A DNA stretch of 64,000 nt, taken from Leucoraja ocellata (taxonomy: Eukaryota). Below the pieces are notes generated by a model that was not told the origin of the DNA, searched no databases, and saw nothing but the letters and a program-made list of their open reading frames with translations. How positions within the stretch are numbered: position 1 is the first letter of the stretch; the number at the start of each line of letters is the position of its first letter. The position numbers and the translations under genes are program-made. Positions 1-64,000 of this stretch are shown here, piece by piece. Location of the stretch: positions 2,604,001 through 2,668,000 of the forward strand of contig JAWMAR010000082.1 in assembly GCA_036785375.1 (NCBI GenBank). The letters are read 5' to 3'.

Positions 1-174
1 GAATGGATTACGGTATTACATAGTTGGCACCTAAAATTAGGTGCCACTGTACTGTTTTGTGCTGTATTAACTTCTAATAAAATACACAGACAAACGGACA
101 AAACAGACAAAAACAACAACATCCACACGGGGGAGAGCAAAGCCGTTGCATTCAGGTGCGCCGCCATTTTCAGT

Positions 175-385
175 AAGTGAACCTCTGCCTCACCTGAACA
201 GTCTGTCGGGGTCCTTGGACGCAGTTGAGGGAGGAGGGTTGCAGGGGAAGGTACCTGGGTAGGGGGTGGCTTGGGTGGGAGCTACGGGATATCGATGAGA
301 CAGGTGTGAGGGCCTCATCTATGATAGAAGAGGGAAATCCCTGTTCCCTAATGAATGAGGACAAGAATGGGCGCAGATGCGGTGG
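175..385 (-). mobile_element. Penelope-like element ORF fragment (RT thumb to GIY-YIG linker, internally deleted)
   Basis: SFIREQGFPSSIIDEALTPVSSISRS...VQGPRQTVQVRQRFT resembles the vertebrate Penelope region just before the GIY-YIG endonuclease. Confidence 0.7.
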
Positions 386-2434
386 AGACGATGAAACTGT
401 TAGTTGGGAGAATGGATTTGACAATGAAGCATTGAAATAACCACACTGGTTATTCCTTTCAGTGGTAGAGAGGTTGCATGGTGATTAACAAATATTTTGA
501 AATCAATGAAATGCAATTATAGTGTTTAAATGTAAGCCTTTTTTGTGTATTCAAAACCTCAGCCTGTCATTAAGGGATGTTTCTGAACTAGTGAGCAGGG
601 AGAAACATGATCGGGGTTTCTGTGAATTCCAGCTAACAATGACCTTTCGCCACATAACACCCCATGCTGGGAATAATCGAGGCAAAACATTCACATCTAC
701 CATGACATGCTAGCTTACGTTTGTCATTTTTTGGTCCGATTGTCTTTTTCAAATGTGACGCATATGCTGCTCTTTTGAAGCTTGGTCAATCCACTGTACT
801 AACTGCTCCTTGGATACAAACACAGATTTGCAGTTGATGTCTATTTTATAATTTGTTTCCTCTATGCAGATTTGGAATAGAACCATAGAAATCCCTTACG
901 TTGTAACAATCTACATGCATTTTGCTTCAGTGACGTCCACTGAAAGTAGGTGGAATAGCAAAATTGATTGGTGACCAAGAATCAATCATAATCCATATTC
1001 AGAATTGTTAGCCTGTTACTACTGTAGTTATGTCATTGTTAATTTTTTTTTACAAAGCGATTCCAATCCTTTAAACACGTCCAGGCCAGTCCATGCCAAA
1101 GATGCAGGCTTGAAGGTGATGAGGAGTTGGAGTGGAGCGGGAGGTGTGGACTTGGTGGGAGAGAGCTGTTTCTTTCAAAAGTGTAATAATAGATTGTGCA
1201 TCCTAAATTAATGACTGGTTTTGACCCTAAAAATTGTATGCTAGGAAATTATTCCTCTATGACTTTTGTGGTTAATAGCTTCAATTAGTTCAAATGATTC
1301 AGTGCAAACAAAATTACTCAAAGCAAAGCCTGCTGAATGTAAATGTGAAGACCAGCCCCTTTAGATGAAAGTTAACAGTCTGTAAGTTGCCTTAATTATT
1401 TTTGTAAATGTTCTCCTGCTTTTAATGATCTGTGCCTGGCCTCTCAAATCTCTCTGTTTTCCATCGTTCCTAACTTTTCAACAATTAAATAACACTCATG
1501 GAATTCTGTCTGCCACCTACTTCATTTATCAATGTATATTTGCAACTTTCTGCTCCTCTGTATCTTGGAGATACAATAAAGCACATTGTACCAGATGAGA
1601 CCCTGCTCTCCATCCCCTGCCTCCTATAATTTCCTTACCCATGTCAAAAGGTTGTCTTTAATTCAATATTCAATTTCTCCTAACTGTCTCGTATAAAACC
1701 TTAGGTTGATTCTGAAAACCTATTTTACTGGTGTATTGAGATTTAATGGTGATATCCAAGCCGGCCACATCCAATCTTAACCCCATCAGTTGGTCCAAGG
1801 CCCACCCTGACCATCACCAAGAGTTTTGTCCAGATGTGAGGCCAAAGCACCTGTGCAACCATCCAGCATTGCAGTACTCTTGCACATGTACAACCTTTAC
1901 TATTTAGCACCCATGCATGCCTCTTTAGTGTAGGTTTGTCTATTTTATTCCTGTTCCCCTCTGGTCAAGCTCAGCAGCTTCCCATCTTGGTGTCCGTCTG
2001 AGTCAGAGCTAGATGTTCTCTCCATATCCGAAGCAGCTTTTCACACCTGAGTAGACACAGATGACCTGTTCCTAGAGCAAAGATTCATCACCCTGAGGAA
2101 CTACACATAGTGCTCATGTCAAATCCATTCCCCCTTTGACTCAGTTCTGATTTGCATTCTGTCAAAGAGAACGGTAGAAGCAAATTCACTGGTACATTTT
2201 AAATAGACAATTACACTCGTAATGGAGACATTTTAAGACACACTGGCTTGCCCATCTTAGAGAATGGAGTGAAGTCAAATGGTGTTACTGGGGTGATGAG
2301 CTTTCTGGTTCTGGCTGGTGAGGGAGCAGAGAGATTTAAAGATAGCTAGGCAATCATCATGAAGGTAGAGCCAACAGCTGTTAAGGATACTACATGACTT
2401 GTGATTACAAGTACTTGTGATCCCTGAGGTATAG

Positions 2435-2640
2435 TGTAGTTTAGAGATACAGTGGGGAAACAGCCCCTTCAACTCACTGAGGCTGCACTGACCAGCGATC
2501 CTTGTACACTAGTTTGAGCCAGGGGCAATTTACTGAAGCCAAGTAACCTACAAAGCTGCAGGTGTTTGGCATGTGGGAGGAAACCAGAGCACCTGGAGAA
2601 AGTCTACGTGGTCACAGTGAGAATGTACAAACTCCAAAGG
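2435..2640 (-). mobile_element. V-SINE, 5' truncated
   Basis: GTTTAGAGATACAG tail, GTGGGAGGAAACCAGAGCACCTGGAG V-domain. Confidence 0.8.
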
Positions 2641-2723
2641 TATATCTGCCTGGCTTACGGTAATGCCACATGGAATATACTTGGTATCTCTTGCTTCCAT
2701 CACTGCCATTTATGTTCACTGAC

Positions 2724-2921
2724 GTGCAGGAAGGAACTGCAGATGCTGGTTTATACCAAAGACAGACACAAAATGCTGGAATAACAGCGGGTCGGGCAGC
2801 ATCTCTGGAGAAAAGGAATAGGTGACATTTTGGATCTGAAGAAGGGTTTTGAACCAAAACCTCACCTATTCCTTTTCTCCTATGCTGCCTGACCCACTGA
2901 GTTACTCCAGCATTTAGTGTC
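2724..2921. mobile_element. Fold-back Penelope-terminus-derived short element
   Basis: Inverted arms around CTGAAGAAGGG (2836). TSD TATGTT(C/T)ACTGAC at 2711-2723 and 2922-2934. Confidence 0.8.
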
Positions 2922-4159
2922 TATGTTTACTGACTTACTGTGTTCCCATATTTTTCTTTCTTTCTCGGTATTACCCACTGATCCAGCCTGGTTCGCTGTC
3001 CTCCTACAACAAGTGCAAGCAGGGAAGAGCAGCATGTTTTCTCCGCGAGAAGTCGAGTGACATATCTGTGAACTGAGGACTCCAGCAGAATTCAAAGATG
3101 CCATTTTATGTTCAGAACATTTCATGGCCCGTTTTATCTATAGTTGTCAACATATTGTTCTGTGGTTTAAAAACCAATTCGACGGATCACCTGTGATGGC
3201 AAACAGAGAGTCTACAGGGATCTAAAAGTCAGTTAAAAACAAGTATCCTACACAGAGCATGACCATGAAACGTACAAAGGCAGCGGAAGCGATACCCTTG
3301 CAGGTTTCAGCAGAAACTCTGCTCCAATGCATGTGAGAAGCTTATGGTTGGTTGTAACCACAGAACCACTTGCTGGGTTGGAAACTTCAAGTGATAATAA
3401 TCTAAACTGAGTTCTGTCAGCATCTTCTATCTCAGGGCAACATCCAGTATAAAATGTAAACAGCTGTGTTTTTGTTTTAGTTCTGCTCATGAACTTTCCC
3501 CACCAGTATCTTTCTCCTCTCCTGAATATGTTGACTCTTTGATTCATGAGTGTTGGCGATGCTATTGCAATTACAATCTGATCCTCTCGCCCCATAAGTT
3601 TTCCCTAATGATGTTTCCAGAAAGAGTTCGCTGACGTGTTTAAAAGCAGAATCTCTGGCCACTTTTTGCTTTGTTAAACTTAGATGTGCTGAAGACATTT
3701 TTATTGCCGGTAGCCCCACACTGGCTGAAGCAGATAGCTATGAATGATTCTAGTCTGCATAGCTCAACCAGACACCATCATTTTTCTGAGCCTTGGAAAT
3801 TGTGATTTCTGAAGCATGTTTTGCAAATAAATCACTAACTTCAGAAAATTGATCATTTCCATATTCTGAATGTTTAAACGCTAAGCTTGAGAATTGGACG
3901 TCCAATATTTTTTCAGAAGTTAATTGATGTTATAGTTTGTGTCCAGAAGAAGCCATGACATCTATTTACTACATGGACTTATGCAAATGATTCAAGGCTA
4001 AAGAATAATGGGAATTAAAATGCATTCAATCATATTTTGTCCAATGAATCCAATTATCTCAAGTGCAGAGAACCTATGCAAGCCAAATATTAGAAATTAG
4101 GAATAAAGCAGATTCATCGTCTCAATATTATTGTGGAAAATAAGAACTTGTGCTGTAGA

Positions 4160-4985
4160 AGGTAATAAAAGTTTGGCTGGTTAACAAAATGCCCCAAAGT
4201 TTGTTGCTGGGGCCTTAACCTGCTACAATTTATATAAATGACTTGCCCGAAGATACAACGCTAAATTTATCAATGACACTTTAAAGATAGAAAGGGAAAG
4301 AGGTTGGAAAGAGGACAGAGGATCTACAGAGGGATACTGATGGGGATGGGGAGAGAATCTGGCAAATGTAGGCAAATATGGAGGAAATATTTTGCAGGAA
4401 ATATAGGGACAAATGGTGAGAAATTGCAGAGGGATCCAGGTGTTTTAGTGCATGATTCACAAAGGCAATTATGAGGGCACAATAGTAAGTAGGAAAGCTA
4501 ACAGAATGCTCAGAAAGTTCATAGGGCATATCTGGAGCAGTGTGCATATTATTAATTTTATTTAAGAAAGGATGTTAATGCAATGGCAGAGGCTCAGAGG
4601 ATGTTTACTGGGCTAATACCTGGAATGGAGAGGCTGGGCACGTGAGGAAAGATGCATGCCTAGTCTGTCCAATATATTAATGTTTCAAACTGAAGGGTGC
4701 CCTGCTGAAAATACAGAAGGTCCTGAGGGGTCTTCACAAGATGGGCATAGAAAGGATGTGTCTTCTTGTGGGAAAATATAGGACGGCTTAAAAATAAAGA
4801 GCCACCGGTCTGCGACATGACGGACCACAAGTTTGTTTATCTCTCAGATGATTGTGAGTGTTTGGAATGTTCTTCTTCTTTGGGCAGTAGATCCCGAGCC
4901 TTTGGATATTATAAAAATAGAGGTGAATGAATACCTGATAGAAGGGGGATGAAATATTATGGTGGATAGACAGGAATGTGGATTT
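4160..4985 (+). mobile_element. Old degenerate CR1 LINE fragment
   Basis: TGCTGGGGCC...TTTATATAAATGACTTG, CAGAGGATGTTTACT...ATACCTGGAATG, TTCTCTCAGATGATTGTGAGTGTTTGGAAT motifs. Confidence 0.65.
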
Positions 4986-4999
4986 GTGGTTACAATGAG

Positions 5000-5172
5000 T
5001 GTGTAAGAAGGAACTGCAGATGCTGGTTTCAACCGAAGATAGACACAAAAAGCTGGAGTAACTCTGCGGGTCGGACAGCATCTCTGGAGAAAGGGAATAC
5101 ATTAGTTATTTTCCTTTTCTCCAGAGATACCGTCTGACCTGCTGAGTTACTCCAGCTTTTAGTGTCGATCTG
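5000..5172. mobile_element. Fold-back Penelope-terminus-derived short element (core deleted)
   Basis: Inverted arms AGACACAAAAAGCTGGAGTAACTC / GAGTTACTCCAGCTTTTAGTGTC. TTACAAT on both flanks. Confidence 0.75.
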
Positions 5173-6599
5173 TATTTACAATATCAGCTATGAAACAGCC
5201 AAGCACACTTGAGGAGTTGAATGTCCCACATCTAATTTGTATGTTCTTTATTCACATTATAATCCCTTGGTTCCATTTTTATCTGTTGGTCTTGTTGTCA
5301 TTTTGGATACATGTAGCTGATTTGGTATCTGAGTTTTAGTTCTGTAATTTAAAAACTCGCACACAAACTCCGTGATGGATTGACCAGGACCAATGCTACA
5401 GCTGACAGTGTGAAACAAATATTTCCACTCCACTCTGCCCAGAGCTTTCTCAGCCCAGAGAGGCAGAGTTGTCATGGACACACCTAGACCAGCTGCCAAA
5501 CAGCTGACATTTAAGAGCCGTATCCTTGAATGCAATTCAATGAAAATCTATTTGCATCAAAAGCCACACGATTTGAGTATGATTTTAATCCTACTTTTCA
5601 CTAATTTAAAAAGGAAAGCAGATGACCTTTATTACAGAAGTAAACTAACTGTTGCAGAGCGTATGTAATGACAGGTTTTTTTAATGAATGATGATTAGGA
5701 ATTAATATTAATGTCATCTTTTTCTGTTATTTTTGGTTAAATCTCAATACTTGGCAAAAATGGCAGATCATGGTTTGTTGACAGTCTGGAAGGGCAGTGC
5801 CGTTATGTGCTGTGCTGTTCCACAGAACGACAGAGAGAAAGTTTGCACACAATTCCACACCGACTGAATCCATCATGCATTGTAGCCCTTGCAATTACTT
5901 TCTCTCTGCACATTCTCTGTAGCTTTTACATCATATTCTGCACTCTTCTCCTTTCTTTCTTTTGCACGACATGTGGTTGTACTCGCGTATGGTACAATTT
6001 CAACCAAACTGAGACGTACCTACATTGGTGTTAAAGTGTGAAGAAACTATTGACACAATAGTATTCCTCCCAGTGATCGCTTCAAGTGTTATCACAGTCC
6101 CACAAACTGGGAGCAAATAGCTCCTGCCTACTTTCTAACCGAGATTGACATCATCCTTGTGCTTGGCTGTGGCTGATGGGAGAGTGGGTTGGACAATTTC
6201 CACACAGGGGAAAAAAACGTTTAACCAAATATATTGGGACATTTTGCTATCAGATTTCCTTTGCTTGAATACACTAATAAATAATATTGTGGGAACCCTT
6301 TTCACAAATCTATTTGCGAAAACAGAGACACTCGTTTGTTATAAAATCCCAGACTTTGTCCAGAAAATCCCAGCGATGTCTGTTCCTTTCACTCTTCTCT
6401 GAATCATTTTTCTGTTTTCTTTTCTGATTAGCAGCTTTTTATAACCAAACCACAACTTTCCAAAAATAATTGGTATCACTTATCCTTTTATGCTTCCTAA
6501 AAATGAAAAAAAAAACACTGCCCATCAAGAGGCAAAGGGACTTGCTGAGTTTAGTTACTGATTTTAAACACACTGCTCATTTTGCTGCTTTATAAGTTT

Positions 6600-6835
6600 C
6601 TCGAGTCATCGAGTGATACAGTGCAGAAATAGGCCCTTCGACCCAACTTGCCCACACCAGCCAACATGTCACAGCTACATGAGCCCCACCTGCCTGCGTT
6701 TGATCCATATCCCTCCAAACTTGTCCTATCCATGTACCTGTCCAAATGTTTCTTAAACGTTGCAATAGTACCTGCCTCAACTACCTCCCCTGGCAGCACG
6801 TTCCATACACCCACCACCCTTTGTTTGAAAAAGTT
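6600..6835 (-). mobile_element. CR1 LINE 3' fragment (second subfamily)
   Basis: FFKQRVVGVWNVLPGEVVEAGTIATFKKHLDRYMD. Confidence 0.85.
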
Positions 6836-7716
6836 GTTTTTCCTTTGTGTCCAGAACAGATGAAAGTCATACAAATGCAACAGGGTAAGATCAGGAACGC
6901 TCACTAAACCTTAAATTCAGAATTAAATCGTTTGCATCTTATTTAAACTGATTTTCACCACCCGATCGCCTTGTGTTCCAGTCCAGCTTTAAGTACTTGT
7001 GGCCTCAAAAAAAATGTTGCAGTTATCTACTTTGCTCAAGACAGAAACATGAAACTCCAGTCAGAATATCAAAGAAAAGCATGTAACTTCTACAGTAATG
7101 GAGCATTTTCTGTGACACTTCCTCACATTTCAGTTCCCATCCGAGAGCAGGAAATAAACATGTCATCTCCCAACTGGGTGTGTCACTAAACGAGCTGCAA
7201 ATGAAGAACAAATACAAGAAAGAAAATGTATATTTTTAAGGAGGGCTATGATTTTCACCATGAAAATGGGCGAGCACTGGATTTCTAGCTTGCTGCACTC
7301 TGTTTATGCTAGTGTTGGGTACCACGCATGAATAAGTTTGATACCACTGGAAACTCAACCTATGTGCAGCTCCCCTTTATTTAATCACTGGTTTCTAATC
7401 AGTCGGTGGTAAACCTCATCTGAAAATATTGAAAAACGCGCATTAAAATTGGTACATAGAAAACTGATAATTTTCATGTTGGCATTGCATTTAATTCATA
7501 GATGCATTTATACAATTTATCTTCAGCTACGTTGTTCTATCCTTCTACCATCCTTTGCCATTACCTGCCAGATTTCCTAATTGCACTTTAGGAATATACA
7601 GTATCTTCATCAATTATTTCACCTGGAAAACAACAAAACGTCTCTAGGCTGTAGAAATTTGCATCTGTTAACCAAAGTTTTATTGATATAGTTAGATATA
7701 ATAAAATTAAGTCTTA

Positions 7717-8651
7717 CTAGACCAAGGGGGACCCATTGGGTCCCATCCCCTCAACGCGCGGTTGCGGTGGGGGGGAGGGTGACCTGCAACGTCACACACA
7801 CACTAACCACCAGCCACCCCCACATACACACTAACCACCCCCCACACGCACACAACAACCACTCCCTTAATATTGGAGAAAAGGGGGGGAGGAGAGGGGG
7901 GGAGAGAGGGGGGAAGGGAGGGGACAGGGGGTTAGGGAGGGGAGAGGGGGGGAGAAGAGAGGCCAGGGGTGGGGAGAGGATGGGGGGCAAGAGGAGGGGG
8001 GCGAGAGAGGGGAGAGAGGAGGGGGGTGTGAGGAGGAGGGGGGAGATGAGGAGGAGGGGGGAGAGGACGAGGAGGGAGAAGAGGAGGAGGAGGGAGAGAG
8101 GAGGAGGAGGGGGGAGCGGGCAGCTGGGCAGGCGTCAACCAAAGGACTGCGTGTTCAGCAGCTTCAATCCAGAGCCCGGGGTGGGGAGGGGTCATTACAA
8201 GGGAGGGCTGGTTCCCGAACTCAATACTCCGTTGCTCCAGGCTGCAGGCTCCAGGGACAGGGCAGAGATAGGGAGAGGGATGTGGGCGGATGTGGACTCG
8301 AGGGAGGCGGTAAGCGCGGGCCGAGGAACGAGCAAGTGTCGACCAAAGGGCGGGGAGGAGGGAGGGGTGGGAGGTGATGTCAGTCGCAGCGCGAGCAGAT
8401 GGCAGGCAGATCCATTGTCACGTCAAAAAACAGGCGTTTTGAAGTCAAAGTTTGATCGGATTTGTGAACATTTTTATTAATAACTTAAGAAATAAAGCAC
8501 AAATTTTTCAGGTACGCAGATTTTGGACTCCAGGGGGTAAATCTCTACCAGAATATGTAAAAATAAATCCCATTCGAGAAGATGTGAAAACACACAAACA
8601 AATAAACACACACACACAAACATCCAAGATCAGAGTTTATAGTTATAAGGA
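7717..8651 (-). mobile_element. Non-autonomous Helitron-like element
   Basis: On the minus strand: A|TC 5' start (8651), 3' CTAG|T end (7717), and GGGACCCA-A-TGGGTCCC hairpin (7728-7744) ~10 nt from the 3' end. No TSD. Microsatellite near the 5' end. Confidence 0.75.
7875..8120 (+). repeat. Polypurine G-rich low-complexity tract
   Basis: Nearly pure G/A (GGA, GAGG, GGGGG runs) inside the Helitron. Confidence 0.9.
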
Positions 8652-8841
8652 TAGGTCTGAAATGGGGCAAAGGCATATGTGAACAGACTACCAGATTGCA
8701 AAAAAAAAATCAAATTACTGCAGATACTGGTCATCTAAAATATAAATAGACAGTGTTGGAAATTTGGCCACATCTGCAGAATGAGAAACATGGTTCATAT
8801 TTCAGGTCAAAGATCTTTCATCGCAGTTGGAAAAGAGAGAA

Positions 8842-8944
8842 TAGCCTAGTTTGAAGAAGGGGTCCAACCCAAAACGTCACCCATCCTTTTTCTCCAGAGA
8901 TGTTGCCTGACCTGCTGAGTTACTCCAGCACTTTGTGTCTATCT
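8842..8944 (+). mobile_element. Monomeric Penelope-terminus short element
   Basis: Perfect 15-bp TSD TTGGAAAAGAGAGAA at 8827-8841 and 8945-8959. Confidence 0.8.
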
Positions 8945-9039
8945 TTGGAAAAGAGAGAAAATAAGTTAAAATTATGGAGAAGGTTAATGGGGTGGGGGGA
9001 GGTTGGATGAGGCAAAGTGAATATCTGTGATAGGGAGAA

Positions 9040-9510
9040 ACATAGACATAGAAACATAGAAACAGGAGTAGGCCATTCGGCCCTTCGAGCCAGCATTACC
9101 ATTCAATATGATCAAGGCTGATCATCCAAAATTAGTACCTCATTCCTGCTTTCTCCCCATATCCCATGATTCCGTTAGCCCAAAGAGCTATATCTAACTC
9201 TCTCATGAAAACATCCAGTGAATTGGCCTCCACTGCCTTCTGTGGCCGAGAATTCCACAGATTCACAACTCTCTGGGTGAAAAGGTGTTTCCTCATCTCA
9301 GTCCAAAATGGCCTACTCCTTTATTCTTACCCTGGTTCTGAACTCCCCCAACATCGGGAACATTTTTCCTGCATCTAGCTGTCCAATCCCTTAAGAATTT
9401 CATATGTTTCTATAAGATCCACCCTCTCATCTTTCTAAATTCCAGTGAATATAGTCGATCCATTCTTTCATCATGTCAGTCCCACCATCCCGGGAATTAA
9501 TCTGGTGAGA
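9040..9510 (-). mobile_element. CR1 LINE 3' fragment
   Basis: ACATAGAA repeats, GGCCATTCGGCCC hairpin, GAATTCCACAGATTCACAACTCTCTG. Confidence 0.88.
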
Positions 9511-9777
9511 CAGCAGTTGCTGTGGGAATGAGTTGCACAGTTCACTGAGCTATAGGAAGATACAGCATGTAACCAACCTTTGGCGTACCAGTGCATGCAC
9601 GCCATTGTCCACCCACTTACATTAATCCCAACTGTTTTATTCTCCTGGCATTTCCACCATCACCCTCAGAATTCCACACAATACGGATAATTTAGTGGCC
9701 AATTCATCCGACCAACCCACGTGGGATGTGGGAGGAAAAAGGACTATCTGGATAAAATTCACGCATTTGCTGGGAGA

Positions 9778-9915
9778 ATCGTTTAAGACAGGTACATGGA
9801 TAGGACAGGTTTGCGGGTTATAGAACAAGCGCAGGCAAGTGGTTCTAGGGTAGCTGGGACATTGTTGGTCCATGTGGGCACGTTGGGTCAAAGGGCCTGT
9901 TTCCACACTGTATGT
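9778..9915 (+). mobile_element. CR1 LINE 3' tail
   Basis: GACAGGTACATGGATAGG...AAAGGGCCTGTTTCCACACTGTATG. Confidence 0.75.
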
Positions 9916-12057
9916 ACTCTAATGGGCAAACTGCATGCAGAAAGCACTTAAAGTCAGGAGTGAACCTGGATCTCTGGCATGGGAAGGTTGTGGCTCTCAT
10001 ACAGTTCATGAGTTAATGGAAGTAGTAGAGAGCCAGTAAATGAACAAGAGCTACAAAATTAAGGTGGTTGGGCAGTGCTTCCATTTCATTTCTGGTTGCC
10101 CGGCATTACTCCAACCCTGACTTACTCTATCAGCAAAATTCCTCGTCCCTCTCCAACCCGCTTCCCCAACTTTTTCTGCACTAATTTGTTGTCCTTGTCC
10201 AAGCTCTAACAAAATACCTTTATGAGGTTAAGAGGAGATGGCAGAAGAATGGGGTTAGGGGATCAGCCATGATTGAATGGCGGAGTAGACTTGATGGGCC
10301 GAATGGCCTAATTCTGCTCCTATTATTTTTTACCTTATGATCTTTGAACAGATGCGAACTCTATTTCTCTTTCCATAGATGCTGCTTCACCTGCTAAGTG
10401 TTCCCAACATTTTCTGTATTTATACCATTTGATTACGCTTCTTGTCGTAATTTAAAGGCCGCAAAATCCTGATGGCTGTTACAAAGGCATTATTTGATTC
10501 CTTGCTCTGAAAACCAAATAAAACCCCCAGAGGGAATTCAACTTCCTGAAAAACAATCAAAAGATATTTATCTCAGTCTTAAACCTTTTTCGTTTGGCCA
10601 GATTAGGCTAGCTCACTTAGCTGGATACCATCAGTAGTCTCAGTGAATGGGTGAGTAGTAACAGCAAATAATAGCCCATGAGAATTGAGAAATAAAGATC
10701 TGATATAGCCAGCCTTACACTGGTAAACTCAAAAAGGTTGGTAAATAATTATGATCCTAAGAATAGCAAAACAGAGGCCTGGATCGTATCATTTTTCTCC
10801 CAATTTTAGATGTGATCAGTCTACAACAGTGGTTAAATAATAAGGGAAAATAGTTTGTACTTCAGGTTTTTTTTATTGGAAGTTGAGAACAGCCTATGTA
10901 AAACAGCAGGAAGTGATACAGTTTTGCTGAAGACACACTTTATAACAATCAGGTTTACTGATTACCGATTAAGAACACGTCTTCAGACTTCAAAAATGTC
11001 TTGCTTCAAGTTAAAAACCGTTACAAACATTCTGAAATGCAGTAGTGTTCTCCAATTCATTTCAGCAACTGTAGCCCATGTTTTCGCTGTATGTAAGCAG
11101 TCTTTTATACAGAATATGCACCCAGATTTGCTAGCATACATTTCATTGTTTAAAATGCCCAGACTTGCCACATATAACTGTGGCATTAACTGTGTAAGCT
11201 TTAGAAGTAAGGCAAATAGGTTACGCTGTGTGTTACATTATTGTTGTGCTACTAATGGTCTGAAAAATGCATTCAGCCACTGGATTTTGTGGCGGAATGA
11301 GTCATCATGTATTTGAAAGGATTTCATGATTTGCAAGGTATTAACGTAAAACACTTCTTTGTGCTCCCATCAGATTCCTTAGCACATGCAGGTAGTACTG
11401 TATAGGCGTAAATATTGCTTGGTCTACATTTAAAATAAAGGTTTAAAATACTTCCACAAGCTGCTTTTCCTGGAATTCCTGTTATTCCAGGGAACGCAAT
11501 ACCTCAAGAAAGTCACACTTACAAAAGTGCAAGCTCTCCACACCCTGCCTCATTCCTTCCACTTTTATTGTGTTCAGCCTTATCTGAAAACGAAAGCACT
11601 GGTTTTATCTTTAATATTCAATAAAACTAGTTTCCATTTAAGATGATCACAAAGGATGGGACTGGAGATAGTAAGTTAAATGTCAGTGATAGAAAATAAT
11701 CCTTGCAGTAAAAAACACGTTGGTCTTGTGTAGAACTATTTTAATATAAATTAACAATGGCGAGTGGGTTTTTAAAAATGTTCATAATACAAGTCCATAA
11801 TGGACACCCTGAGCCTACAGTAGACACAACCAGAAATGTGGATGTCCAAATGCAGTGATGCCAACTTTCCTGATTTTGGCAGGATATCTGGGCAATTCCC
11901 ATGAGTTGTACATTTTTAACGTGTACATTTATATGAGAACTCTTATTTGTAGCTCCAACTCAATATGATATTTTTGAATCATACTAATTGCATTAATACT
12001 CAATTAATACTCTGCTTCTCCTCTCTCCTTATTGTCATAAGCTGTCACCACCTCATG

Positions 12058-12340
12058 GAATAAAGGAAAGGCCATTTAAAACTGAGATGAGAAAACAATT
12101 TTCACCCAGAGAGTTGGGAATTTGTGGAATTCTCTGCCACAGAAGGCAGTGGAGGCCAATTCACTGGATGAATTAAAAAGATAGTTAGATACAGCTCTAG
12201 GGACTAGCGGAATCATGGGATATGGGGAGAAGGCTGGCACGGATTACTGATTGTTGATGATCAACCATGATCACAATGAATGGCGGTGCAGACTCGAGGG
12301 GCCGAATGGCCTCCTCCTGCACCTATTTTCTGTTTCTAGT
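12058..12340 (+). mobile_element. CR1 LINE 3' fragment inside the probable FAM53B 3' UTR (antisense)
   Basis: TTCACCCAGAGAGTTGGGAATTTGTGGAATTCTCTGCCACAG...GGGCCGAATGGCCTCCTCCTGCACC. Confidence 0.88.
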
Positions 12341-12936
12341 TCAGACATCAGTCATTTGGCGGAGAGCCTATCGATAGTAGAGATACCAGTGGCTCTATGG
12401 AAACTGTCAGTACAAAAGGCGGCATTGTGCCTGAGTTGACTCCCTGAATGAGGCTAGCCGCTGCATCCCAAATGCAATCATAATGCGAGGAGCCCTACAT
12501 TTTGCTCATTACTCCATTCTGGGAGAAAACAAAATCTGCAGCAAAGCAGTGAAGGCATCAGTAGTACAAACAAGCCAGAGTTTTGCCAGCAGTCACAACC
12601 AGAGCAGCTTGGCTTCAACGTGCTGTGGCAGAGGTAAGGATAACTAAAGTTTGTGTGCGAGAGGAAAATGGAAATATGCAAAATAAACACGGTTAAAAAA
12701 TGTTTTTAAAAAATGATAGGTATAGATAAAATAAAGTACAAATCAAACAATAGTAAGCAAGTATGCAGCAGATGACAGATTGCACTTGTGACATGAATCC
12801 ATTCAGATCGCAGTTTGTGGTTGGCAAGTTGGCATCTCTGTTAGACACTCATTTACTGGAGCTGGTGTGGTGTGGGTGGGGAAGTGTCACCTACTAGTTC
12901 GGATTTATAAATGTCATCCACACTGCATTGAAACAG

Positions 12937-12939
<3 letters not shown>

Positions 12940-12985
<46 letters not shown>
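12940..12985. repeat. (TA)n microsatellite in FAM53B 3' UTR
   Basis: Perfect AT dinucleotide run of ~23 units. Confidence 0.97.
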
Positions 12986-12992
<7 letters not shown>

Positions 12993-13293
12993 GATAAAGC
13001 TTGTATTAAAAAACATGTACAGTGTGACCCTCTTAAGCACAACTTTAACCTTCAGGACACGGGCAATTTTAACTTTTGTACATTGTTCATTAGCAATCAC
13101 CTCCCATCCTCATTGTGTTTGCCCCATTAAACCGTGACCGCCTGATTTTCCACTGGCACATTCAACACGTAGGTATGGATTTCTAGGTAAGGATGAACCT
13201 TTCACAGAGTGCTTTGGAGCACCGTTCAAAATATTTAAAAAAATGCACCAAACTGTATAGATGACCTGCTCAAGCACTCTAGAACCTGATAGC

Positions 13294-13647
13294 CTAGTTG
13301 TTTTCTATTTGCTCAATGTCCAATTCACCATCCAGCTGAAATACATCCTGTGCCACCTCCCCACTCCTCCACGAGTCTTTATCATTCTCGCCTCTCTCAC
13401 AGCTTTGCTTCCCAGTTCCAAACGCTTGCATTTCCTTGCTGCTGGTTTCCCCGTTGCTGGTGGAGGGCTTCTCTAAGTCGCCATGCTGCCGTGGTTCGGG
13501 ACTGCAGGTGGGGGTGGCGCCCGGCTGGGGGGAAGAGTCGTAAAGGCAAGGTGTCCACGTCTTTCCGTTACTTGCGTTGGGCTCCCACAGGCAGCTGTCA
13601 TTGCCGGGGCTGCCCGCAGAGTTGGGGCTGTGAAAGTTCCTGAGATT
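13294..13647 (-). CDS. FAM53B: FAM53B terminal coding exon (117 aa + stop)
   Basis: Pyrimidine tract and acceptor ttcctctttccag|AAT, phase 0, matching the donor at 59870. Ends ...DVFQLDGELDIEQIENN*, the FAM53 family C-terminal signature (human FAM53B LDGELDIEQIEKN). Confidence 0.93.
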   Translation of the reverse strand, partial: NLRNFHSPNSAGSPGNDSCLWEPNASNGKTWTPCLYDSSPQPGATPTCSPEPRQHGDLEKPSTSNGETSSKEMQAFGTGKQSCERGENDKDSWRSGEVAQDVFQLDGELDIEQIENN

Positions 13648-13739
13648 CTGGAAAGAGGAATCAGAGAACAGCGGGTGAAAAGATATTCCTTCACAGTACA
13701 AAGAGCATGTGGTAAACTGCCAGCTTTGCCAAAAGACAA

Positions 13740-14390
13740 GTGAACACTATTAACACTCAGTCCGCCTTGGCCTATTGCGATCTCCCGGTTGCCAAACTGA
13801 CCTTCCACATTCAGAGGGGGGCCCAAATGCAACTTGGAGGAACACCACCCATATTTTGCTTGGGCAGCTTACAACCTAGCAGTATGAATATTGAAGATAG
13901 ACACAAAACGCTGTAGTAACTCAGCGTGTCAGGCAGCATCTCTGGACATAAGGAATGGGTGACATTTCGGGTCGAGACTCTTCTTTAGAATATTGATTTC
14001 TCTAACTGCAAGTAACCCTTCATTTGCTCTCTCATCATACCTCCCCCACCCTAGTTTCACTGTCGTTCTGCTTAGTTTCACTGTTTCACTCATTAGTGAA
14101 ACTCGTTATCACTATCTCCACAGCCAACAATGGGCCATTGTGGGCCCCACCTTCCCTGATCATCATTGCTGGCTTTGATTTGTCCTTTTGCATACCTTTC
14201 ATTCATTTGTTTTCTCTACCTTTTCATATCTCCAGTTTCCCTCTCCCCTGGCTCTCAGTCTGAAGAAGGGTCTCGACCCAAGACGTCAGCCATTTCTTCT
14301 CTCCAGAGATGCTGCCTGACCCGCTGAGTTACTCCAGCATTTTGTGTTTATCTCCGGTGTAAACCAGCATCTGCAGTTCCTTCCTGCACT
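13740..14390 (+). mobile_element. Penelope-like element 3' fragment (GIY-YIG C-terminus + terminal repeat), interrupted by a short insert at 13895-13987
   Basis: Degenerate ...DLPVAK...QLGGTPP/LGSLQPSSMNIDFSN-type coding, then a pyrimidine-rich UTR and the CAGTCTGAAGAAGGGTCTCGACCC...CCAGCATCTGCAGTTCCTT terminus. Confidence 0.75.
13895..13987 (-). mobile_element. Monomeric Penelope-terminus short element nested in a Penelope fragment
   Basis: Perfect 9-bp TSD GAATATTGA at 13886-13894 and 13988-13996. Confidence 0.8.
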
Positions 14391-15034
14391 ATTATTACCA
14401 TTTTGGTTTAGTTTAAAATATTACTTTCACCTAAGCCTTCACCTTGAAATTGTTATTTATTCCTAGACTTGTGATGGGTGCCAGTTCTATAATATCACCA
14501 CAATCAGCCTTCTTCAAATTACAATGTCAGATCTCATCTAATGTTGCACACTACTGCATGCCATTAAAAGGCAGAACAGAAATATTCTGATAGGTATCAC
14601 CACACCTTTCAATAAATCTAAGACAATGTTAGGTTAATTTCACTGGAATGTGCATTTCAGGTTTTCTGTCAAATTGTTGGTGGATGTTGGATGAGGTATT
14701 TATTTCAGCAATAATGGTTGTTAACACAAACTTCCACTCGTTCCACTATTTAGGGGCTGCCCCAAGCTCCAAGTCATGGTTCCCACCTGGGCTCCCCAAA
14801 CCGTACAACCTCCTGACAGTGTAAATCCCCTCCAAACTACTTCCAAACCAACCAAATCATGGCCCCAGTCACAAAATTAAATATGAAAAATCAATCCAGA
14901 TCCGGCCAACCTTTGTTTCGTTCCAGGTAGGATGTTGCCTCACTGTTTCAGCATAATGTTATTGCAAACCACGTGGTTCTGCTTCATGTTTCCAGAATTA
15001 TAATAATCTATACAATTAATAATGTCATGAAATG

Positions 15035-15248
15035 AACTGCAGATGCTGGTTAATACCAAAGATAGACACAAAATGCTGGAGTAACTCAGCGGGTCAGGCA
15101 GCATCTTTGGAGAAAATGGCTAGGTCGTGTTTCGGGTCAAAACCCTTTTTCAGACAAAGGGTCCCAACCTGAAACATCACGTATCCATTTTCTCCAGAGA
15201 TGTGGCCTGACCTGCTGAGTTACTCCAGCGTTTTTGTATCTATCTTTG
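15035..15248. mobile_element. Fold-back Penelope-terminus short element
   Basis: Arms inverted around CCCTTTTTCAGAC|AAAGGGTCC (~15143-15165). AATGAAC on both flanks. Confidence 0.8.
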
Positions 15249-15857
15249 GAATGAACGTAATAATTTTTGTAACCACAACAGAAAATGTGTTGACTCTGGA
15301 ATTCAAGTTAAAAGTGCGCTCACAAAACTAATAGAGGAAGATGATAGTCAAACTGAGGTCAGTGATTTGACTATTGCTACCATTTCATGCTTTTTTCAGC
15401 TGGTCACTTTCACTGAGCTCAGACTGCAGATCTGGGTAGATTGTTCTAATTTCCAGCCATTTAAAACAATAGCTGAAACATCACGCACGATACTCGAATT
15501 TCAGGTATTTCCTTCCTGGACAAAGGAACGTGAATTCAAACGATTTACACTACTATCTTCACAGACCTCAAATTCTGTAGGGCCAGAATTGTGACATTTC
15601 CCTTTACAAAGATGTAGGCCTGTCCAGTCTGCCAAGGTTAATCAACATCTTTTTGCAAGATGTTTAGTAGCGTGCAATATTCTACAGTAAAAAAGTAACC
15701 CAGGTTTGAAGAGTAAATGCCATGCATCACACAGGTATGTTGATGTTCTGGCGATGATCATACAAATGCATCTGGTTTGGGACACCTAATCTGTCTTCTG
15801 CTGCTGCTACAGTTAACTAGTTGGAATTCAAAAACAAAACACAAAGCAAGAAAAGAA

Positions 15858-16176
15858 GGGCGGCATGGTGGTGCAGCGGTAGAATTGCTGCCTTACAGTG
15901 CCAGAGACCCGGGTTCGATCCAGACTATGGGTACTGTCTGTACAGAGGTTTGAACATTCTCCCTGTGACCACGTGAGTTTCCTCTGGGTGCTCCAGTTTC
16001 CTCCCACACTCCAAAGACGTAGAGGCTCGTAGGTTAATTGCCTTCGGTAAAAATTGTAAATTGTTCCTAGTGTGTAGGATATTCCTCGTGTACGGGGTGA
16101 TCGCTACTTGACACGGACTCAGTGTGGCGAAGTGCCTGTTTGCGCGCTGTATCTCTAGGTGAAGTCTAAAGCCTAA
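15858..16176 (+). mobile_element. V-SINE (HE1-like), full length
   Basis: tRNA-derived head with A box (TGGTGCAGCGG) and B box (GGTTCGATCC), V-domain (GTTTCCTCCCACACTCCAAAGAC), CR1-derived tail. Confidence 0.9.
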
Positions 16177-16675
16177 AGGGCCTGTCCCACTTGGGCGACC
16201 TAATCCGCAAGTTCTGACGAGCTTGCCCTCGACTCATACTTGCAGCATGGTCGACGCGAGGTCGTAGGAGGTCTTCGTAACTCTCCTTCATGCTTGAGAA
16301 TGGTCCCTGCGTACTCGAGGCCTCAGCTAGGTCACGCCGTTTTTTTCAATATGTTAAAAAATGCCCGCGAATAAAAATAGGTCGCCATGGAAAAAAATCA
16401 ACTATTTTTACTCGTAGGTTTGGTCGCAGTAGGTCGGCATGTTAGACGTAGGTACTCGAGGGTAGTCGAAGGTAGTCATAGATAGTCTTCATCACAGTCA
16501 AAGGGAGATCGAAGGAGGTCGTCTTCACTCTCCAATATTCGTGGTCCAATTTTCCCGATGTTAGTTGGAGCTAGTCGAAGCTGGTCTTCTACATAGTCAA
16601 AGGAGGTTTTCAACATGTAATTATTTCAAACTCTTCTAAACTTGCCAATTAAGTCGCCCAGGTGGGACAGCCCCT
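16177..16675. mobile_element. PIF/Harbinger-type MITE
   Basis: TIR AGGGCCTGTCCCACTTGGGCGACCTAAT / ATTAAGTCGCCCAGGTGGGACAGCCCCT. TAA TSD on both sides. CpG-rich. Confidence 0.87.
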
Positions 16676-17784
16676 TAAAAGTCAGTCATGGTAATTTGCA
16701 CTAAGAATGCCAAGAAGCTGGGCATCAGACACCTGCTGGCAATCATACCTAGATCTGGGTTGGATCCCGAATAGCAACCCTCTCAACATTCAGCAGCAGT
16801 GTCATTCACTGATTAGGAGGCAGAGATCAGCCATGATTTAATGGCGGAGTAGACTCGACGGGCCGAATGGTCTAATACTACTCTTATAACTTGTGAACAG
16901 TCACCAGCACTGTCGCTCATGGGGTTTATGACTATCCTATCTTGGTGTTGCAGTCTTGCCCACTTCCCAGCTGTTTTTGTTATTCTCCAAAGATACAAAG
17001 CAAAAGAGCAGGAAGGAGTACAGCTCTTTGAGCAACAGTATATCTTGGAACAATGTTAGAATGATGTATGAATGCTGGGTGTTCCCACTTCCATTGTGCT
17101 TTATTGATCTGTCCAAACAAAAATCATAAGAGCTGAACACTGTGAGGAGACAAATGAACAGTTCTGGTCGGGGAGATCGAAAACACAATGTTAAATAGAA
17201 AGAGCAAAATTCTAAATCGGCCAAAATATTCTAAGAGTATCCGGAGAGGGAAAGAATATTGATGAATATGGACAGATTTATTTGATTGCAATACAAATGA
17301 ATGTGAAATTGTAAATATTGCTATGTACAGTTACAGTGTTTGGTGGACTATATGTATATGCAAAGTTTTTTTTTACTTCACAGATGAGCTTCATTCTGAG
17401 TGCTAGTACAGTTTGTTCTTGGCAAAAGATAATTCCAGCGACATTAATCTTGCTTTGGAATCAAATAGGTGAATGATTAATGCCGAGAAAATGATTGTTT
17501 GTCTCTCTCTCACACCTGAATACAACTTGCTTTACTGAATTATGTCGTGAGTGAGAACAACTTTGGGGGGGGGGGGGGTGGAAACAAAAAATTCCTTGCC
17601 TCTGTCTACCCTCAGTAGAAATTTCATCTGAGAGGCTCTCAGTTCAGCACAGACTCAAATCCCAGGCAAGAAGCCGCTGGATTAAAGCATGTGGCACCAC
17701 CTGTGAATATTAGTACAGTTGTTGCCTTTGAAATGCCGATAGTCTCCAATGACCAAAAGGAAGTTGTGACATTTATTTGTGGAT

Positions 17785-17965
17785 TTAGGAGAGAGTTGGA
17801 TGGAGCTCTGAGGGCTGGTGGAGTCGAGGGATATGGGGAGAGGGCAGGCACGGGTTTGTGGGTTTGATGATGTGGGACGATTAGCCATGATCATGATGAG
17901 TGGCGATGCTGGCTCGAGGGGCTGAATGGCCTCCTCCTGCACCTAGTTTCTATGTTTCTATGACA
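17785..17965 (+). mobile_element. CR1 LINE 3' tail
   Basis: GGATATGGGGAGAGGGCAGG...GGGGCTGAATGGCCTCCTCCTGCACC..TTCTATGTTTCTATG. Confidence 0.8.
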
Positions 17966-18044
17966 TTATGACCACAAGTGTGGCAAACAGCAGAGAGGGA
18001 ATCTCATAATTGTCATAACCTTATGCTCCTGGAATGACAGGTAA

Positions 18045-18249
18045 TGCTCCTGCCCCACTTGACGATTTGTTCGGCGACTGCCGGCATCATTGACTGACGT
18101 ACCGGGTCACTGAAACAGTTGCGGCGTGATGACGTATTGGCGCGCGGTGTTTTTTCAAGTGTTGCAACATTTTTTTATCGCCGCTGGATTTTGAAATGTT
18201 CAAAATCTTTTGGCGACGCCGATAAGACGTTGGCAGTCGCCGAAAAAAT
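18045..18249. mobile_element. Truncated Harbinger-type MITE
   Basis: CCTGCCCCACTT start. Sub-terminal inverted TTCGGCGACTGCC / GGCAGTCGCCGAA. Right end lost. Confidence 0.6.
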
Positions 18250-18464
18250 GAGGGGATCAAGCTAAAATGCCAGATCTAGCAGTTCATCTGGATCAGCAGG
18301 TGGACCTCACAAAGATGGGGTCTATTGGCATCTATTTGCAACAGAACAGAAGTCACTATAGAGCCTACAGGATTGAAATGCCATCTGAACTCTCTCTCCC
18401 TCTCTATTAAACACTGCAACCTCCAAATAAACAGAACTACATAGATTTGGGAGCATTGGTTTTA

Positions 18465-18612
18465 TCTTTATGCACTATTACGTGCACGCACGTACACACA
18501 CACTCTGGACTTTTTTTTCTTGTTTATGATATTGTTTACAGAGTACATATTCTGTTGTGCTGCTGCAAGTAAGAATGTCATTGTTCCGTCTGGGACATAT
18601 GCAATAAAACAG
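18465..18612 (+). mobile_element. Rex1-type LINE 3' tail
   Basis: CTGTTGTGCTGCTGCAAGTAAGAATGTCATTGTTCCGTCTGGGACATATGCAATAAAAC. Confidence 0.55.
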
Positions 18613-21103
18613 TCTTGCCTCTCGATTTCCCCACTCCGCCCCAACACTGTGCTGCTCCAGCCCATCTACCTGACCCACCTGCTGCACAGGCTGAGAAGCA
18701 CCAAGGACTATTATCAATCTTATTTGGTCCATTAGCTCAGAATGGCTGACTCAAGCAAAGCTGAACACCAAGTCTGCAGCCTTCCCTTCTGCACGGCACA
18801 TTGGCAGTTCAATTCGCTTAGAATCATGTCAAACTGTGGCTTAGTAAAAATAAATGTGAAATATTCAAGGCAGGATGGCCCCACTGACCACACCGAGGCG
18901 GGAGGAAATATCTGAGTCAATAACTCACAGATAGCTGGCGCTTTCACCTCAGCCATGCTCTCAAGTAGTGTCCCTTATCCTCACCCACCACGGTATTCAA
19001 CACGAGGTTAAAACCAACTAGTTCTTCACCTCGCCAGCATAGAAGAGATTTATTTCACTTTAAATCCAACAGTGGTGTGTGATCAGCCTGAAACCACACC
19101 TCACTCTCAGACCCAGGCACATCGCAATTGTAAATAGTGGAACACCACAGATCAGCTCGTTTCGGCTTCCAGTGCTCTGATTTGCCTGTTTTTTCCGTAA
19201 ACACACTCTAATCTGGACTGGTTTACAATCCATGTATTGCAAAATATCGCTAACATGTCAGGACACCATGAATTTATTAGTAGATTGTTCTTAATTCGGC
19301 TGCTTATTTCAGACCTACAGACTGACGTACAACCGAGCTGTTCCAACACTGTTCTTACAGGTTGTTGATTTCTACTAATGTGCAAATTATTGTGATCGTC
19401 GCTATTAATTCCCTAAAGTCAGTAACTTTTCAGTATGACTTGTTACTGGAGAATACATGCTGTGTTAAATCCACAACAGCGCTTTTCCTTTAGGGCCAAT
19501 ATGATGAAAATAAACAAGACCATTTGTCCACCCACCCCACAATGTTAAACAAAACAAAAGCAACACTTGGCTCTATTCAAAGCTGCAAGATTCAGTGAAG
19601 ACCCTTCATAGTTCAAATATGTAGTATTTGCCTAATGGTCACAATTACAGAGCTCTTGGCATGCAGTTGAAGATCAACTGTCGAAGGAACAATATTAGTG
19701 CATCAATTTAGAGAGGAAAGCGGTGAACAGGACATTTCACATCCATCTACACTGCATTCTCGTGATGCTACGGAAAAAAAATAAAGGGTTGAAATCAAAG
19801 GAGTGTTTTCTCACTGAAGGTTTACAAACTGTTGTGTAGATTCCAAGGTAAGAATGTGTTCCAGCAGATGACAGAGGCTTCAGGTTGAGATTCTCTCTCC
19901 TGAAGGCCACGCAGTCAGCTCTTGGTTCTCTATAGACCCTTCTATAAGCAGTCAATGCCATCCACACAATGCTTTTAGTCCTAGCTACAAAGTTGCTGGG
20001 AGTAGTTTTACAATAACCCTAACCGGCAAAATGCAACAAACCTATTTTCATACCATATATGCTACAATTAACTGGAGTACGTTACAAAGAAACCAATACA
20101 CAATTCTCAACATTCACTTATGCAAATGATAATCTGCATCTGTGGAAATTGAACATTTTCTCTTCATTTTTCCTGGCATCATAATTAATAGGTGTTCATC
20201 AACTTAATTTCAATTTGCTCAGTTTTGCATCTCACTTAAAATGTGGAGCCGGGCATGCAGAGTGAAGTGAGAATACTCACATCTCCAATCATGCAGATCT
20301 ATATCTCTGTACCACCGCTATATTTAGTGGCAAAAACAAACAGATATACAGGGAACCCAGGCTTTTGATCAAAGCATATTCTTACAGGAAATTCAATGAA
20401 AGGTAAACGCCAACAGGAGGGTGATCCACTCATTGCATGGAAATTTGGGTGCTGAGGAAAATGTATCCAAATGATCTATTAAAATGATTATTAAATGAAT
20501 TGGCCCAAAATATATTGCATCCTAATAAAATATGAGGGAAAAGTACCCATGCAGTACTAAACGGAATATTTTAAAGTGAACACAAAGAGATACAGTACAA
20601 AAAAATTGTAAACACCAATACTTTCAGATGCATCAGGCGTTGTGGCAATGGTCATAGGGTCATAATTTGCAAAGTTGTTTTCTAAATGTATTCATTCACA
20701 AGATGTGGGCGAGTTGGCTGGGACAGCATTTACTTGCCAAGTTGAAGGATAGCTAACAAAAAGTATTTCTTTGCACAGGAGATCAACAGCTGGGCCAGGA
20801 AGGGTGATTGAGATCAGCAGATAGGATTTAATTAAAACGGCTGGATGCTGTATCATTGTGGCTTTCAATCTGCCGCCAGTGAGTGGGCTCTGGGAGCCTG
20901 AAGACTATTTCTAAAGAATCCATGAGAGTAGGCCATAAAAATAAAGTAAAGAAGCCACAGTCGAGTCTGTGAATCAGGACAGATTGTCAAAATGAAACTG
21001 AATGCCTTATCTTTTATACCATTTACCAATTTGCTTGGCTTGAAGCCATCTCCATCATGTCCACTTCAAGCATGTACCTGAAGCTAAAGTTGGCGATACA
21101 TCT

Positions 21104-21208
21104 GTGTTTAGATTCTGAAGAAGGGTTTTGGCCCGAAACGTTGCCTATTTCCTTCGCTCCATAGATGCTGCTGCACCCGCTGAGTTTCTCCAGCTTTTTT
21201 GTGTAACC
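21104..21208 (+). mobile_element. Monomeric Penelope-terminus short element with intact hammerhead-like core
   Basis: CTGAAGAAGGGTTTTGGCCCGAAACGTTG at 21115. Perfect 14-bp TSD TTGGCGATACATCT at 21090-21103 and 21209-21222. Confidence 0.82.
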
Positions 21209-21419
21209 TTGGCGATACATCTATTGTGTGAATAAAACCAGACCACATCCTCCAGTAAAATTGGGAAAAGTGCAGAAGGCAGTGGCTGGGAGTTAATTTG
21301 ACACAAGTTGTACTCAGCTTCAGAGTCCTTCCTGCTTTCATGTCACCATTCTTGAAACATTTGTTTTTTAATGGCCATCTGATGGGAGTGTCGATAAGAG
21401 GATAAATTCTCAGCCACAA

Positions 21420-21770
21420 GTTCATGTGACAGGAGCAGAATTAGACCATTCGGCCCATCAAGTCTACTCAACCATTCAATCATGGCTGATCTATATTTCC
21501 CTCTTAACCCCACTCTCCTGCCCTACCCATAACCCCTGACACCCGTACTAATCAAGAATCTACCTGCAATGCCTTAAAAATATCCATTGACTTGGCCTCC
21601 ACAGCCTTCTGTGGCAAAGAATTCCACAGATTCACCACCCTCTGACTAAAGAAATTCCTCCTCATCTCTTTCCTAAAGGAACGTCCTTTAATTCTGAGGC
21701 TATGACCCCTGGTCCTCGACTCTCCCACCAATGGAAACACACTCTATCCAGGCCTTTCACTATTTGGTAA
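21420..21770 (-). mobile_element. CR1 LINE 3' fragment
   Basis: MFPLVGESRTRGHSLRIKGRSFRKEMRRNFFSQRVVNLWNSLP. Confidence 0.9.
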
Positions 21771-21859
21771 GTGATTGGAACTTCAGAGCTCGGTGAAGTG
21801 GTTGGGGTACAAAGCGTAGGACAGAGATACAGAGAGTATTAAGCCTCATTTCACTGAAG

Positions 21860-22268
21860 CATCTCCGTGGATTGTCACCTTGTTGTGGTGGAGAAGATGG
21901 TCCTGAGATCCTGAAAGTGATGCCGTCTGGAGCTATGCTCCTGGTAGGGCCACCCATGGCGGTAAGGTCAAGGGGGAGGTCTCTGACAAAGAGCAATCCA
22001 ACCAAGACCTCAACGGTGGAACAGGCGGAGGATGATGGCTGACTTTAGTGGAGCGTCACAACGGCTGGGAAGGCGGATGAAGGCTGCAGCAGAAAAGGGT
22101 CGCCGGTTGTCTTGGACTCCATGCCACTGGATTCTGACCAAGATCTGTCAAGGACTGTGGGGCGGCTGTCTGTGCACCAACCTCCCCACGTTAAACAAAG
22201 TCACGCACAGGCGTCCTCCATGAGAGGACAGTCATACTCGTTTCGAGTGACCGCCGATGATGATGATG
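21860..22268 (+). mobile_element. Non-autonomous RTE-derived retroposon (RTE 5'UTR head + (GAT)n tail)
   Basis: Head GGATTGTCACCTTGTTGTGG...TATGCTCCTGGTAGGGCCACCCATGGCGGTAAGGTC resembles BovB/Rex3 5'UTRs. Tail (GAT)5. TSD ATTTCA(C/T)TGAAG at 21848-59 and 22269-80. Confidence 0.75.
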
Positions 22269-22473
22269 ATTTCATTGAAGACAGACACTAAGCAGCTCCT
22301 TGGTTCTGGGTATTAAACACCATCTAAGTCAACAGGGTTTGGAAACCAGTGAGACGTTGCATATGCTCTTCCCACTGTTTATATTTGCTGCCATTCAAAA
22401 GATTTCTCGAGGAGAATTCTCACTCCTTTGTTTGCCACGAGGAGGGTTCTCAGGAATCTTTTCACTATTCCAC

Positions 22474-24752
22474 GATGATTAACGGCACATGGAAACGCTC
22501 ATTACTTGATGTTAAGGTTAAACAGGAAGCTGATGTTGGTAGTGACCACCACCTAGTCCTGGCTGTTCTCACAGTAAAACTGAGGAAAACAGGGAGCAAA
22601 AAGACAGGCAGGCAACAGTTTGACGTTGAGAAACTACATGACCCAAAAGTGAAAGGCTCTTTCGTGTTACAATTAAGGACCAGGTTTCAGGCACTAGCAG
22701 ATATGGATGATCACACAGAGCCAAATGCAAATGATATTAATACTGTGTGGGAACAAACCAAAATAGCTTATGTGAAAACCAGTGAAGCCTGCCTGGGGTT
22801 TAAGCAGAAGACAAAAAGGGAGTGGATGACTGAAGACACATGGCAAATCATTGAAAATAGGAGAAAATTAATGAAGCAAATAAATGAGACAAAGTCCAAA
22901 CGGCTGCAAGAAAGATACAAGATGCAGTACCAAGAAGCAAACAAAGCAGTTCAGAGGAAAGCCAGAGCTGACAAACGGGGCGTACCTGGAAGATCTTGCT
23001 AATCAAGCAGAAGATGCAGCTGAGAAAGGGGAGCAAGGGAAGGTCTACAAGATAACCAGGATAATCTGTGGCAAAAATCGTCAAACCACTGAGACACCAA
23101 TTGTAGACAAATAGGGCCGACTCCTAACAACAGAAGCAGAACAAGAAGCTCGCTGGGCGGAACACTTTAATGAAGTACTGAATAGAGCACCGCTTATAAT
23201 AAAGGCTAACACCCAACAAGCAGAGGATGACCTGGACATTAGCACTGAACCACCAACTAAGGAGGAAATTGTTACAGCCATTAAGTCTCTCAAAAGTGGA
23301 AAAGCCCCAGGCCAAGATAACATAACCCGAATGCAAAACTGTTCCAAGGCAGACCCAGAACTTGCAGCTGAAGTATTGGTACCACTTTTCACAGCTATTT
23401 GGGAAAGGAAGGATATACCTGATGACTGGTCAGAAGGAGTCAACATTAGGATACCAGAGAAAGGCAACTTTACGAGAGTGTAACAATTGGAGAGGGATCA
23501 CTCTTCTATCAATTCCAAGCAAGATTCTGGCAAAGATTATTATACAACATATCTCAGAAGTAGTAGACAAACAACTCAGGAAAGAACAGGTAGGATTTTG
23601 TGGTGGGAGGGGCTGCATTGACCAGATATTTGCCCTTCGTAACATTATAGAACAGTGCACAGAGTGGCAGAGACAGATATACATCAACTTTGTTGATTTC
23701 AAGAAAGCATTTGACAGCATCCACCGAGACAGCCTCTGGGGCATACTACGAATGTATGGGATCCCACAGCATGTGGTCGAAGTCATTAAGAGCTTCTACG
23801 CCAACTTATCTTGCAGAGTGGTGAACAGTAACCACACACTCCAAGTGAAGACAGGAGGGTGTGTGATGTCGACGCCACTCTTCAATATTGTTATTAACTG
23901 GGTGATGCATCAGACAACTGAAGACCAAGCAAGAGGCATACGATGGACCCTCTTCTCATCATTGGAAGACCTTGATTTTGCTGATGACTTGGCTCTGGTC
24001 TCCCACACTCACAAGCACATGTAGGAAAAAACGTCCCATCTCAGTGACTTTGCACAACAAATTGGCCTGAAGATAAACCAGAAAAAAATCTGAAGTAATG
24101 ACACTTAACATCTAAAACCCCTTGACAATCCAAGTGAATGGAAACAAACTTCCCATAACTGAGGAGTTGACCTATCTTGGTAGTAAAGTCAGACATGACA
24201 GTGGAGCACACAATGACATCAAGAACCGGCTAAACAAGGCTAGGAATGTTTTCAGAATGCTAAACAATGTATGGAGGTCCCAGCAATACAGCACCAAGAC
24301 CAAGCTGAAGTTATACCTGAGCTGTGTCCTCTCCACCCTCCTGTATGGCTGGGAATGCTGGAGAATGACAGTGAGTGACATTCCATACTAAGAACCTGAA
24401 AAGAATCCTTAGAATATTTTGACCAAACACCAGATCCAACCAAGATCTCTTTGCTCAATGCCAACAAGAGAGCATGGACACCATCATCATGAGAAGGCGC
24501 TGGAATTGGATTGGCCATATACTGAGAAGTGAACCAGACAGCATCCCAAGAATAGCCCTGCACTGGACACCGGAAGGGAAAAGGAAAAGAGGGAGACCCA
24601 AAACCACCTGGTGTCGAACTGTAGAGGAGGAAATGAAAACAATGGAGCTGACCTGGGGTAGTGTCCAGAAGCTAGCCCAGAACACACAGGAGTGGAGGAC
24701 CTTTGTTGCTGCCCTACATGCCAGGAGGCATAATAGGCAGTAAGTAAATAAG
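22474..24752 (+). mobile_element. RTE-clade LINE, 5'-truncated, with frameshifts and stops
   Basis: APE C-terminus (ADVGSDHHLV). RT motifs NWRGITLLSIPSK, FVDFKKAFDSIHR, LEDLDFADDLAL. C-terminal WIGHILR...HWTPEGKRKRGRPKTTW. TAAGTAAATAAG tail. Confidence 0.93.
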
Positions 24753-24797
24753 AGAGATGAGAACGCACTCTCCCTGAAATGTAAAAACAATGCGACA

Positions 24798-24880
24798 GAC
24801 ATAGAAACATAGAAAATAGGTGCAGGAGGAGATCATTGGCCATTCGAGCCTGCACACCGCCATTCATTGTGATCATGGCT
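24798..24880 (-). mobile_element. CR1 LINE extreme 3' tail
   Basis: ACATAGAAACATAGAAAATAGGTGCAGGAGG...GTGATCATGGCT. Confidence 0.75.
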
Positions 24881-26299
24881 TCCAAGTTCTCACCTACAGT
24901 AAAGAGGTTCATCCATCAGTGCACGACAGAAAATCCGAGCCAACTCGACACACAAAACAAAAATTAAATTCAGGGATTGAATGACTGCACTCTCTGGCTA
25001 CTCGGATAATTCACAACATACCATGGCACCATGCTGACTTTCCCAGTAACAGGTCAAAGGAAGGAAATTCAAGTACAAATGGCTTAGGCCTGGTTTTAAG
25101 TTATGCCCATGTTTCTTTGGAGTTTTACACTGTTTCAATAAAAGCTCTGCCGAATTCCTCCACTGCTCATTAACCTGCACCAACACTCATGAAAGACCAG
25201 CTCATGCAAATTTCTTGACGTTTTGGCAGTTTTGTACGGCTCAGCCGGGTACACAATTGGGCCTCTGGGCGTTTTATAGTTACTTTTTCTAACCATTCTC
25301 TTTTAACTGTCCTCGTGGGTTCAAATATTGTTTTAATTTTTGATTTACGTTTTGCAAATAAAAACATTAATGGCAACATTTTAAATAATCTGCATCTAAT
25401 ACGTTTTAAATATATTTTGTTGGCTATAAATTGTATTTTTATGCAGAGACAAAGGAGGAGAACTATGACTTCTGTCTAAAATATTCTCCTAAAGTCGCAA
25501 CAGTTGATGGCAATTTGTGCTTGTTTGTTTATGGCCTCAAAGGGCAGGGCAAGCAAAGACGTTGAATATTTTTAAGGATATGGTTAGGGAAGCACAGGGG
25601 GTGAAAGGTTAGCACAGGTGGATGGGAATGCGTTGTTACAGACAGATTGACCCCTGAAGAATGTGTCAAGTGGTCTCGTCCTCCTTCCTGTTCTCATGCT
25701 TCATCAGACTCTCGTGAAATTTTAACTGGGTGGCTGGTGCAGAGTAACATTCACATGAAACAAATGCCAGGCAATGACTCTCTCCGGTATGGGAGAGTAA
25801 ACATTCCTTCCCATCATATACCGTGTGGCATTGTGATCGACTGATATTCTCCAGGCATACACATCCTGCAGGTGGTATAAAGCAGAATAATATTCGTAAG
25901 GAGCGTACACCAACACACACTCCAATTGCAGAGAGAGGATAAGGCTTGTGTAGTAGGTGCTGAATCACAAGCCACAGAGTATTGGCCTGTTCACCTTCTG
26001 ACTCCACAAATTCATTCCATCATCTAGAGGGCACACATCAAACATGTATTGGGATTGCCTAGTGAACCTTCACCATTCAAGTGACTCAATGTCATTCAAG
26101 ACAAAGCAATCTGGTAGCCAAACATGTGATGTGGTTTGTGTACCAGGACACAGTTTCCTGTTTCGCGGTTTCCCAGGGAACGATGTTGCACTGAAAGTTT
26201 GATTAAATACTCTTGAGCAATTGAACAGCTATTTACATAGCAACTGGGTGGTGCCAGCAACGGCTGCCTCACCAACATTCTGTCTGTCCCTTCCTGCAT

Positions 26300-27010
26300 T
26301 GTTGTTTTTATTAGTATGTGTTAAATGTATGTTTTAGTGTTCTTTAGTTCTTTTATGTCGGGGGGGGGGGGGGGGGGGTGCAGTTGGGGGAAACTTTTTT
26401 TCATCTTTAACTCGACGGAGATGCAATTTTTTCCATATCGTATCTCCGTCCGCATACGGCCTAACATCGAGGAGTTGGCGGCCTCTGCTGGAGACCGATT
26501 TCGGGAGCTCCAACTGCAGGAGCCTGCAAGACTTACCATCATGGAGCGGGTGAAATCTTTGCCAGGCATCGACTTTGGAGCTCCAACTGCAGGAGCCTGC
26601 GGACTTTAATATCGTGGAGCTCGCGGTCCCTGTTTAGAGACCGACTTCGGGAGCTCCAGGCTGCAGGAGCTTCGACCGCCCCGATCACGGAGTTTTGACC
26701 ACCCCTACATGGGAGATTAGATCGCCCCGACGCGGGGGCTTCGATTGCCTGTTGCGGGAGCTTCGATTGTCCCGACGGATGGTTCAACTGCCCCGCCCAC
26801 GGGAGAATAAAGAGGAAGAAGATTAGATTTTATAGCCTTCCATCACAGTGAGGAATGTGGGGAATCTGCTATGCTGGATGCTTGGGTTAACTTTTATGTA
26901 GTTGTGTGTCTTGTTGCTTTTTTTAGTATGGCTGTATGGTAATTCAAATATCACTGTACCTTAATTGGCACACACGTGACAATAAAAGACCTTTGAAACT
27001 TTTGAAACAA
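26300..27010 (+). mobile_element. GC-rich non-autonomous retroposon with internal tandem units and Rex1-like tail
   Basis: Repeated GGAGCTCCAACTGCAGGAGCCTGC and GCTTCGAT.GCCCCGA units. Tail CACTGTACCTTAATTGGCACACACGTGACAATAAA + (TTTGAAAC)2. Shares GCCTTCCATCACAGTGAGGA with ~59030. Confidence 0.6.
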
Positions 27011-27024
27011 AAGAAGAGTTACAA

Positions 27025-27207
27025 ACTAAACACAAAGTGCAGGAGTAACTCAGCGAGTCAAGTAGCATCTGCGGAGGGAATGGATGGGTGAAGTTTCGGG
27101 TCTGTGGATAGGTCCCAAACCGAATGTCGCCTATCAATTCTCTCCACAGATTCTGTCTGACCCGCTGTGTTTTGCTTAAGATTCCAGCATCTGCTTTTCT
27201 TTGCATC
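27025..27207. mobile_element. Older fold-back Penelope-terminus element
   Basis: ACACAAAGTGCAGGAGTAACTCAGC...TTTCGGGTC / GGTCCCAAACCGAATGTC...CCAGCATCTGC. Confidence 0.6.
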
Positions 27208-30200
27208 TCAGGAATTACAAACTGCTTTCTTCCCACTTTTAATGTACATAATGTGTAGAATAACTGATAAATGTGGACTCGGAATCTAACGTTCTGTACT
27301 CTCAGGATATGGGAAGAGATAAAACTCCACACAATAACAACCTAAATCACCATGTGTTGCAAATATTGGTTCATTTCACCGTTCTTACATTTGAGATCTA
27401 CTGTGTAGACCGTCTGATTTCAAGCAACAGATTTAGACTGAACAGTAATTGAATTAATCTAAAATGATTAATCTATCCGCAGATAGCACACAATCCATGA
27501 AGGCTAATTCAGTGTTATTTGGAGTGAAACCATCAAACCGCACGTGAAAATAGGAAATGGATGAAAATATTTTAGAAGCTATGGACTAAACAATCGAAGG
27601 ACAGATGTTACTAAAAAATTATTTTCTATTTTACTTACTTGATCTACTCGAGAGTGTGAACTTTATCAAAGGGAATGAGATAGGACGGAGTATTTTGGAT
27701 AGCAGCAAATTATGGTCTGTATATCTTAAACCACTTGAAAAACAATGACGCAACAATAGTACTTTTCTCACGACACAGGAGTGGGGAAAACTGCAGAAAA
27801 ACCTATCAAGTGTGCAACAGCCAGAATAATTCTGATACTAAAACTAAGTCAACAGCAGTTACTGATATACACTAATTCAGAAACATCTACAATTATTATA
27901 AAATTATTACCAATTACAAATAAAAAGTGATAAATCTACAACACAAGAAAATGGTGTTTTGAATCTTTTTTTTTGCAATGATATTCAATAAATAACTTAA
28001 CATTCACTTAAAATAAGCCCATCAAACATGATTGCTGAAGGTGGGATCACAGCACCATTCAAGCACATGGAGCCCAGCTGCCTTAAACGTTTACTAAATA
28101 ACAGCAACGACAGTTAGAGGGAGCTTTATATCTGACTGCTGTACCTGACTGTGGAGTGATTCAGGGGTATCCAATGTGGCAAAACTGTTCCCTTTCTCGC
28201 CAATGAGATTCCTCATCTTGTTGAGCAGAAAATATGCAAGGGGCAAATGAAAATACAGAGATCAGGGCTAAGAGATTACAGAAAGCAAATCAAACACAGC
28301 AATATTGACCAGACACCAAGCTTAATCAATAAGACACACTGTGTCAGTGCCGTGAACTCCTAATTAAAATATAAGCTCCCCTCGTTTTTTTAAACCGGCC
28401 ATATTCCTTCATTTAATAACCCAGGAACATTCCTTTTGGACCAGACCCAGATGCAGCTTGGTCGCCCGCTGGACCTTTTCATACCTACAGCTGCTCAGGT
28501 CCTCAGGAACAAGTCAGGTCATCTGTCTGCGTAATTGATAACACCACACGATGAGACAGGTTGCCTACATAAAGTAGGCTGGTGAAAGGGCAGACTTACT
28601 TATTTGAATCCAAATCCAACAATACTGCAGCCTAACTTCAGGTGATGTAATTAATTGCCTTTTTTATTAACATAGTTATCAGATCAATTATCTCCATGTG
28701 CTTCTGGGAAAAACCTTCAGCCCCTTTTCCCACCAGCGGGAGAACACTACTGAGGCCTAACACAAACATAGCTCAGTTACAGTGCTTTTGACTTGGCTTA
28801 TAAAACTAAATTAGAAACTCGTGTTGAATTTTATCCTGGGATTTAAGCCACAGAGGAGAAGCTCTGTTCGAACACTACTGCAGTTTACTTAAGTCCACCA
28901 ACTGCCTCCCTCAACTGTGTTTCTTTTGGCCAAAACTTTGACTTCTTTTCAGCAATAGCCATCGAGCTCAGATATACATAAACTTGTAACTCTTTCAGCA
29001 CTTTAGTCCTGCGATCAACACAGAAATAACGCGAACATATTCAATGGGAGATGAATGCAAGCTGTCAAAAGCACCGATTTCTCTCTTTGCAGCGAAGCAG
29101 TGAGATATACCATTAACACATCAATCCTCTCGCATCTTGCACTTTGCACCAAGCCAAGGTTACTCAGAGGAACTCAATGTCACATCATTAAAGTACTTCT
29201 CTATGTCTCAAGCCTGCCCTTTCTTCCTCTGGATTATATGTAAAGTAGCTTTAGTTGCTGACAATCTCTCCTGTTGTTCAGTCTCTGAGGTGTTGCTCAA
29301 TAAACACAGTTTTACACATGAGCTTTGAGAGGTCGCATCATCCAGCAGGTTATAAAAATCACAGGCAAGTTCAATCCTTCTCATTTTTGACACACAAACC
29401 GCCAGCCACATGTCTGTCAGTGGACATCAATCTGATGAGAACAGAGGCTGATTATTGTTTCCAACCGGTTCTACAAGATGGCATCAATTGTATATCACCA
29501 TCAATGTGTTAACAAAGAGCAAAAACAGAACCCAGGATGTTTCTGGCAAACTCATTGCATAAAATCACTCCACCATTAGTCCGTGGTGGGTCTGCTCATG
29601 AGGGTTATAATTAGATATGGCTTTGGATCCTACACTTCAATGATTTTAAGACTCAGGATGCTTAGACATCATTGAGCAGCTGGTCAGCAAAAGCTTCTCA
29701 CGCCCGCTGCTCAATACACAGTGAACACAAGCTACAGACTTCCCTTACCCTGGGCACAAAGTGAATAACTAACCAACTCACGAAACAGAGCAGACCGCAC
29801 TTGTGGGACAATAGTAACCTCAGTATGGCAGCCGAACAGAGGACCAAAACTCTCTGCTTTTAATCTTCACGAAAACAGGTTTACTGAAACCTAAAGCAAT
29901 CTACAGTTTGCATCACACTGGACTTGTTGGTGATTAGAAGTCTTTTTTTTTCAACCCACTATCAGTACCTGCAGCCAAGCTGAAAGCAGATGCTGGGACC
30001 TTTGCCAAAAACAAACCTCTCAAAAGTAGTAAGATTAATCATTTGCAAACGGCATGGATGGTAACAAAACAAATTAATAAAAAGGAAGAAAAATGTGCCT
30101 CTTATTCAAACCAGATGACACAAAGTATAGTCTTTTCAATAATCTAAACCCAAAGTCATATAAACTTTTGACCCTTTGCAAAACATAAACACAATAAAGA

Positions 30201-30536
30201 CATATCAGATTGCTGATTTTTCTCAGTTGCATGACGAATTTTTTAAAAAGTGACCTCCTTGCCAGCTAATGAATAAACAGACAGATTATTTTTAAATGAG
30301 TCCATCGGGCAATAAGTTTCTGGAAAAAGTGTGTACGCAGCCAAGTTTACTCAGATTTCACCAGCTCCTTGTAAAAGGAAGTCTGTGCCCAATCCCAATT
30401 TGCTCATCAATTAGTTCAGCTCGAGAGAAGAGGGAGTCAGTAGGCTAAGCCTGTGGAAGATAGTCCACAATCAGCTTCTCCAATGGTTCCAGTTTGTGAT
30501 TCCTTTAAGCAGACTGCATTCTAAACAGAACTCTTA

Positions 30537-30774
30537 AGGGCCTGTTCCACTTTCACGACCTAATTCACGACCTCAGCCGAGTTTGCCCTTGACTCATACT
30601 CGCAGCATGGTCGTCACGAGGTCGTAAGCGGTCGTAGGTAGGTCATAGTAGGCCGTGATGCTAGTCGTAGGTAGTCGTGGCATCAAGTAGGTCGGGGCGT
30701 TTTTTCTAGCCTGATGCAAAGTGTCCACAAGTAAAAAAGGTCGTGAATTAGGTCATGAAAGTGGGACAGGCCCT
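30537..30774. mobile_element. PIF/Harbinger-type MITE (related to 16177 copy)
   Basis: ~36-bp TIR AGGGCCTGTTCCACTTTCACGACCTAATTCACGACC. TTA TSD. Shares GACTCATACT.GCAGCATGGTCG with the 16177 element. Confidence 0.88.
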
Positions 30775-30919
30775 TTAGAGCAGCAGAACATAGAGGAAAG
30801 AAGGACTAAGAGGGCACGACCTGATGTGGAGCCATTGAGTTGAGCAGCACTGTGTGATCTCTGCCAATGGACTACAATGTAAACTTCATGGAACACATAC
30901 GAGTCAGATATATAACCAG

Positions 30920-31180
30920 AGGACATGGGTTTAAGGTGATGGGGAAAAGATTTAATAGGAACCTGAAGGGCAACTTTGTTTTTACACAAAGTGAGGTAGG
31001 TGCACTGAGGAGTTAGTTGAGGCAGGTACTATCACAATTTTTCAAAAAACATTTGGACAGGTGCAGGGATAGGGATCAAATGTGGGCCAAACACAAGCAG
31101 GTGGGACTAATGTAGATGGGGCATGTTGGTTGGCGTGGGCAACTTGGGCCGGAGGGCCTGTTTCCACAATGTATGATTCT
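30920..31180 (+). mobile_element. CR1 LINE 3' fragment
   Basis: GAGGACATGGGTTTAAGGTGA...TTTTTACACAAAG...GGGCCTGTTTCCACAATGTATGATTCTA. Confidence 0.8.
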
Positions 31181-32204
31181 AGGACCATAACATTTGAATA
31201 TGTGGAAAAATAATAACCCCTGTCAGCTGTCTGCTGCAATAATTTATATACTTAGCATGGAAGGAGCGTGCAAAACCCTCTACAGTTCCAACACCATTTC
31301 TATTTTGAGCATTTGTGGAAGAGTTTAGAAACAGGTGTTATATCTGTGCTAAGCAGAGTCCCATTATGGCCCTGAATAGTTGTGAATTGGGGCAAATCAG
31401 CCTTGATAGTCTTGAATGGTGGGACAGGTTTGAGGTGCCAGGATGGCCGCCTACTCCTGATGCTGCTCCCTTGTGGCCACCTGAGGTCCAGCAGATATTT
31501 TGGGGAAACTTCATCAACAAAGAGATTAGAATGTCTGACAACACCATGACTGAAATGAGCCCAATGGGACTAGACCATGGTAGTATTGAGTCACACTTTG
31601 ACCAATGCAGTATGGACAAAATTATTATTACCCATATAAGTGCTAATTCAGTTTTGCCCAATTTTACTTCACTTGTGGCCTGTGAGTTCATTGATCCTTT
31701 CGCTAAGGAATGTCTAATAGTGATTTATTATATACTCTGCCAGAGAGCAAAAGTTGAAATAATTACATTTGTATTGCTTTGCATTGCTTAACGATGGAGG
31801 CACAAATCTGTGTTTGCTTTTCTTGATCTAGGTTTCATTATAAACACTTCATAATCTTCAGATTAATTATCATATCAGGATTGTGATTCACAGCTCATTG
31901 GAGTATACCAAAGTACACAAGAATTATCACATTGAATGTGTATATATATTTTTCTGCGTTTCTTAAAAATTCTTGTTTCCACCGCATGTCAAAATGCCTC
32001 CTTGACGACCACTGCATTTCCTTCCCAAGAGCCCTTGCCAAAACAATGACCTTTTATTTCACCTCCATGCCACCCACCATGGAATTCTGCCCGAACCCGT
32101 GTGAAAACACCCAAACTGGGAAAAATTGCAAATATTTGCTCAGGTAAAACTCCAGTAAACCCTCATTTAGTGGACCCCTTTGTAACGGGCTTGAGTTATA
32201 GCGG

Positions 32205-32625
32205 ATGGACCTGCCGAGGTCTGGTTGATGCGGTTGTTTTATGCGGCTCACGTTGTAGCCCCTTGCACTTTCTTTGAGCCGCCACTACCGATAAGACACG
32301 CTCACTCACTCACTCACCGTGGGGATTCCTCCCCTCTCATGTCCTGCCGCTTCTTTCTGTTGGCCATCGCTATGTCCACTCGGCCTCCACCGTTCTCCCC
32401 GGGATGCCAACATGCTCCGCCTTTGACGATGTCGGCGATTGCGGGGGAGAAGGAGGAGTCGGCAGCGGGGGAACGGACAAAGCGATGGGTGAGAGGGTAG
32501 ACACCACGGTGACCGAGTGCGTCCTGTCGGTAGCGGCAGCCTGAAGAACACACATTCTGTCGGGGGCGACAACGTGAGCAGCTGCAACAGCTGCGCCAAC
32601 TGGTGCAGACCTGCAGCATCGGCGT
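32205..32625. mobile_element. CpG-rich imperfect palindromic element (MITE-like)
   Basis: Nested inverted matches: AGGTCTG/CAGACCT, GCTCACGTTGTAGCCCC/GGGGCGACAACGTGAGC, CTACCGA/TCGGTAG, CACCGTGG/CCACGGTG. Confidence 0.6.
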
Positions 32626-32639
32626 CTAGTTTTAAGGTG

Positions 32640-32790
32640 AAATGACACAAAGTGCTGGAGTAACTCAGCAGATTGAATCAGTCTGGAGAAGGATCTCAAG
32701 GTCACCTATCCATGTTCTCCAGATATGACCCACTGAGTTATTCCAGCACTTTGTGTCCTTTTGTGTATTAACCATGATCTGCAGCTGTTT
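32640..32790. mobile_element. Fold-back Penelope-terminus element (degenerate)
   Basis: GACACAAAGTGCTGGAGTAACTCAG inverted with CTGAGTTATTCCAGCACTTTGTGTC. Contains the GATTGAATCAGTCTG pivot. Confidence 0.7.
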
Positions 32791-33169
32791 GTTTCAACTA
32801 CATACAATGATAATACCTTACTTGGTTGTAGCGGACAATCTGGTGAATGGACACCATTGCCCCCCCCCCCCATGGTCCATTATAAAGAGGGTTAGTGCAT
32901 TTAAGACAAAAGGTCAGAGATCTGTAACAGAGCCTTCAAACAAATCATTCATCCCTCTTTTTCCTGGAGCTACAGAAGATAAAGGGCCTGTCTGTGTTTA
33001 CTTCGTTATAGCTGATATATCTCCATATTTGGTTGCAACGTGGAAGGATTGACCCATTGGGTCTTTGCCAGTTTATAGCAAGAACCCATTCCTCCCCAAC
33101 TTCCCCTGTAACCTATTCTCTCCATATATTCTCATCAAAAGCCTCCCCCTTCAAACTTGGGATAATCTA

Positions 33170-33325
33170 CAGTTGCCAATTAACCTAACGACCCATGTGT
33201 CCATGGTAGCAAACAAATACAGCTGGGGACGCACACAGGGTCACAGAGAGAACATGCAAACTCCACATAGACAGCACTGGAGGTCAAGATTGTATTCTGA
33301 TTCATAGGGGTTGTGCCACTGTGCG
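33170..33325 (-). mobile_element. Degenerate V-SINE
   Basis: CCAATTAACCTA...GAGAACATGCAAACTCCACATAGACAGCAC. Confidence 0.65.
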
Positions 33326-33386
33326 CATTTACAATCTTGCAATTGCAATTTTGCTTCTTTTACTTCATGCCTGTTCTTCCCAGTTA

Positions 33387-33970
33387 CATAGAAACATAGA
33401 AAATAGGTGCAGGAGGAGGCTTCGAGCCAGCACCGCCATTCACTGTGATCATGGCTGATCGTCCCCAATCAACAACCCTTGCCTGCCTCCCCATATCCCT
33501 TGACTCCATTAGCCCCTAGAGCTCTATCTAACTCTCTCTTAAATCCATCCAGTGATTTGGCCTCCACTGCCCTCTGTGGCAGGGAATTCCATAAATTCAC
33601 AACTCTCTGGGCGAAAAGGTTTTTTCTCACCTCAGTCTTAAATGACCTCCCCTTTATTCTAAGACTGTGGCCCCTGGTTCTGGACTCGCCCAACATTGGG
33701 AATATTTTTCCTGCATCTAGCATGTCCAGTCCTTTTAATAATTTATTTGTTTCTATAAGATTCCCCCTCATTCTTCTAAATTCCAGTGAATACAAGCCTA
33801 GTCTTTTCAATCTTTCCTCATATGACAGTCCCGCCAACCCAGGGATCAATCTCATGAACCTACGCTGCACTGCCTCAATCACAAGGATGTCCTTCCTCAA
33901 ATTAGGAGACCAAAACTGTACACAATAATCTAGATATGGTCTCACCAGAGCCCTATACAACTGCAGAAGA
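33387..33970 (-). mobile_element. CR1-clade LINE (HER1-like) 3' fragment, young
   Basis: Open 163-aa ORF YRALVRPYLDYCVQFWSP...LEFRRMRGNLIE...RVVNLWNSLP. (TTCTATGT) tail. Confidence 0.93.
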
Positions 33971-34088
33971 AATTGTTCAATGCTAACTGTCTGGTGATTT
34001 TGTACCCCAAGTTTCTATTGTGAGAACATCTAGATTGCACACAGAACACTGTCATGTCACATTAAATGCCAGAGTGAGGAATATTACA

Positions 34089-34390
34089 GGGATGGTACAG
34101 TGGTGCAGCAATAGAGTTGTTGCACAGCTCCAGAGACCCAGGTTCGATCCTGACTACGGGTGCTGTCTGTACGGAGTTGGCACATTCTCCCTGTGACCGT
34201 GTGTGTTTTCTCCGTGCTGTCTGATTTCCCAGCATATTCCAAAGACGTCCTGGTTTGTAGGTTAATTGGCTTCTGTAAATTGTCCCTAGTTTTGTGGCTT
34301 AGAGCTAGTGTACAGATGATCAGTGCTCAGCATGGTCTCGGTGGGTCGAAGGGACTGTTTCCATGATGTATCTCTAACTAAGCTAAACCA
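34089..34390 (+). mobile_element. V-SINE (HE1-like), full length
   Basis: Same head, V-domain and tail as the 15858 copy. Confidence 0.88.
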
Positions 34391-35012
34391 AGACTGGCAC
34401 AGACATTACAAAACATCTAGGAAATTGGTACCTAGGTCGGGATCTTTCTGATGAAAGGTCTCAGAATGGAAATGCAACTGCCCCCACCACCGCGCGCGCA
34501 CACCCACACACACGCGCGCTCTGCCTGAGCTCCTGTGTTTTATTTAGCTTTTATTTCAGATGTCTAGGATCTGCAGTTTTTTAATGTTTATTTACTACCA
34601 TACATGTTGAAACTCTTTTACCCTGTGCTGCTGGAACAGATTGAAGTTTGCAATTTGGATGACAGATGGCCCAGATAAGGCACCAAATCTTTAATTATCT
34701 CTCCAGTAATGATGTTTTAATGACTCTTATGATCAACAATGCCTGGAAATTAATTTTGATGTCCAAAATCTTTTCAGAATTTATGGCCACATCTTAGAAA
34801 ATCTGCTAACAAATCTCAATATGACTGCAATCTATTTATGGGGCTCGTTTGTCATTAATGTTTTAATACTTGGCATTTTAACATGTACTGCAATTAACTT
34901 TTGCAGCAATAAAATTTGCATTAGATCAATTTAGATTTATATTAAAAAATTAGAATTGTTTTACTTCGGGTGTATTGGAGAAAAACCATAGTGGCTGATC
35001 TATATGGAAGAT

Positions 35013-35104
35013 AAGTCTCAACCCGAAACGTCACCCATTCCTTCTCTCCAGAGATGCTGCCTGCCCCACTGAGATACTCCAGCATTTTGTGTCTATATAG
35101 TCTA
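35013..35104 (+). mobile_element. Monomeric Penelope-terminus short element (5' truncated)
   Basis: 12-bp TSD TATATGGAAGAT at 35001-35012 and 35105-35116. Confidence 0.75.
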
Positions 35105-35391
35105 TATATGGAAGATGCATACACCTAGTTTGTCTATATGCTCAGTTATAACAAATCCAGACCAACAAACAATTAGCCACTGTTAGAAGCATCTAATTAA
35201 ATGCATCATTTCTATTAATAAGTAAACTCCTTGTACTTAGATGTAGTTTAGGAATTTCCATTTCCAATTATTTAACGTAGGTTTAGTGTAATTGATATGA
35301 TTTAATTTGGAGGATTGTTTTTAAAAAAGAGCTTGATATAAACAGAACCAAAGATGCCAGTTTCTAGCAAAACAATATGCGTCCATTATAA

Positions 35392-35490
35392 TCTGAAGAC
35401 GGGTCTCGAGCTGAAATGTCACCTATCCTTGATCTCTAGAGATGCTCCATGACCCAGAGTTACTCCAGCATTTTGTGTCTTTCTTTGGTA
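35392..35490 (+). mobile_element. Monomeric Penelope-terminus short element
   Basis: CTGAAGACGGGTCTCGAGCTGAAATGTCACC...GAGTTACTCCAGCATTTTGTGTCT. Confidence 0.7.
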
Positions 35491-36674
35491 AAGTTGTCCG
35501 TTGTGGAATTGTTATTCCATTATGATCTGTCTGAAATATTAACTGCAAAGTAGGTAATCAGCTCAATATTACGGTAATAGCATTTACTAAAAGGACTGAA
35601 CAATGTAAAATTGCTTCCCAAGGCTGGAAGGTCACCGCAATATTAACTCTATTCTCTCCTCACAAACGTTACCTGACCTATGATTTCTTCCAGCATTTTC
35701 TGTTTTTACATTAAATTGCTTTCAATTGCGTGCTATCATGAACTATTTAGCTGCTCGCTCTCTACGACTGGGACGAACATTCGGAAAGGCTTTTTGTCTT
35801 TGTTGGAAAAGGCCATCATTATTAAAATGTCTTTGACAAACCTTTTGTTGTTCGGGACGCAGAAGGACCTATCAACTTTGCGGAAGGAAGGGGCTTACAG
35901 ATGAATATTTCTTGCCACCTCTCACATTCGTATTTATTAGCAGAATACGAACTATAATGAATATTATTAATGAATACTTGGGAATCCTTGGAAAAGAAAA
36001 GGCAAGCTGCGACTTTGCTGTTCCTCATGCTTTGTGGTCAGGTAGCCATTTTAATTTTGCAGCAGTCCTCCGCACAGGAGCTGATTCAGGCCCACACATA
36101 TAAGCATTGCTGTTTAAATGGAATACACAAAACTGTCCCAAAATGTCAGGAGAATAAAGTACATTTGGGAGGATGATCAAATTTTACATAAGATACAAAT
36201 GAATCCTGCACATAATAAATGATATTTTACAAATCCCTTCAGTCGCCTTTTTTTTCTGTTATTCTAATTACTTATTTTTCTGAAATAAACTGCTTTTATC
36301 CTAAATTTTCAAAACTTAACAACACAGCATAAAGCAGGCATTATTTGTCTACCATTGCTCATAATGTCAGTGCTACCAATGCAGCGTGTCATTACAGCTC
36401 CAAACTGGCGTTCACCAGCCAGAAATTACTATTCATCCTGACCTTGAGACAATTCCAACATTATGACATGCTGTATAAAGAGCTGGAAACACTGTCTGGA
36501 TGCCATTCAGTTTGCCCAGGAATGCCAAAATGATTTTGTTCTTGTACTCCTAGCCAAGTTCATAATTCCATTATGGAGCCTGCCAGAATAAAGGAACTGA
36601 TATCAGAATCCCACGTACTACAAAATGCAGAACTTGAACTGTTGAGATTTGCACATTTACTGTGAGAAGCACAG

Positions 36675-36850
36675 GGAGGGCACAGTGGAACTGCAGGCGG
36701 TGCAGACATCTCACAGCTCCAGCGACCCACATGTCGGGTGGAGTTTGCACGTTCTCCTGATGACACTGAGGGTTTCCTCTGCGTGCTTCGGTGTCTTCCT
36801 GTGTCCCAGAGAGGTGCTGGCTGATGTGTGAATTATCCGTTGTAAATTGA
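36675..36850 (+). mobile_element. Degenerate V-SINE
   Basis: GGGCACAGTGG..CTCACAGCTCCAGCGACC..GGAGTTTGCACGTTCTCC. Confidence 0.65.
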
Positions 36851-36899
36851 TCTTATTGCTGGTGAGCAGTAGGCAAATACGTCCCATGTTAAAGTCAGA

Positions 36900-37415
36900 G
36901 TTTTGAGTCATACGGCACAGAAAAAAATTCTTCAGCCGTTCACATCCACACCAATCATTGAGTACTCATCTATATTGATCCCATTTTCCAGTAACTGGCC
37001 TGTAGCTTTCTGGACCTTGGTGATTCAAGTACTGGTCAAGATAGTTCTTAAATGTTGTGGGAGTCTACACCTCCCTCTCCCTCTCTCCGCTCCCTACTCA
37101 GACAATGTGTTCCAGGTTCCAAATCCCCTCTGGTTTTATTTACTACTGTTATGGGTAAAGGTCTCGTACTTCCTGCCATATCAGGGGGCACTTCAAGCAT
37201 TTAGTGTACCTCAATCAGATGTCCAACTCTTTCCTCCCCCCACCTCCTCCCAGCCTTATCACTTCCAAGGGGAACAATCCCAGCTTTCTACTCTTTCCTC
37301 ATAAATGATATACTCCATCTTGGTGTTTCCCCTCCGCACCCTCTCCTGTAATCATGTTATTCCATTAAGTGTGGTGATCAGAAGTGCACACTGTACTCTG
37401 GCTGTTATCTAACCA
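36900..37415 (-). mobile_element. Old CR1 3' fragment
   Basis: TTCCAGGTTCCAAATCCCCTCTGG, AACAATCCCAGC, GTGGTGATCAGAAGTGCACACTGTACTC (YCVQFWSP-like on minus). Confidence 0.55.
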
Positions 37416-37560
37416 CCTGTGCATACAAGGTTACAGGGCAAGTGCTGAAAAATGGCATTAGTGTGGAAGGCTAAATAATGGTCAACATGGGAATGGTGAG
37501 TCAAAGGACTGTTTCAGTGGAGCGGTATTGATATTGTCACATAGCAAGTTCACTATTACA

Positions 37561-37831
37561 TAAGCTACACCCCAGCGGTATGAACATTGACCTCCAATTT
37601 CAGGTAGTCCCTGCTTTCTCCTTCTTTCCCCTCCCCTTCCCAGCTCTCCCACAGCCCACTGTGTCTGCCTCTTCCTTTCTTCTTCCTACCCCCCCCCCCC
37701 CACATCAGTCTGAAGAAGGGTCTTGACCCGAAACGTCGTCTAGTTCATTCGCTCCATAGATGCTGCCTCACCCGCTGAGTTTCTCCAGCATTTTTGTCTA
37801 CCTGCGATTTTCCAGCATCTGCAGTTCCTTC
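37561..37831 (+). mobile_element. Penelope-like 3' end with intact hammerhead-like core
   Basis: Starts LHPSGMNID-like coding. CTGAAGAAGGGTCTTGACCCGAAACGTC at 37710-37737. TAAGCTACA duplicated at 37561-69 and 37832-40. Confidence 0.75.
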
Positions 37832-38823
37832 TAAGCTACAGTCTGTTCAGTTGGCTTCAAATGACTAATAATAGCTATAGACCTTGCTGAGTACATTTCA
37901 GACAGAAATAAGGTCAGTGTATGGATAATGTGCACCATTGGGGCCCTTATGACAGAAATTGATATAGCAACCAAAGTTTCGCCCTCTAAATCATGTGGCA
38001 CATTGTTGGTGATTGCCCACTCACTGGATTCACTACTGCATGTAAAGTGTACAGCCACAGTGGATGTTTTTGCAATTTGGCAGATTGAATGAGCCGTCAG
38101 CTAGTGATGCAGAAACGACAGAGGGGACGCTCCACGAACACTGACCTCATTATTAAATGTAAAATACTTTATAACATTAGGAAACAAGCAGCTCATTTAT
38201 TTTGGTCAAAGACCTTTCTCATAACATTAATCTGGTTCTTTTGTTTTAAAGCTCTGAGGAAGAGCTGAGGAATTAGTCATGTCTTAAGGGAAAAGCCGTC
38301 CCCAACCAGCATACAGTGTTGTAGGGGAAATCCAGCTGCATAACTCTCCGAGTTTCATTTGCATCTAAACTTGCATTAGTGCAGAGTCTTTAGATACAGT
38401 CAGGTGCAGACACCAAAAAAACACACACAGAAAAGGTGTGGCTGCAATGGTGTTAAAGAGCTAAATTCACGTAGCAGATTAGCGCCAGAGGCATGTGCAA
38501 GGTTAGGTTCTAGCTGCGGACGTAATTATCTGCCTTGCCAACAGTCATCTACAGTTGTCTCACACAAAGTATGGATACACACCTGCATGTTCATCCCATC
38601 ACATTCAGGATGTGTATGCAATCGCTCCAAAGGTCAGAAACTAAAAAACGCATGACATGGTGCTGGGTGCCACCCCGTCTTGCATCATGTTGCACCCCTT
38701 ATTTTAGGCACTGTTTGGGAGCTCTAAAGATCCACCATGTAAATTGTAGGTGCCATTGAATCTGGGCTGTGCAAATTGTAAATGAAAGTGTAAAACCTTA
38801 ACATGACTGGAAATCTTGAAATG

Positions 38824-39002
38824 AAGGAAATAGGCAACGTTTCGGGTCGAGACCCTTCTTCAGACTGAATCAGTCTGAAGAAGAGTCTTGACCCGAAACG
38901 TTGTCTATTTCTTTCGCTCCATAGATGCTGCCTCACCTGCTGAGTTTCTCCAGCATTTTTGTCTACCTTCGATTTTCCAGCATCTGCTGTTCCTTCTTAA
39001 AC
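38824..39002. mobile_element. Fold-back element with two head-to-head hammerhead-like cores
   Basis: Arms 38823-38868 and 38870-38915 pivot at CAGACTGA-A-TCAGTCTG. 15-bp TSD GGAAATCTT(G/A)AAATG at 38809-38823 and 39003-39017. Confidence 0.85.
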
Positions 39003-39074
39003 GGAAATCTTAAAATGTACAGTTCTCATTAATACCAGCGAGCAAAATTATTATTTTGTGGATATACATCATGG

Positions 39075-39367
39075 AAACATATCCGGCAACCCACCCAGTC
39101 CACACCATCAATCACCCGTTCACACTAGTTATATGTTATCTTACTTTCTCATCTACTCCCTACACATTATGGGCATTTATTTTTACAGAAGCCAATTTAC
39201 CTCCAAACCAGCGCATCTTTGGGATGAGAGGGGAAACCGGAGCATCAGGATGAAACCAGAGCGATCACAGGAAAAACGTGCAAACTCCATATAGGTAGCA
39301 CCCAAGGTCAGGATCAAACCCGGGTCTCTGCCACTGTGAGTCTACCACTGGCAACGGGGTGCTGCCC
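39075..39367 (-). mobile_element. V-SINE
   Basis: GTGCAAACTCCATATAG...GGATCAAACCCGGGTCTCTG...GTGCTGCCC. Confidence 0.8.
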
Positions 39368-40491
39368 TTGACAAATTTGTGAAACAAACCCGTCCCAGCA
39401 GGTTTGGTGGAAGTAGGTGGAGAGGATAGGGTGTGGAAGGATGCCATTTCAAGAGGAGTCTGATTTGTGAGTTTCAGAATGTGGCTCATGGCAACGCGAG
39501 CCGATTCAAAAGGGAAAGAAAATCACATGTTGGCAGACTCTCAGTCTCCCATAGTTTGAAATATTGCAAAGTGTCTGGTTATTTGGATTCATCTTGAAGA
39601 TGACTGCAGCCTATATCCTCAGAGAAAGAATGACATCAACGTGTTCTGTTTATTAATACAATAAAATGCCTTACATAACAAATTAAATAAGCATGTGACC
39701 TTGCTTAAAAAGAAATGCCTAGAAAAGTAGGTTGATTGCATAATCTGCCTCATACAAACCTTGCACTTGCCAGAAATCACTGGGGTGCTGGGAGGTCAAA
39801 TCAGTATTTTGCTAACATCTTTTTGCCAAATCTATTCTCCAGTATTATAATGAGTACTTAGTTACTTTGCCAACGCCAGATTCATAGTGACTCGTTGCGT
39901 ACTTTGTGCATCGTATGCAAAGACAACGAATTTCACTGTACCTGGGTACATGTGACAATAGAGTATCTTTGAATTGATACAGTGTGCAAGAAATTATTCA
40001 GCGCCTTGCTTTTTAAAATAGTTCAAAACCTATGGGGCCAGAGGATAAACTGGTTAAAGCAGATGGGATTCTTCACTTCTATGTCTCAGTCAATGAAACC
40101 AAGAGCAGGGAAGTCACATTGGAACTGTAAGAACTAGTAGTTAGGCCGCAGGTAAAATGCTGTGTACTGCTCTGATCATTCTGTAGGAGTATGACAGTCC
40201 TTGGCATCCAAGTAACAATTGACTGAGTGCACCATTGAGTAGCCTCAGCATATTTAATGTTCCTGACAACTAGAAGCCTTCACTGGCTGGAGTCGTACTG
40301 TTCGGACAGGACAATGGTTGTTGTAGGAGGACAATTGGCACAGGCAGGCTGGAGGGGCACAGTTGTACAGTTTGTAAAGATGCCATTTCACTATATCATT
40401 GATCCAAGTTCAATCCTGACATTGAAGTGGATTTCTCCAGCTGCTCCAGATTCCTCCCACATCCCAAACACGTGCAGATTGGTAGGCTACT

Positions 40492-40762
40492 TGTGTAAGA
40501 AGGAGCTGCAGATGCTGGTTTACACCAAAGATAGACACAAAATGTTGGATAAACTCATTGGGTCTTTCCTTAATCTTCGGTGCTAGCTTTGACTTGTCCT
40601 TTTCATTCCTTTAATTAAATTAGTTCTTTGTACATTTTCATACCACTAGTTTCCCTCTCCCTGACTCTCAGTCAGCAGGGTTTCGACCCGAAACGTCACC
40701 CATTCCTTCTCTCCAGAGGTGCTGCCTGACCCGCTGAGTTACTCCAGCATTTTGTGTCTATC
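40492..40762. mobile_element. Fold-back Penelope-terminus element nested in a V-SINE
   Basis: Inverted terminal arms with an internal Penelope UTR piece like 14170-14260. TTGGTAG on both flanks. Confidence 0.7.
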
Positions 40763-41114
40763 TTTGGTAGATTAAATGCCTCTCATGAATAAAATCTGGA
40801 GGTGGATGTGCATATAGAAAGAAACAGCCTCAGGGAAGTGGGTTGGGGATCAATCTGGGAGCTGGCTATAAACTCGCTGAAATGGCCACCTTATATGTTA
40901 TAGAGAAAATATGGTAATGATCTCAGTCCAAGCATAATGTTGCATGGCTTCCTCAGGCCCTCGCCATCTGCTCCTTCATCAATGACCTCCTCTCCAAGCG
41001 GCACACAATTCAATTCCATCTACTTTTCCTCATATATTAAATCACCTCTGCATGTTTGTGGCAAGATTGGACAACATTAATGCTTTGTGGCGAGTAACAA
41101 ACGTGCTACAAATG

Positions 41115-41260
41115 TTCTGGTTTGTAGGCTAATTGGCTTGTTAAAATTGTAAATTGTTCAGAGTGTTTGTAGGATAGTGTTAGTATGTCGGGATCTTGGT
41201 CGGTGCGGACTCGTTGGGCCAAAGGGCCTGTTTCCGCCCTGTATTTCTAAACTAAACTAA
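41115..41260 (+). mobile_element. V-SINE 3' half
   Basis: GTTTGTAGGCTAATTGGC...GGGCCTGTTTCCGCCCTGTATTTCTAAACTAAACTAAAC. Confidence 0.8.
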
Positions 41261-42829
41261 ACACAGCATTGCCAGGTAAGGGCCAGCACCAACACATAGT
41301 AGGACCATCTCCCTTTGGCATTCAATAGAATAACATCACCAAATCTCCCGCCCACCACTGAAATTCTGGGGGTGAGGTGGCGGAGTGGAATCATCACTGA
41401 TCAAAAGATTGACAGGGTCAGAAATAGAAACACTGTGGCTATAAGAGCAGGGCAAAGACCAGGTATTCCTAGGGATTTATCTGCTGATTACCAAAAGCAT
41501 TTCTGCTGTCTAGAGAGCGCAAATCAGTAGTGGGATGGAATAACCTTCTGGACGCAACTCCAACGCTTGACGTCATCCATTATAATAACAACCCATTCAA
41601 TCAGCACTGTATCCACCACCTTGAGCATTCACTCCCAGCTCACTGTGGTAGCAGCATGCACCGTCTACAAAATGCAGAGTACTGACTTATCAAAATATCT
41701 TATGTAGAATTTGGAAAACTTGACCCCTACCACAAGAAGAACAAGGTCAGCATGCACAAACCTCCATAATCGCAATCGCAAAGTTTATCACCAAGTCACA
41801 CAACATCCTGACCTCGAAACAAATTACCATGCGTCCATATCAATGGGCCACCATTTAGCGTGGTAGAGTTCTACGGCACAATAAGCAGCCTTTGGGCCCA
41901 ACGCACCGTGTTAACTAGGATGTCTTTCTGAGCTAGTCCCACTCGACAGCACTTGGCCCATAACACTGCCCTATCCATGAGCTTGTCTAAATGCCTTTTA
42001 AAAGTCATAATTATACCCAGATGCTGCCTACTCGCTGAGTTCCTCCAGCAGGTTGCTTTTTTTGCTCAAGATTCCAGCAACTGCAGTTTCATGTCTCTCC
42101 TATCGTTCATTGCTATGTGCAAGATGTAAATCATTACACCAAGTATGATTATTTTATTATTATTGGCAAGAATAAGATATGGTTCTTTCTCCATCAACAG
42201 TCATTAAAGAACATTCATTCTTTCAGGACCAAAAAAGAAAAAAAAAATCAGCTTTATCCATGTAAAGCTACGAAAATTCAGGATAAATGGCCTGGGTATT
42301 GGACAGCTACCTAACAAACAGCTTTAGTGCTCCAAACTGTGTTACATTCGAACAGGCCTTTCAAGAAAGTGGTCATTGGTTTCCATGAGTCATGGTCATA
42401 GAGTGAAGAAAATGATCCATTTGATGCAATAAAAATGCCCTGTTAATGAACCTTGCCTGTGATGGTAAAGTCAGTCATATTAGGTCACTATCACTGTGGC
42501 AATATGACTGTGGCTTTCTGCAGCAACTTGCAGCAATGATGTGTGAGAGACAGTAAAGAGCCCCACATTCTGACCCCGTCACTTGCTTTGTGGTTTCTGT
42601 TGAAAGGGGTTTGAGAAAAAAAAATCTGTGCTGTGGAATCATTAGAGTGCAAAACCTGGTCAGTACTCAACCGCGGACATTTACGAGAGCATTACAGCTG
42701 TAAATAAAGCAAGTAGCATATTCAAAGTCAAAGGCATGGTAAAGAGTTGGAGGAGGAAAGAAAACTATATATTAGACAATCTGGGAAATATATCCCTTTT
42801 GTTGTCAATTAATAGTCATAAACCCATGA

Positions 42830-43210
42830 GATTTTATTTGGAGGAGATCAAGATGAATGATGTGGAGTAGAGCAGTGGATGCTGTCTACATGGATTTTTG
42901 TAAGGCATTTAACAAGGGCCTTCATTGTAGGCTGATGCAGAAGGTTAAGATGCAATAATAGAAGACAGAAGATAGCAGTCGAAGGGGGTTATTCTGGCTG
43001 TAAACCTGTGACCTCTGATGTCCCGCAGGTTTTCAGTGTTGGGACTTGTGTTGCTTGTGATACTAAAACATTGGTGGGGTGGTTAGCAAGTTTGCAAGAA
43101 ACACAAACAGTTGTGGATTTGCAAACAATGAAGAAGGCTGTCAAATGATATAGATCAGTGACAGATAAGCGCAAAAAACTATCAGTTTAATCTGAGCACG
43201 CATGAGGAAC
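42830..43210 (+). mobile_element. Old CR1 RT fragment
   Basis: AVDAVYMDFCKAFNK-like coding and CCTGTGACCTCTGATGTCCCGCAGG (VTSGVPQG-like). Confidence 0.65.
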
Positions 43211-43654
43211 TTAAATCCACAGATTTAAACAATCTATTTTTAGATTGTTCTAACAAGCCGTTCCAATGAAGGACATTATTTCTGAAAGCTTAACTGTTTC
43301 TCTTTCAATGTTATCTGACCAGCTGAATGTTTCAAGCATTTTCTGTCTTTATTTCAGATTTCCAGCCTATGCATTTTTTTTTAATTTTCATTATGCATGG
43401 ATTTTGTTTTCCCCCAAAGTTGTACAATTCACTTGATTGTCACTCTGCAAATGATAAAGGACACGGATAGATTACAAAATGCAGCAAAATTCATTTAAGG
43501 GAGACCTATCTTAAAACAAGCTGTAAAGTGACCTTCAGAATGTACTCCACCGCTGCCACTAAATGTTGTGACACTAAGAGCTGTCTAAAAAAGACATGAG
43601 GCCGAGGAAGGGGCTCACTGCCCACAAAACCCTACATTCAGTGGTCTTCACTCG

Positions 43655-43750
43655 TTTGAAGAAGGGTCTCGACCCAAAACATCACCCATTCCTTCTCTCC
43701 AGAGATGCTGCCTGTCCCGCTGTGTTACTCCAGTTTTTTGTGTCTATCTT
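43655..43750 (+). mobile_element. Monomeric Penelope-terminus short element
   Basis: TTGAAGAAGGGTCTCGACCCAAAACATCACC...GTGTCTATCT. ATTCAGTG on both flanks. Confidence 0.75.
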
Positions 43751-45397
43751 GTATTCAGTGAGGTGTGTATGTCAGGTGGTGCATGCCAGGATTGTTGCTT
43801 GTGTAGGAGGCACCATAGAGAGAACTTGTTTGATTAGTCACATCAACCCACAACAAAAACCCTATTACTACCATTAGGACTGGTCACACCTCAATATCTA
43901 CAGTCACCACATTCATGACAAATGCCATTGTGCTCCAGTTACTTGTTCGAAATTATGGAGTACATTGGCCCTCAGGAAACTTGAAACATTTAAAATTTAT
44001 AACTTGTTTACTGCTTTGAGCAGATGTTGCTGGCAACCAGGAGCCTTGACAGAATCTGGATTAGAGATGTTCCAGTTAGGAAAAGTTGGCAATGGTCACT
44101 GGTTTTAAATCCTATTATCTTTGACCATAAAACCAAGCTCAGCCATAAAATGCACCTGGAAGATACAAATTTTCCTGCACGCAGTATGTTGGAAGTGAAT
44201 CGCAGGATAAGTTTCTCATCCTCAACTTCACATGCCTATATGTCTCTTTAATTTTTATACAAATTAATCCGCTTGCTACTTTGTTTGTAGTACCTATGGT
44301 GTCTCGTTGTTCCCCAACCCCACTCCCAGGTCAAGATCAGGAAATTATTTTTGTCTTAGAATCCAGCTAAACACTTTGTAAAATACCTTGAATAATAAGA
44401 AATTCCTGGCAATTAATCACCTTTAAACCTAAACATTGCCCTTTACCACCTCATTCTCAGCAGCCAATGGCACAAGAAGAGTGAAGGTTTCAATTATTAC
44501 TACAAATGATGACCAAACTGAATCTTGCAGGTAAATGTCAGCAGCTTCATGCTATTTATCCCCCTCAATGCAAGCAAGTTCAGGATTCATGCTTACTTAC
44601 TTACATCCGCGTGTGGAATCCCGAACTTGCTGACAGATTGCCGCTGGGTGAATTCTGCCTTATGCTCTGACACCAGTCTCCACATGAAGGCAGAACACAA
44701 ACTTGATGCGAGTCCCCTACACTTAGACTGGGAATCTGTTTAAGGATCCTGTGCCAGGATTTATCCGAGACCCCATTCATTGCCGTGGCGATGTTACAAC
44801 TGTATGGAACATGACAGACTATAACGCATGTTATCTATTATTTTTTATCTCAGTAGTATTGCCTTGATTATTTTGGCATTCTTAATCTTACTAATAATTT
44901 TCTAGTTAAAATTATTTAGCTCATTATTTAACAGATTTTGAAAGCATCCCAGAAGCTTTGCAGATTTGACAGATGGCTGATCAGCGGGGGGTGAGCATAG
45001 CAATCTGTCAAATTTTCCCCAGCAGTCAGTGGGTGGGCTTGCTCCGAGCCAACCATGTGACCCTGTTATGGCCTTTGACCTTGTTGATTAGGTCCAGGTT
45101 GCCCTCCACCAGCAAGTTCATCCTTATGGATGTGAACCAAATAAGTTCGGAGCGACGGGGAATCTGAGTGATGAACAGGGATCAGACCTTGTTTAGTGCG
45201 TTGGGTTAATATGGAACTAATCGTCATTTACTTACATCACACTTTTGACATTCTATTACTTGTCAACAAAAAACAAACAAAAAAAGACAAGAAAATTCTG
45301 CATTCTGAAGGATCTCTCATCAATAAAATCTTCTACAAGGATTTTATTTTTGTAAATTTGAATGCTGGCAATAGTTGATCCCGTTGGTCTTCAATAA

Positions 45398-45483
45398 TAG
45401 ACACAGAATGCTGGAGTAACTCAGCGGGACAGGCAGTATCTCTGGAGAAAAGGAATGGGTGACGTTTTGGGTCGAGACCCTTT
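45398..45483 (-). mobile_element. Monomeric Penelope-terminus short element
   Basis: Reverse copy. TTCAATAA at 45390-97 and 45484-91. Confidence 0.75.
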
Positions 45484-46027
45484 TTCAATAAGATTTATAT
45501 CCACATAATTCAGCATTATTGAAACAATTCTGTTCATATCCCTCATCCGAGTGCCAAGATTATTTGGAGATCCATTGTTGCAAACCACATTGGTAAATCA
45601 CTGTTCCAATGATAACAACGTCTGTTTATATTTAACATCTATGCGTTGGCCACAATTTTCATCTGATCACTATGTAAGCAACAACAAGCTTCATAACAAA
45701 TGTACTTCCCCAGTCTACACATGTACAGGCAGTTTTCATTTTAAACGCTTAAACGTTCTGCTTGATTTGGATTAAACAGTGACCATTATCCACCATTATC
45801 TACTAAATGCCACAGTTTCCTTCACTATTTTGCCTCCTAATCCTGTACCTCTTCAGTATTCACTTTTGTATTGTACCATCACTTCTTTTGTTTAACCCCT
45901 CCTGCATTGCATCCTTTTACATACTGTACCTTCCTCTTTGTTTTATCCCCCATTTCCTTTGCAGCAAAACATTTTTGTTCCATCATTAACTTTTTCTAGT
46001 TCTAATGGAAAGTTATTGAACTGAAAT

Positions 46028-46178
46028 GTTTAGTTTAGTTTAGTTTTAGTTTAGAGGTACAGTGCGGAAACAGGCCCTTCGGCCCCGACCAGCGATCCCC
46101 GCATATTAACACTATTCTACACCCACTAGGGACAATTTTTATATTTACCAAGCCAATTAACCTACAAACGTACATCTT
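46028..46178 (-). mobile_element. V-SINE 3' half
   Basis: (GTTTA)n tail, GGAAACAGGCCCTTCGGCCC, CCAATTAACCTACAAAC. Confidence 0.82.
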
Positions 46179-46534
46179 TGCATTAACTTGGTCACTCTCC
46201 TCTCTGCTGCAGCATAATCTGTTAAGTATTTCCAGCATTTTGTATTTTCATTTAATCCAAACCAGAGCAGTCTCATTATTGTCGTAAATATAGGATTCTT
46301 ATTCTTCAGAGACAGCTAGCTGTAGGCCAAGCAGATTCAACCCTTGTGTCAAGGCCAATACTCAGCAAATGCTTTATGGTTGACGACAGTAACGGGAGGA
46401 TTTTAGTGAAATGTATGTATGGTATCATAAGCCTTAATCTTGAGCAAGGTCTGCAGTGACACTGAAGTGAATTACATTGTCTCGAGAGATGGTTCAAGGC
46501 TCATTCAGCAACATTTATGATGCCAGATGCTTGA

Positions 46535-47200
46535 ATCATAGAGAATCTATGATACCGAAAGAGGCCATTTTTTCAGGCAGCTGTGGCTATGCAGATTAGA
46601 AAAGAGCAACTATCATCCTAATTCCACCTGCCAGAACAGAGTTTATAGAACAGGCTAGTGTCATGATTGTTCTTGCCTTTTTACCCTTCTGGGCAGAGAG
46701 TTTTAGACCAATACTGCCCTCTGCATGACATTGTTTTCTTATCTGCCTTCCACCTATTATTTATGGTCACTGGCTTGGCTCCTTCTGTCCTCCAGGCCCT
46801 ACAAATCTCTCCTATGCATCCCCTGCTGCAAAGAAAACAGTACTACAATCCAGGTAATATCCTCACAACCCTCATTTGCATCCTCTCTCATTCTAAGATA
46901 TCTTTCTGCCAGGAGCGATCAGATCATCTATTGTTCAAGCTGTGGCCCAATGGGTGGTGTTTACAATTCTTGCACAACCTCGCTGTTTTAATGTTCTATG
47001 TCCCATCTGAAATGAAAGCATCATGTTTGCCTTTTTAACCATCTTATTGACCAGTTCTGCCACCTTTAAAGATCTCTGGATATAAACTCCAAGGTCCTTT
47101 TATTTGCCCTCTCCACTCATTTCTTGCTTGCTGTATTTTCCTGAATGCTTTATCTCACATTCTCTAGTTTAATTTCCATTTGCTACTTTGCCCAATAGAT
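46535..47200 (-). mobile_element. Old CR1 3' fragment
   Basis: CATAGAGAATCTATG..GAAAGAGGCCATT tail, CAATCCAGGTAATATCCTCACAACCCTC. Confidence 0.5.
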
Positions 47201-49334
47201 TCCTTAATGTCAACCACAGCGATAATTGTTGTCCCATTAATAAACTGCTTTTATTATGCCCCATATTTAAGTTTTAAATTCTTGGCTCCAAGCACTTAAA
47301 ATATTCCTGCATTAATGCTGCTCCTTCAAAGTGCTCATCAGCAAAATCAGGATTTTTAAATTACATGCAGAATCAACCTTGCTAAGTCCGACTTTCTAAA
47401 GTTTCAAGTGGAATCCAAAATCGCTGTGTTCATGTTCTTCCCACTGAAGGTTTCTGAATGTGTCTGGATTATTGCCAGTGGTAACAGACATGATGAAGGT
47501 TGTTCTTCACTAGTAGGGATACACAACAAGGAGCAGCAGCTCCTTCCTTCAGACCTGAGCTACTTGAATACTTCACGCTGCTGCTGAGTATAAAGCAGCA
47601 GAAACCGTGGCTGACAGCAGGCAGTCTGCCCACGCTGCTGATGTGTGACACAATAGGAGAGAACAAAGTTGAAATATGCAAATAGACAGGCGCAGGATAC
47701 AAAATGCAAATACTTACTAAGTCCCAACTGCATCAAATGCAGAAAAGATTTGGAGTTGAACCCACAGGCGTCACCTGGATGATATCTAAAACCATAGCTG
47801 ATTAAGGAACAAAGACACACTCTTCACTGCAGCGACTATCCACGTTCTGAATTATTTCATATCTCAGCGATCATCTGTCCAAAATGACTCATGTATGCAA
47901 AGAACACCATGTCAAAAAAAGAATCAGGCACACATCAACACTGAACCAGAAGAAGCATGTTACACCAGTGAAAGCAATTGATGGAGAGATACTGACATGA
48001 AAAGTGTTGGAAATCAAAGGCGCGATCTTCCATTCACCAGCGTAATATTCCTTGTGGCTAAACCCTTTGTGCTTCAATATCAATAAAAACACAGAAAAAA
48101 AAATGTGTGATAGGTATAAGATTCAAATGGTTAGAAAGCACTCAAAGCTACAATCAGCATAGCTCTCGGGCTAAAATGAGAGAGATGAGAGATCTCTCAG
48201 TGAGGGATCAGTAGCTGTCACTGTTCTACACTTGGGTATCTTTACACAGCCATAGCTTGACCAGCTTCCCCCATACCTTCAGATCAGCCTGGGTCACTGG
48301 TGTCACTGCAGACAAATGAGGTTGGGGAAGTACTTGCAGCAATGTAGCTTTACTTAGAACCACAACAGTAACCCACATTGATATTAGTGACACAAAGGCA
48401 AATTCCTGTAGTGGTGAAAATCTGAAATACAAACAAGAAAATTCTTAAAAGCACTTAACTGGAAGATTTACAGGTCTTAATCATGCCCACAGAACAATGT
48501 TGTACGTCTTAGCCTTCATTGTAAGTGTGGTCAAAGGAGGACAGTTGAGAAGCACTCAGTGTTGAATGTTTGTATGTCTCTCGGTTCCTTCCATACCTGC
48601 TCTCAATGCTAAGCCCAGCGACGGAATAGTGCTGGGGAAAAGGTCAGGATGTTCTCTGCACTAAGCTTTACTAGAGAGGGCTGGTGCAGCAATATTGGCT
48701 TCCTCCAATATTTTGGATCTATTTTTGACTATTTTCCTTCTTTACATACCCCTTTTAGTACAGTTGGGTGCGTAGGTCTGATTGACCAGCCCACCACATC
48801 TGGCAGATGTGCAGCGGGTATAAGTGTTGGTGTCAATGAATCAGTGCAGGAGGTGCGAGCCAGCCCATGGGTGGGGTCATAAATTATTCATCATTCCTGA
48901 TGAGAAGTTACTTCTGCTTCTTTCTTTACAGATGCTGCCTGACTTACTGTGTAACCACAATTGGTGAAGGTTTTTAATGTTTGCTGCTGGCAACTTAAAA
49001 TAATTGCCATGTCATGAGTTTTGTGAAAGACTATTGTGCATGAATTTACTTTAACTTATTACATAGTTATATTCAGAGATGAGACGTGCAGTGCTGGAGA
49101 GGAATTTTATAGCCCAAGGAATGAGTTGGGCAAGATGCTAAAATATATAACGTTAATAAAATATTAAAACATATTCCTGAGCCAGGAGCATTTTGGGAAT
49201 GTTGGTATTTTGTGAAAGGTTTGTGCACCTTGTGATTTTATATGTTCTAGCACCAGCCAGCTGAGTTCACCATGCATCGGGATGACTGACTGATGCGCTG
49301 CAGTGCCCGGGGAGAAGGTAATTTCACTTGCATG

Positions 49335-49420
49335 CTCCCCTCTCCCATCAGGCAGAAGATACAAAAGCCTGAAAGCACTTAACACCAAATTCAGGAACAG
49401 CTTCTTCCCCACTGTCAGAA
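49335..49420 (+). mobile_element. Rex1/Babar-type LINE C-terminal fragment
   Basis: PLPSGRRYKSLKALNTKFRNSFFPTV. Confidence 0.7.
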
Positions 49421-52400
49421 CAGACATGATGGGCCAAATAACCTAATTCTGCTCCTATGTCTTATGTTAGACCTAAATTAACCGCATCACTGACCTTCCA
49501 AACGCCTCCTCTGCTCTGCTCTCTAATACTTCCTTTGTCTTCACTCGTCCCACCTCCCTGTCCTATCCCTCCTTCCTTCCCTGGGCAGCAGCCTGGTACT
49601 AATGCCTATCACCTTCCCCTGTTTGCACCATCTCTCTCCAACCACCTCCTCCCCAATCCTCCGTTCCTCTCGTTTCCAAATGTTTCTTCTCACCTTTACT
49701 TCCTCAGAAGTCATGCTGAATTTTTAAATTCAGTTTATTTTGACAACAGTTCTACCACAAGACCGCAAGCAATTGCCAAAAGTTGAGGATTTAGTCCAAC
49801 ACGTAAACCTACCTCCCCCACCCCCCTCTCCCCATGACTTCCCCCACACCACACTGCCTTAGGAAAACATTCAACATCACCAAAGACTAATTATATCTGC
49901 ACTTTCTGTGTAACTAACAGTATAATACTCTAACATTCTACTTTGCAGTCTAGTCGTTTTTACAATGTGTTAACCATTGTACTTGTGTATGGCTTCATTG
50001 TACTTATGTATAGCATAATTTGACTGGATATCATGCACACAATGGTTTTCTCTGTACCTTGGTACACATGACCAAAATAAACCACCACCAATGCAGTCAG
50101 CCACCAGTAATAATAAGAAAATGCTAATTAGTTCTTGACGCTACATTGAGTAGTACTCATAAAAATCCCTTTTTGTCAAGATTCCTAACCATAAACCTTG
50201 TTGAATTACGGCACAATTGTATTTAAGTCACATATGGAATACTGTACTACTGCTGCCCTCTGATAAAAGCATTGTCACCTTTATAAAGAAGCACCGTTTA
50301 CAGAGTTACCCCCCCCCCCCCCCCAAAAATCATTTAGCAAACCCTTTTCTGAATTTGTTTGTTATTTTCCACAGTCACCATAACAAACTGCTAAGTATTT
50401 TAAAAACTGCTGGATAGGTCAGCAGACAATTGATTATACAACAATACAGCTCATTTCTGTTTTCTGTGATAAGGAGAGCCATATCTTTTCCCGAATGGCT
50501 CTCCAAGTACCTTTCACCAGTGATATTGATGAAAAGCTCCCATTTAGTGTGTGTCTCACGTCCTAGGTGCAGCTAAACATTGAGTCAATAAAGTACATTA
50601 GTTGTGGTAACATAATCCACTCAAAGTATGAGCTAATTGACTGGTATGATTGGCAGACATAAAGTGGTAAGGGAACAAGTATATCTTTCTGCAAAACATA
50701 ATATTGCTGAACTTTCCATTATTTCATTCCTTTATAGTGAACTTCAAAGCAAATTCTTTCACAATTAGAAATGTCTGTCCAGAGTATTTCAGTCCATTGT
50801 AAAACTTTTGATATTTCTAAGGATACCCTTCAAATTAAAGATATATAGCATTTGATTGCAGTGGTTTCATTTAAGCTGCAGTGAAGAACTACAGTGAAGA
50901 TCTTCCCCAGTGACTTCATAAATAATTGTAGCAAACAGATTTACAGGGAAGAGCTTGATCTTTGCAAAATGTGACAATTGAAATCCAAGCATCAGCCTCA
51001 GCTTTATTTTCACATGGAACCTATGTGTCATTGGAAGGATGACAATTTATTGCCCATCCATAATGGTCTCGGGGGAAATGGTGGAGCCCTTGTTATACAA
51101 GCAGTGTCAGATGGATAATCCGAGGAGTTTGGTTCAGCTGTGCAGTTTGCTGCCCCATTTCAGAACAGTCGACTAATTTACTGTTGGCCTCAAGTCACAT
51201 GCGAGCCCCACAAGATAATGATGGCAAATCTGCTTTCCTAAAAGACATCGTTGAACTGGATGGGTTTAATGACATTCCAGTAGATTCCTGTTCATTGGAC
51301 CTAGCTTTTCAAATTCCAGATTTTTATTATAGATTTCCCACCTGCCTTGGTGATATACAGAGGCCAGGGACACAGATTTGCCAACTTTCACTCACTGGAT
51401 GTCTGACATTAACATGGCATTTCCTACCCCAATGCATCCCTGAGCTCATTGGTGTTTATCGGGGCTGGGACGCACTGGCAAGCTCTGACAGAATAGAGGT
51501 TACAGAGGCACAAATTCTTACAGTGCACCAAAGGCAGGCCACAAGACGTCACGCGTGTTTGGAGGTTGCAACTAGTTCCCATGAACTTTGGACAGCTGGG
51601 AAATAATTTCTAGAGTGCATCAAGAGATCTGATAACTTTCCTTCCCTTTTGATAAGTTGAATTCTGGCATAAGTCCACAATCACATTTTGTGTTCTTTTT
51701 AACATTTACTAAACTTGTCTAATGTCTTAGACCCGAAGAACAACCTTTATAGTTTTAATTTTGGCTTTGTCCAGCATTGATCTCTGCAGTCTTGGAACCA
51801 AGTCTTTTCCGAAAAATTTTAAGCTTAAAAAAATCGAAAACCCTCTCTTGGGAGATGGGGGCAAAAGTTCAATATTCCCTGATTTGTACAGCCAGGACCT
51901 CAGCCCTTGTTCAAAATTCGGATTAAAAAGCTATAGTGTGCCCATGAAAGCAACACTTACAATTAATAGTGTGTATTACTATTTGCAAAGCAAATTATCT
52001 GGAACTAGAATGCAAGGTTTTAAATTTGTTAGGAATGATGTTCCCCTTTTATGTGGAAGCATACAACCATCTTAAAAAGGGTTCCTTAATAGTGCCAAAT
52101 GCCGTTTTAATAGCTAATGGTTTAATTGTTTTGATTGCTGTTGTGATATTGCCCAGTTAAATGTTCAAATAACATTCCATAGTATCTACTTAATTTATTT
52201 ACCTTTCAATTAGATTGATCAAACTAATCTCCTCATTTAAAAAAAACATTCTCTAAAGGAACTGACATTCCAGTCTCTAAGGAAAAAAGCAGTTTGGATC
52301 ATGCATTTGGTTTGAAGTGGAGTTGAAATCAATAAAAACACTAAAGAGACTATAAGATTGAGTAAAAATACAACCTTTTTCATGTGATCCTACGTGAAAT

Positions 52401-53269
52401 AGAAATCATGTTTAACATTTAGTAACATATATGAAAGTTTCTGCAATGACATTTCATGACATTTTAATGTAACTGCTATCTTATTTTTTAATATATTGCA
52501 TGTTTAATCAACATTATATTTGTGTGTCAAATGAATTACTGAGAGAAGGCACATTGGCCACTGGGATTATTGCCAAACATGGTGACAGATCAAGGATGAT
52601 ATGATTTTTGTAGTGATCCAAGAATCACATTATAATTGAAGTTATAAAAACAAGGCAAATCATGGCAACATAACATGCACATTAATAAAATTAGGTAATA
52701 AAAATGTGGAATCCAAGTAAATTATCTAGATTTATTAGCTTCAAATTAATTAAATGCCATTATTTTACTTTGGATATATAGATTATATATTACTATTAGT
52801 TTAGTTCCTATTCATTTATTTTTGGTATCAATTAGTTATAGTTTAACATAAATGTAATATGACCAAGAATATACAAATTAAATCATATCTGTAAAGTGTT
52901 TTTCAAATAGATAACCACTGTGACAATGTGATACAGAAAACAAACATCCTTGAGTTGACGACCTTTTTTTTTTAAAGCTTGTGTCCACTGACCATATCCC
53001 TAACCAGAAGTTACAGTATTAACTTTGGTCCTTGAGGGATCTCCAAAACCCACAGGTTTTTGTTCCAATCAGTAAATAATTGCTTCTGATAAAATCCATT
53101 TGTTTGCACTCTCACTGAAGTCTGGAGTGTGTATGAACTAGTGCATTTAGCAATAGGGTGTTTGCATTGCGCACATCAAAATTAACTATCATGTGCTAGT
53201 TTGATTGAAAACGTGGATTGCAAAATATCACCATAGACCAAAGCAGAGTCTGGCTTAAAAATTGAATAG

Positions 53270-54390
53270 GATGGAACTGCAGGTGCTAGTTTACACCGAA
53301 GATAGACACAAAATGCTGGAGTAACTCAGTGGGGACAGGCAGCATCAAAGATCTTAGAGCAGAGCAAGATAGGCCACTCCTGCGAAATACAATGGGCTGA
53401 TGTGTAGTATGCTACGGAGGGGATCCTGGGCATTTTTCACTGCCCATTTTAATAACCAGAGCCTACCTGACCCGACCCGACTCACAGTGTAATCAATGTT
53501 GCGGGGCAACAGTTTCTGTGTGTGATATGGGGTTAGATTCATAATTCTGTCAGTTCATACTTCTTGTCAAGAATACAATTTGACTCTGGTAATTGACTTT
53601 TTTAATGTTTTTTAAATCATTTCTTTTTAAATGGCTCACAAGCAATGTTTGAGTTGATTTTGTAGTAACCGGAACCGACCCGACTCGCAGGGTAATTGAC
53701 ATTGCGGGGAAAGTTTTTGTGTGTGATATAGGGTTAGATTCATAATTCTGTTAGTTCATAATTCTGTTAATTCTTGTTAAAGAATAAAATGTTTATAAAC
53801 ACACATACATGAATGTGATATAAATGTATATAATCATATAACACACAATTATATTTCTTCTGATCCAATGATGAACTTTATTTCAGACTAGACAAGGGAC
53901 ATTAAATAAGAAACATTGTAAACCTCCCCGCAACTTCACACACACTAGGCCTTATCCCCACCCCTCAACTCTCCCCCCCCCCCGGCACTCCCTCGCCTGC
54001 CCCCACACTACAATGTCTCCCCCCCTCCTATGCCCCTCTCCCCGCTACCCCGGGCCGCACACTCCCTCATCCCCGCTGCCCCATGCCCCACACTGCCTCT
54101 CCCCGAGCCGCGCACCCCCTCTCCCGCTTCCCCGGGCCCCACACTCCCTCTGTTGCTAAAATGGGTCCTATAATCACCCATGAATCTGCCCATGAGCGTA
54201 CTACGCGTTTGCGTGAGAGTAACCCATCTTGCTCTGCTCTAAGATCTTTGGGCATCATCTCTGGATAGAAGGCTGAGACTCTTCTTCTAAGGGTCTTGAC
54301 CCAAAACATCACCCATTCCTTCTGTCCAGGTATACTGCCTATCCCGCTGAGTAACTGTATCTTATGGGTTAAAAATGAGTTGTCTATCTT
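53270..54390. mobile_element. Fold-back Penelope-terminus element split by a DNA transposon
   Basis: Left arm 53272-53345 continues at 54259. TGGCTTAAAAATT at 53251-63 and 54392-404. Confidence 0.7.
53346..54250. mobile_element. Non-autonomous TIR DNA transposon (hAT- or P-type)
   Basis: Perfect 25-bp TIR CAAAGATCTTAGAGCAGAGCAAGAT (53346-70 / 54226-50). 8-bp TSD GGCAGCAT / GGCATCAT. Internal direct repeat (~53468-53555 vs ~53675-53760) and a C-rich tract. No ORF. Confidence 0.88.
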
Positions 54391-55989
54391 ATGGCTTAAA
54401 AATTAATTTGTGCAACACAAAGGAAAATGGTGTTGTGCAACACCAACCAATTTTAATCACAGTTCTTAGAGGGTTAAAGGCAGTAGTTAATGTTATGATT
54501 TTTTTGATGGAAAACACCTAGTGTGTCTAGCATGTTTTCTGATGACTGGCTTACCCAAACAACATCAACACTTGTCCAAAACCCAGAACTAGTTTCTTGC
54601 CTGTTTGTTAACCACATTGGTCTAAATGATGGTATTGTTCACTAAAGAAGAACCAGTTCTTTGTAATGCTGGAGGCTAAAACTAATTAGTATCAAAGGTT
54701 TCAGGCGCATCTCTCCTGCAGTTGATAGTAGAGCTGCCAAAGAAGGTTCAAATGGGCTGACACAGTCCACAAATAGGATCCCAGTCACCCCAGCCACCGT
54801 CAGCAGATTTCCGCTCAAAAGCAAGCACCCGGAAAAAATGCCAGAACAAAAAGAAAATCCAGCAAAAAGTCACGATAGTCTGATTTTCATCTGGACAGAA
54901 ATATGGTAAACATTGGAGAAAGATATCTGACAAAAAAACTCAGAAGGATGTTGCCAAATTGGTGCCTGTCAGAGCACAAGAGTCTCTGTAAATGCCCTGC
55001 ACTTTGTGGAGTCCTACACTCCAGCATTATAAAGTCACATTCACCAAAGAGATGGTTTTCCATTTATCTAGTATTTCTTGACTTCCCTAATTCAGCGGGG
55101 AACAAAGTGCCAGATCTGGAATTTCTCAGCAGAGACACTGTAAAGACCACAGGGCAAGGTTTCTGAAATAAGGGTGACTTTCAGTTCAAGAATAGTGAAG
55201 GCATGGGTTTAATAGACATTTGTGGTCTGCTAACTATTGCATGAAAGAGGTATGCGGAAACCAACTGCTTAAATGTCACATGGGGAAGCTTGCTGGTGTA
55301 GTTTGGAGCTGACACAAATGAATTTCATGATTTCTCCTTAAAACTTAAAAAGAAAATTGCTTCAGACAGCACCCGAGGTCGGGATTGAACCCAGGGCTTT
55401 GGGACTGTGAGGCAGTGGCTCTCGCAGCTTGAGCACTCTGCTGACAGTCTCCTCCGCTCCAAAGAAAGTTTAAAGAAATCTCTCCCCATAACCAATATCG
55501 TCCTCTACATATACCAAAATCTACCAAATGTCATTTATCGCTTCCTTTGTCAATTGTCTCATCTTTTGAGTTACTCTTTGTCATTTCCATTTGTAATTTC
55601 ACCTTTTATAATTTGGTTCCAACAACAAACGCACACATCACTATGACATTCAAAGCACTCAGACCCTTGCTCCAGCCACATGCTGAGACCCAGGCTCAGT
55701 CACACAGCAGCACATGTGATCTACGTCCTTACTGAGGTCAAGTCTGAGCAACACAACGTCACGAGACCTCGCCCTTCCTGAAATTCAGTCTCAGAGACAC
55801 GCAGCATCGTGTGCGTGGCTCAAACTTGCACTGCGGACCCTTGCTCTTTGAAGCTGTCATTGCTTTTGGTTTCCCCTCTAGTCTCTTACCCTTCTAGATC
55901 TTCAGTCTGATACAAACAGACTCAATTTTTCAACTTGCTCTGAATTTGTAACAACCTGGTATTTTGTCTTATTTAACATTTCTTATTTC

Positions 55990-56560
55990 CTAGCATTTAT
56001 TTCAAGAATACAAAAACAGGGATGCAATGCCGAGGCTCTATGAGGCGCTGGTCAGGCTGCATTTGGAGTATTGTGAATAATTTTGGGCACCATATCTGAG
56101 GAAGGATGTGCTGGCTCTGGAAAGGGTCCAGAGGAGGTTTACAAGAAAGATCCCAGGAATGAGTGGGTTAACATATGATGAATGTTTGATGTCACTGGGC
56201 CTGCATTCTGACCCTAGAAGAATGAGGGGGGACCTCATTACAATGTACAGAATAGTGAAATACTTGGATAGAGTGGATGTGAAGAGGATGGTTCCACTAG
56301 TGGGAGAGTCTAGGGCTAGAGGTCATACTCAGAATTATAGGACGTTCCTTTAGGAACGCGATGAGAAGGAATTTAGTCAGTGGTGAATCTGTGGAATGGA
56401 TATTTTTAAAGCAGAGATAGATAAGATTCCTGATTAGCATGGGTGTCAGGGGTTATGGGGAAATGGCAGAAGAATGGGGTTAGGAGGAAGAGATGGATCA
56501 GCCATGAATGAATGGCAGAGTAGACTTAATGGGCCAAATGGCCTAATTCTGGTCCTATTA
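55990..56560 (+). mobile_element. CR1-clade LINE 3' fragment
   Basis: LYEALVRLHLEYC...LERVQRRFTRKIPGMSGLTY, then the GGGCCAAATGGCCTAATTCTG tail. Confidence 0.9.
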
Positions 56561-57269
56561 CATGACCGTATGCTAGCTTTGTCATTAGAATTGCTAAAGA
56601 GGGCAGGGTGCTGTTGTTTAGTGAACTGACTTCCACCTTGCAAAGACTTCCAGTCTGACATTTCCTGCTACCCTCTCTTGGATTATGGGCCTTCCACTGA
56701 ACATCAAGCCACCATTTCCCAGAGTTCCATGACCTCATCCCACTTTCTTCCCACGTACGTCCTTCCTTTAATCGATTAACCGGATTGTGCTGTGGAACAC
56801 TTGTCTCAGCCTGTTCCTGAGCAAGAACAGAAGAGGTTGGGTGTGCCGTCTCTTGCAGATGATGAAGTCACACAGAGTTCAGAAGGGTATATCGTGCCCA
56901 GTGGAAGATGGGCTGCCTTACAGAAATCATGCAAGTGGTGAAGGACAGAGAAGTAAGTGCAGCTAGGAATGAGACAGGGAATTAAAGTGGTAGGGTATTA
57001 GTAACCCAAAGCCATGATGTAAACTGCAGCAAGTTGCAGGCAGTACTACTTTTGAAAACCTTTAATTCTTCATTGATTTAGAGCACCTACTTTCAGAAAT
57101 GTTCAATGAATATTACAAATCAGTCCCACGCAAAGATGTGCTCAAACATTCTCAACCTGTGGGTCCCCAAAACATCATGTATTCGGTCGTAGACTCATTA
57201 TCATGCAGTAAGATCTAAGATGTTTACGTAGATATTTAAAAAATGCAGGCAATTGTTCAAAAATATTAG

Positions 57270-58180
57270 AAGCTTGGAAAGTTGAGATTGTCTGGTCAAT
57301 CACCCCAACTCCAGGACACTGCTGGAGTACCTCAAGACTATCTACTAGGTCCAACGGTCTTCAGTTGCTTCAATGATCTTCCGCTCAGCACCAGATCAGA
57401 AGTGGAGGATTTTTCTGATGATGCACAATGTGCAACTTGTCAGCAGATGAAGCAGTCAAAACCTGGAGAGCATTCAAGTATGAGCTGATGTCGAATACGT
57501 AACATCTGTGCTACAAAATTGCCAGGCGATCCCAATCTGTAGCAAATGTGTGTCTATATACCTACTGACATAACCATCGAGTTCTACACCATCTATTTCC
57601 TGGGGGTGTCAGGTCACCACTGACCGGCAACATTAATGGACCGGCAACATGAACACTGCAGTCATTTTCAAGTCAGAGTCAAGGTATCCTGTAACAATAC
57701 CTCAATGTCCAATAGTATTCATGTCCTTTGCTCCATTTGGATTGCACATTTCATGAGAGTGATGGAGTACCCTCCACTTGCCTAGATGACTACAGATCCA
57801 ATAACACTCATGAATCTTGCACCATCCTGGACAAAGCAGCCTGCTTGATACACCCTGGACACCACCCGACATATTAATTTCCTTTACTACCAGGGCACTG
57901 CATGTACACCACCAAGAAAAATCATTGCGGTTACCCAACTCAACTACTTCAGGCCTCTCAAGCCCGGGAGATCTTGCGGCAAGGAGTTCAGTCGGCTCCA
58001 GGAAATGCCACCATGTGCAGTTTCCGCTGTTGGTAATAATCTATCCTGACTGGCAAATACATCACCATTACGTTACTGGCGATGGGTCAAAATCCTGCAC
58101 CTTTCAAGAGCATGATGGCACCATCATATTCGGAGGTGGCTCATCACCTCCTTCTCAAGATCAATCAGGGATGGTCAGCA
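57270..58180 (+). mobile_element. Ancient CR1/L2-type LINE RT to 3' fragment
   Basis: GQSPQLQDTAGVPQDYLLGPTVFSCFNDLP..RSEVEDFSDD (RT motifs GVPQGSVLGP/FADD). Confidence 0.75.
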
Positions 58181-58829
58181 GGCAACTCCTGTTGGAATAT
58201 CTACTTGGAATACACTTGGAATATCTACAGTGGAGAACGAGTCTCAGAAAGGGGGGGAGGGGGCAAAAAGGAAGAAGTGAAAGGAGAGAGAAAAGGTGAG
58301 AGGAGAGAGGGAACCATTGGCAGTACAGAGCAGAGCAAAAGAGAAAGCACGGAATAAGCGCTAAGAAGAGAGAGTTAGTTAAGAGATGGAATTAATCGTA
58401 GTTTATTTTTATTGGTCAACAGCTCAGGTGCTAAAGAAAATAATGTGCTCATCAGTGCACATGTGCTGAGTTTGGTGTGTTAAAACAACAAGTGCAAAAG
58501 AGAGGATATTAAATCATCTACTCAGGTACTTAACAAAGCCTATAGGTTTCCAAAAGGGTTCACTCCCTCAGTTGAAGCATGTTATGGATCCACAAATGTG
58601 AAAAAAGTAGAAAACGGCATTAGTAACATTACGCTAAATAAACTAACATGATACTGAATTCTTTTTTTTTAAAAGATGAAAGCAGTGTGGAATAACAGTT
58701 TTTACAGTTGCAAGAACAGGTTATGGGTTGCCTGGAGCATCAATAAATTGATCCTCTGCTTCAAACAATGGGAGTCTTGAATCTTTAATTATAGATAGTT
58801 GCAATCTTTGATTATAGATAGTTGCTTAC

Positions 58830-59192
58830 AATCTCTCCTGCCTGGTTTGCAATTTGTTTAGGTTGGATTTTAGAAACTGGATTTACAAACACCCCGGTGA
58901 TATACGGGGCCGTGCATCGCCCGACGGGGCCTAAAATGGTCGTGGGACTTACCATCGCCAGCCTGGGGCTTCAACATCGGGCTTCAACATCAGGAGAAAA
59001 ATCGAGAGCAGGGGAGAGAAAATACTTTGCCTTCCATCACAGTGAGGAGGAGGTTCACTGTGATGGATGTTTGTGTGAATTGGTTGTGTGTCTAGTAGGG
59101 ATCATTTTTGTTTGTATGGCTGTAGAAATTTTCGTTTTGAGTTTCGTTTGAGCCTCACTGAGGTTCACTTGACAATAAATATTGTATTGTAC
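58830..59192 (+). mobile_element. Related non-autonomous retroposon
   Basis: GCCTTCCATCACAGTGAGGA block, GCTTCAACATC repeats, TGACAATAAA(TATTG)n tail. Confidence 0.55.
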
Positions 59193-59869
59193 AGAACTTC
59201 TGACGAGTTGAACTGCAAAGAAGCCCCAAAGCTGAATTAAAGAATTAGAACTGCAGCATGAAAGGATTGATGGTGAAGAGAGGGAAACAATATTTGCAAT
59301 TCTGATTGGGCGCAAAGTGAAGGGCCTTGTTTTAGGAGGGCACATGCACTCCCACAACAAAGGAGTCAGGCAATCTGTACAGTGTTTAAGGGTTAAAACA
59401 AATCTGTTCATGGCAGAATAAAATGTTGCTGCATATAATTTTAAATCAGCTCTGAATGAAAGGGCTGAAATGTTGCAAGTTATTAATATTTTTGGAACAG
59501 TTTTTCTTTCAATTCCATTCCAGTCCTACACCGGCACTCAAACAAGAATGTTAATCCCTGCACGGTTTCTCTTCAATCAGCTTTTACAGTCCTGTCAAAA
59601 TGTAATTGTGCACACAGATGAATGACAATCCCTGGGAAATGTAAAGTAATCTTATCAAAAGGTTGAGTAATTTCTGCATCTGTCTTACATGTTGCAAAAT
59701 TTAAATACACAAGTCACTCCTAATGTGCTTATGTTAATGGAGATCTGTGGCACCTACATCGTTGTAGGTTATAATTCAAAAATACTGCAATTTGTTTCAC
59801 ATCCATTTTGGGATGGCAGGGGAGGATTTGGAAATGAGTGTCAGCCTAAGCCTACAGTCCATCACATAC

Positions 59870-60654
59870 CTGAGTCATCTTGGCAAGGTCAAGGGACGGC
59901 CTTTGTTCTTCCGGGCGCCGACGCTTCATCCCAACTTTCTGATCGTTGTGGACGCACGGCTGGGACCTGCATCGGAGTAGGCGGCTGGCCTGCTGCGCGT
60001 GGTCTGAGACTGGGGCAGTTGCTGCATTAGTGGACGGCTTGCCGTGCTCCAGCACAGATATCTGCTCGTGAGACGCGGAAAGGGGCCGCAGCAGATCGAC
60101 CCTGGATGCCACGCCCAAACTGGAATCGGGGTGCAAGTCATCCTCAAGCCTTCCACAAGCGGGCGGGGTCCAGAAGCCCTGACCCCGAGGGCACGCTGAT
60201 CTCTTGCTGGTTGCCAAGGGTTCCCATGGAAAAGATAAGACGTTGGATCTTGAAGGCAGACTAAAACTGGAACTCCTCTGCATTGTAGACACCCCGTTCG
60301 AAAAATGTTGCACGCTGCTCCCACTGTGGCAGCGCCGTTTGTCTACTGGAGTCCACACCTTTGACCCACTAGGTTTCCAGGGGGATCGACAGCTGGAGAG
60401 CTCATCTGAAAATGAGAGCGACCTGCACTGCCGCTTGCTGGGAGGTGCCGATGGGTTGCTGTTACAGTCACTGAGGCTGAGGTCTTTGATCAAACTGGTC
60501 ACAGCAGACGTTGTACTTGCATCACTTGGCCAGACTGCATTCTCCTGATACTCATCTGAGCCAGTCAAACAAGTCCAAGGTGGATCCAGATTACTGGTAG
60601 TTTGCTCAAGGTCAATTTGACACTTCCTGTTGAGGTCTTTCCACCGATCACCCT
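59870..60654 (-). CDS. FAM53B: FAM53B large penultimate coding exon (785 bp)
   Basis: Translates (E)GDRWKDLNRKCQIDLEQ...SAVTSLIKDLSLSDCNSNPSAPPSKRQCRSLSFSDELSSCRSPWKPSGSKVWTPVDKRRCHSG...RSQPCVHNDQKVGMKRRRPEEQRPSLDLAKMTQ, matching the FAM53B motifs I recall. Donor CAG|GTATGT at 59870/59869 (phase 0). Acceptor aaaaag|AG at 60655/60654 (phase 1), with an in-frame TAA just upstream. Confidence 0.95.
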
Positions 60655-60899
60655 CTTTTTATTCCAAACAAACAAAACAAAAAGGTTTCATTAGACACTA
60701 CCCAAGATTCCACTGTATGGATTAGTTCTTAAGGAAAGAAACATTATAAATGGATTGGTATATCATCATTTCTATCTACTGTCTAAATAAAAGTTATGGC
60801 CATCAAATGTCCCAACCAAATAGGGGATGTGGCTTGTGGGAGCACAGGTGGAAAGATACACAGGTCAAACAATGTAGCAGTCAAAATGTAATTTAAAAA

Positions 60900-61021
60900 A
60901 GGAACTGCAGATGCTAGTTTATATGAAAGATAGACACAAAATGTTGGAGTAACTCAGGGGGTCAGGCAGAATCTCTGGAGAAAATGGATAGGTGACATTT
61001 CGTGCTGGGATCTTCTTCGGA
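60900..61021 (-). mobile_element. Monomeric Penelope-terminus short element
   Basis: AGGAACTGCAGATGCT...AGACACAAAATGTTGGAGTAACTCAG...TCTTCTTCGGA. Confidence 0.75.
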
Positions 61022-61509
61022 TGTTTTAGCAGCCTGTGTTTTAAAAGTCAATAATGTACATAACGGACATGACATCAATGTGTACATAATTACTTGAGAT
61101 CGCACTATTGATGTACATTCAGGCACCACTAATTAATAGTACAATTCAGTCTTACAAGATGCCAGTCAATGGTAAATACAGGCACTTTCAAAAGTCCATG
61201 TTTGGTTTCATTTGTCCCCCCCCTTCTGAACTTGAAGCTTCATTGGTCCCCTCGACAGCCCATTCCCTTTGATATCCTATCTGACATCCTGTGGACCCCT
61301 GACCTATCTCCCGCACTCTGATCTAATCCTGATATGATCCTTTGTCCTTGCTCCCTCCCCTTCAATTTCCTCTTATTGTCCAATCACCTGCTAGCTCCCG
61401 CCAACCATTCCCCACCCCCACCCTGCGCCTAATCCTCACTTTTCACTTCCTTCACTCTCGTTGTCCGTCCTGCATAGGTGCCAATATTCTTGCTGTCAGA
61501 CACATCGGA

Positions 61510-61850
61510 GTCAGACACATCAGCACAAAAGTCCAGGCTGATGCTTCAGGAGGAGCTGCATTGCCAAAAGTGCCGGCTTTCAGATAAAATGCTAACCTGA
61601 GCATCCCAGATGGCCATGATCCTATGGCACTACATTAAAGAAGAACAAGGGCGTGATCACCATTTGACCAATTATCTCCCATGTCCTGACGAATATTTAT
61701 CCCTCAACAAACTAAAGAAAGAGTTTCTGTTCATTACCGCTCGGATGTTTGTTGAGTTTGCTCTGCAAAAATGACTACCATATTTCCAAACCGTAACAGT
61801 GGCTACATCTCAAGTTTTTCACTGGTTGTGAAATGCTTCCGGATACACCA
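61510..61850 (+). mobile_element. Ancient Deu-domain SINE (SacSINE1/LF-SINE/AmnSINE-related)
   Basis: GCTGCATTGCCAAAAGTGCCGGCTTTCAGAT...GATCCTATGGCACTA..AAGAAGAACAAGGG..GTCCTGACGAATATTTATCCCTCAAC..AACAGTGGCTACA matches the Deu-domain consensus as recalled. Confidence 0.7.
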
Positions 61851-64000
61851 AAAGAGACCCAAAATCTGATACATTTACAAATAGTTCTTCACTATCTGTC
61901 CATAAACTGTATCCAATAGTCTGGCCATTTTCTACTCCACTCCTTGACTTTGATCATCTTGCCCCTCCAACTCTCTGCCGTATCACCATGGTACAGTTTA
62001 ATTGAATGACCTCAAGAGGATCCGGTTAGCCACATATCTCTCACAACTAATGGGTGAAGCATGGGACACCCACAATTTTAGTTCATTCTTGGAACCGTCA
62101 GTGATACAGTGATGAATGGGACCAGTTGGGAGCTTCTCCCAATCTTTATCCAAAACAAATAAGCTCAGCCTGATTTTCCTGAAATTGGGTGCAAGGGCTG
62201 TTTCTCAAAAAGTTTAAAAAACCCAATATTCATTGTTTTCCCCTCACCACAAAATCTCAATGATACCAGTTCCACTGCAAACTAAACTGTGCCAACAAAT
62301 ATATTGTTCTTTAAAATAAGATTTTCTTATTAATTTGGCAGTGTGATTTTAGACATTTATTTACGTAAAACAAAAGAACAATGGATATTAAAGAGCAAAT
62401 TGTGATGTGAGATGTCAGTATCCTGCAAAGGTTCCATGACATATTCTGCAAATTTCCATACACTGCCCATTTTGAATTTTACTGTTTTACCTAAAAAGTC
62501 CCAACATGCCTGAGCAATGTATGGCTCGTCAGTGGGACACCTTACTGCCAAGTGCCTCAACTCAATTTATGAATTTGGGCAGGTTGTAAATTGTAACACA
62601 ATAAAATGACAGGAACTCTCCTTTGCTGGAGGTGCTGGTGTCATTAAACAAAGGCCTCTTTGATTCCTGCAGGTGGATGTGAACGAGCACATAGGCCATT
62701 CGAATGGTATCCTCGTCTAATGTTGCTTTAAAAAAAAAATGCTCCTGTAACACTGACTGCACTGTAAATGGCCTTAGGCTCACCTGAGGACTAGATGGGG
62801 CTTCTCCCATTTCAATGAAAAATATCAGAATGAGAACTGTGGCCACAGGATTGGTACTGCAGAAATCTGCATTATGCTGAAAGACTGGAGCAATTTGAGT
62901 TTCTTATCCTTCAAAGGAAACTGTTGTGAGGTGATTTTAAAGCTATTCAATACAGTAATAATACAGAAAAAGCATCATAAATCAATCATTCATGACTCTG
63001 GGTTAAATAATTCCTATTGAAAAAATGAGAGGCGTACCATTATAGGGAAGTGTGTTGATCTATTCTATTACTGTGGTAACAAAGATAGTAAACGCTATCT
63101 ATTAAATCTTATGATTACAGGTAAGGAAAATCATTCAGCCAGTCTTTCTCATTTGCAGTTTTCAAATGAGCTTTATTGGATTCAAGGGTCTTAATTTGGT
63201 TATGGGGTGCAGAAGACTAATCTATGCATGCTGCAACATATTCAATTTAGTAAATGGTACATGTGGATAAATATAATTCAGCACTTTGTCAAACGCTGGC
63301 TCTTGCTGACACTAACCATCAAGAGAACGAGGTGGTTCCAATCAAATGCCAAATTTAGTGCACAACTAAGACTACATGCAAGATAAATGTTGTGACTGAC
63401 CTGGCCCAACCTGTTCTAACTGAGCAGGTTCGGTTAAATTTGGAACTGTTGAATCATCAATACATGAACAGAATTTCCCGGTAAAATATACAGAACATAA
63501 ACTGGAATATATCAAAGAAGAGGTTTGGTTGCTGCAATTGACAATTCAGAACTTTCCCAGATGGATGTATAAAGATGGGTTGAAAGGACTCGTTTATCCA
63601 TAATTACCATGAGCTTTTATTAGCTGGTTGTTGTTCTTGTTATCATGGAAATATAACAAGTTAGCCCTGCTGGCATCAGTGTAATCACCTGCAAGGCTCT
63701 GCTTTTTATTCATCCAAATAGGAATTAAATTGTTTAACAGTTTCATAAATGATTGATGTGACACAATGATTATTTCCATCAGTGTGTAGGCTATTCATCA
63801 TAAACTATTTTAAGCCAAAGGCATGTTCAACCCACCAGAATATATTTATATCACAGTGATTCATTATTTTGTTAACACAGTCAGCTATAGCCTTAAAACA
63901 TTATAAATAATGAATGTTTAATTTAAATAAAGGCTTTTATGTAGATCCAAGAGACCTTTTCACTGCCCTCCATCGTACTAATTCAAAAAGCCTGCAAACA

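Follow-up and report, generated by a model that had tools for sequence, protein, structure and literature searches.

The skate genome carries numerous short and decaying insertions derived from the end of a Penelope-like element (PLE), and we lean towards reading them as dead-on-arrival insertions of the terminal ~95–135 nt of the pseudo-LTR of endonuclease-bearing (EN+) PLEs, made by the protein and RNA of the autonomous elements themselves and with a fixed 5′ boundary. The terminus shows three features of EN+ PLE ends: two 3′ ends, an inverted 5′-truncated copy at the 5′ end and short, variable target-site duplications (TSDs). Neither the type of element nor its ribozyme motif is new, and solo motifs are known to be abundant; what is unusual here is the density of the copies and their sharply defined start. 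The copies provide a large set of naturally occurring products of Penelope integration, in which one tail per insertion, retained outer ends and a sharp 5′ boundary allow the integration mechanism to be tested by counts in genomes and with an existing in vitro assay.

Census of the repeat family and target-site duplications

Positions are numbered from the C of CTGAAGA (+1), which lies at 14260 in a long copy within the window (the whole 64-kb stretch analysed). An nhmmer profile built from 20 arms returned 33 rows in the window, with 28 arms at E<1e-3 in 20 insertion loci, which bears out the original prediction of about 20 copies; the reversed window, used as a control, returned a single row (E=0.97). 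The loci are set in the skate FAM53B region. Profile matches span ~3000 bases (4.7 % of the window) at ~0.3 (0.31) loci per kb, and short loci outnumber long ones 17:3. Our sample is this one 64-kb window; were it typical, the family would occupy a few percent of the 2.2-Gb genome.

The copies have the TSDs of variable length expected of retrotransposed insertions, as had been claimed: a TSD scoring at least 8 (8–15 bp) was present at 10/19 loci tested, a score of 7 (p=0.05) was obtained at 3/19, and no TSD was found at 6/19. Among 400 random site pairs, 4 scored 8 or more and none scored 9. All five TSDs described earlier (15, 9, 14, 12 and 15 bp) were recovered in place and at full length, the last with one mismatch, and a score of 8 or more was reached by five others (2711/2922, 27016/27212, 43636/43753, 45390/45484 and 53251/54365). 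The AT content of the TSDs is 69 %, against 58 % for the window, and the short ends share 0–6 nt of microhomology with the target.

Single arms with a short 3′ end lie at 8842..8944 (plus strand, −3 to +94, with six unexplained 5′ bases; TSD 8827–8841/8945–8959, 15 bp), 13895..13987 (minus strand, ~−1/+1 to +94, lying inside the ORF end of a long remnant; TSD 13886–13894/13988–13996, 9 bp), 35013..35104 (plus strand, ~+3..+9 to +92; TSD 35001–35012/35105–35116, 12 bp), 35392..35489 (plus strand, −1 to ~+97; no adjacent TSD found), 43644..43752 (plus strand, −2 to +94, plus 10 additional bases at the 5′ end that may be an inverted mini-arm; TSD 43636–43643/43753–43760, 8 bp) and 45397..45487 (minus strand, ~+2 to +92; TSD 45390–45397/45484–45491, 8 bp, overlapping the 5′ end). 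The arm at 60897..61021 (minus strand, −1 to +123) carries the tail, and a search for its TSD found none. Two plus-strand fragments belong to an older subfamily: 10358..10420 starts at ~+29 and has a short end, with no TSD found, and 42019..42090 runs from +49 into the tail. One older copy (8717..8826, minus strand), which is diverged and has both core and tail, matched weakly (E=0.026) and stands outside the 20 loci counted.

Two 3′ ends and head-to-head arms

The 3′ ends of the arms fall into two groups, 15/28 at +88..+99 and 12/28 at +117..+130, with none at +100..+116 and one elsewhere. The two end points (about +94 and +130) are thus ~36 nt apart, and the second lies that much further on than the unit was originally taken to extend. 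The segment between them is the Penelope 'tail' (+95..+130; 14354..14389, plus strand, in the long copy). PLEs are described with a 30–40 bp tail on one end and an inverted 5′ copy (10.1101/2021.04.23.441226), and the two 3′ ends and one-arm tail of the skate copies match that description. The signature of two 3′ ends, head-to-head pairs and a one-arm tail was absent from the original prediction.

Eight of the 20 loci are two-armed and head-to-head. The minus arm bears the tail at 2724..2921 (minus arm +130 to +16, plus arm −1 to ~+90; TSD 2711–2723/2922–2934, 13 bp, one mismatch), 5001..5171 (plus arm with the short end, both arms starting at ~+28..+33; TSD uncertain, 7 bp, p=0.05), 15031..15248 (minus arm −2 to +123, plus arm +7 to ~+96), 40493..40763 (minus arm +130 to ~+60, plus arm −108 to +94) and 53264..54391 (plus arm from +7; TSD from 53251). 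This last insertion is interrupted at 53346–54250 by an element 905 bp long that bears terminal inverted repeats. The plus arm bears the tail at 38824..39002 (subfamily B, both arms reaching −5/−6; TSD 38809–38823/39003–39017, 15 bp, one mismatch) and at two diverged loci whose minus arms have the short end, 27028..27211 (TSD 27016–27027/27212–27223, 12 bp, one mismatch) and 32644..32786 (plus arm from −5 to the tail). A vestige of the same arrangement is seen at 21104..21208, where a subfamily B plus arm (−1 to ~+92, core intact) is preceded by ~9 nt of inverted tail (TSD 21090–21103/21209–21222, 14 bp). Of the five copies originally described as standing alone, two are more than simple monomers: those at 38824, with its inverted arm, and at 21104.

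One tail is paired with one short end at 7/8 two-armed loci, the eighth combining a tail with an internal end. The informative pairs are therefore mixed in 7/7 cases (p=0.016), or in 8/8 (p=0.008) when the vestige at 21104 is added. Inverted arms keep their outer end and lose the inner one, very unevenly at 21104 and 40493.

Long remnants of the parent element

Two long remnants end in the same unit, both on the plus strand. The subfamily A remnant (13690..14389) comprises a decayed ORF end with a stop near 14013, a ~245-nt 3′ UTR, the core at 14260 and the tail to +130; the subfamily B remnant (37540..37835) comprises an ORF end near 37605, a ~105-nt 3′ UTR, an intact core and the tail. The DNA upstream of 14255 and 37705 is putatively the end of a GIY-YIG ORF, going by a C-terminal motif and by the likeness of the two remnants to each other (local score 38, against a null of 300 pieces with mean 22, 95th percentile 30 and maximum 39). 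Pfam returned no family for the ORF-end remnant in one stop-free frame and six frames read with X, and no homologue at E≤10 and no Atlas match were found; two phmmer matches were to bacterial-type repeat domain proteins and were dismissed as chance. Neither a full-length copy nor a reverse transcriptase was recovered in the 64-kb window, and a scan of bacterial and archaeal genomes gave 0 matches. Within the unit, a frame beginning with ATG runs open across most of the tail in subfamily B and meets a stop in subfamily A. Searches with it yielded nothing usable, and an ORF start inside the unit is a guess.

In a tree of 18 arms (9/15 inner branches open), one long and two short copies of subfamily B share a 100/99 clade. 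A single change of the long/short label is allowed in 0 % of 200 bootstrap trees, and shuffled labels need as many changes; several independent births of short lineages would be compatible with this tree.

The 5′ boundary

The 5′ start, read partly by eye, lies within −6..+9 of the core at 14/20 loci, in line with the original prediction that many monomers start right at the core and at odds with its alternative, that they are extreme 5′ truncations. Ordinary random truncation of full-length Penelope would suit the heavy 5′ truncation known for PLE insertions (10.1101/2021.04.23.441226) and the 6/20 loci that start outside the cluster, but clustering of this degree, for an interval chosen post hoc, has P~3e-10 to 3e-8 under a best-case geometric truncation model, a value that stays at or below 3e-6 when the two least certain loci are dropped. 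Nor is detection limiting, since fragments starting at +50 or earlier are detected at 35/40 or better. We consider random truncation very unlikely.

In the long copy, the boundary of most short copies corresponds to a pyrimidine tract plus CAG (14232..14259, plus strand) overlapping both TCAGT and the mini-palindrome TCAG-T-CTGA. The tract is splice-acceptor-like and TCAGT initiator-like, the latter a putative reading by motif match. Splicing was rejected as the source of the boundary, as no copy has a common upstream exon. Starts near the predicted hammerhead cut (+28/+29) occur at 2/20 loci, and a second 5′ cluster there was discarded, these two loci being poorly resolved.

The hammerhead motif and predicted folding

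As originally proposed, this is a Penelope pseudo-LTR end bearing a minimal type I hammerhead motif, and it fits the published consensus (PMC4209133, Fig. S3); catalysis is putative. Like the metazoan PLE minimal hammerheads of that study, which are mostly solo and genome-wide, the skate motif has a U-rich leader, CUGANGA followed by H, a helix II starting with G-C, GAAAN, a palindromic helix III (15.2/16.2) and NUH, with the consensus base in the majority at every column. That study already describes numerous solo minimal hammerheads derived from truncated copies of Penelope; its Fig. S3 alignment includes no row for a chondrichthyan, and the supplement file searched contains no shark or skate term. 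The motif at 37708..37739 (plus strand) combines a 2-bp helix I, CUGAAGA plus A, a 4-bp helix II with a tetraloop, GAAA and a palindromic ACGU, with cleavage predicted after 37737. The A after CUGAAGA had been listed as a caveat, but Penelope minimal hammerheads have a conserved base at this place, between positions 9 and 10.1 (PMC4209133). The remark that stem I is weak holds: its two base pairs are G-C and either U-A or U-G, whereas the Drosophila and Culex motifs with a 2-bp helix I have C-G pairs. Helices I of 2 bp are already published (PMC4209133). Helix I is paired in 94 % of cells, with one-sided changes only.

Fully intact cores make up 3/14, those of the copies at 37704 and 38824 among them, and a descriptor finds three intact sites where 40 controls average 0.075. 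The excess conservation of the core that had been proposed as a criterion was not observed: 23/178 core and 176/1408 flank non-CpG cells are changed (p=0.90), CpG columns being more changed than non-CpG ones. This is expected of dead copies and has no bearing on the parent element. Covariation in the hammerhead helices is not above shuffle level, RNAalifold gave 0/14 compensatory pairs, and folding z-scores were not significant in any of six stretches. In silico, the hammerhead dimer fold lies 16–28 kcal/mol above the best dimer fold in 4/4 copies tested. The hammerhead is probably a passenger that plays no role in where the short copies end, and as a putative ribozyme it would be at best weak, dimer- and protein-dependent.

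An 8-bp helix is predicted between +48..+55 and +106..+113 (14307..14372, plus strand), with 93.5 % of cells paired and no compensatory change; its formation requires the tail, and short-ended copies lose it. Rfam gave six matches at E<1, all far under the gathering score and none to a hammerhead model. Four of the six are miRNA models lying on palindromes.

Origin of the short copies

If the copies are by-products of autonomous Penelope elements, the Penelope protein, probably as a dimer, would nick the target in staggered fashion, and reverse transcription would be primed by each target strand at one of two sites within the RNA. The resulting two cDNAs would stop independently and then be joined head to head, immediate abort of one giving a 'monomer'. 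Most cDNAs would end at −6..+9 because the template would end there, at a transcript start on the initiator-like TCAGT of the upstream pseudo-LTR, and would therefore be run-off products like retroviral strong-stop DNA; the rarer long remnants may stem from priming in the downstream pseudo-LTR. The two fixed 3′ ends, one-arm tails, AT-rich TSDs, fixed boundary and neutral decay are observed; the dual priming at two sites is our inference. The protein of an Anolis PLE has been shown in vitro to cut both strands and to extend them, starting at two internal sites that bound the tail, and hammerhead mutants leave insertion unchanged (PMC11167929); an internal promoter with an initiator is described for Drosophila Penelope (PMC2377424). 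Several observations fit this explanation less well. The boundary bases can also be read as splice acceptor and as mini-palindrome, ends at −5/−6 sit 2–3 nt upstream of the expected initiator A, and later deletion of a palindrome centre could mimic the lost inner ends. The short ends have target microhomology, whereas the Anolis start site is described as non-homologous, and the D. virilis start site lies ~120 nt upstream of the hammerhead, ahead of an intron (PMC4209133, PMC2377424).

A by-product origin would also be kept if the cDNA snapped back on TCAG-T-CTGA and copied itself into the inverted arm, with centre deletions producing monomers and uneven arms. Self-priming at junction palindromes has been proposed for rotifer PLEs (PMC3846280), the 5′ boundary coincides with the 4+4 palindrome through which two copies pair in computed dimer folds, and sister arms are closer than the mean of the other arms in 6/8 pairs. 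This likeness is weak, however (the share of other arms equally alike is 0.07–0.97), and sister-arm identity did not separate fold-back from two templates. Moreover, a perfect centre at −1 is kept in 0/8 two-armed loci, 38824 and 32644 have a common junction with both arms reaching −5, the junction at 40493 is at −108/+60, and outer ends are kept where their loss from the second arm is predicted. Snap-back thus appears rather unlikely, and the pattern favours dual priming at the two in vitro start sites over self-priming. A self-propagating, SINE-like lineage with its own initiator, mobilised in trans by the Penelope protein, would account for the fixed boundary, the 17:3 excess of short loci and the very high density. 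Rotifer pseudo-LTR sequences suffice for trans-mobilisation (PMC3846280), and non-autonomous pLTR derivatives are reported in 10.64898/2026.07.22.740005 and, for Chlamys, in 10.1101/2021.04.23.441226. Against it, the bootstrap trees do not support a single lineage of short copies (shuffled labels, though, need as many changes), the core is without selection and short-ended copies lack the +48/+113 helix; the minimal Anolis RNA reaches ~55 nt past the priming region (PMC11167929), a stretch that the skate copies lack, if the comparison holds across clades. We find such a lineage improbable. Equally doubtful is a 'Penelope SINE' of skates, driven by a Pol II initiator and perhaps several hundred thousand copies strong, in which a dimeric protein would prime both strands at two mutually exclusive RNA sites and helix III would pair templates instead of cutting. 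Its milder form, a genomic record of two-site dual priming with strong-stop-like run-off, is part of the by-product explanation.

The original prediction favoured a retrozyme or independent parasite, a reading that our analysis does not support. Excision of the unit by the hammerhead, followed by circularisation and reinsertion, would agree with the motif and its intact sites, and retrozymes are present in one chondrichthyan genome. Like non-LTR retrozymes (PMC7229834; 10.64898/2026.07.22.740005), the skate copies are non-coding, carry a type I hammerhead, are kin to PLE pseudo-LTRs and occur as solo monomers. By definition, however, non-LTR retrozymes form head-to-tail tandems from which linear and circular monomers are processed, whereas the skate pairs are head-to-head, no head-to-tail tandem of the unit and no permuted copy was seen in the window, and the ends ignore the predicted cut. 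The unfavourable hammerhead dimer fold, covariation at shuffle level, a core as divergent as its flanks and the clade of short and long copies also argue against excision, which we regard as exceedingly improbable.

Comparison with known elements

The skate copies resemble SINEs, including the hammerhead-bearing SINE-like repeats of Schistosoma, in being short, high-copy, TSD-flanked and reliant on another element's enzyme. They differ in that the unit is in its entirety the terminus of the parent, with no separate lineage shown and without a tandem source; neither a tRNA nor a 5S head can be seen in the unit, and there is no Rfam match at the gathering score. With the pseudo-LTRs of EN+ PLEs (Penelope/Poseidon, Neptune and Nematis), they share two 3′ ends ~36 nt apart, a tail at one end, an inverted head-to-head copy, short variable TSDs and insertion into their own kind. 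Unlike known EN+ PLE pseudo-LTRs, most skate insertions consist of the last 95–135 nt only, with a sharp common 5′ boundary and ~0.3 loci per kb. From the start of helix II to the long end is 121 nt in the skate copies, compared with 111–118 nt for the Anolis priming loop.

Copies of the unit and their genomic setting

The minus-strand ORF at 59855–60658 belongs to FAM53; a FAM53B cluster from Leucoraja erinacea shares 99 % identity with it, and Rhinoraja 93 %. As the last two coding exons of FAM53B lie at 13297–13650 and 59870–60655 (minus strand), most copies of the unit, i.e. the terminal ~95–135 nt of a Penelope pseudo-LTR (pLTR), are intronic, within an intron of roughly 46 kb. The long remnant at 13690 starts ~40 nt from the acceptor of the last FAM53B exon.

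A search profile built from 20 arms (single copies of the unit) returned 33 rows in the window, of which 28 had E<1e-3; the reversed window yielded a single row, at E=0.97. These 28 arms represent 20 loci; the five weak rows (8717, 35640, 46230, 48921 and 54251) were excluded from every end count. All five target-site duplications (TSDs) in the original prediction were recovered, in the same places and at the same lengths. Across 19 loci (18 of the 20, the two long remnants being omitted, plus the weak 35640 row), ten TSDs scored ≥8 (null 4/400), three were borderline and six loci had none.

Besides older copies, two subfamilies or more (A and B) can be distinguished. The tree of 18 arms is mostly open; one clade (support 100/99) unites one long and two short copies. 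The copy at 13895 is nested inside the ORF end of an older copy, in agreement with the insertion of Penelope-like elements (PLEs) into their own kind. The younger copy at 8842–8944 lies head-to-head with an older one (8717–8826, minus) that has both core and tail; in this one older, decayed copy, helix II apparently opens with A-U, which may be a compensatory change. One two-armed copy is interrupted by a 905-bp element (53346–54250) with 34-nt terminal inverted repeats and internal direct repeats. Its target duplication spans 8 bp, with 1 mismatch, and this duplication length makes the element presumably hAT-like.

Boundaries and head-to-head pairs

The furthest 5′ point fell at −6 to +9 in 14 of the 20 loci (+1 being the C of CTGAAGA, at 14260), at +10 to +55 in three and upstream of −6 in three; only two loci, both in the +10 to +55 group, start near the predicted cut (+28/+29). 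A best-case truncation model gave P=3e-10 to 3e-8 for 14/20, and ≤3e-6 with the two least certain loci uncounted, for an interval picked after the fact and with some junctions judged by eye. Given these probabilities, and the recovery of 35–39 of 40 fragments planted with their start at or before +50, the 5′ boundary is real. It lies ~28 nt upstream of the predicted cut site, and its bases can be read in three ways at once: as the initiator TCAGT, as a splice acceptor and as a 4+4 palindrome. The retrozyme framing proposed originally does not hold for this family, in either tandem arrangement or cut-site position.

The 3′ ends of the 28 arms are bimodal, with 15 at +88 to +99, 12 at +117 to +130, none between and one internal. 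Eight loci are head-to-head pairs, seven combining one tail (+95 to +130) with one short end (near +94) and the eighth a tail with the internal end. A ninth locus (21104) retains ~9 nt of inverted tail ahead of its short-ended arm; with this vestige counted, tail states were mixed in 8/8 informative cases (p=0.008). In inverted arms the outer ends survive, whereas the inner ones are lost. The original description of the unit was sound in its TSDs and had overlooked the bimodal ends, the tail and the pairs. The independent insertions at 38869 and 32678 share a near-identical junction, with both arms reaching −5 and one A between. Microhomology between target duplication and element continuation amounted to 3–6 nt at the short 3′ ends 2922, 8945 and 40764 and 0–2 nt at six other short ends examined.

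The hammerhead motif

The majority sequence matches the published minimal hammerhead consensus, which has a base separating positions 9 and 10.1 and admits 2-bp helices I (PMC4209133); the 'extra A after CUGAAGA', previously considered a defect, is therefore part of the consensus. A descriptor search found three intact sites, all in subfamily B, versus 0.075 in controls. Five of the 14 core-spanning arms have no core mismatch, and three of those retain helix II and the ACGU palindrome. Non-CpG divergence is alike in the core (23/178) and at +29 to +90 (176/1408, p=0.90), so that excess core conservation, a point raised with the original prediction, is absent. No covariation in the motif exceeded shuffles, and in 4/4 copies the dimer fold needed for cleavage was computed to be 16–28 kcal/mol less favourable than the best dimer fold; the copies therefore decay neutrally. 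Published minimal motifs are described as weak (PMC4209133), and the Anolis hammerhead as requiring its protein and being dispensable for in vitro insertion (PMC11167929).

The ORF stop carries a GT resembling a splice donor, and right before the core stands a CAG resembling an acceptor (14010–14258, 37604–37708); together they suggest an intron in the pLTR, the splicing of which would not lengthen helix I.

Proposed mechanism of insertion

Directly visible in the copies are the fixed ends, the single tail of each pair, the TSDs, the neutral decay and the 100/99 clade of one long and two short members. We propose that staggered nicks would be made in the target, that one primer would engage each of two RNA start sites, and that the two cDNAs would halt independently and then join head-to-head. 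The main rival is snap-back of the cDNA onto itself, setting both the boundary and the inverted arm; since inverted arms retain outer ends and lose inner ones, separate priming from the target fits better. A PLE protein is reported to have cut and extended both strands in vitro, and the tail falls between the two internal reverse-transcription start sites known from that work (PMC11167929). The pairs and one-sided tail likewise match the published PLE anatomy of an inverted 5′ copy with a 30–40 bp tail on one end (10.1101/2021.04.23.441226).

For the 5′ boundary, our preferred cause would be run-off at the 5′ end of the transcript. Drosophila Penelope argues against run-off, as its transcription is reported to start ~120 nt upstream of the hammerhead, with the motif right after an intron (PMC2377424, PMC4209133), a placement that the acceptor-like bases suggest for the skate as well. 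We consider it less probable that the short unit propagates itself as a separate lineage: the Anolis minimal RNA includes ~55 nt on the far side of the priming region, and these are missing from the skate copies (PMC11167929; a cross-clade inference), although a mostly open tree of 18 arms leaves room for such a lineage.

Parentage and relation to known elements

Two short decayed ORF ends lie upstream of 14260 and 37710 and are mutually similar (score 38; null 95th percentile 30, maximum 39). We take their motif to be the C-terminus of a PLE GIY-YIG domain. Every database search made with them left this identity unconfirmed, and the Penelope assignment hence relies on how the copies are inserted and on the hammerhead motif. 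Within the unit, an ATG frame (38925–39002, 37760–37834) runs without a stop over most of the subfamily B tail, and an in-frame 3-nt indel separates A from B; the parent ORF may begin in this frame.

The skate unit is a member of, and works like, the PLE pLTR termini with minimal hammerheads. The repeat family is real and well supported, and its type was known before. Solo minimal hammerheads linked to truncated PLEs have already been published in their thousands (PMC4209133), and a 2026 preprint (10.64898/2026.07.22.740005) presents retrozymes as pLTR derivatives. In the openly searchable literature, that is, outside Repbase, Dfam and subscription papers, where the family may already be catalogued, we found no description of the skate family, its sharp 5′ boundary or PLE dual priming; the main text of the little skate genome paper mentions neither Penelope nor SINE. 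The main value of the family is the mechanistic record preserved in its insertion junctions.

Other repeats in the window

In a LINE remnant at 22328–24700, presumably RTE-like, the RVT_1 domain of reverse transcriptase is recognisable (E=2e-22). Related LINE 3′ fragments, which we take to be CR1-like, lie at 9043–9503, 12058–12338, 17780–17962, 21422–21764, 33386–34014 and 56251–56565. A second dispersed family of SINE-like size (130–290 nt) occurs at 15868–16157, 34100–34389, 39159–39340, 41114–41262, 46038–46169 and 2428–2635. At 26491–26670, a 73-nt unit is repeated in tandem 2.4 times.

Follow-up and report, generated by a model that had tools for sequence, protein, structure and literature searches.

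Penelope-like elements (PLEs) typically form units that a single TSD encloses, with an inverted, 5'-truncated pLTR and with a tail of 30-40 bp on just one of the arms (PMC3846280, PMC8557442), and the latter paper names the formation of these inverted repeats as unsolved. Their pLTRs carry minimal type I hammerhead motifs, and PMC4209133, in its accessible part, also describes pairs of such motifs on opposite strands, 100-700 bp apart, in metazoan PLEs. Related to these are the non-LTR retrozymes, short non-coding repeats that derive from PLEs, contain a type I hammerhead and stand head-to-tail, with at least two complete motifs on one strand (bioRxiv 10.64898/2026.07.22.740005, excerpts; this preprint and the accessible part of PMC6155905 serve as background only). 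Biochemically the closest system is PAc, the PLE protein of an anole (Poseidon of Anolis), which in the available sections of PMC11167929 nicks and extends both target strands in vitro and starts reverse transcription at two sites bounding the tail; a dimeric form of the protein is predicted. Here we compare with these systems a fold-back in a 64,000-nucleotide stretch of Leucoraja ocellata DNA (the window), together with its relatives across the genome.

A Penelope-like fold-back in an intron of FAM53B

The target hairpin is an ordinary PLE remnant of ~180 bases, without an ORF, in a FAM53B intron, and as a unit it is the 3' end of a PLE, made of a tail-bearing pLTR fragment and an inverted partial copy of 46 nt. 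The original prediction had placed ~46-bp inverted arms around a pivot at 38869 and one 15-bp TSD around the whole, and both are borne out: the arms (38823-38868 and 38870-38915) are 46 nt each, 91% complementary and 1 nt apart, and a direct repeat of 15 bp, alike at 14/15 positions, encloses the unit (38809-38823 and 39003-39017). Its features are as follows, in window coordinates and with element +1 as the first C of the core.

13651..59869, minus strand: host intron between the last two FAM53B coding exons (tblastn, boundaries approximate)
38809..38823, plus strand: left copy of the TSD, 15 bp, its last base common to TSD and left arm
38823..38868, minus strand: short inverted pLTR arm, -5 to +41, 100% identical to the A1 subfamily consensus
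38836..38863, minus strand: minimal type I hammerhead-like core in the FAM53B pre-mRNA sense (anatomy compared with the accessible part of PMC4209133)
38869, plus strand: pivot base, -6 of the long arm, at a blunt junction with the spacer absent
38869..39002, plus strand: long pLTR arm, -6 to +128 including the tail, 95.5% identical to the A1 consensus
38875..38902, plus strand: second core, damaged (stem II GAGU/ACCC with an A-C mismatch), antisense to FAM53B
38970..39002, plus strand: PLE tail, ~33 bp, beyond the tail-less end of other copies (median +94)
39003..39017, plus strand: right copy of the TSD, 15 bp with one mismatch (direct-repeat comparison)

Insertion as a single event, as had been proposed, is supported by the one TSD, the blunt junction and the A1 identity of both arms. 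The unit is asymmetric, its right arm extending to 39002 (134 nt including the tail) and its left arm ending after 46 nt; the sequence of the short arm falls wholly within that of the long arm, and the pivot is symmetric. Minus-strand RNA of the target folds at -94.1 kcal/mol (z -9.3), far beyond chance. A double variant in the long arm was at one point taken to mark a separate sub-lineage, and with it two source RNAs, and this was dropped, as the exact 38-mer that carries it occurs at just 5 places in the genome.

Pfam assigns the exon at 59855-60658 to FAM53, and a skate FAM53B matches it at 99% identity; this protein maps by tblastn to minus-strand exons at 60655-59870 and 13650-13297. As the target lies between these two minus-strand exons, it is intronic and its minus-strand core has the sense of the pre-mRNA. 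In a sequencing run with another organism label (X20) a contig spans the left flank and all of the short arm (36 differences in 566 bases), which indicates an insertion that is shared and not of recent date. Runs X15, X16, X18 and X20 showed no empty site, with right-junction contigs that reach just 22-26 bases into the element and so stay below the 31-letter threshold, and two RNA runs (other organism label) gave zero reads on the target flank. The same intron holds a decayed LINE-like copy with endonuclease and RT-like frames (22328-24743, plus strand), as well as a MITE-like structure outside the PLE family at 30531-30780, with 43-nt inverted arms 164 nt apart. At G000:C394 two near-identical FAM53 exon matches lie ~465 kb apart on opposite strands, either a duplication or an assembly artefact.

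The parent element and its described relatives

Upstream of the repeat, longer genomic copies have an ORF that carries RT motifs and a CxxxxCxxC linker and ends in GIY-YIG. Pfam matches on this parent ORF are weak (RVT_1, E 0.0027; GIY-YIG, E 0.0011), both below the Pfam cut-offs, and a Pfam search with the decayed ORF of one further copy (L026) gave no match; database homologues of the parent ORF are annotated with both RVT_1 and GIY-YIG. As judged from its sequence, the target repeat is the pLTR of an endonuclease-bearing (EN+) PLE, because the same pLTR follows an ORF with RT and GIY-YIG domains and the homologues carry both. The parent is probably of the Neptune type, given the CxxxxCxxC linker motif, which would place it with Neptune as opposed to Nematis.

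Similar to the EN+ PLE units in the accessible parts of PMC3846280 and PMC8557442, the target has a head-to-head pLTR with an inverted 5'-truncated copy, a tail on one arm, a single TSD and a pLTR hammerhead motif, and its fold-back layout is already published there. Unlike those units as described, however, it is trimmed to 180 bp without an ORF, and its second arm ends at +41, with the usual tail-less site not used; its TSD is 15 bp vs 8-10 bp in the rotifer PLE examples of the text available. With the retrozymes of bioRxiv 10.64898/2026.07.22.740005 it has in common, as far as the excerpts go, that it is a short non-coding PLE-derived repeat with a type I hammerhead, but its arms are head-to-head and its two cores lie on opposite strands, not head-to-tail on one strand. 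A more retrozyme-like arrangement was seen at another locus, L092:8969-9355, where three A2 pLTR units of ~130 bp each stand head-to-tail; at the junction AGGU precedes the core, so that helix I would reach 4 bp and one strand would hold two cores.

Fold-backs are abundant and have two classes of outer end

A sample of 140 arbitrary 10-kb stretches of large contigs (1.4 Mb) held 661 pLTR arms in six working subfamilies, and neighbours within 30 bp of each other were head-to-head in 100 cases vs 13 tail-to-tail. From 127 head-to-head pairs within 200 bp we kept 92 fold-backs, which had their junction within 30 bp, both arms of at least 30 nt and a position away from the stretch ends. This density of ~66 per Mb leads to an estimate of ~200,000 fold-backs genome-wide, if the sample is typical.

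Within the window, fold-back architecture usually pivoting at or near the core had been reported at seven other sites. Six are indeed head-to-head pairs, and at 53270 there is a single arm with its partner absent within 900 bp; as to the pivots, the arms at 5000 start downstream of the core (+32/+34) and at 40492 one arm starts at +66 while the other reaches -108. The recurrence of the target pivot at 32675 stood up, as GAATCAGTCTG is present there inside CAGATTGA-A-TCAGTCTG, with 16/17 bases as in the target pivot. A solo pLTR fragment at 13886-13998 (minus strand), flanked by the 9-bp repeat GAATATTGA, sits inside the endonuclease end of a PLE copy at 13860-14389 (plus strand); it resembles a fold-back and is a nested insertion. 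Elsewhere, two loci have an extra antisense piece of the element between their arms (L181:6625-6788 and L186:3201-3406), which suggests repeated template switches, and a duplicated locus (L008 / L010, on G000:C2122 and G000:C34) has a short arm that likewise ends at +41, preceded as at the target by a 15-bp TSD ending in AAATG, with a pivot that differs from that of the target.

Two classes of outer end can be told apart, one tailed (+128 to +131) and one tail-less (median +94). Of 198 solo copies, 93 are tailed and 87 tail-less, nearly even numbers, and tail-less solos stop at the same position as tail-less arms of fold-backs (median +94, KS p 0.56). Fold-backs preferentially combine the two classes: 56/92 pair a tailed with a tail-less arm vs 34 expected, and tails on both arms occur in 4/92 vs 16.5 expected, with a minimum of 9 in 5000 shuffles. 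A TSD was detected around 36/92 fold-backs, the other 56 being below threshold, vs 0.7% of shuffled flank pairs, and each of the 36 TSD-flanked fold-backs carries one tail and no more; the partner arm is tail-less in 32 and shorter in 4, the class to which the target belongs. We also assembled a set with the commonest pivot, consisting of the first 90 listed loci less 10 with duplicated flanks; a TSD (median 15 bp) was present at 56 of these 80 loci, of which 54 have one tail, 2 none and 0 two. TSDs are commoner around fold-backs (36/92) than around solos (26/173), and this excess may mean that many solos form with deletion of target DNA or by loss of one cDNA.

The pivot is a truncation hot spot and not a fixed site

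The original prediction had pivots clustering at a fixed site, and of this the clustering is real and the single fixed pivot is not. Inner ends at -8 to +1 make up 35% of 179 fold-back arm ends and 50% of 144 solo ends, and since the hot spot just 5' of the core is common to solo copies it is a general 5'-truncation hot spot, not one specific to fold-backs. Against one fixed pivot, the inner end of one arm shows no correlation with that of its partner at the same locus (rho -0.08, n=56), and only 18/92 fold-backs are symmetric, vs 11.5 expected by permutation (p 0.02). Symmetric pivots were found in 6/12 tail-plus-short loci vs 5/56 tail-plus-tail-less loci (p 0.003), a difference that the 30-nt arm filter favours. 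Junctions among the 92 comprise 33 with an overlap of at least 2 bases, 23 near blunt and 36 with extra bases. The commonest exact pivot, on the native palindrome TCAG-T-CTGA, occurs at 1,683 places and target-like pivots at 114, and the exact 23-nt target pivot has only 2 occurrences in the 3.44-Gb genome. At the commonest pivot (TCAG-N-CTGA) 35/71 loci owe their centre base to the tail arm, and where outer ends are unequal, 36/76 loci have arms that each hold sequence absent from the other, 13 of these 36 inside a TSD.

In the window (37704-37832 and upstream) and in the consensus, a pyrimidine tract plus CAG ends at -2, right at the place of most 5' truncations, and looks like a splice acceptor; in the accessible text of PMC4209133 an intron of the D. 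virilis PLE ends at helix I. A search for a shared spliced leader or upstream exon found no common sequence upstream of 88 copies truncated near -1.

A probable origin from two primed cDNAs joined head to head

On balance we favour reading the target as a single 5'-truncated PLE insertion, likely made by priming from both target ends on RNA of one source, followed by head-to-head joining of the two cDNAs. Of dual priming and joining, our favoured reading, we infer the joining step and its use at the target. A staggered target cut of ~15 bases would leave two 3' ends, each of which could prime reverse transcription; one would prime at the tail end of the element RNA (+128 to +131), and the other usually at the tail-less site (~+94) and sometimes further in, as at +41 in the target. 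Both cDNAs would tend to halt just 5' of the hammerhead core and would then join bluntly, as at the target, or anneal via small palindromes, chiefly TCAG-N-CTGA, with host repair filling the remaining gaps and the two hammerhead cores being carried along as passengers. The two classes of outer end, the one-tail rule, the mutually unique arms and the random centre base would all follow from dual priming and joining; in particular, annealing of two cDNA ends across a single mismatch would put the centre base on the tail arm in about half of the loci, and where both arms hold unique sequence neither can be a copy of the other.

Similar to PAc, whose two start sites bound the tail (PMC11167929, accessible sections), the skate elements have two outer-end classes that match such sites, although PAc belongs to a different PLE clade and the available text of that paper links no two-strand extension to inverted copies. 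Literature searches, mostly of open texts, found no published dual-priming account of PLE inversions.

A precedent exists in the 5' inversions of L1 (twin priming), in which both target ends prime on the RNA, microhomology joins the cDNAs and one TSD encloses the product. L1 inversions mostly span non-overlapping parts of the RNA, whereas the PLE arms here usually overlap and the second primer mostly acts at a fixed site ~35 nt inside the first. Several observations count against dual priming: at the target, the nested short arm and symmetric pivot also fit copying from the long arm; symmetric pivots are slightly in excess overall and more so in tail-plus-short loci; among the commonest-pivot loci two are TSD-flanked without a tail on either arm; and 56/92 sampled fold-backs have no TSD above the threshold.

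The foremost alternative, which we consider unlikely though well short of negligible, is snap-back priming, where one cDNA or antisense RNA would fold at a mini-palindrome near the core and copy itself, an endonuclease or early termination would set the second end, and later deletions of the centre would produce the asymmetric copies. The literature explains PLE inversions by self-priming on an antisense template (PMC3846280), and the nested and symmetric target, the 1,683 exact copies of a pivot on the native TCAG-T-CTGA palindrome, and the variants that arms have in common (4 strictly private in 47 A2 loci vs ~0.2 expected from parallel mutation) all agree with snap-back. However, one hairpin predicts that the centre base always comes from the same arm class, contrary to the 35/71 seen, many loci have mutually unique arms, and the second arm ends where solo copies begin. 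The hairpin-primed second-strand synthesis of the original prediction is possible at the target, where the short arm is nested, but as a general route it needs extra deletions, given the unique arms and the centre-base count. Palindromes do lose their centres after birth, so symmetric products could turn asymmetric, and slippage between TCAG-N-CTGA copies could randomise the centre base. A snap-back origin of the tail-plus-short loci in particular was suggested by 5/5 in the first 30 loci and was not replicated in 60 further (6 vs 5).

The hammerhead-like cores

Each arm had been said to hold a hammerhead-like core, that on the minus strand being intact, in the sense of the FAM53B pre-mRNA and masked by its own antisense arm. 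Both cores are present, with matches to the CTGAAGA..GAAAC motif at 38839-38863 (minus) and 38875-38899 (plus), but the plus core is damaged by its A-C mismatch in stem II. The claims for the minus core hold, both in its anatomy and, with the exons on the minus strand, in its sense: it consists of CUGAAGA, a bulged A, a 4-bp stem II (GGGU/ACCC), GAAA, a palindromic ACGU that replaces helix III and a GUU triplet, and so has the core bases, stem II, NUH triplet and palindromic step of a minimal type I hammerhead, with a predicted scissile bond at 38836/38835. Similar to the PLE hammerheads in the accessible part of PMC4209133, it shows the conserved core, the bulged base before stem II, the G10.1-C11.1 pair and the palindromic 15.2-16.2 step with helix III absent; unlike them it has a stem II of 4 bp and a helix I of just 2 bp (U-G, G-C), short of the ~4-5 bp for minimal type I. 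A D. virilis PLE variant with a 2-bp helix I does appear in the same text.

In its sequence context the minus core is predicted to be paired to the antisense arm over almost all of its bases, with a stem II probability near zero, which supports the proposed masking and suggests that in FAM53B pre-mRNA the intact core would be locked in a 46-bp duplex. Self-cleavage of the target cores appears unlikely, because neither has a helix III, full masking of both is predicted and they occupy opposite strands, so that they never share one RNA as a dimer. An Rfam scan of the 64-kb window at E up to 1 returned six weak matches and no hammerhead, and the miRNA-like Rfam matches in the window mostly fall on other fold-backs.

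Co-option of the hairpin, or of its intact core, to act on FAM53B RNA by cleavage, editing or small RNA would draw on the intact, pre-mRNA-sense core and on an insertion that, from the X20 contig bridging the left junction and the whole short arm, is not recent, and yet we regard it as very improbable. The core is without helix III, has the 2-bp helix I and a predicted stem II probability near zero in context; single minimal PLE hammerheads failed to cleave in vitro (PMC4209133, accessible part); 13/92 sampled fold-backs likewise have a whole core on both arms; and at ~5% divergence a 46-nt arm without any departure from the consensus is no great surprise. Ribozyme cleavage as the maker of 5' ends was also rejected, with 8/179 fold-back arm ends and 2/144 solo ends at +27 to +29, near the predicted cleavage at +28/+29. 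The small bump of fold-back inner ends at these positions is weak, with multiple tests uncorrected.

Fold-backs are made anew at each locus

Each fold-back is made anew from one source, since its arms share subfamily and variants and are closer within than between loci. Both arms belong to one subfamily at 70/92 loci vs 21.6 expected, 52 non-consensus bases are shared between arms vs 22.9 expected (72 loci with enough overlap), and for A2 the per-site difference between arms is 0.022 at one locus vs 0.039 across loci. The original prediction of per-locus synthesis, with arms sharing private mutations, is supported across the sample; at the target the test is uninformative, as the short arm equals the consensus and has zero private variants in common with the long arm.

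The other route that had been put forward, propagation of a palindromic master element or RNA copied many times with its pivot, is already largely refuted and hardly credible to us. Its one attraction is a pivot exact at 1,683 places, but the 80 commonest-pivot loci span five subfamilies (A1, A2, B1, B2 and C) with concordant arms, the A2 arms are closer within than between loci, the orientation of the centre is mixed within one sub-lineage (L218, L221), and the 23-nt pivot of the target occurs just twice in the genome. The fixed pivot and ends and the separate left and right lineages of an autonomous palindromic element were not found. Two independent back-to-back insertions, which the density of the family (661 arms in 1.4 Mb) and the 10/92 sampled pairs with arms of different groups would allow, are likewise scarcely tenable at the target, where two A1 arms meet bluntly inside one 15-bp TSD; 0.7% of shuffled flank pairs reach the TSD threshold.

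Implications

We are evenly divided on a broader proposal, that PLE insertion is intrinsically double-ended: a dimeric RT-endonuclease would prime both target ends at two fixed RNA sites ~35 nt apart, every event would start with one tailed and one tail-less cDNA, and fold-backs would be cases where both cDNAs survive and solos those where one is lost. If so, the tail on one arm only of all PLEs would follow from it, and the genome, as a natural experiment, would supersede the published account by self-priming. For this fish, the high density of fold-backs implies many intronic double-stranded hairpins, which matter for repeat annotation and for false miRNA calls. The target locus itself is ordinary, and the population counts are a modestly useful clue to an open step of PLE transposition, in that the one-tail rule, the equal solo classes and the random centre base make a concrete prediction for the existing in vitro PLE system.
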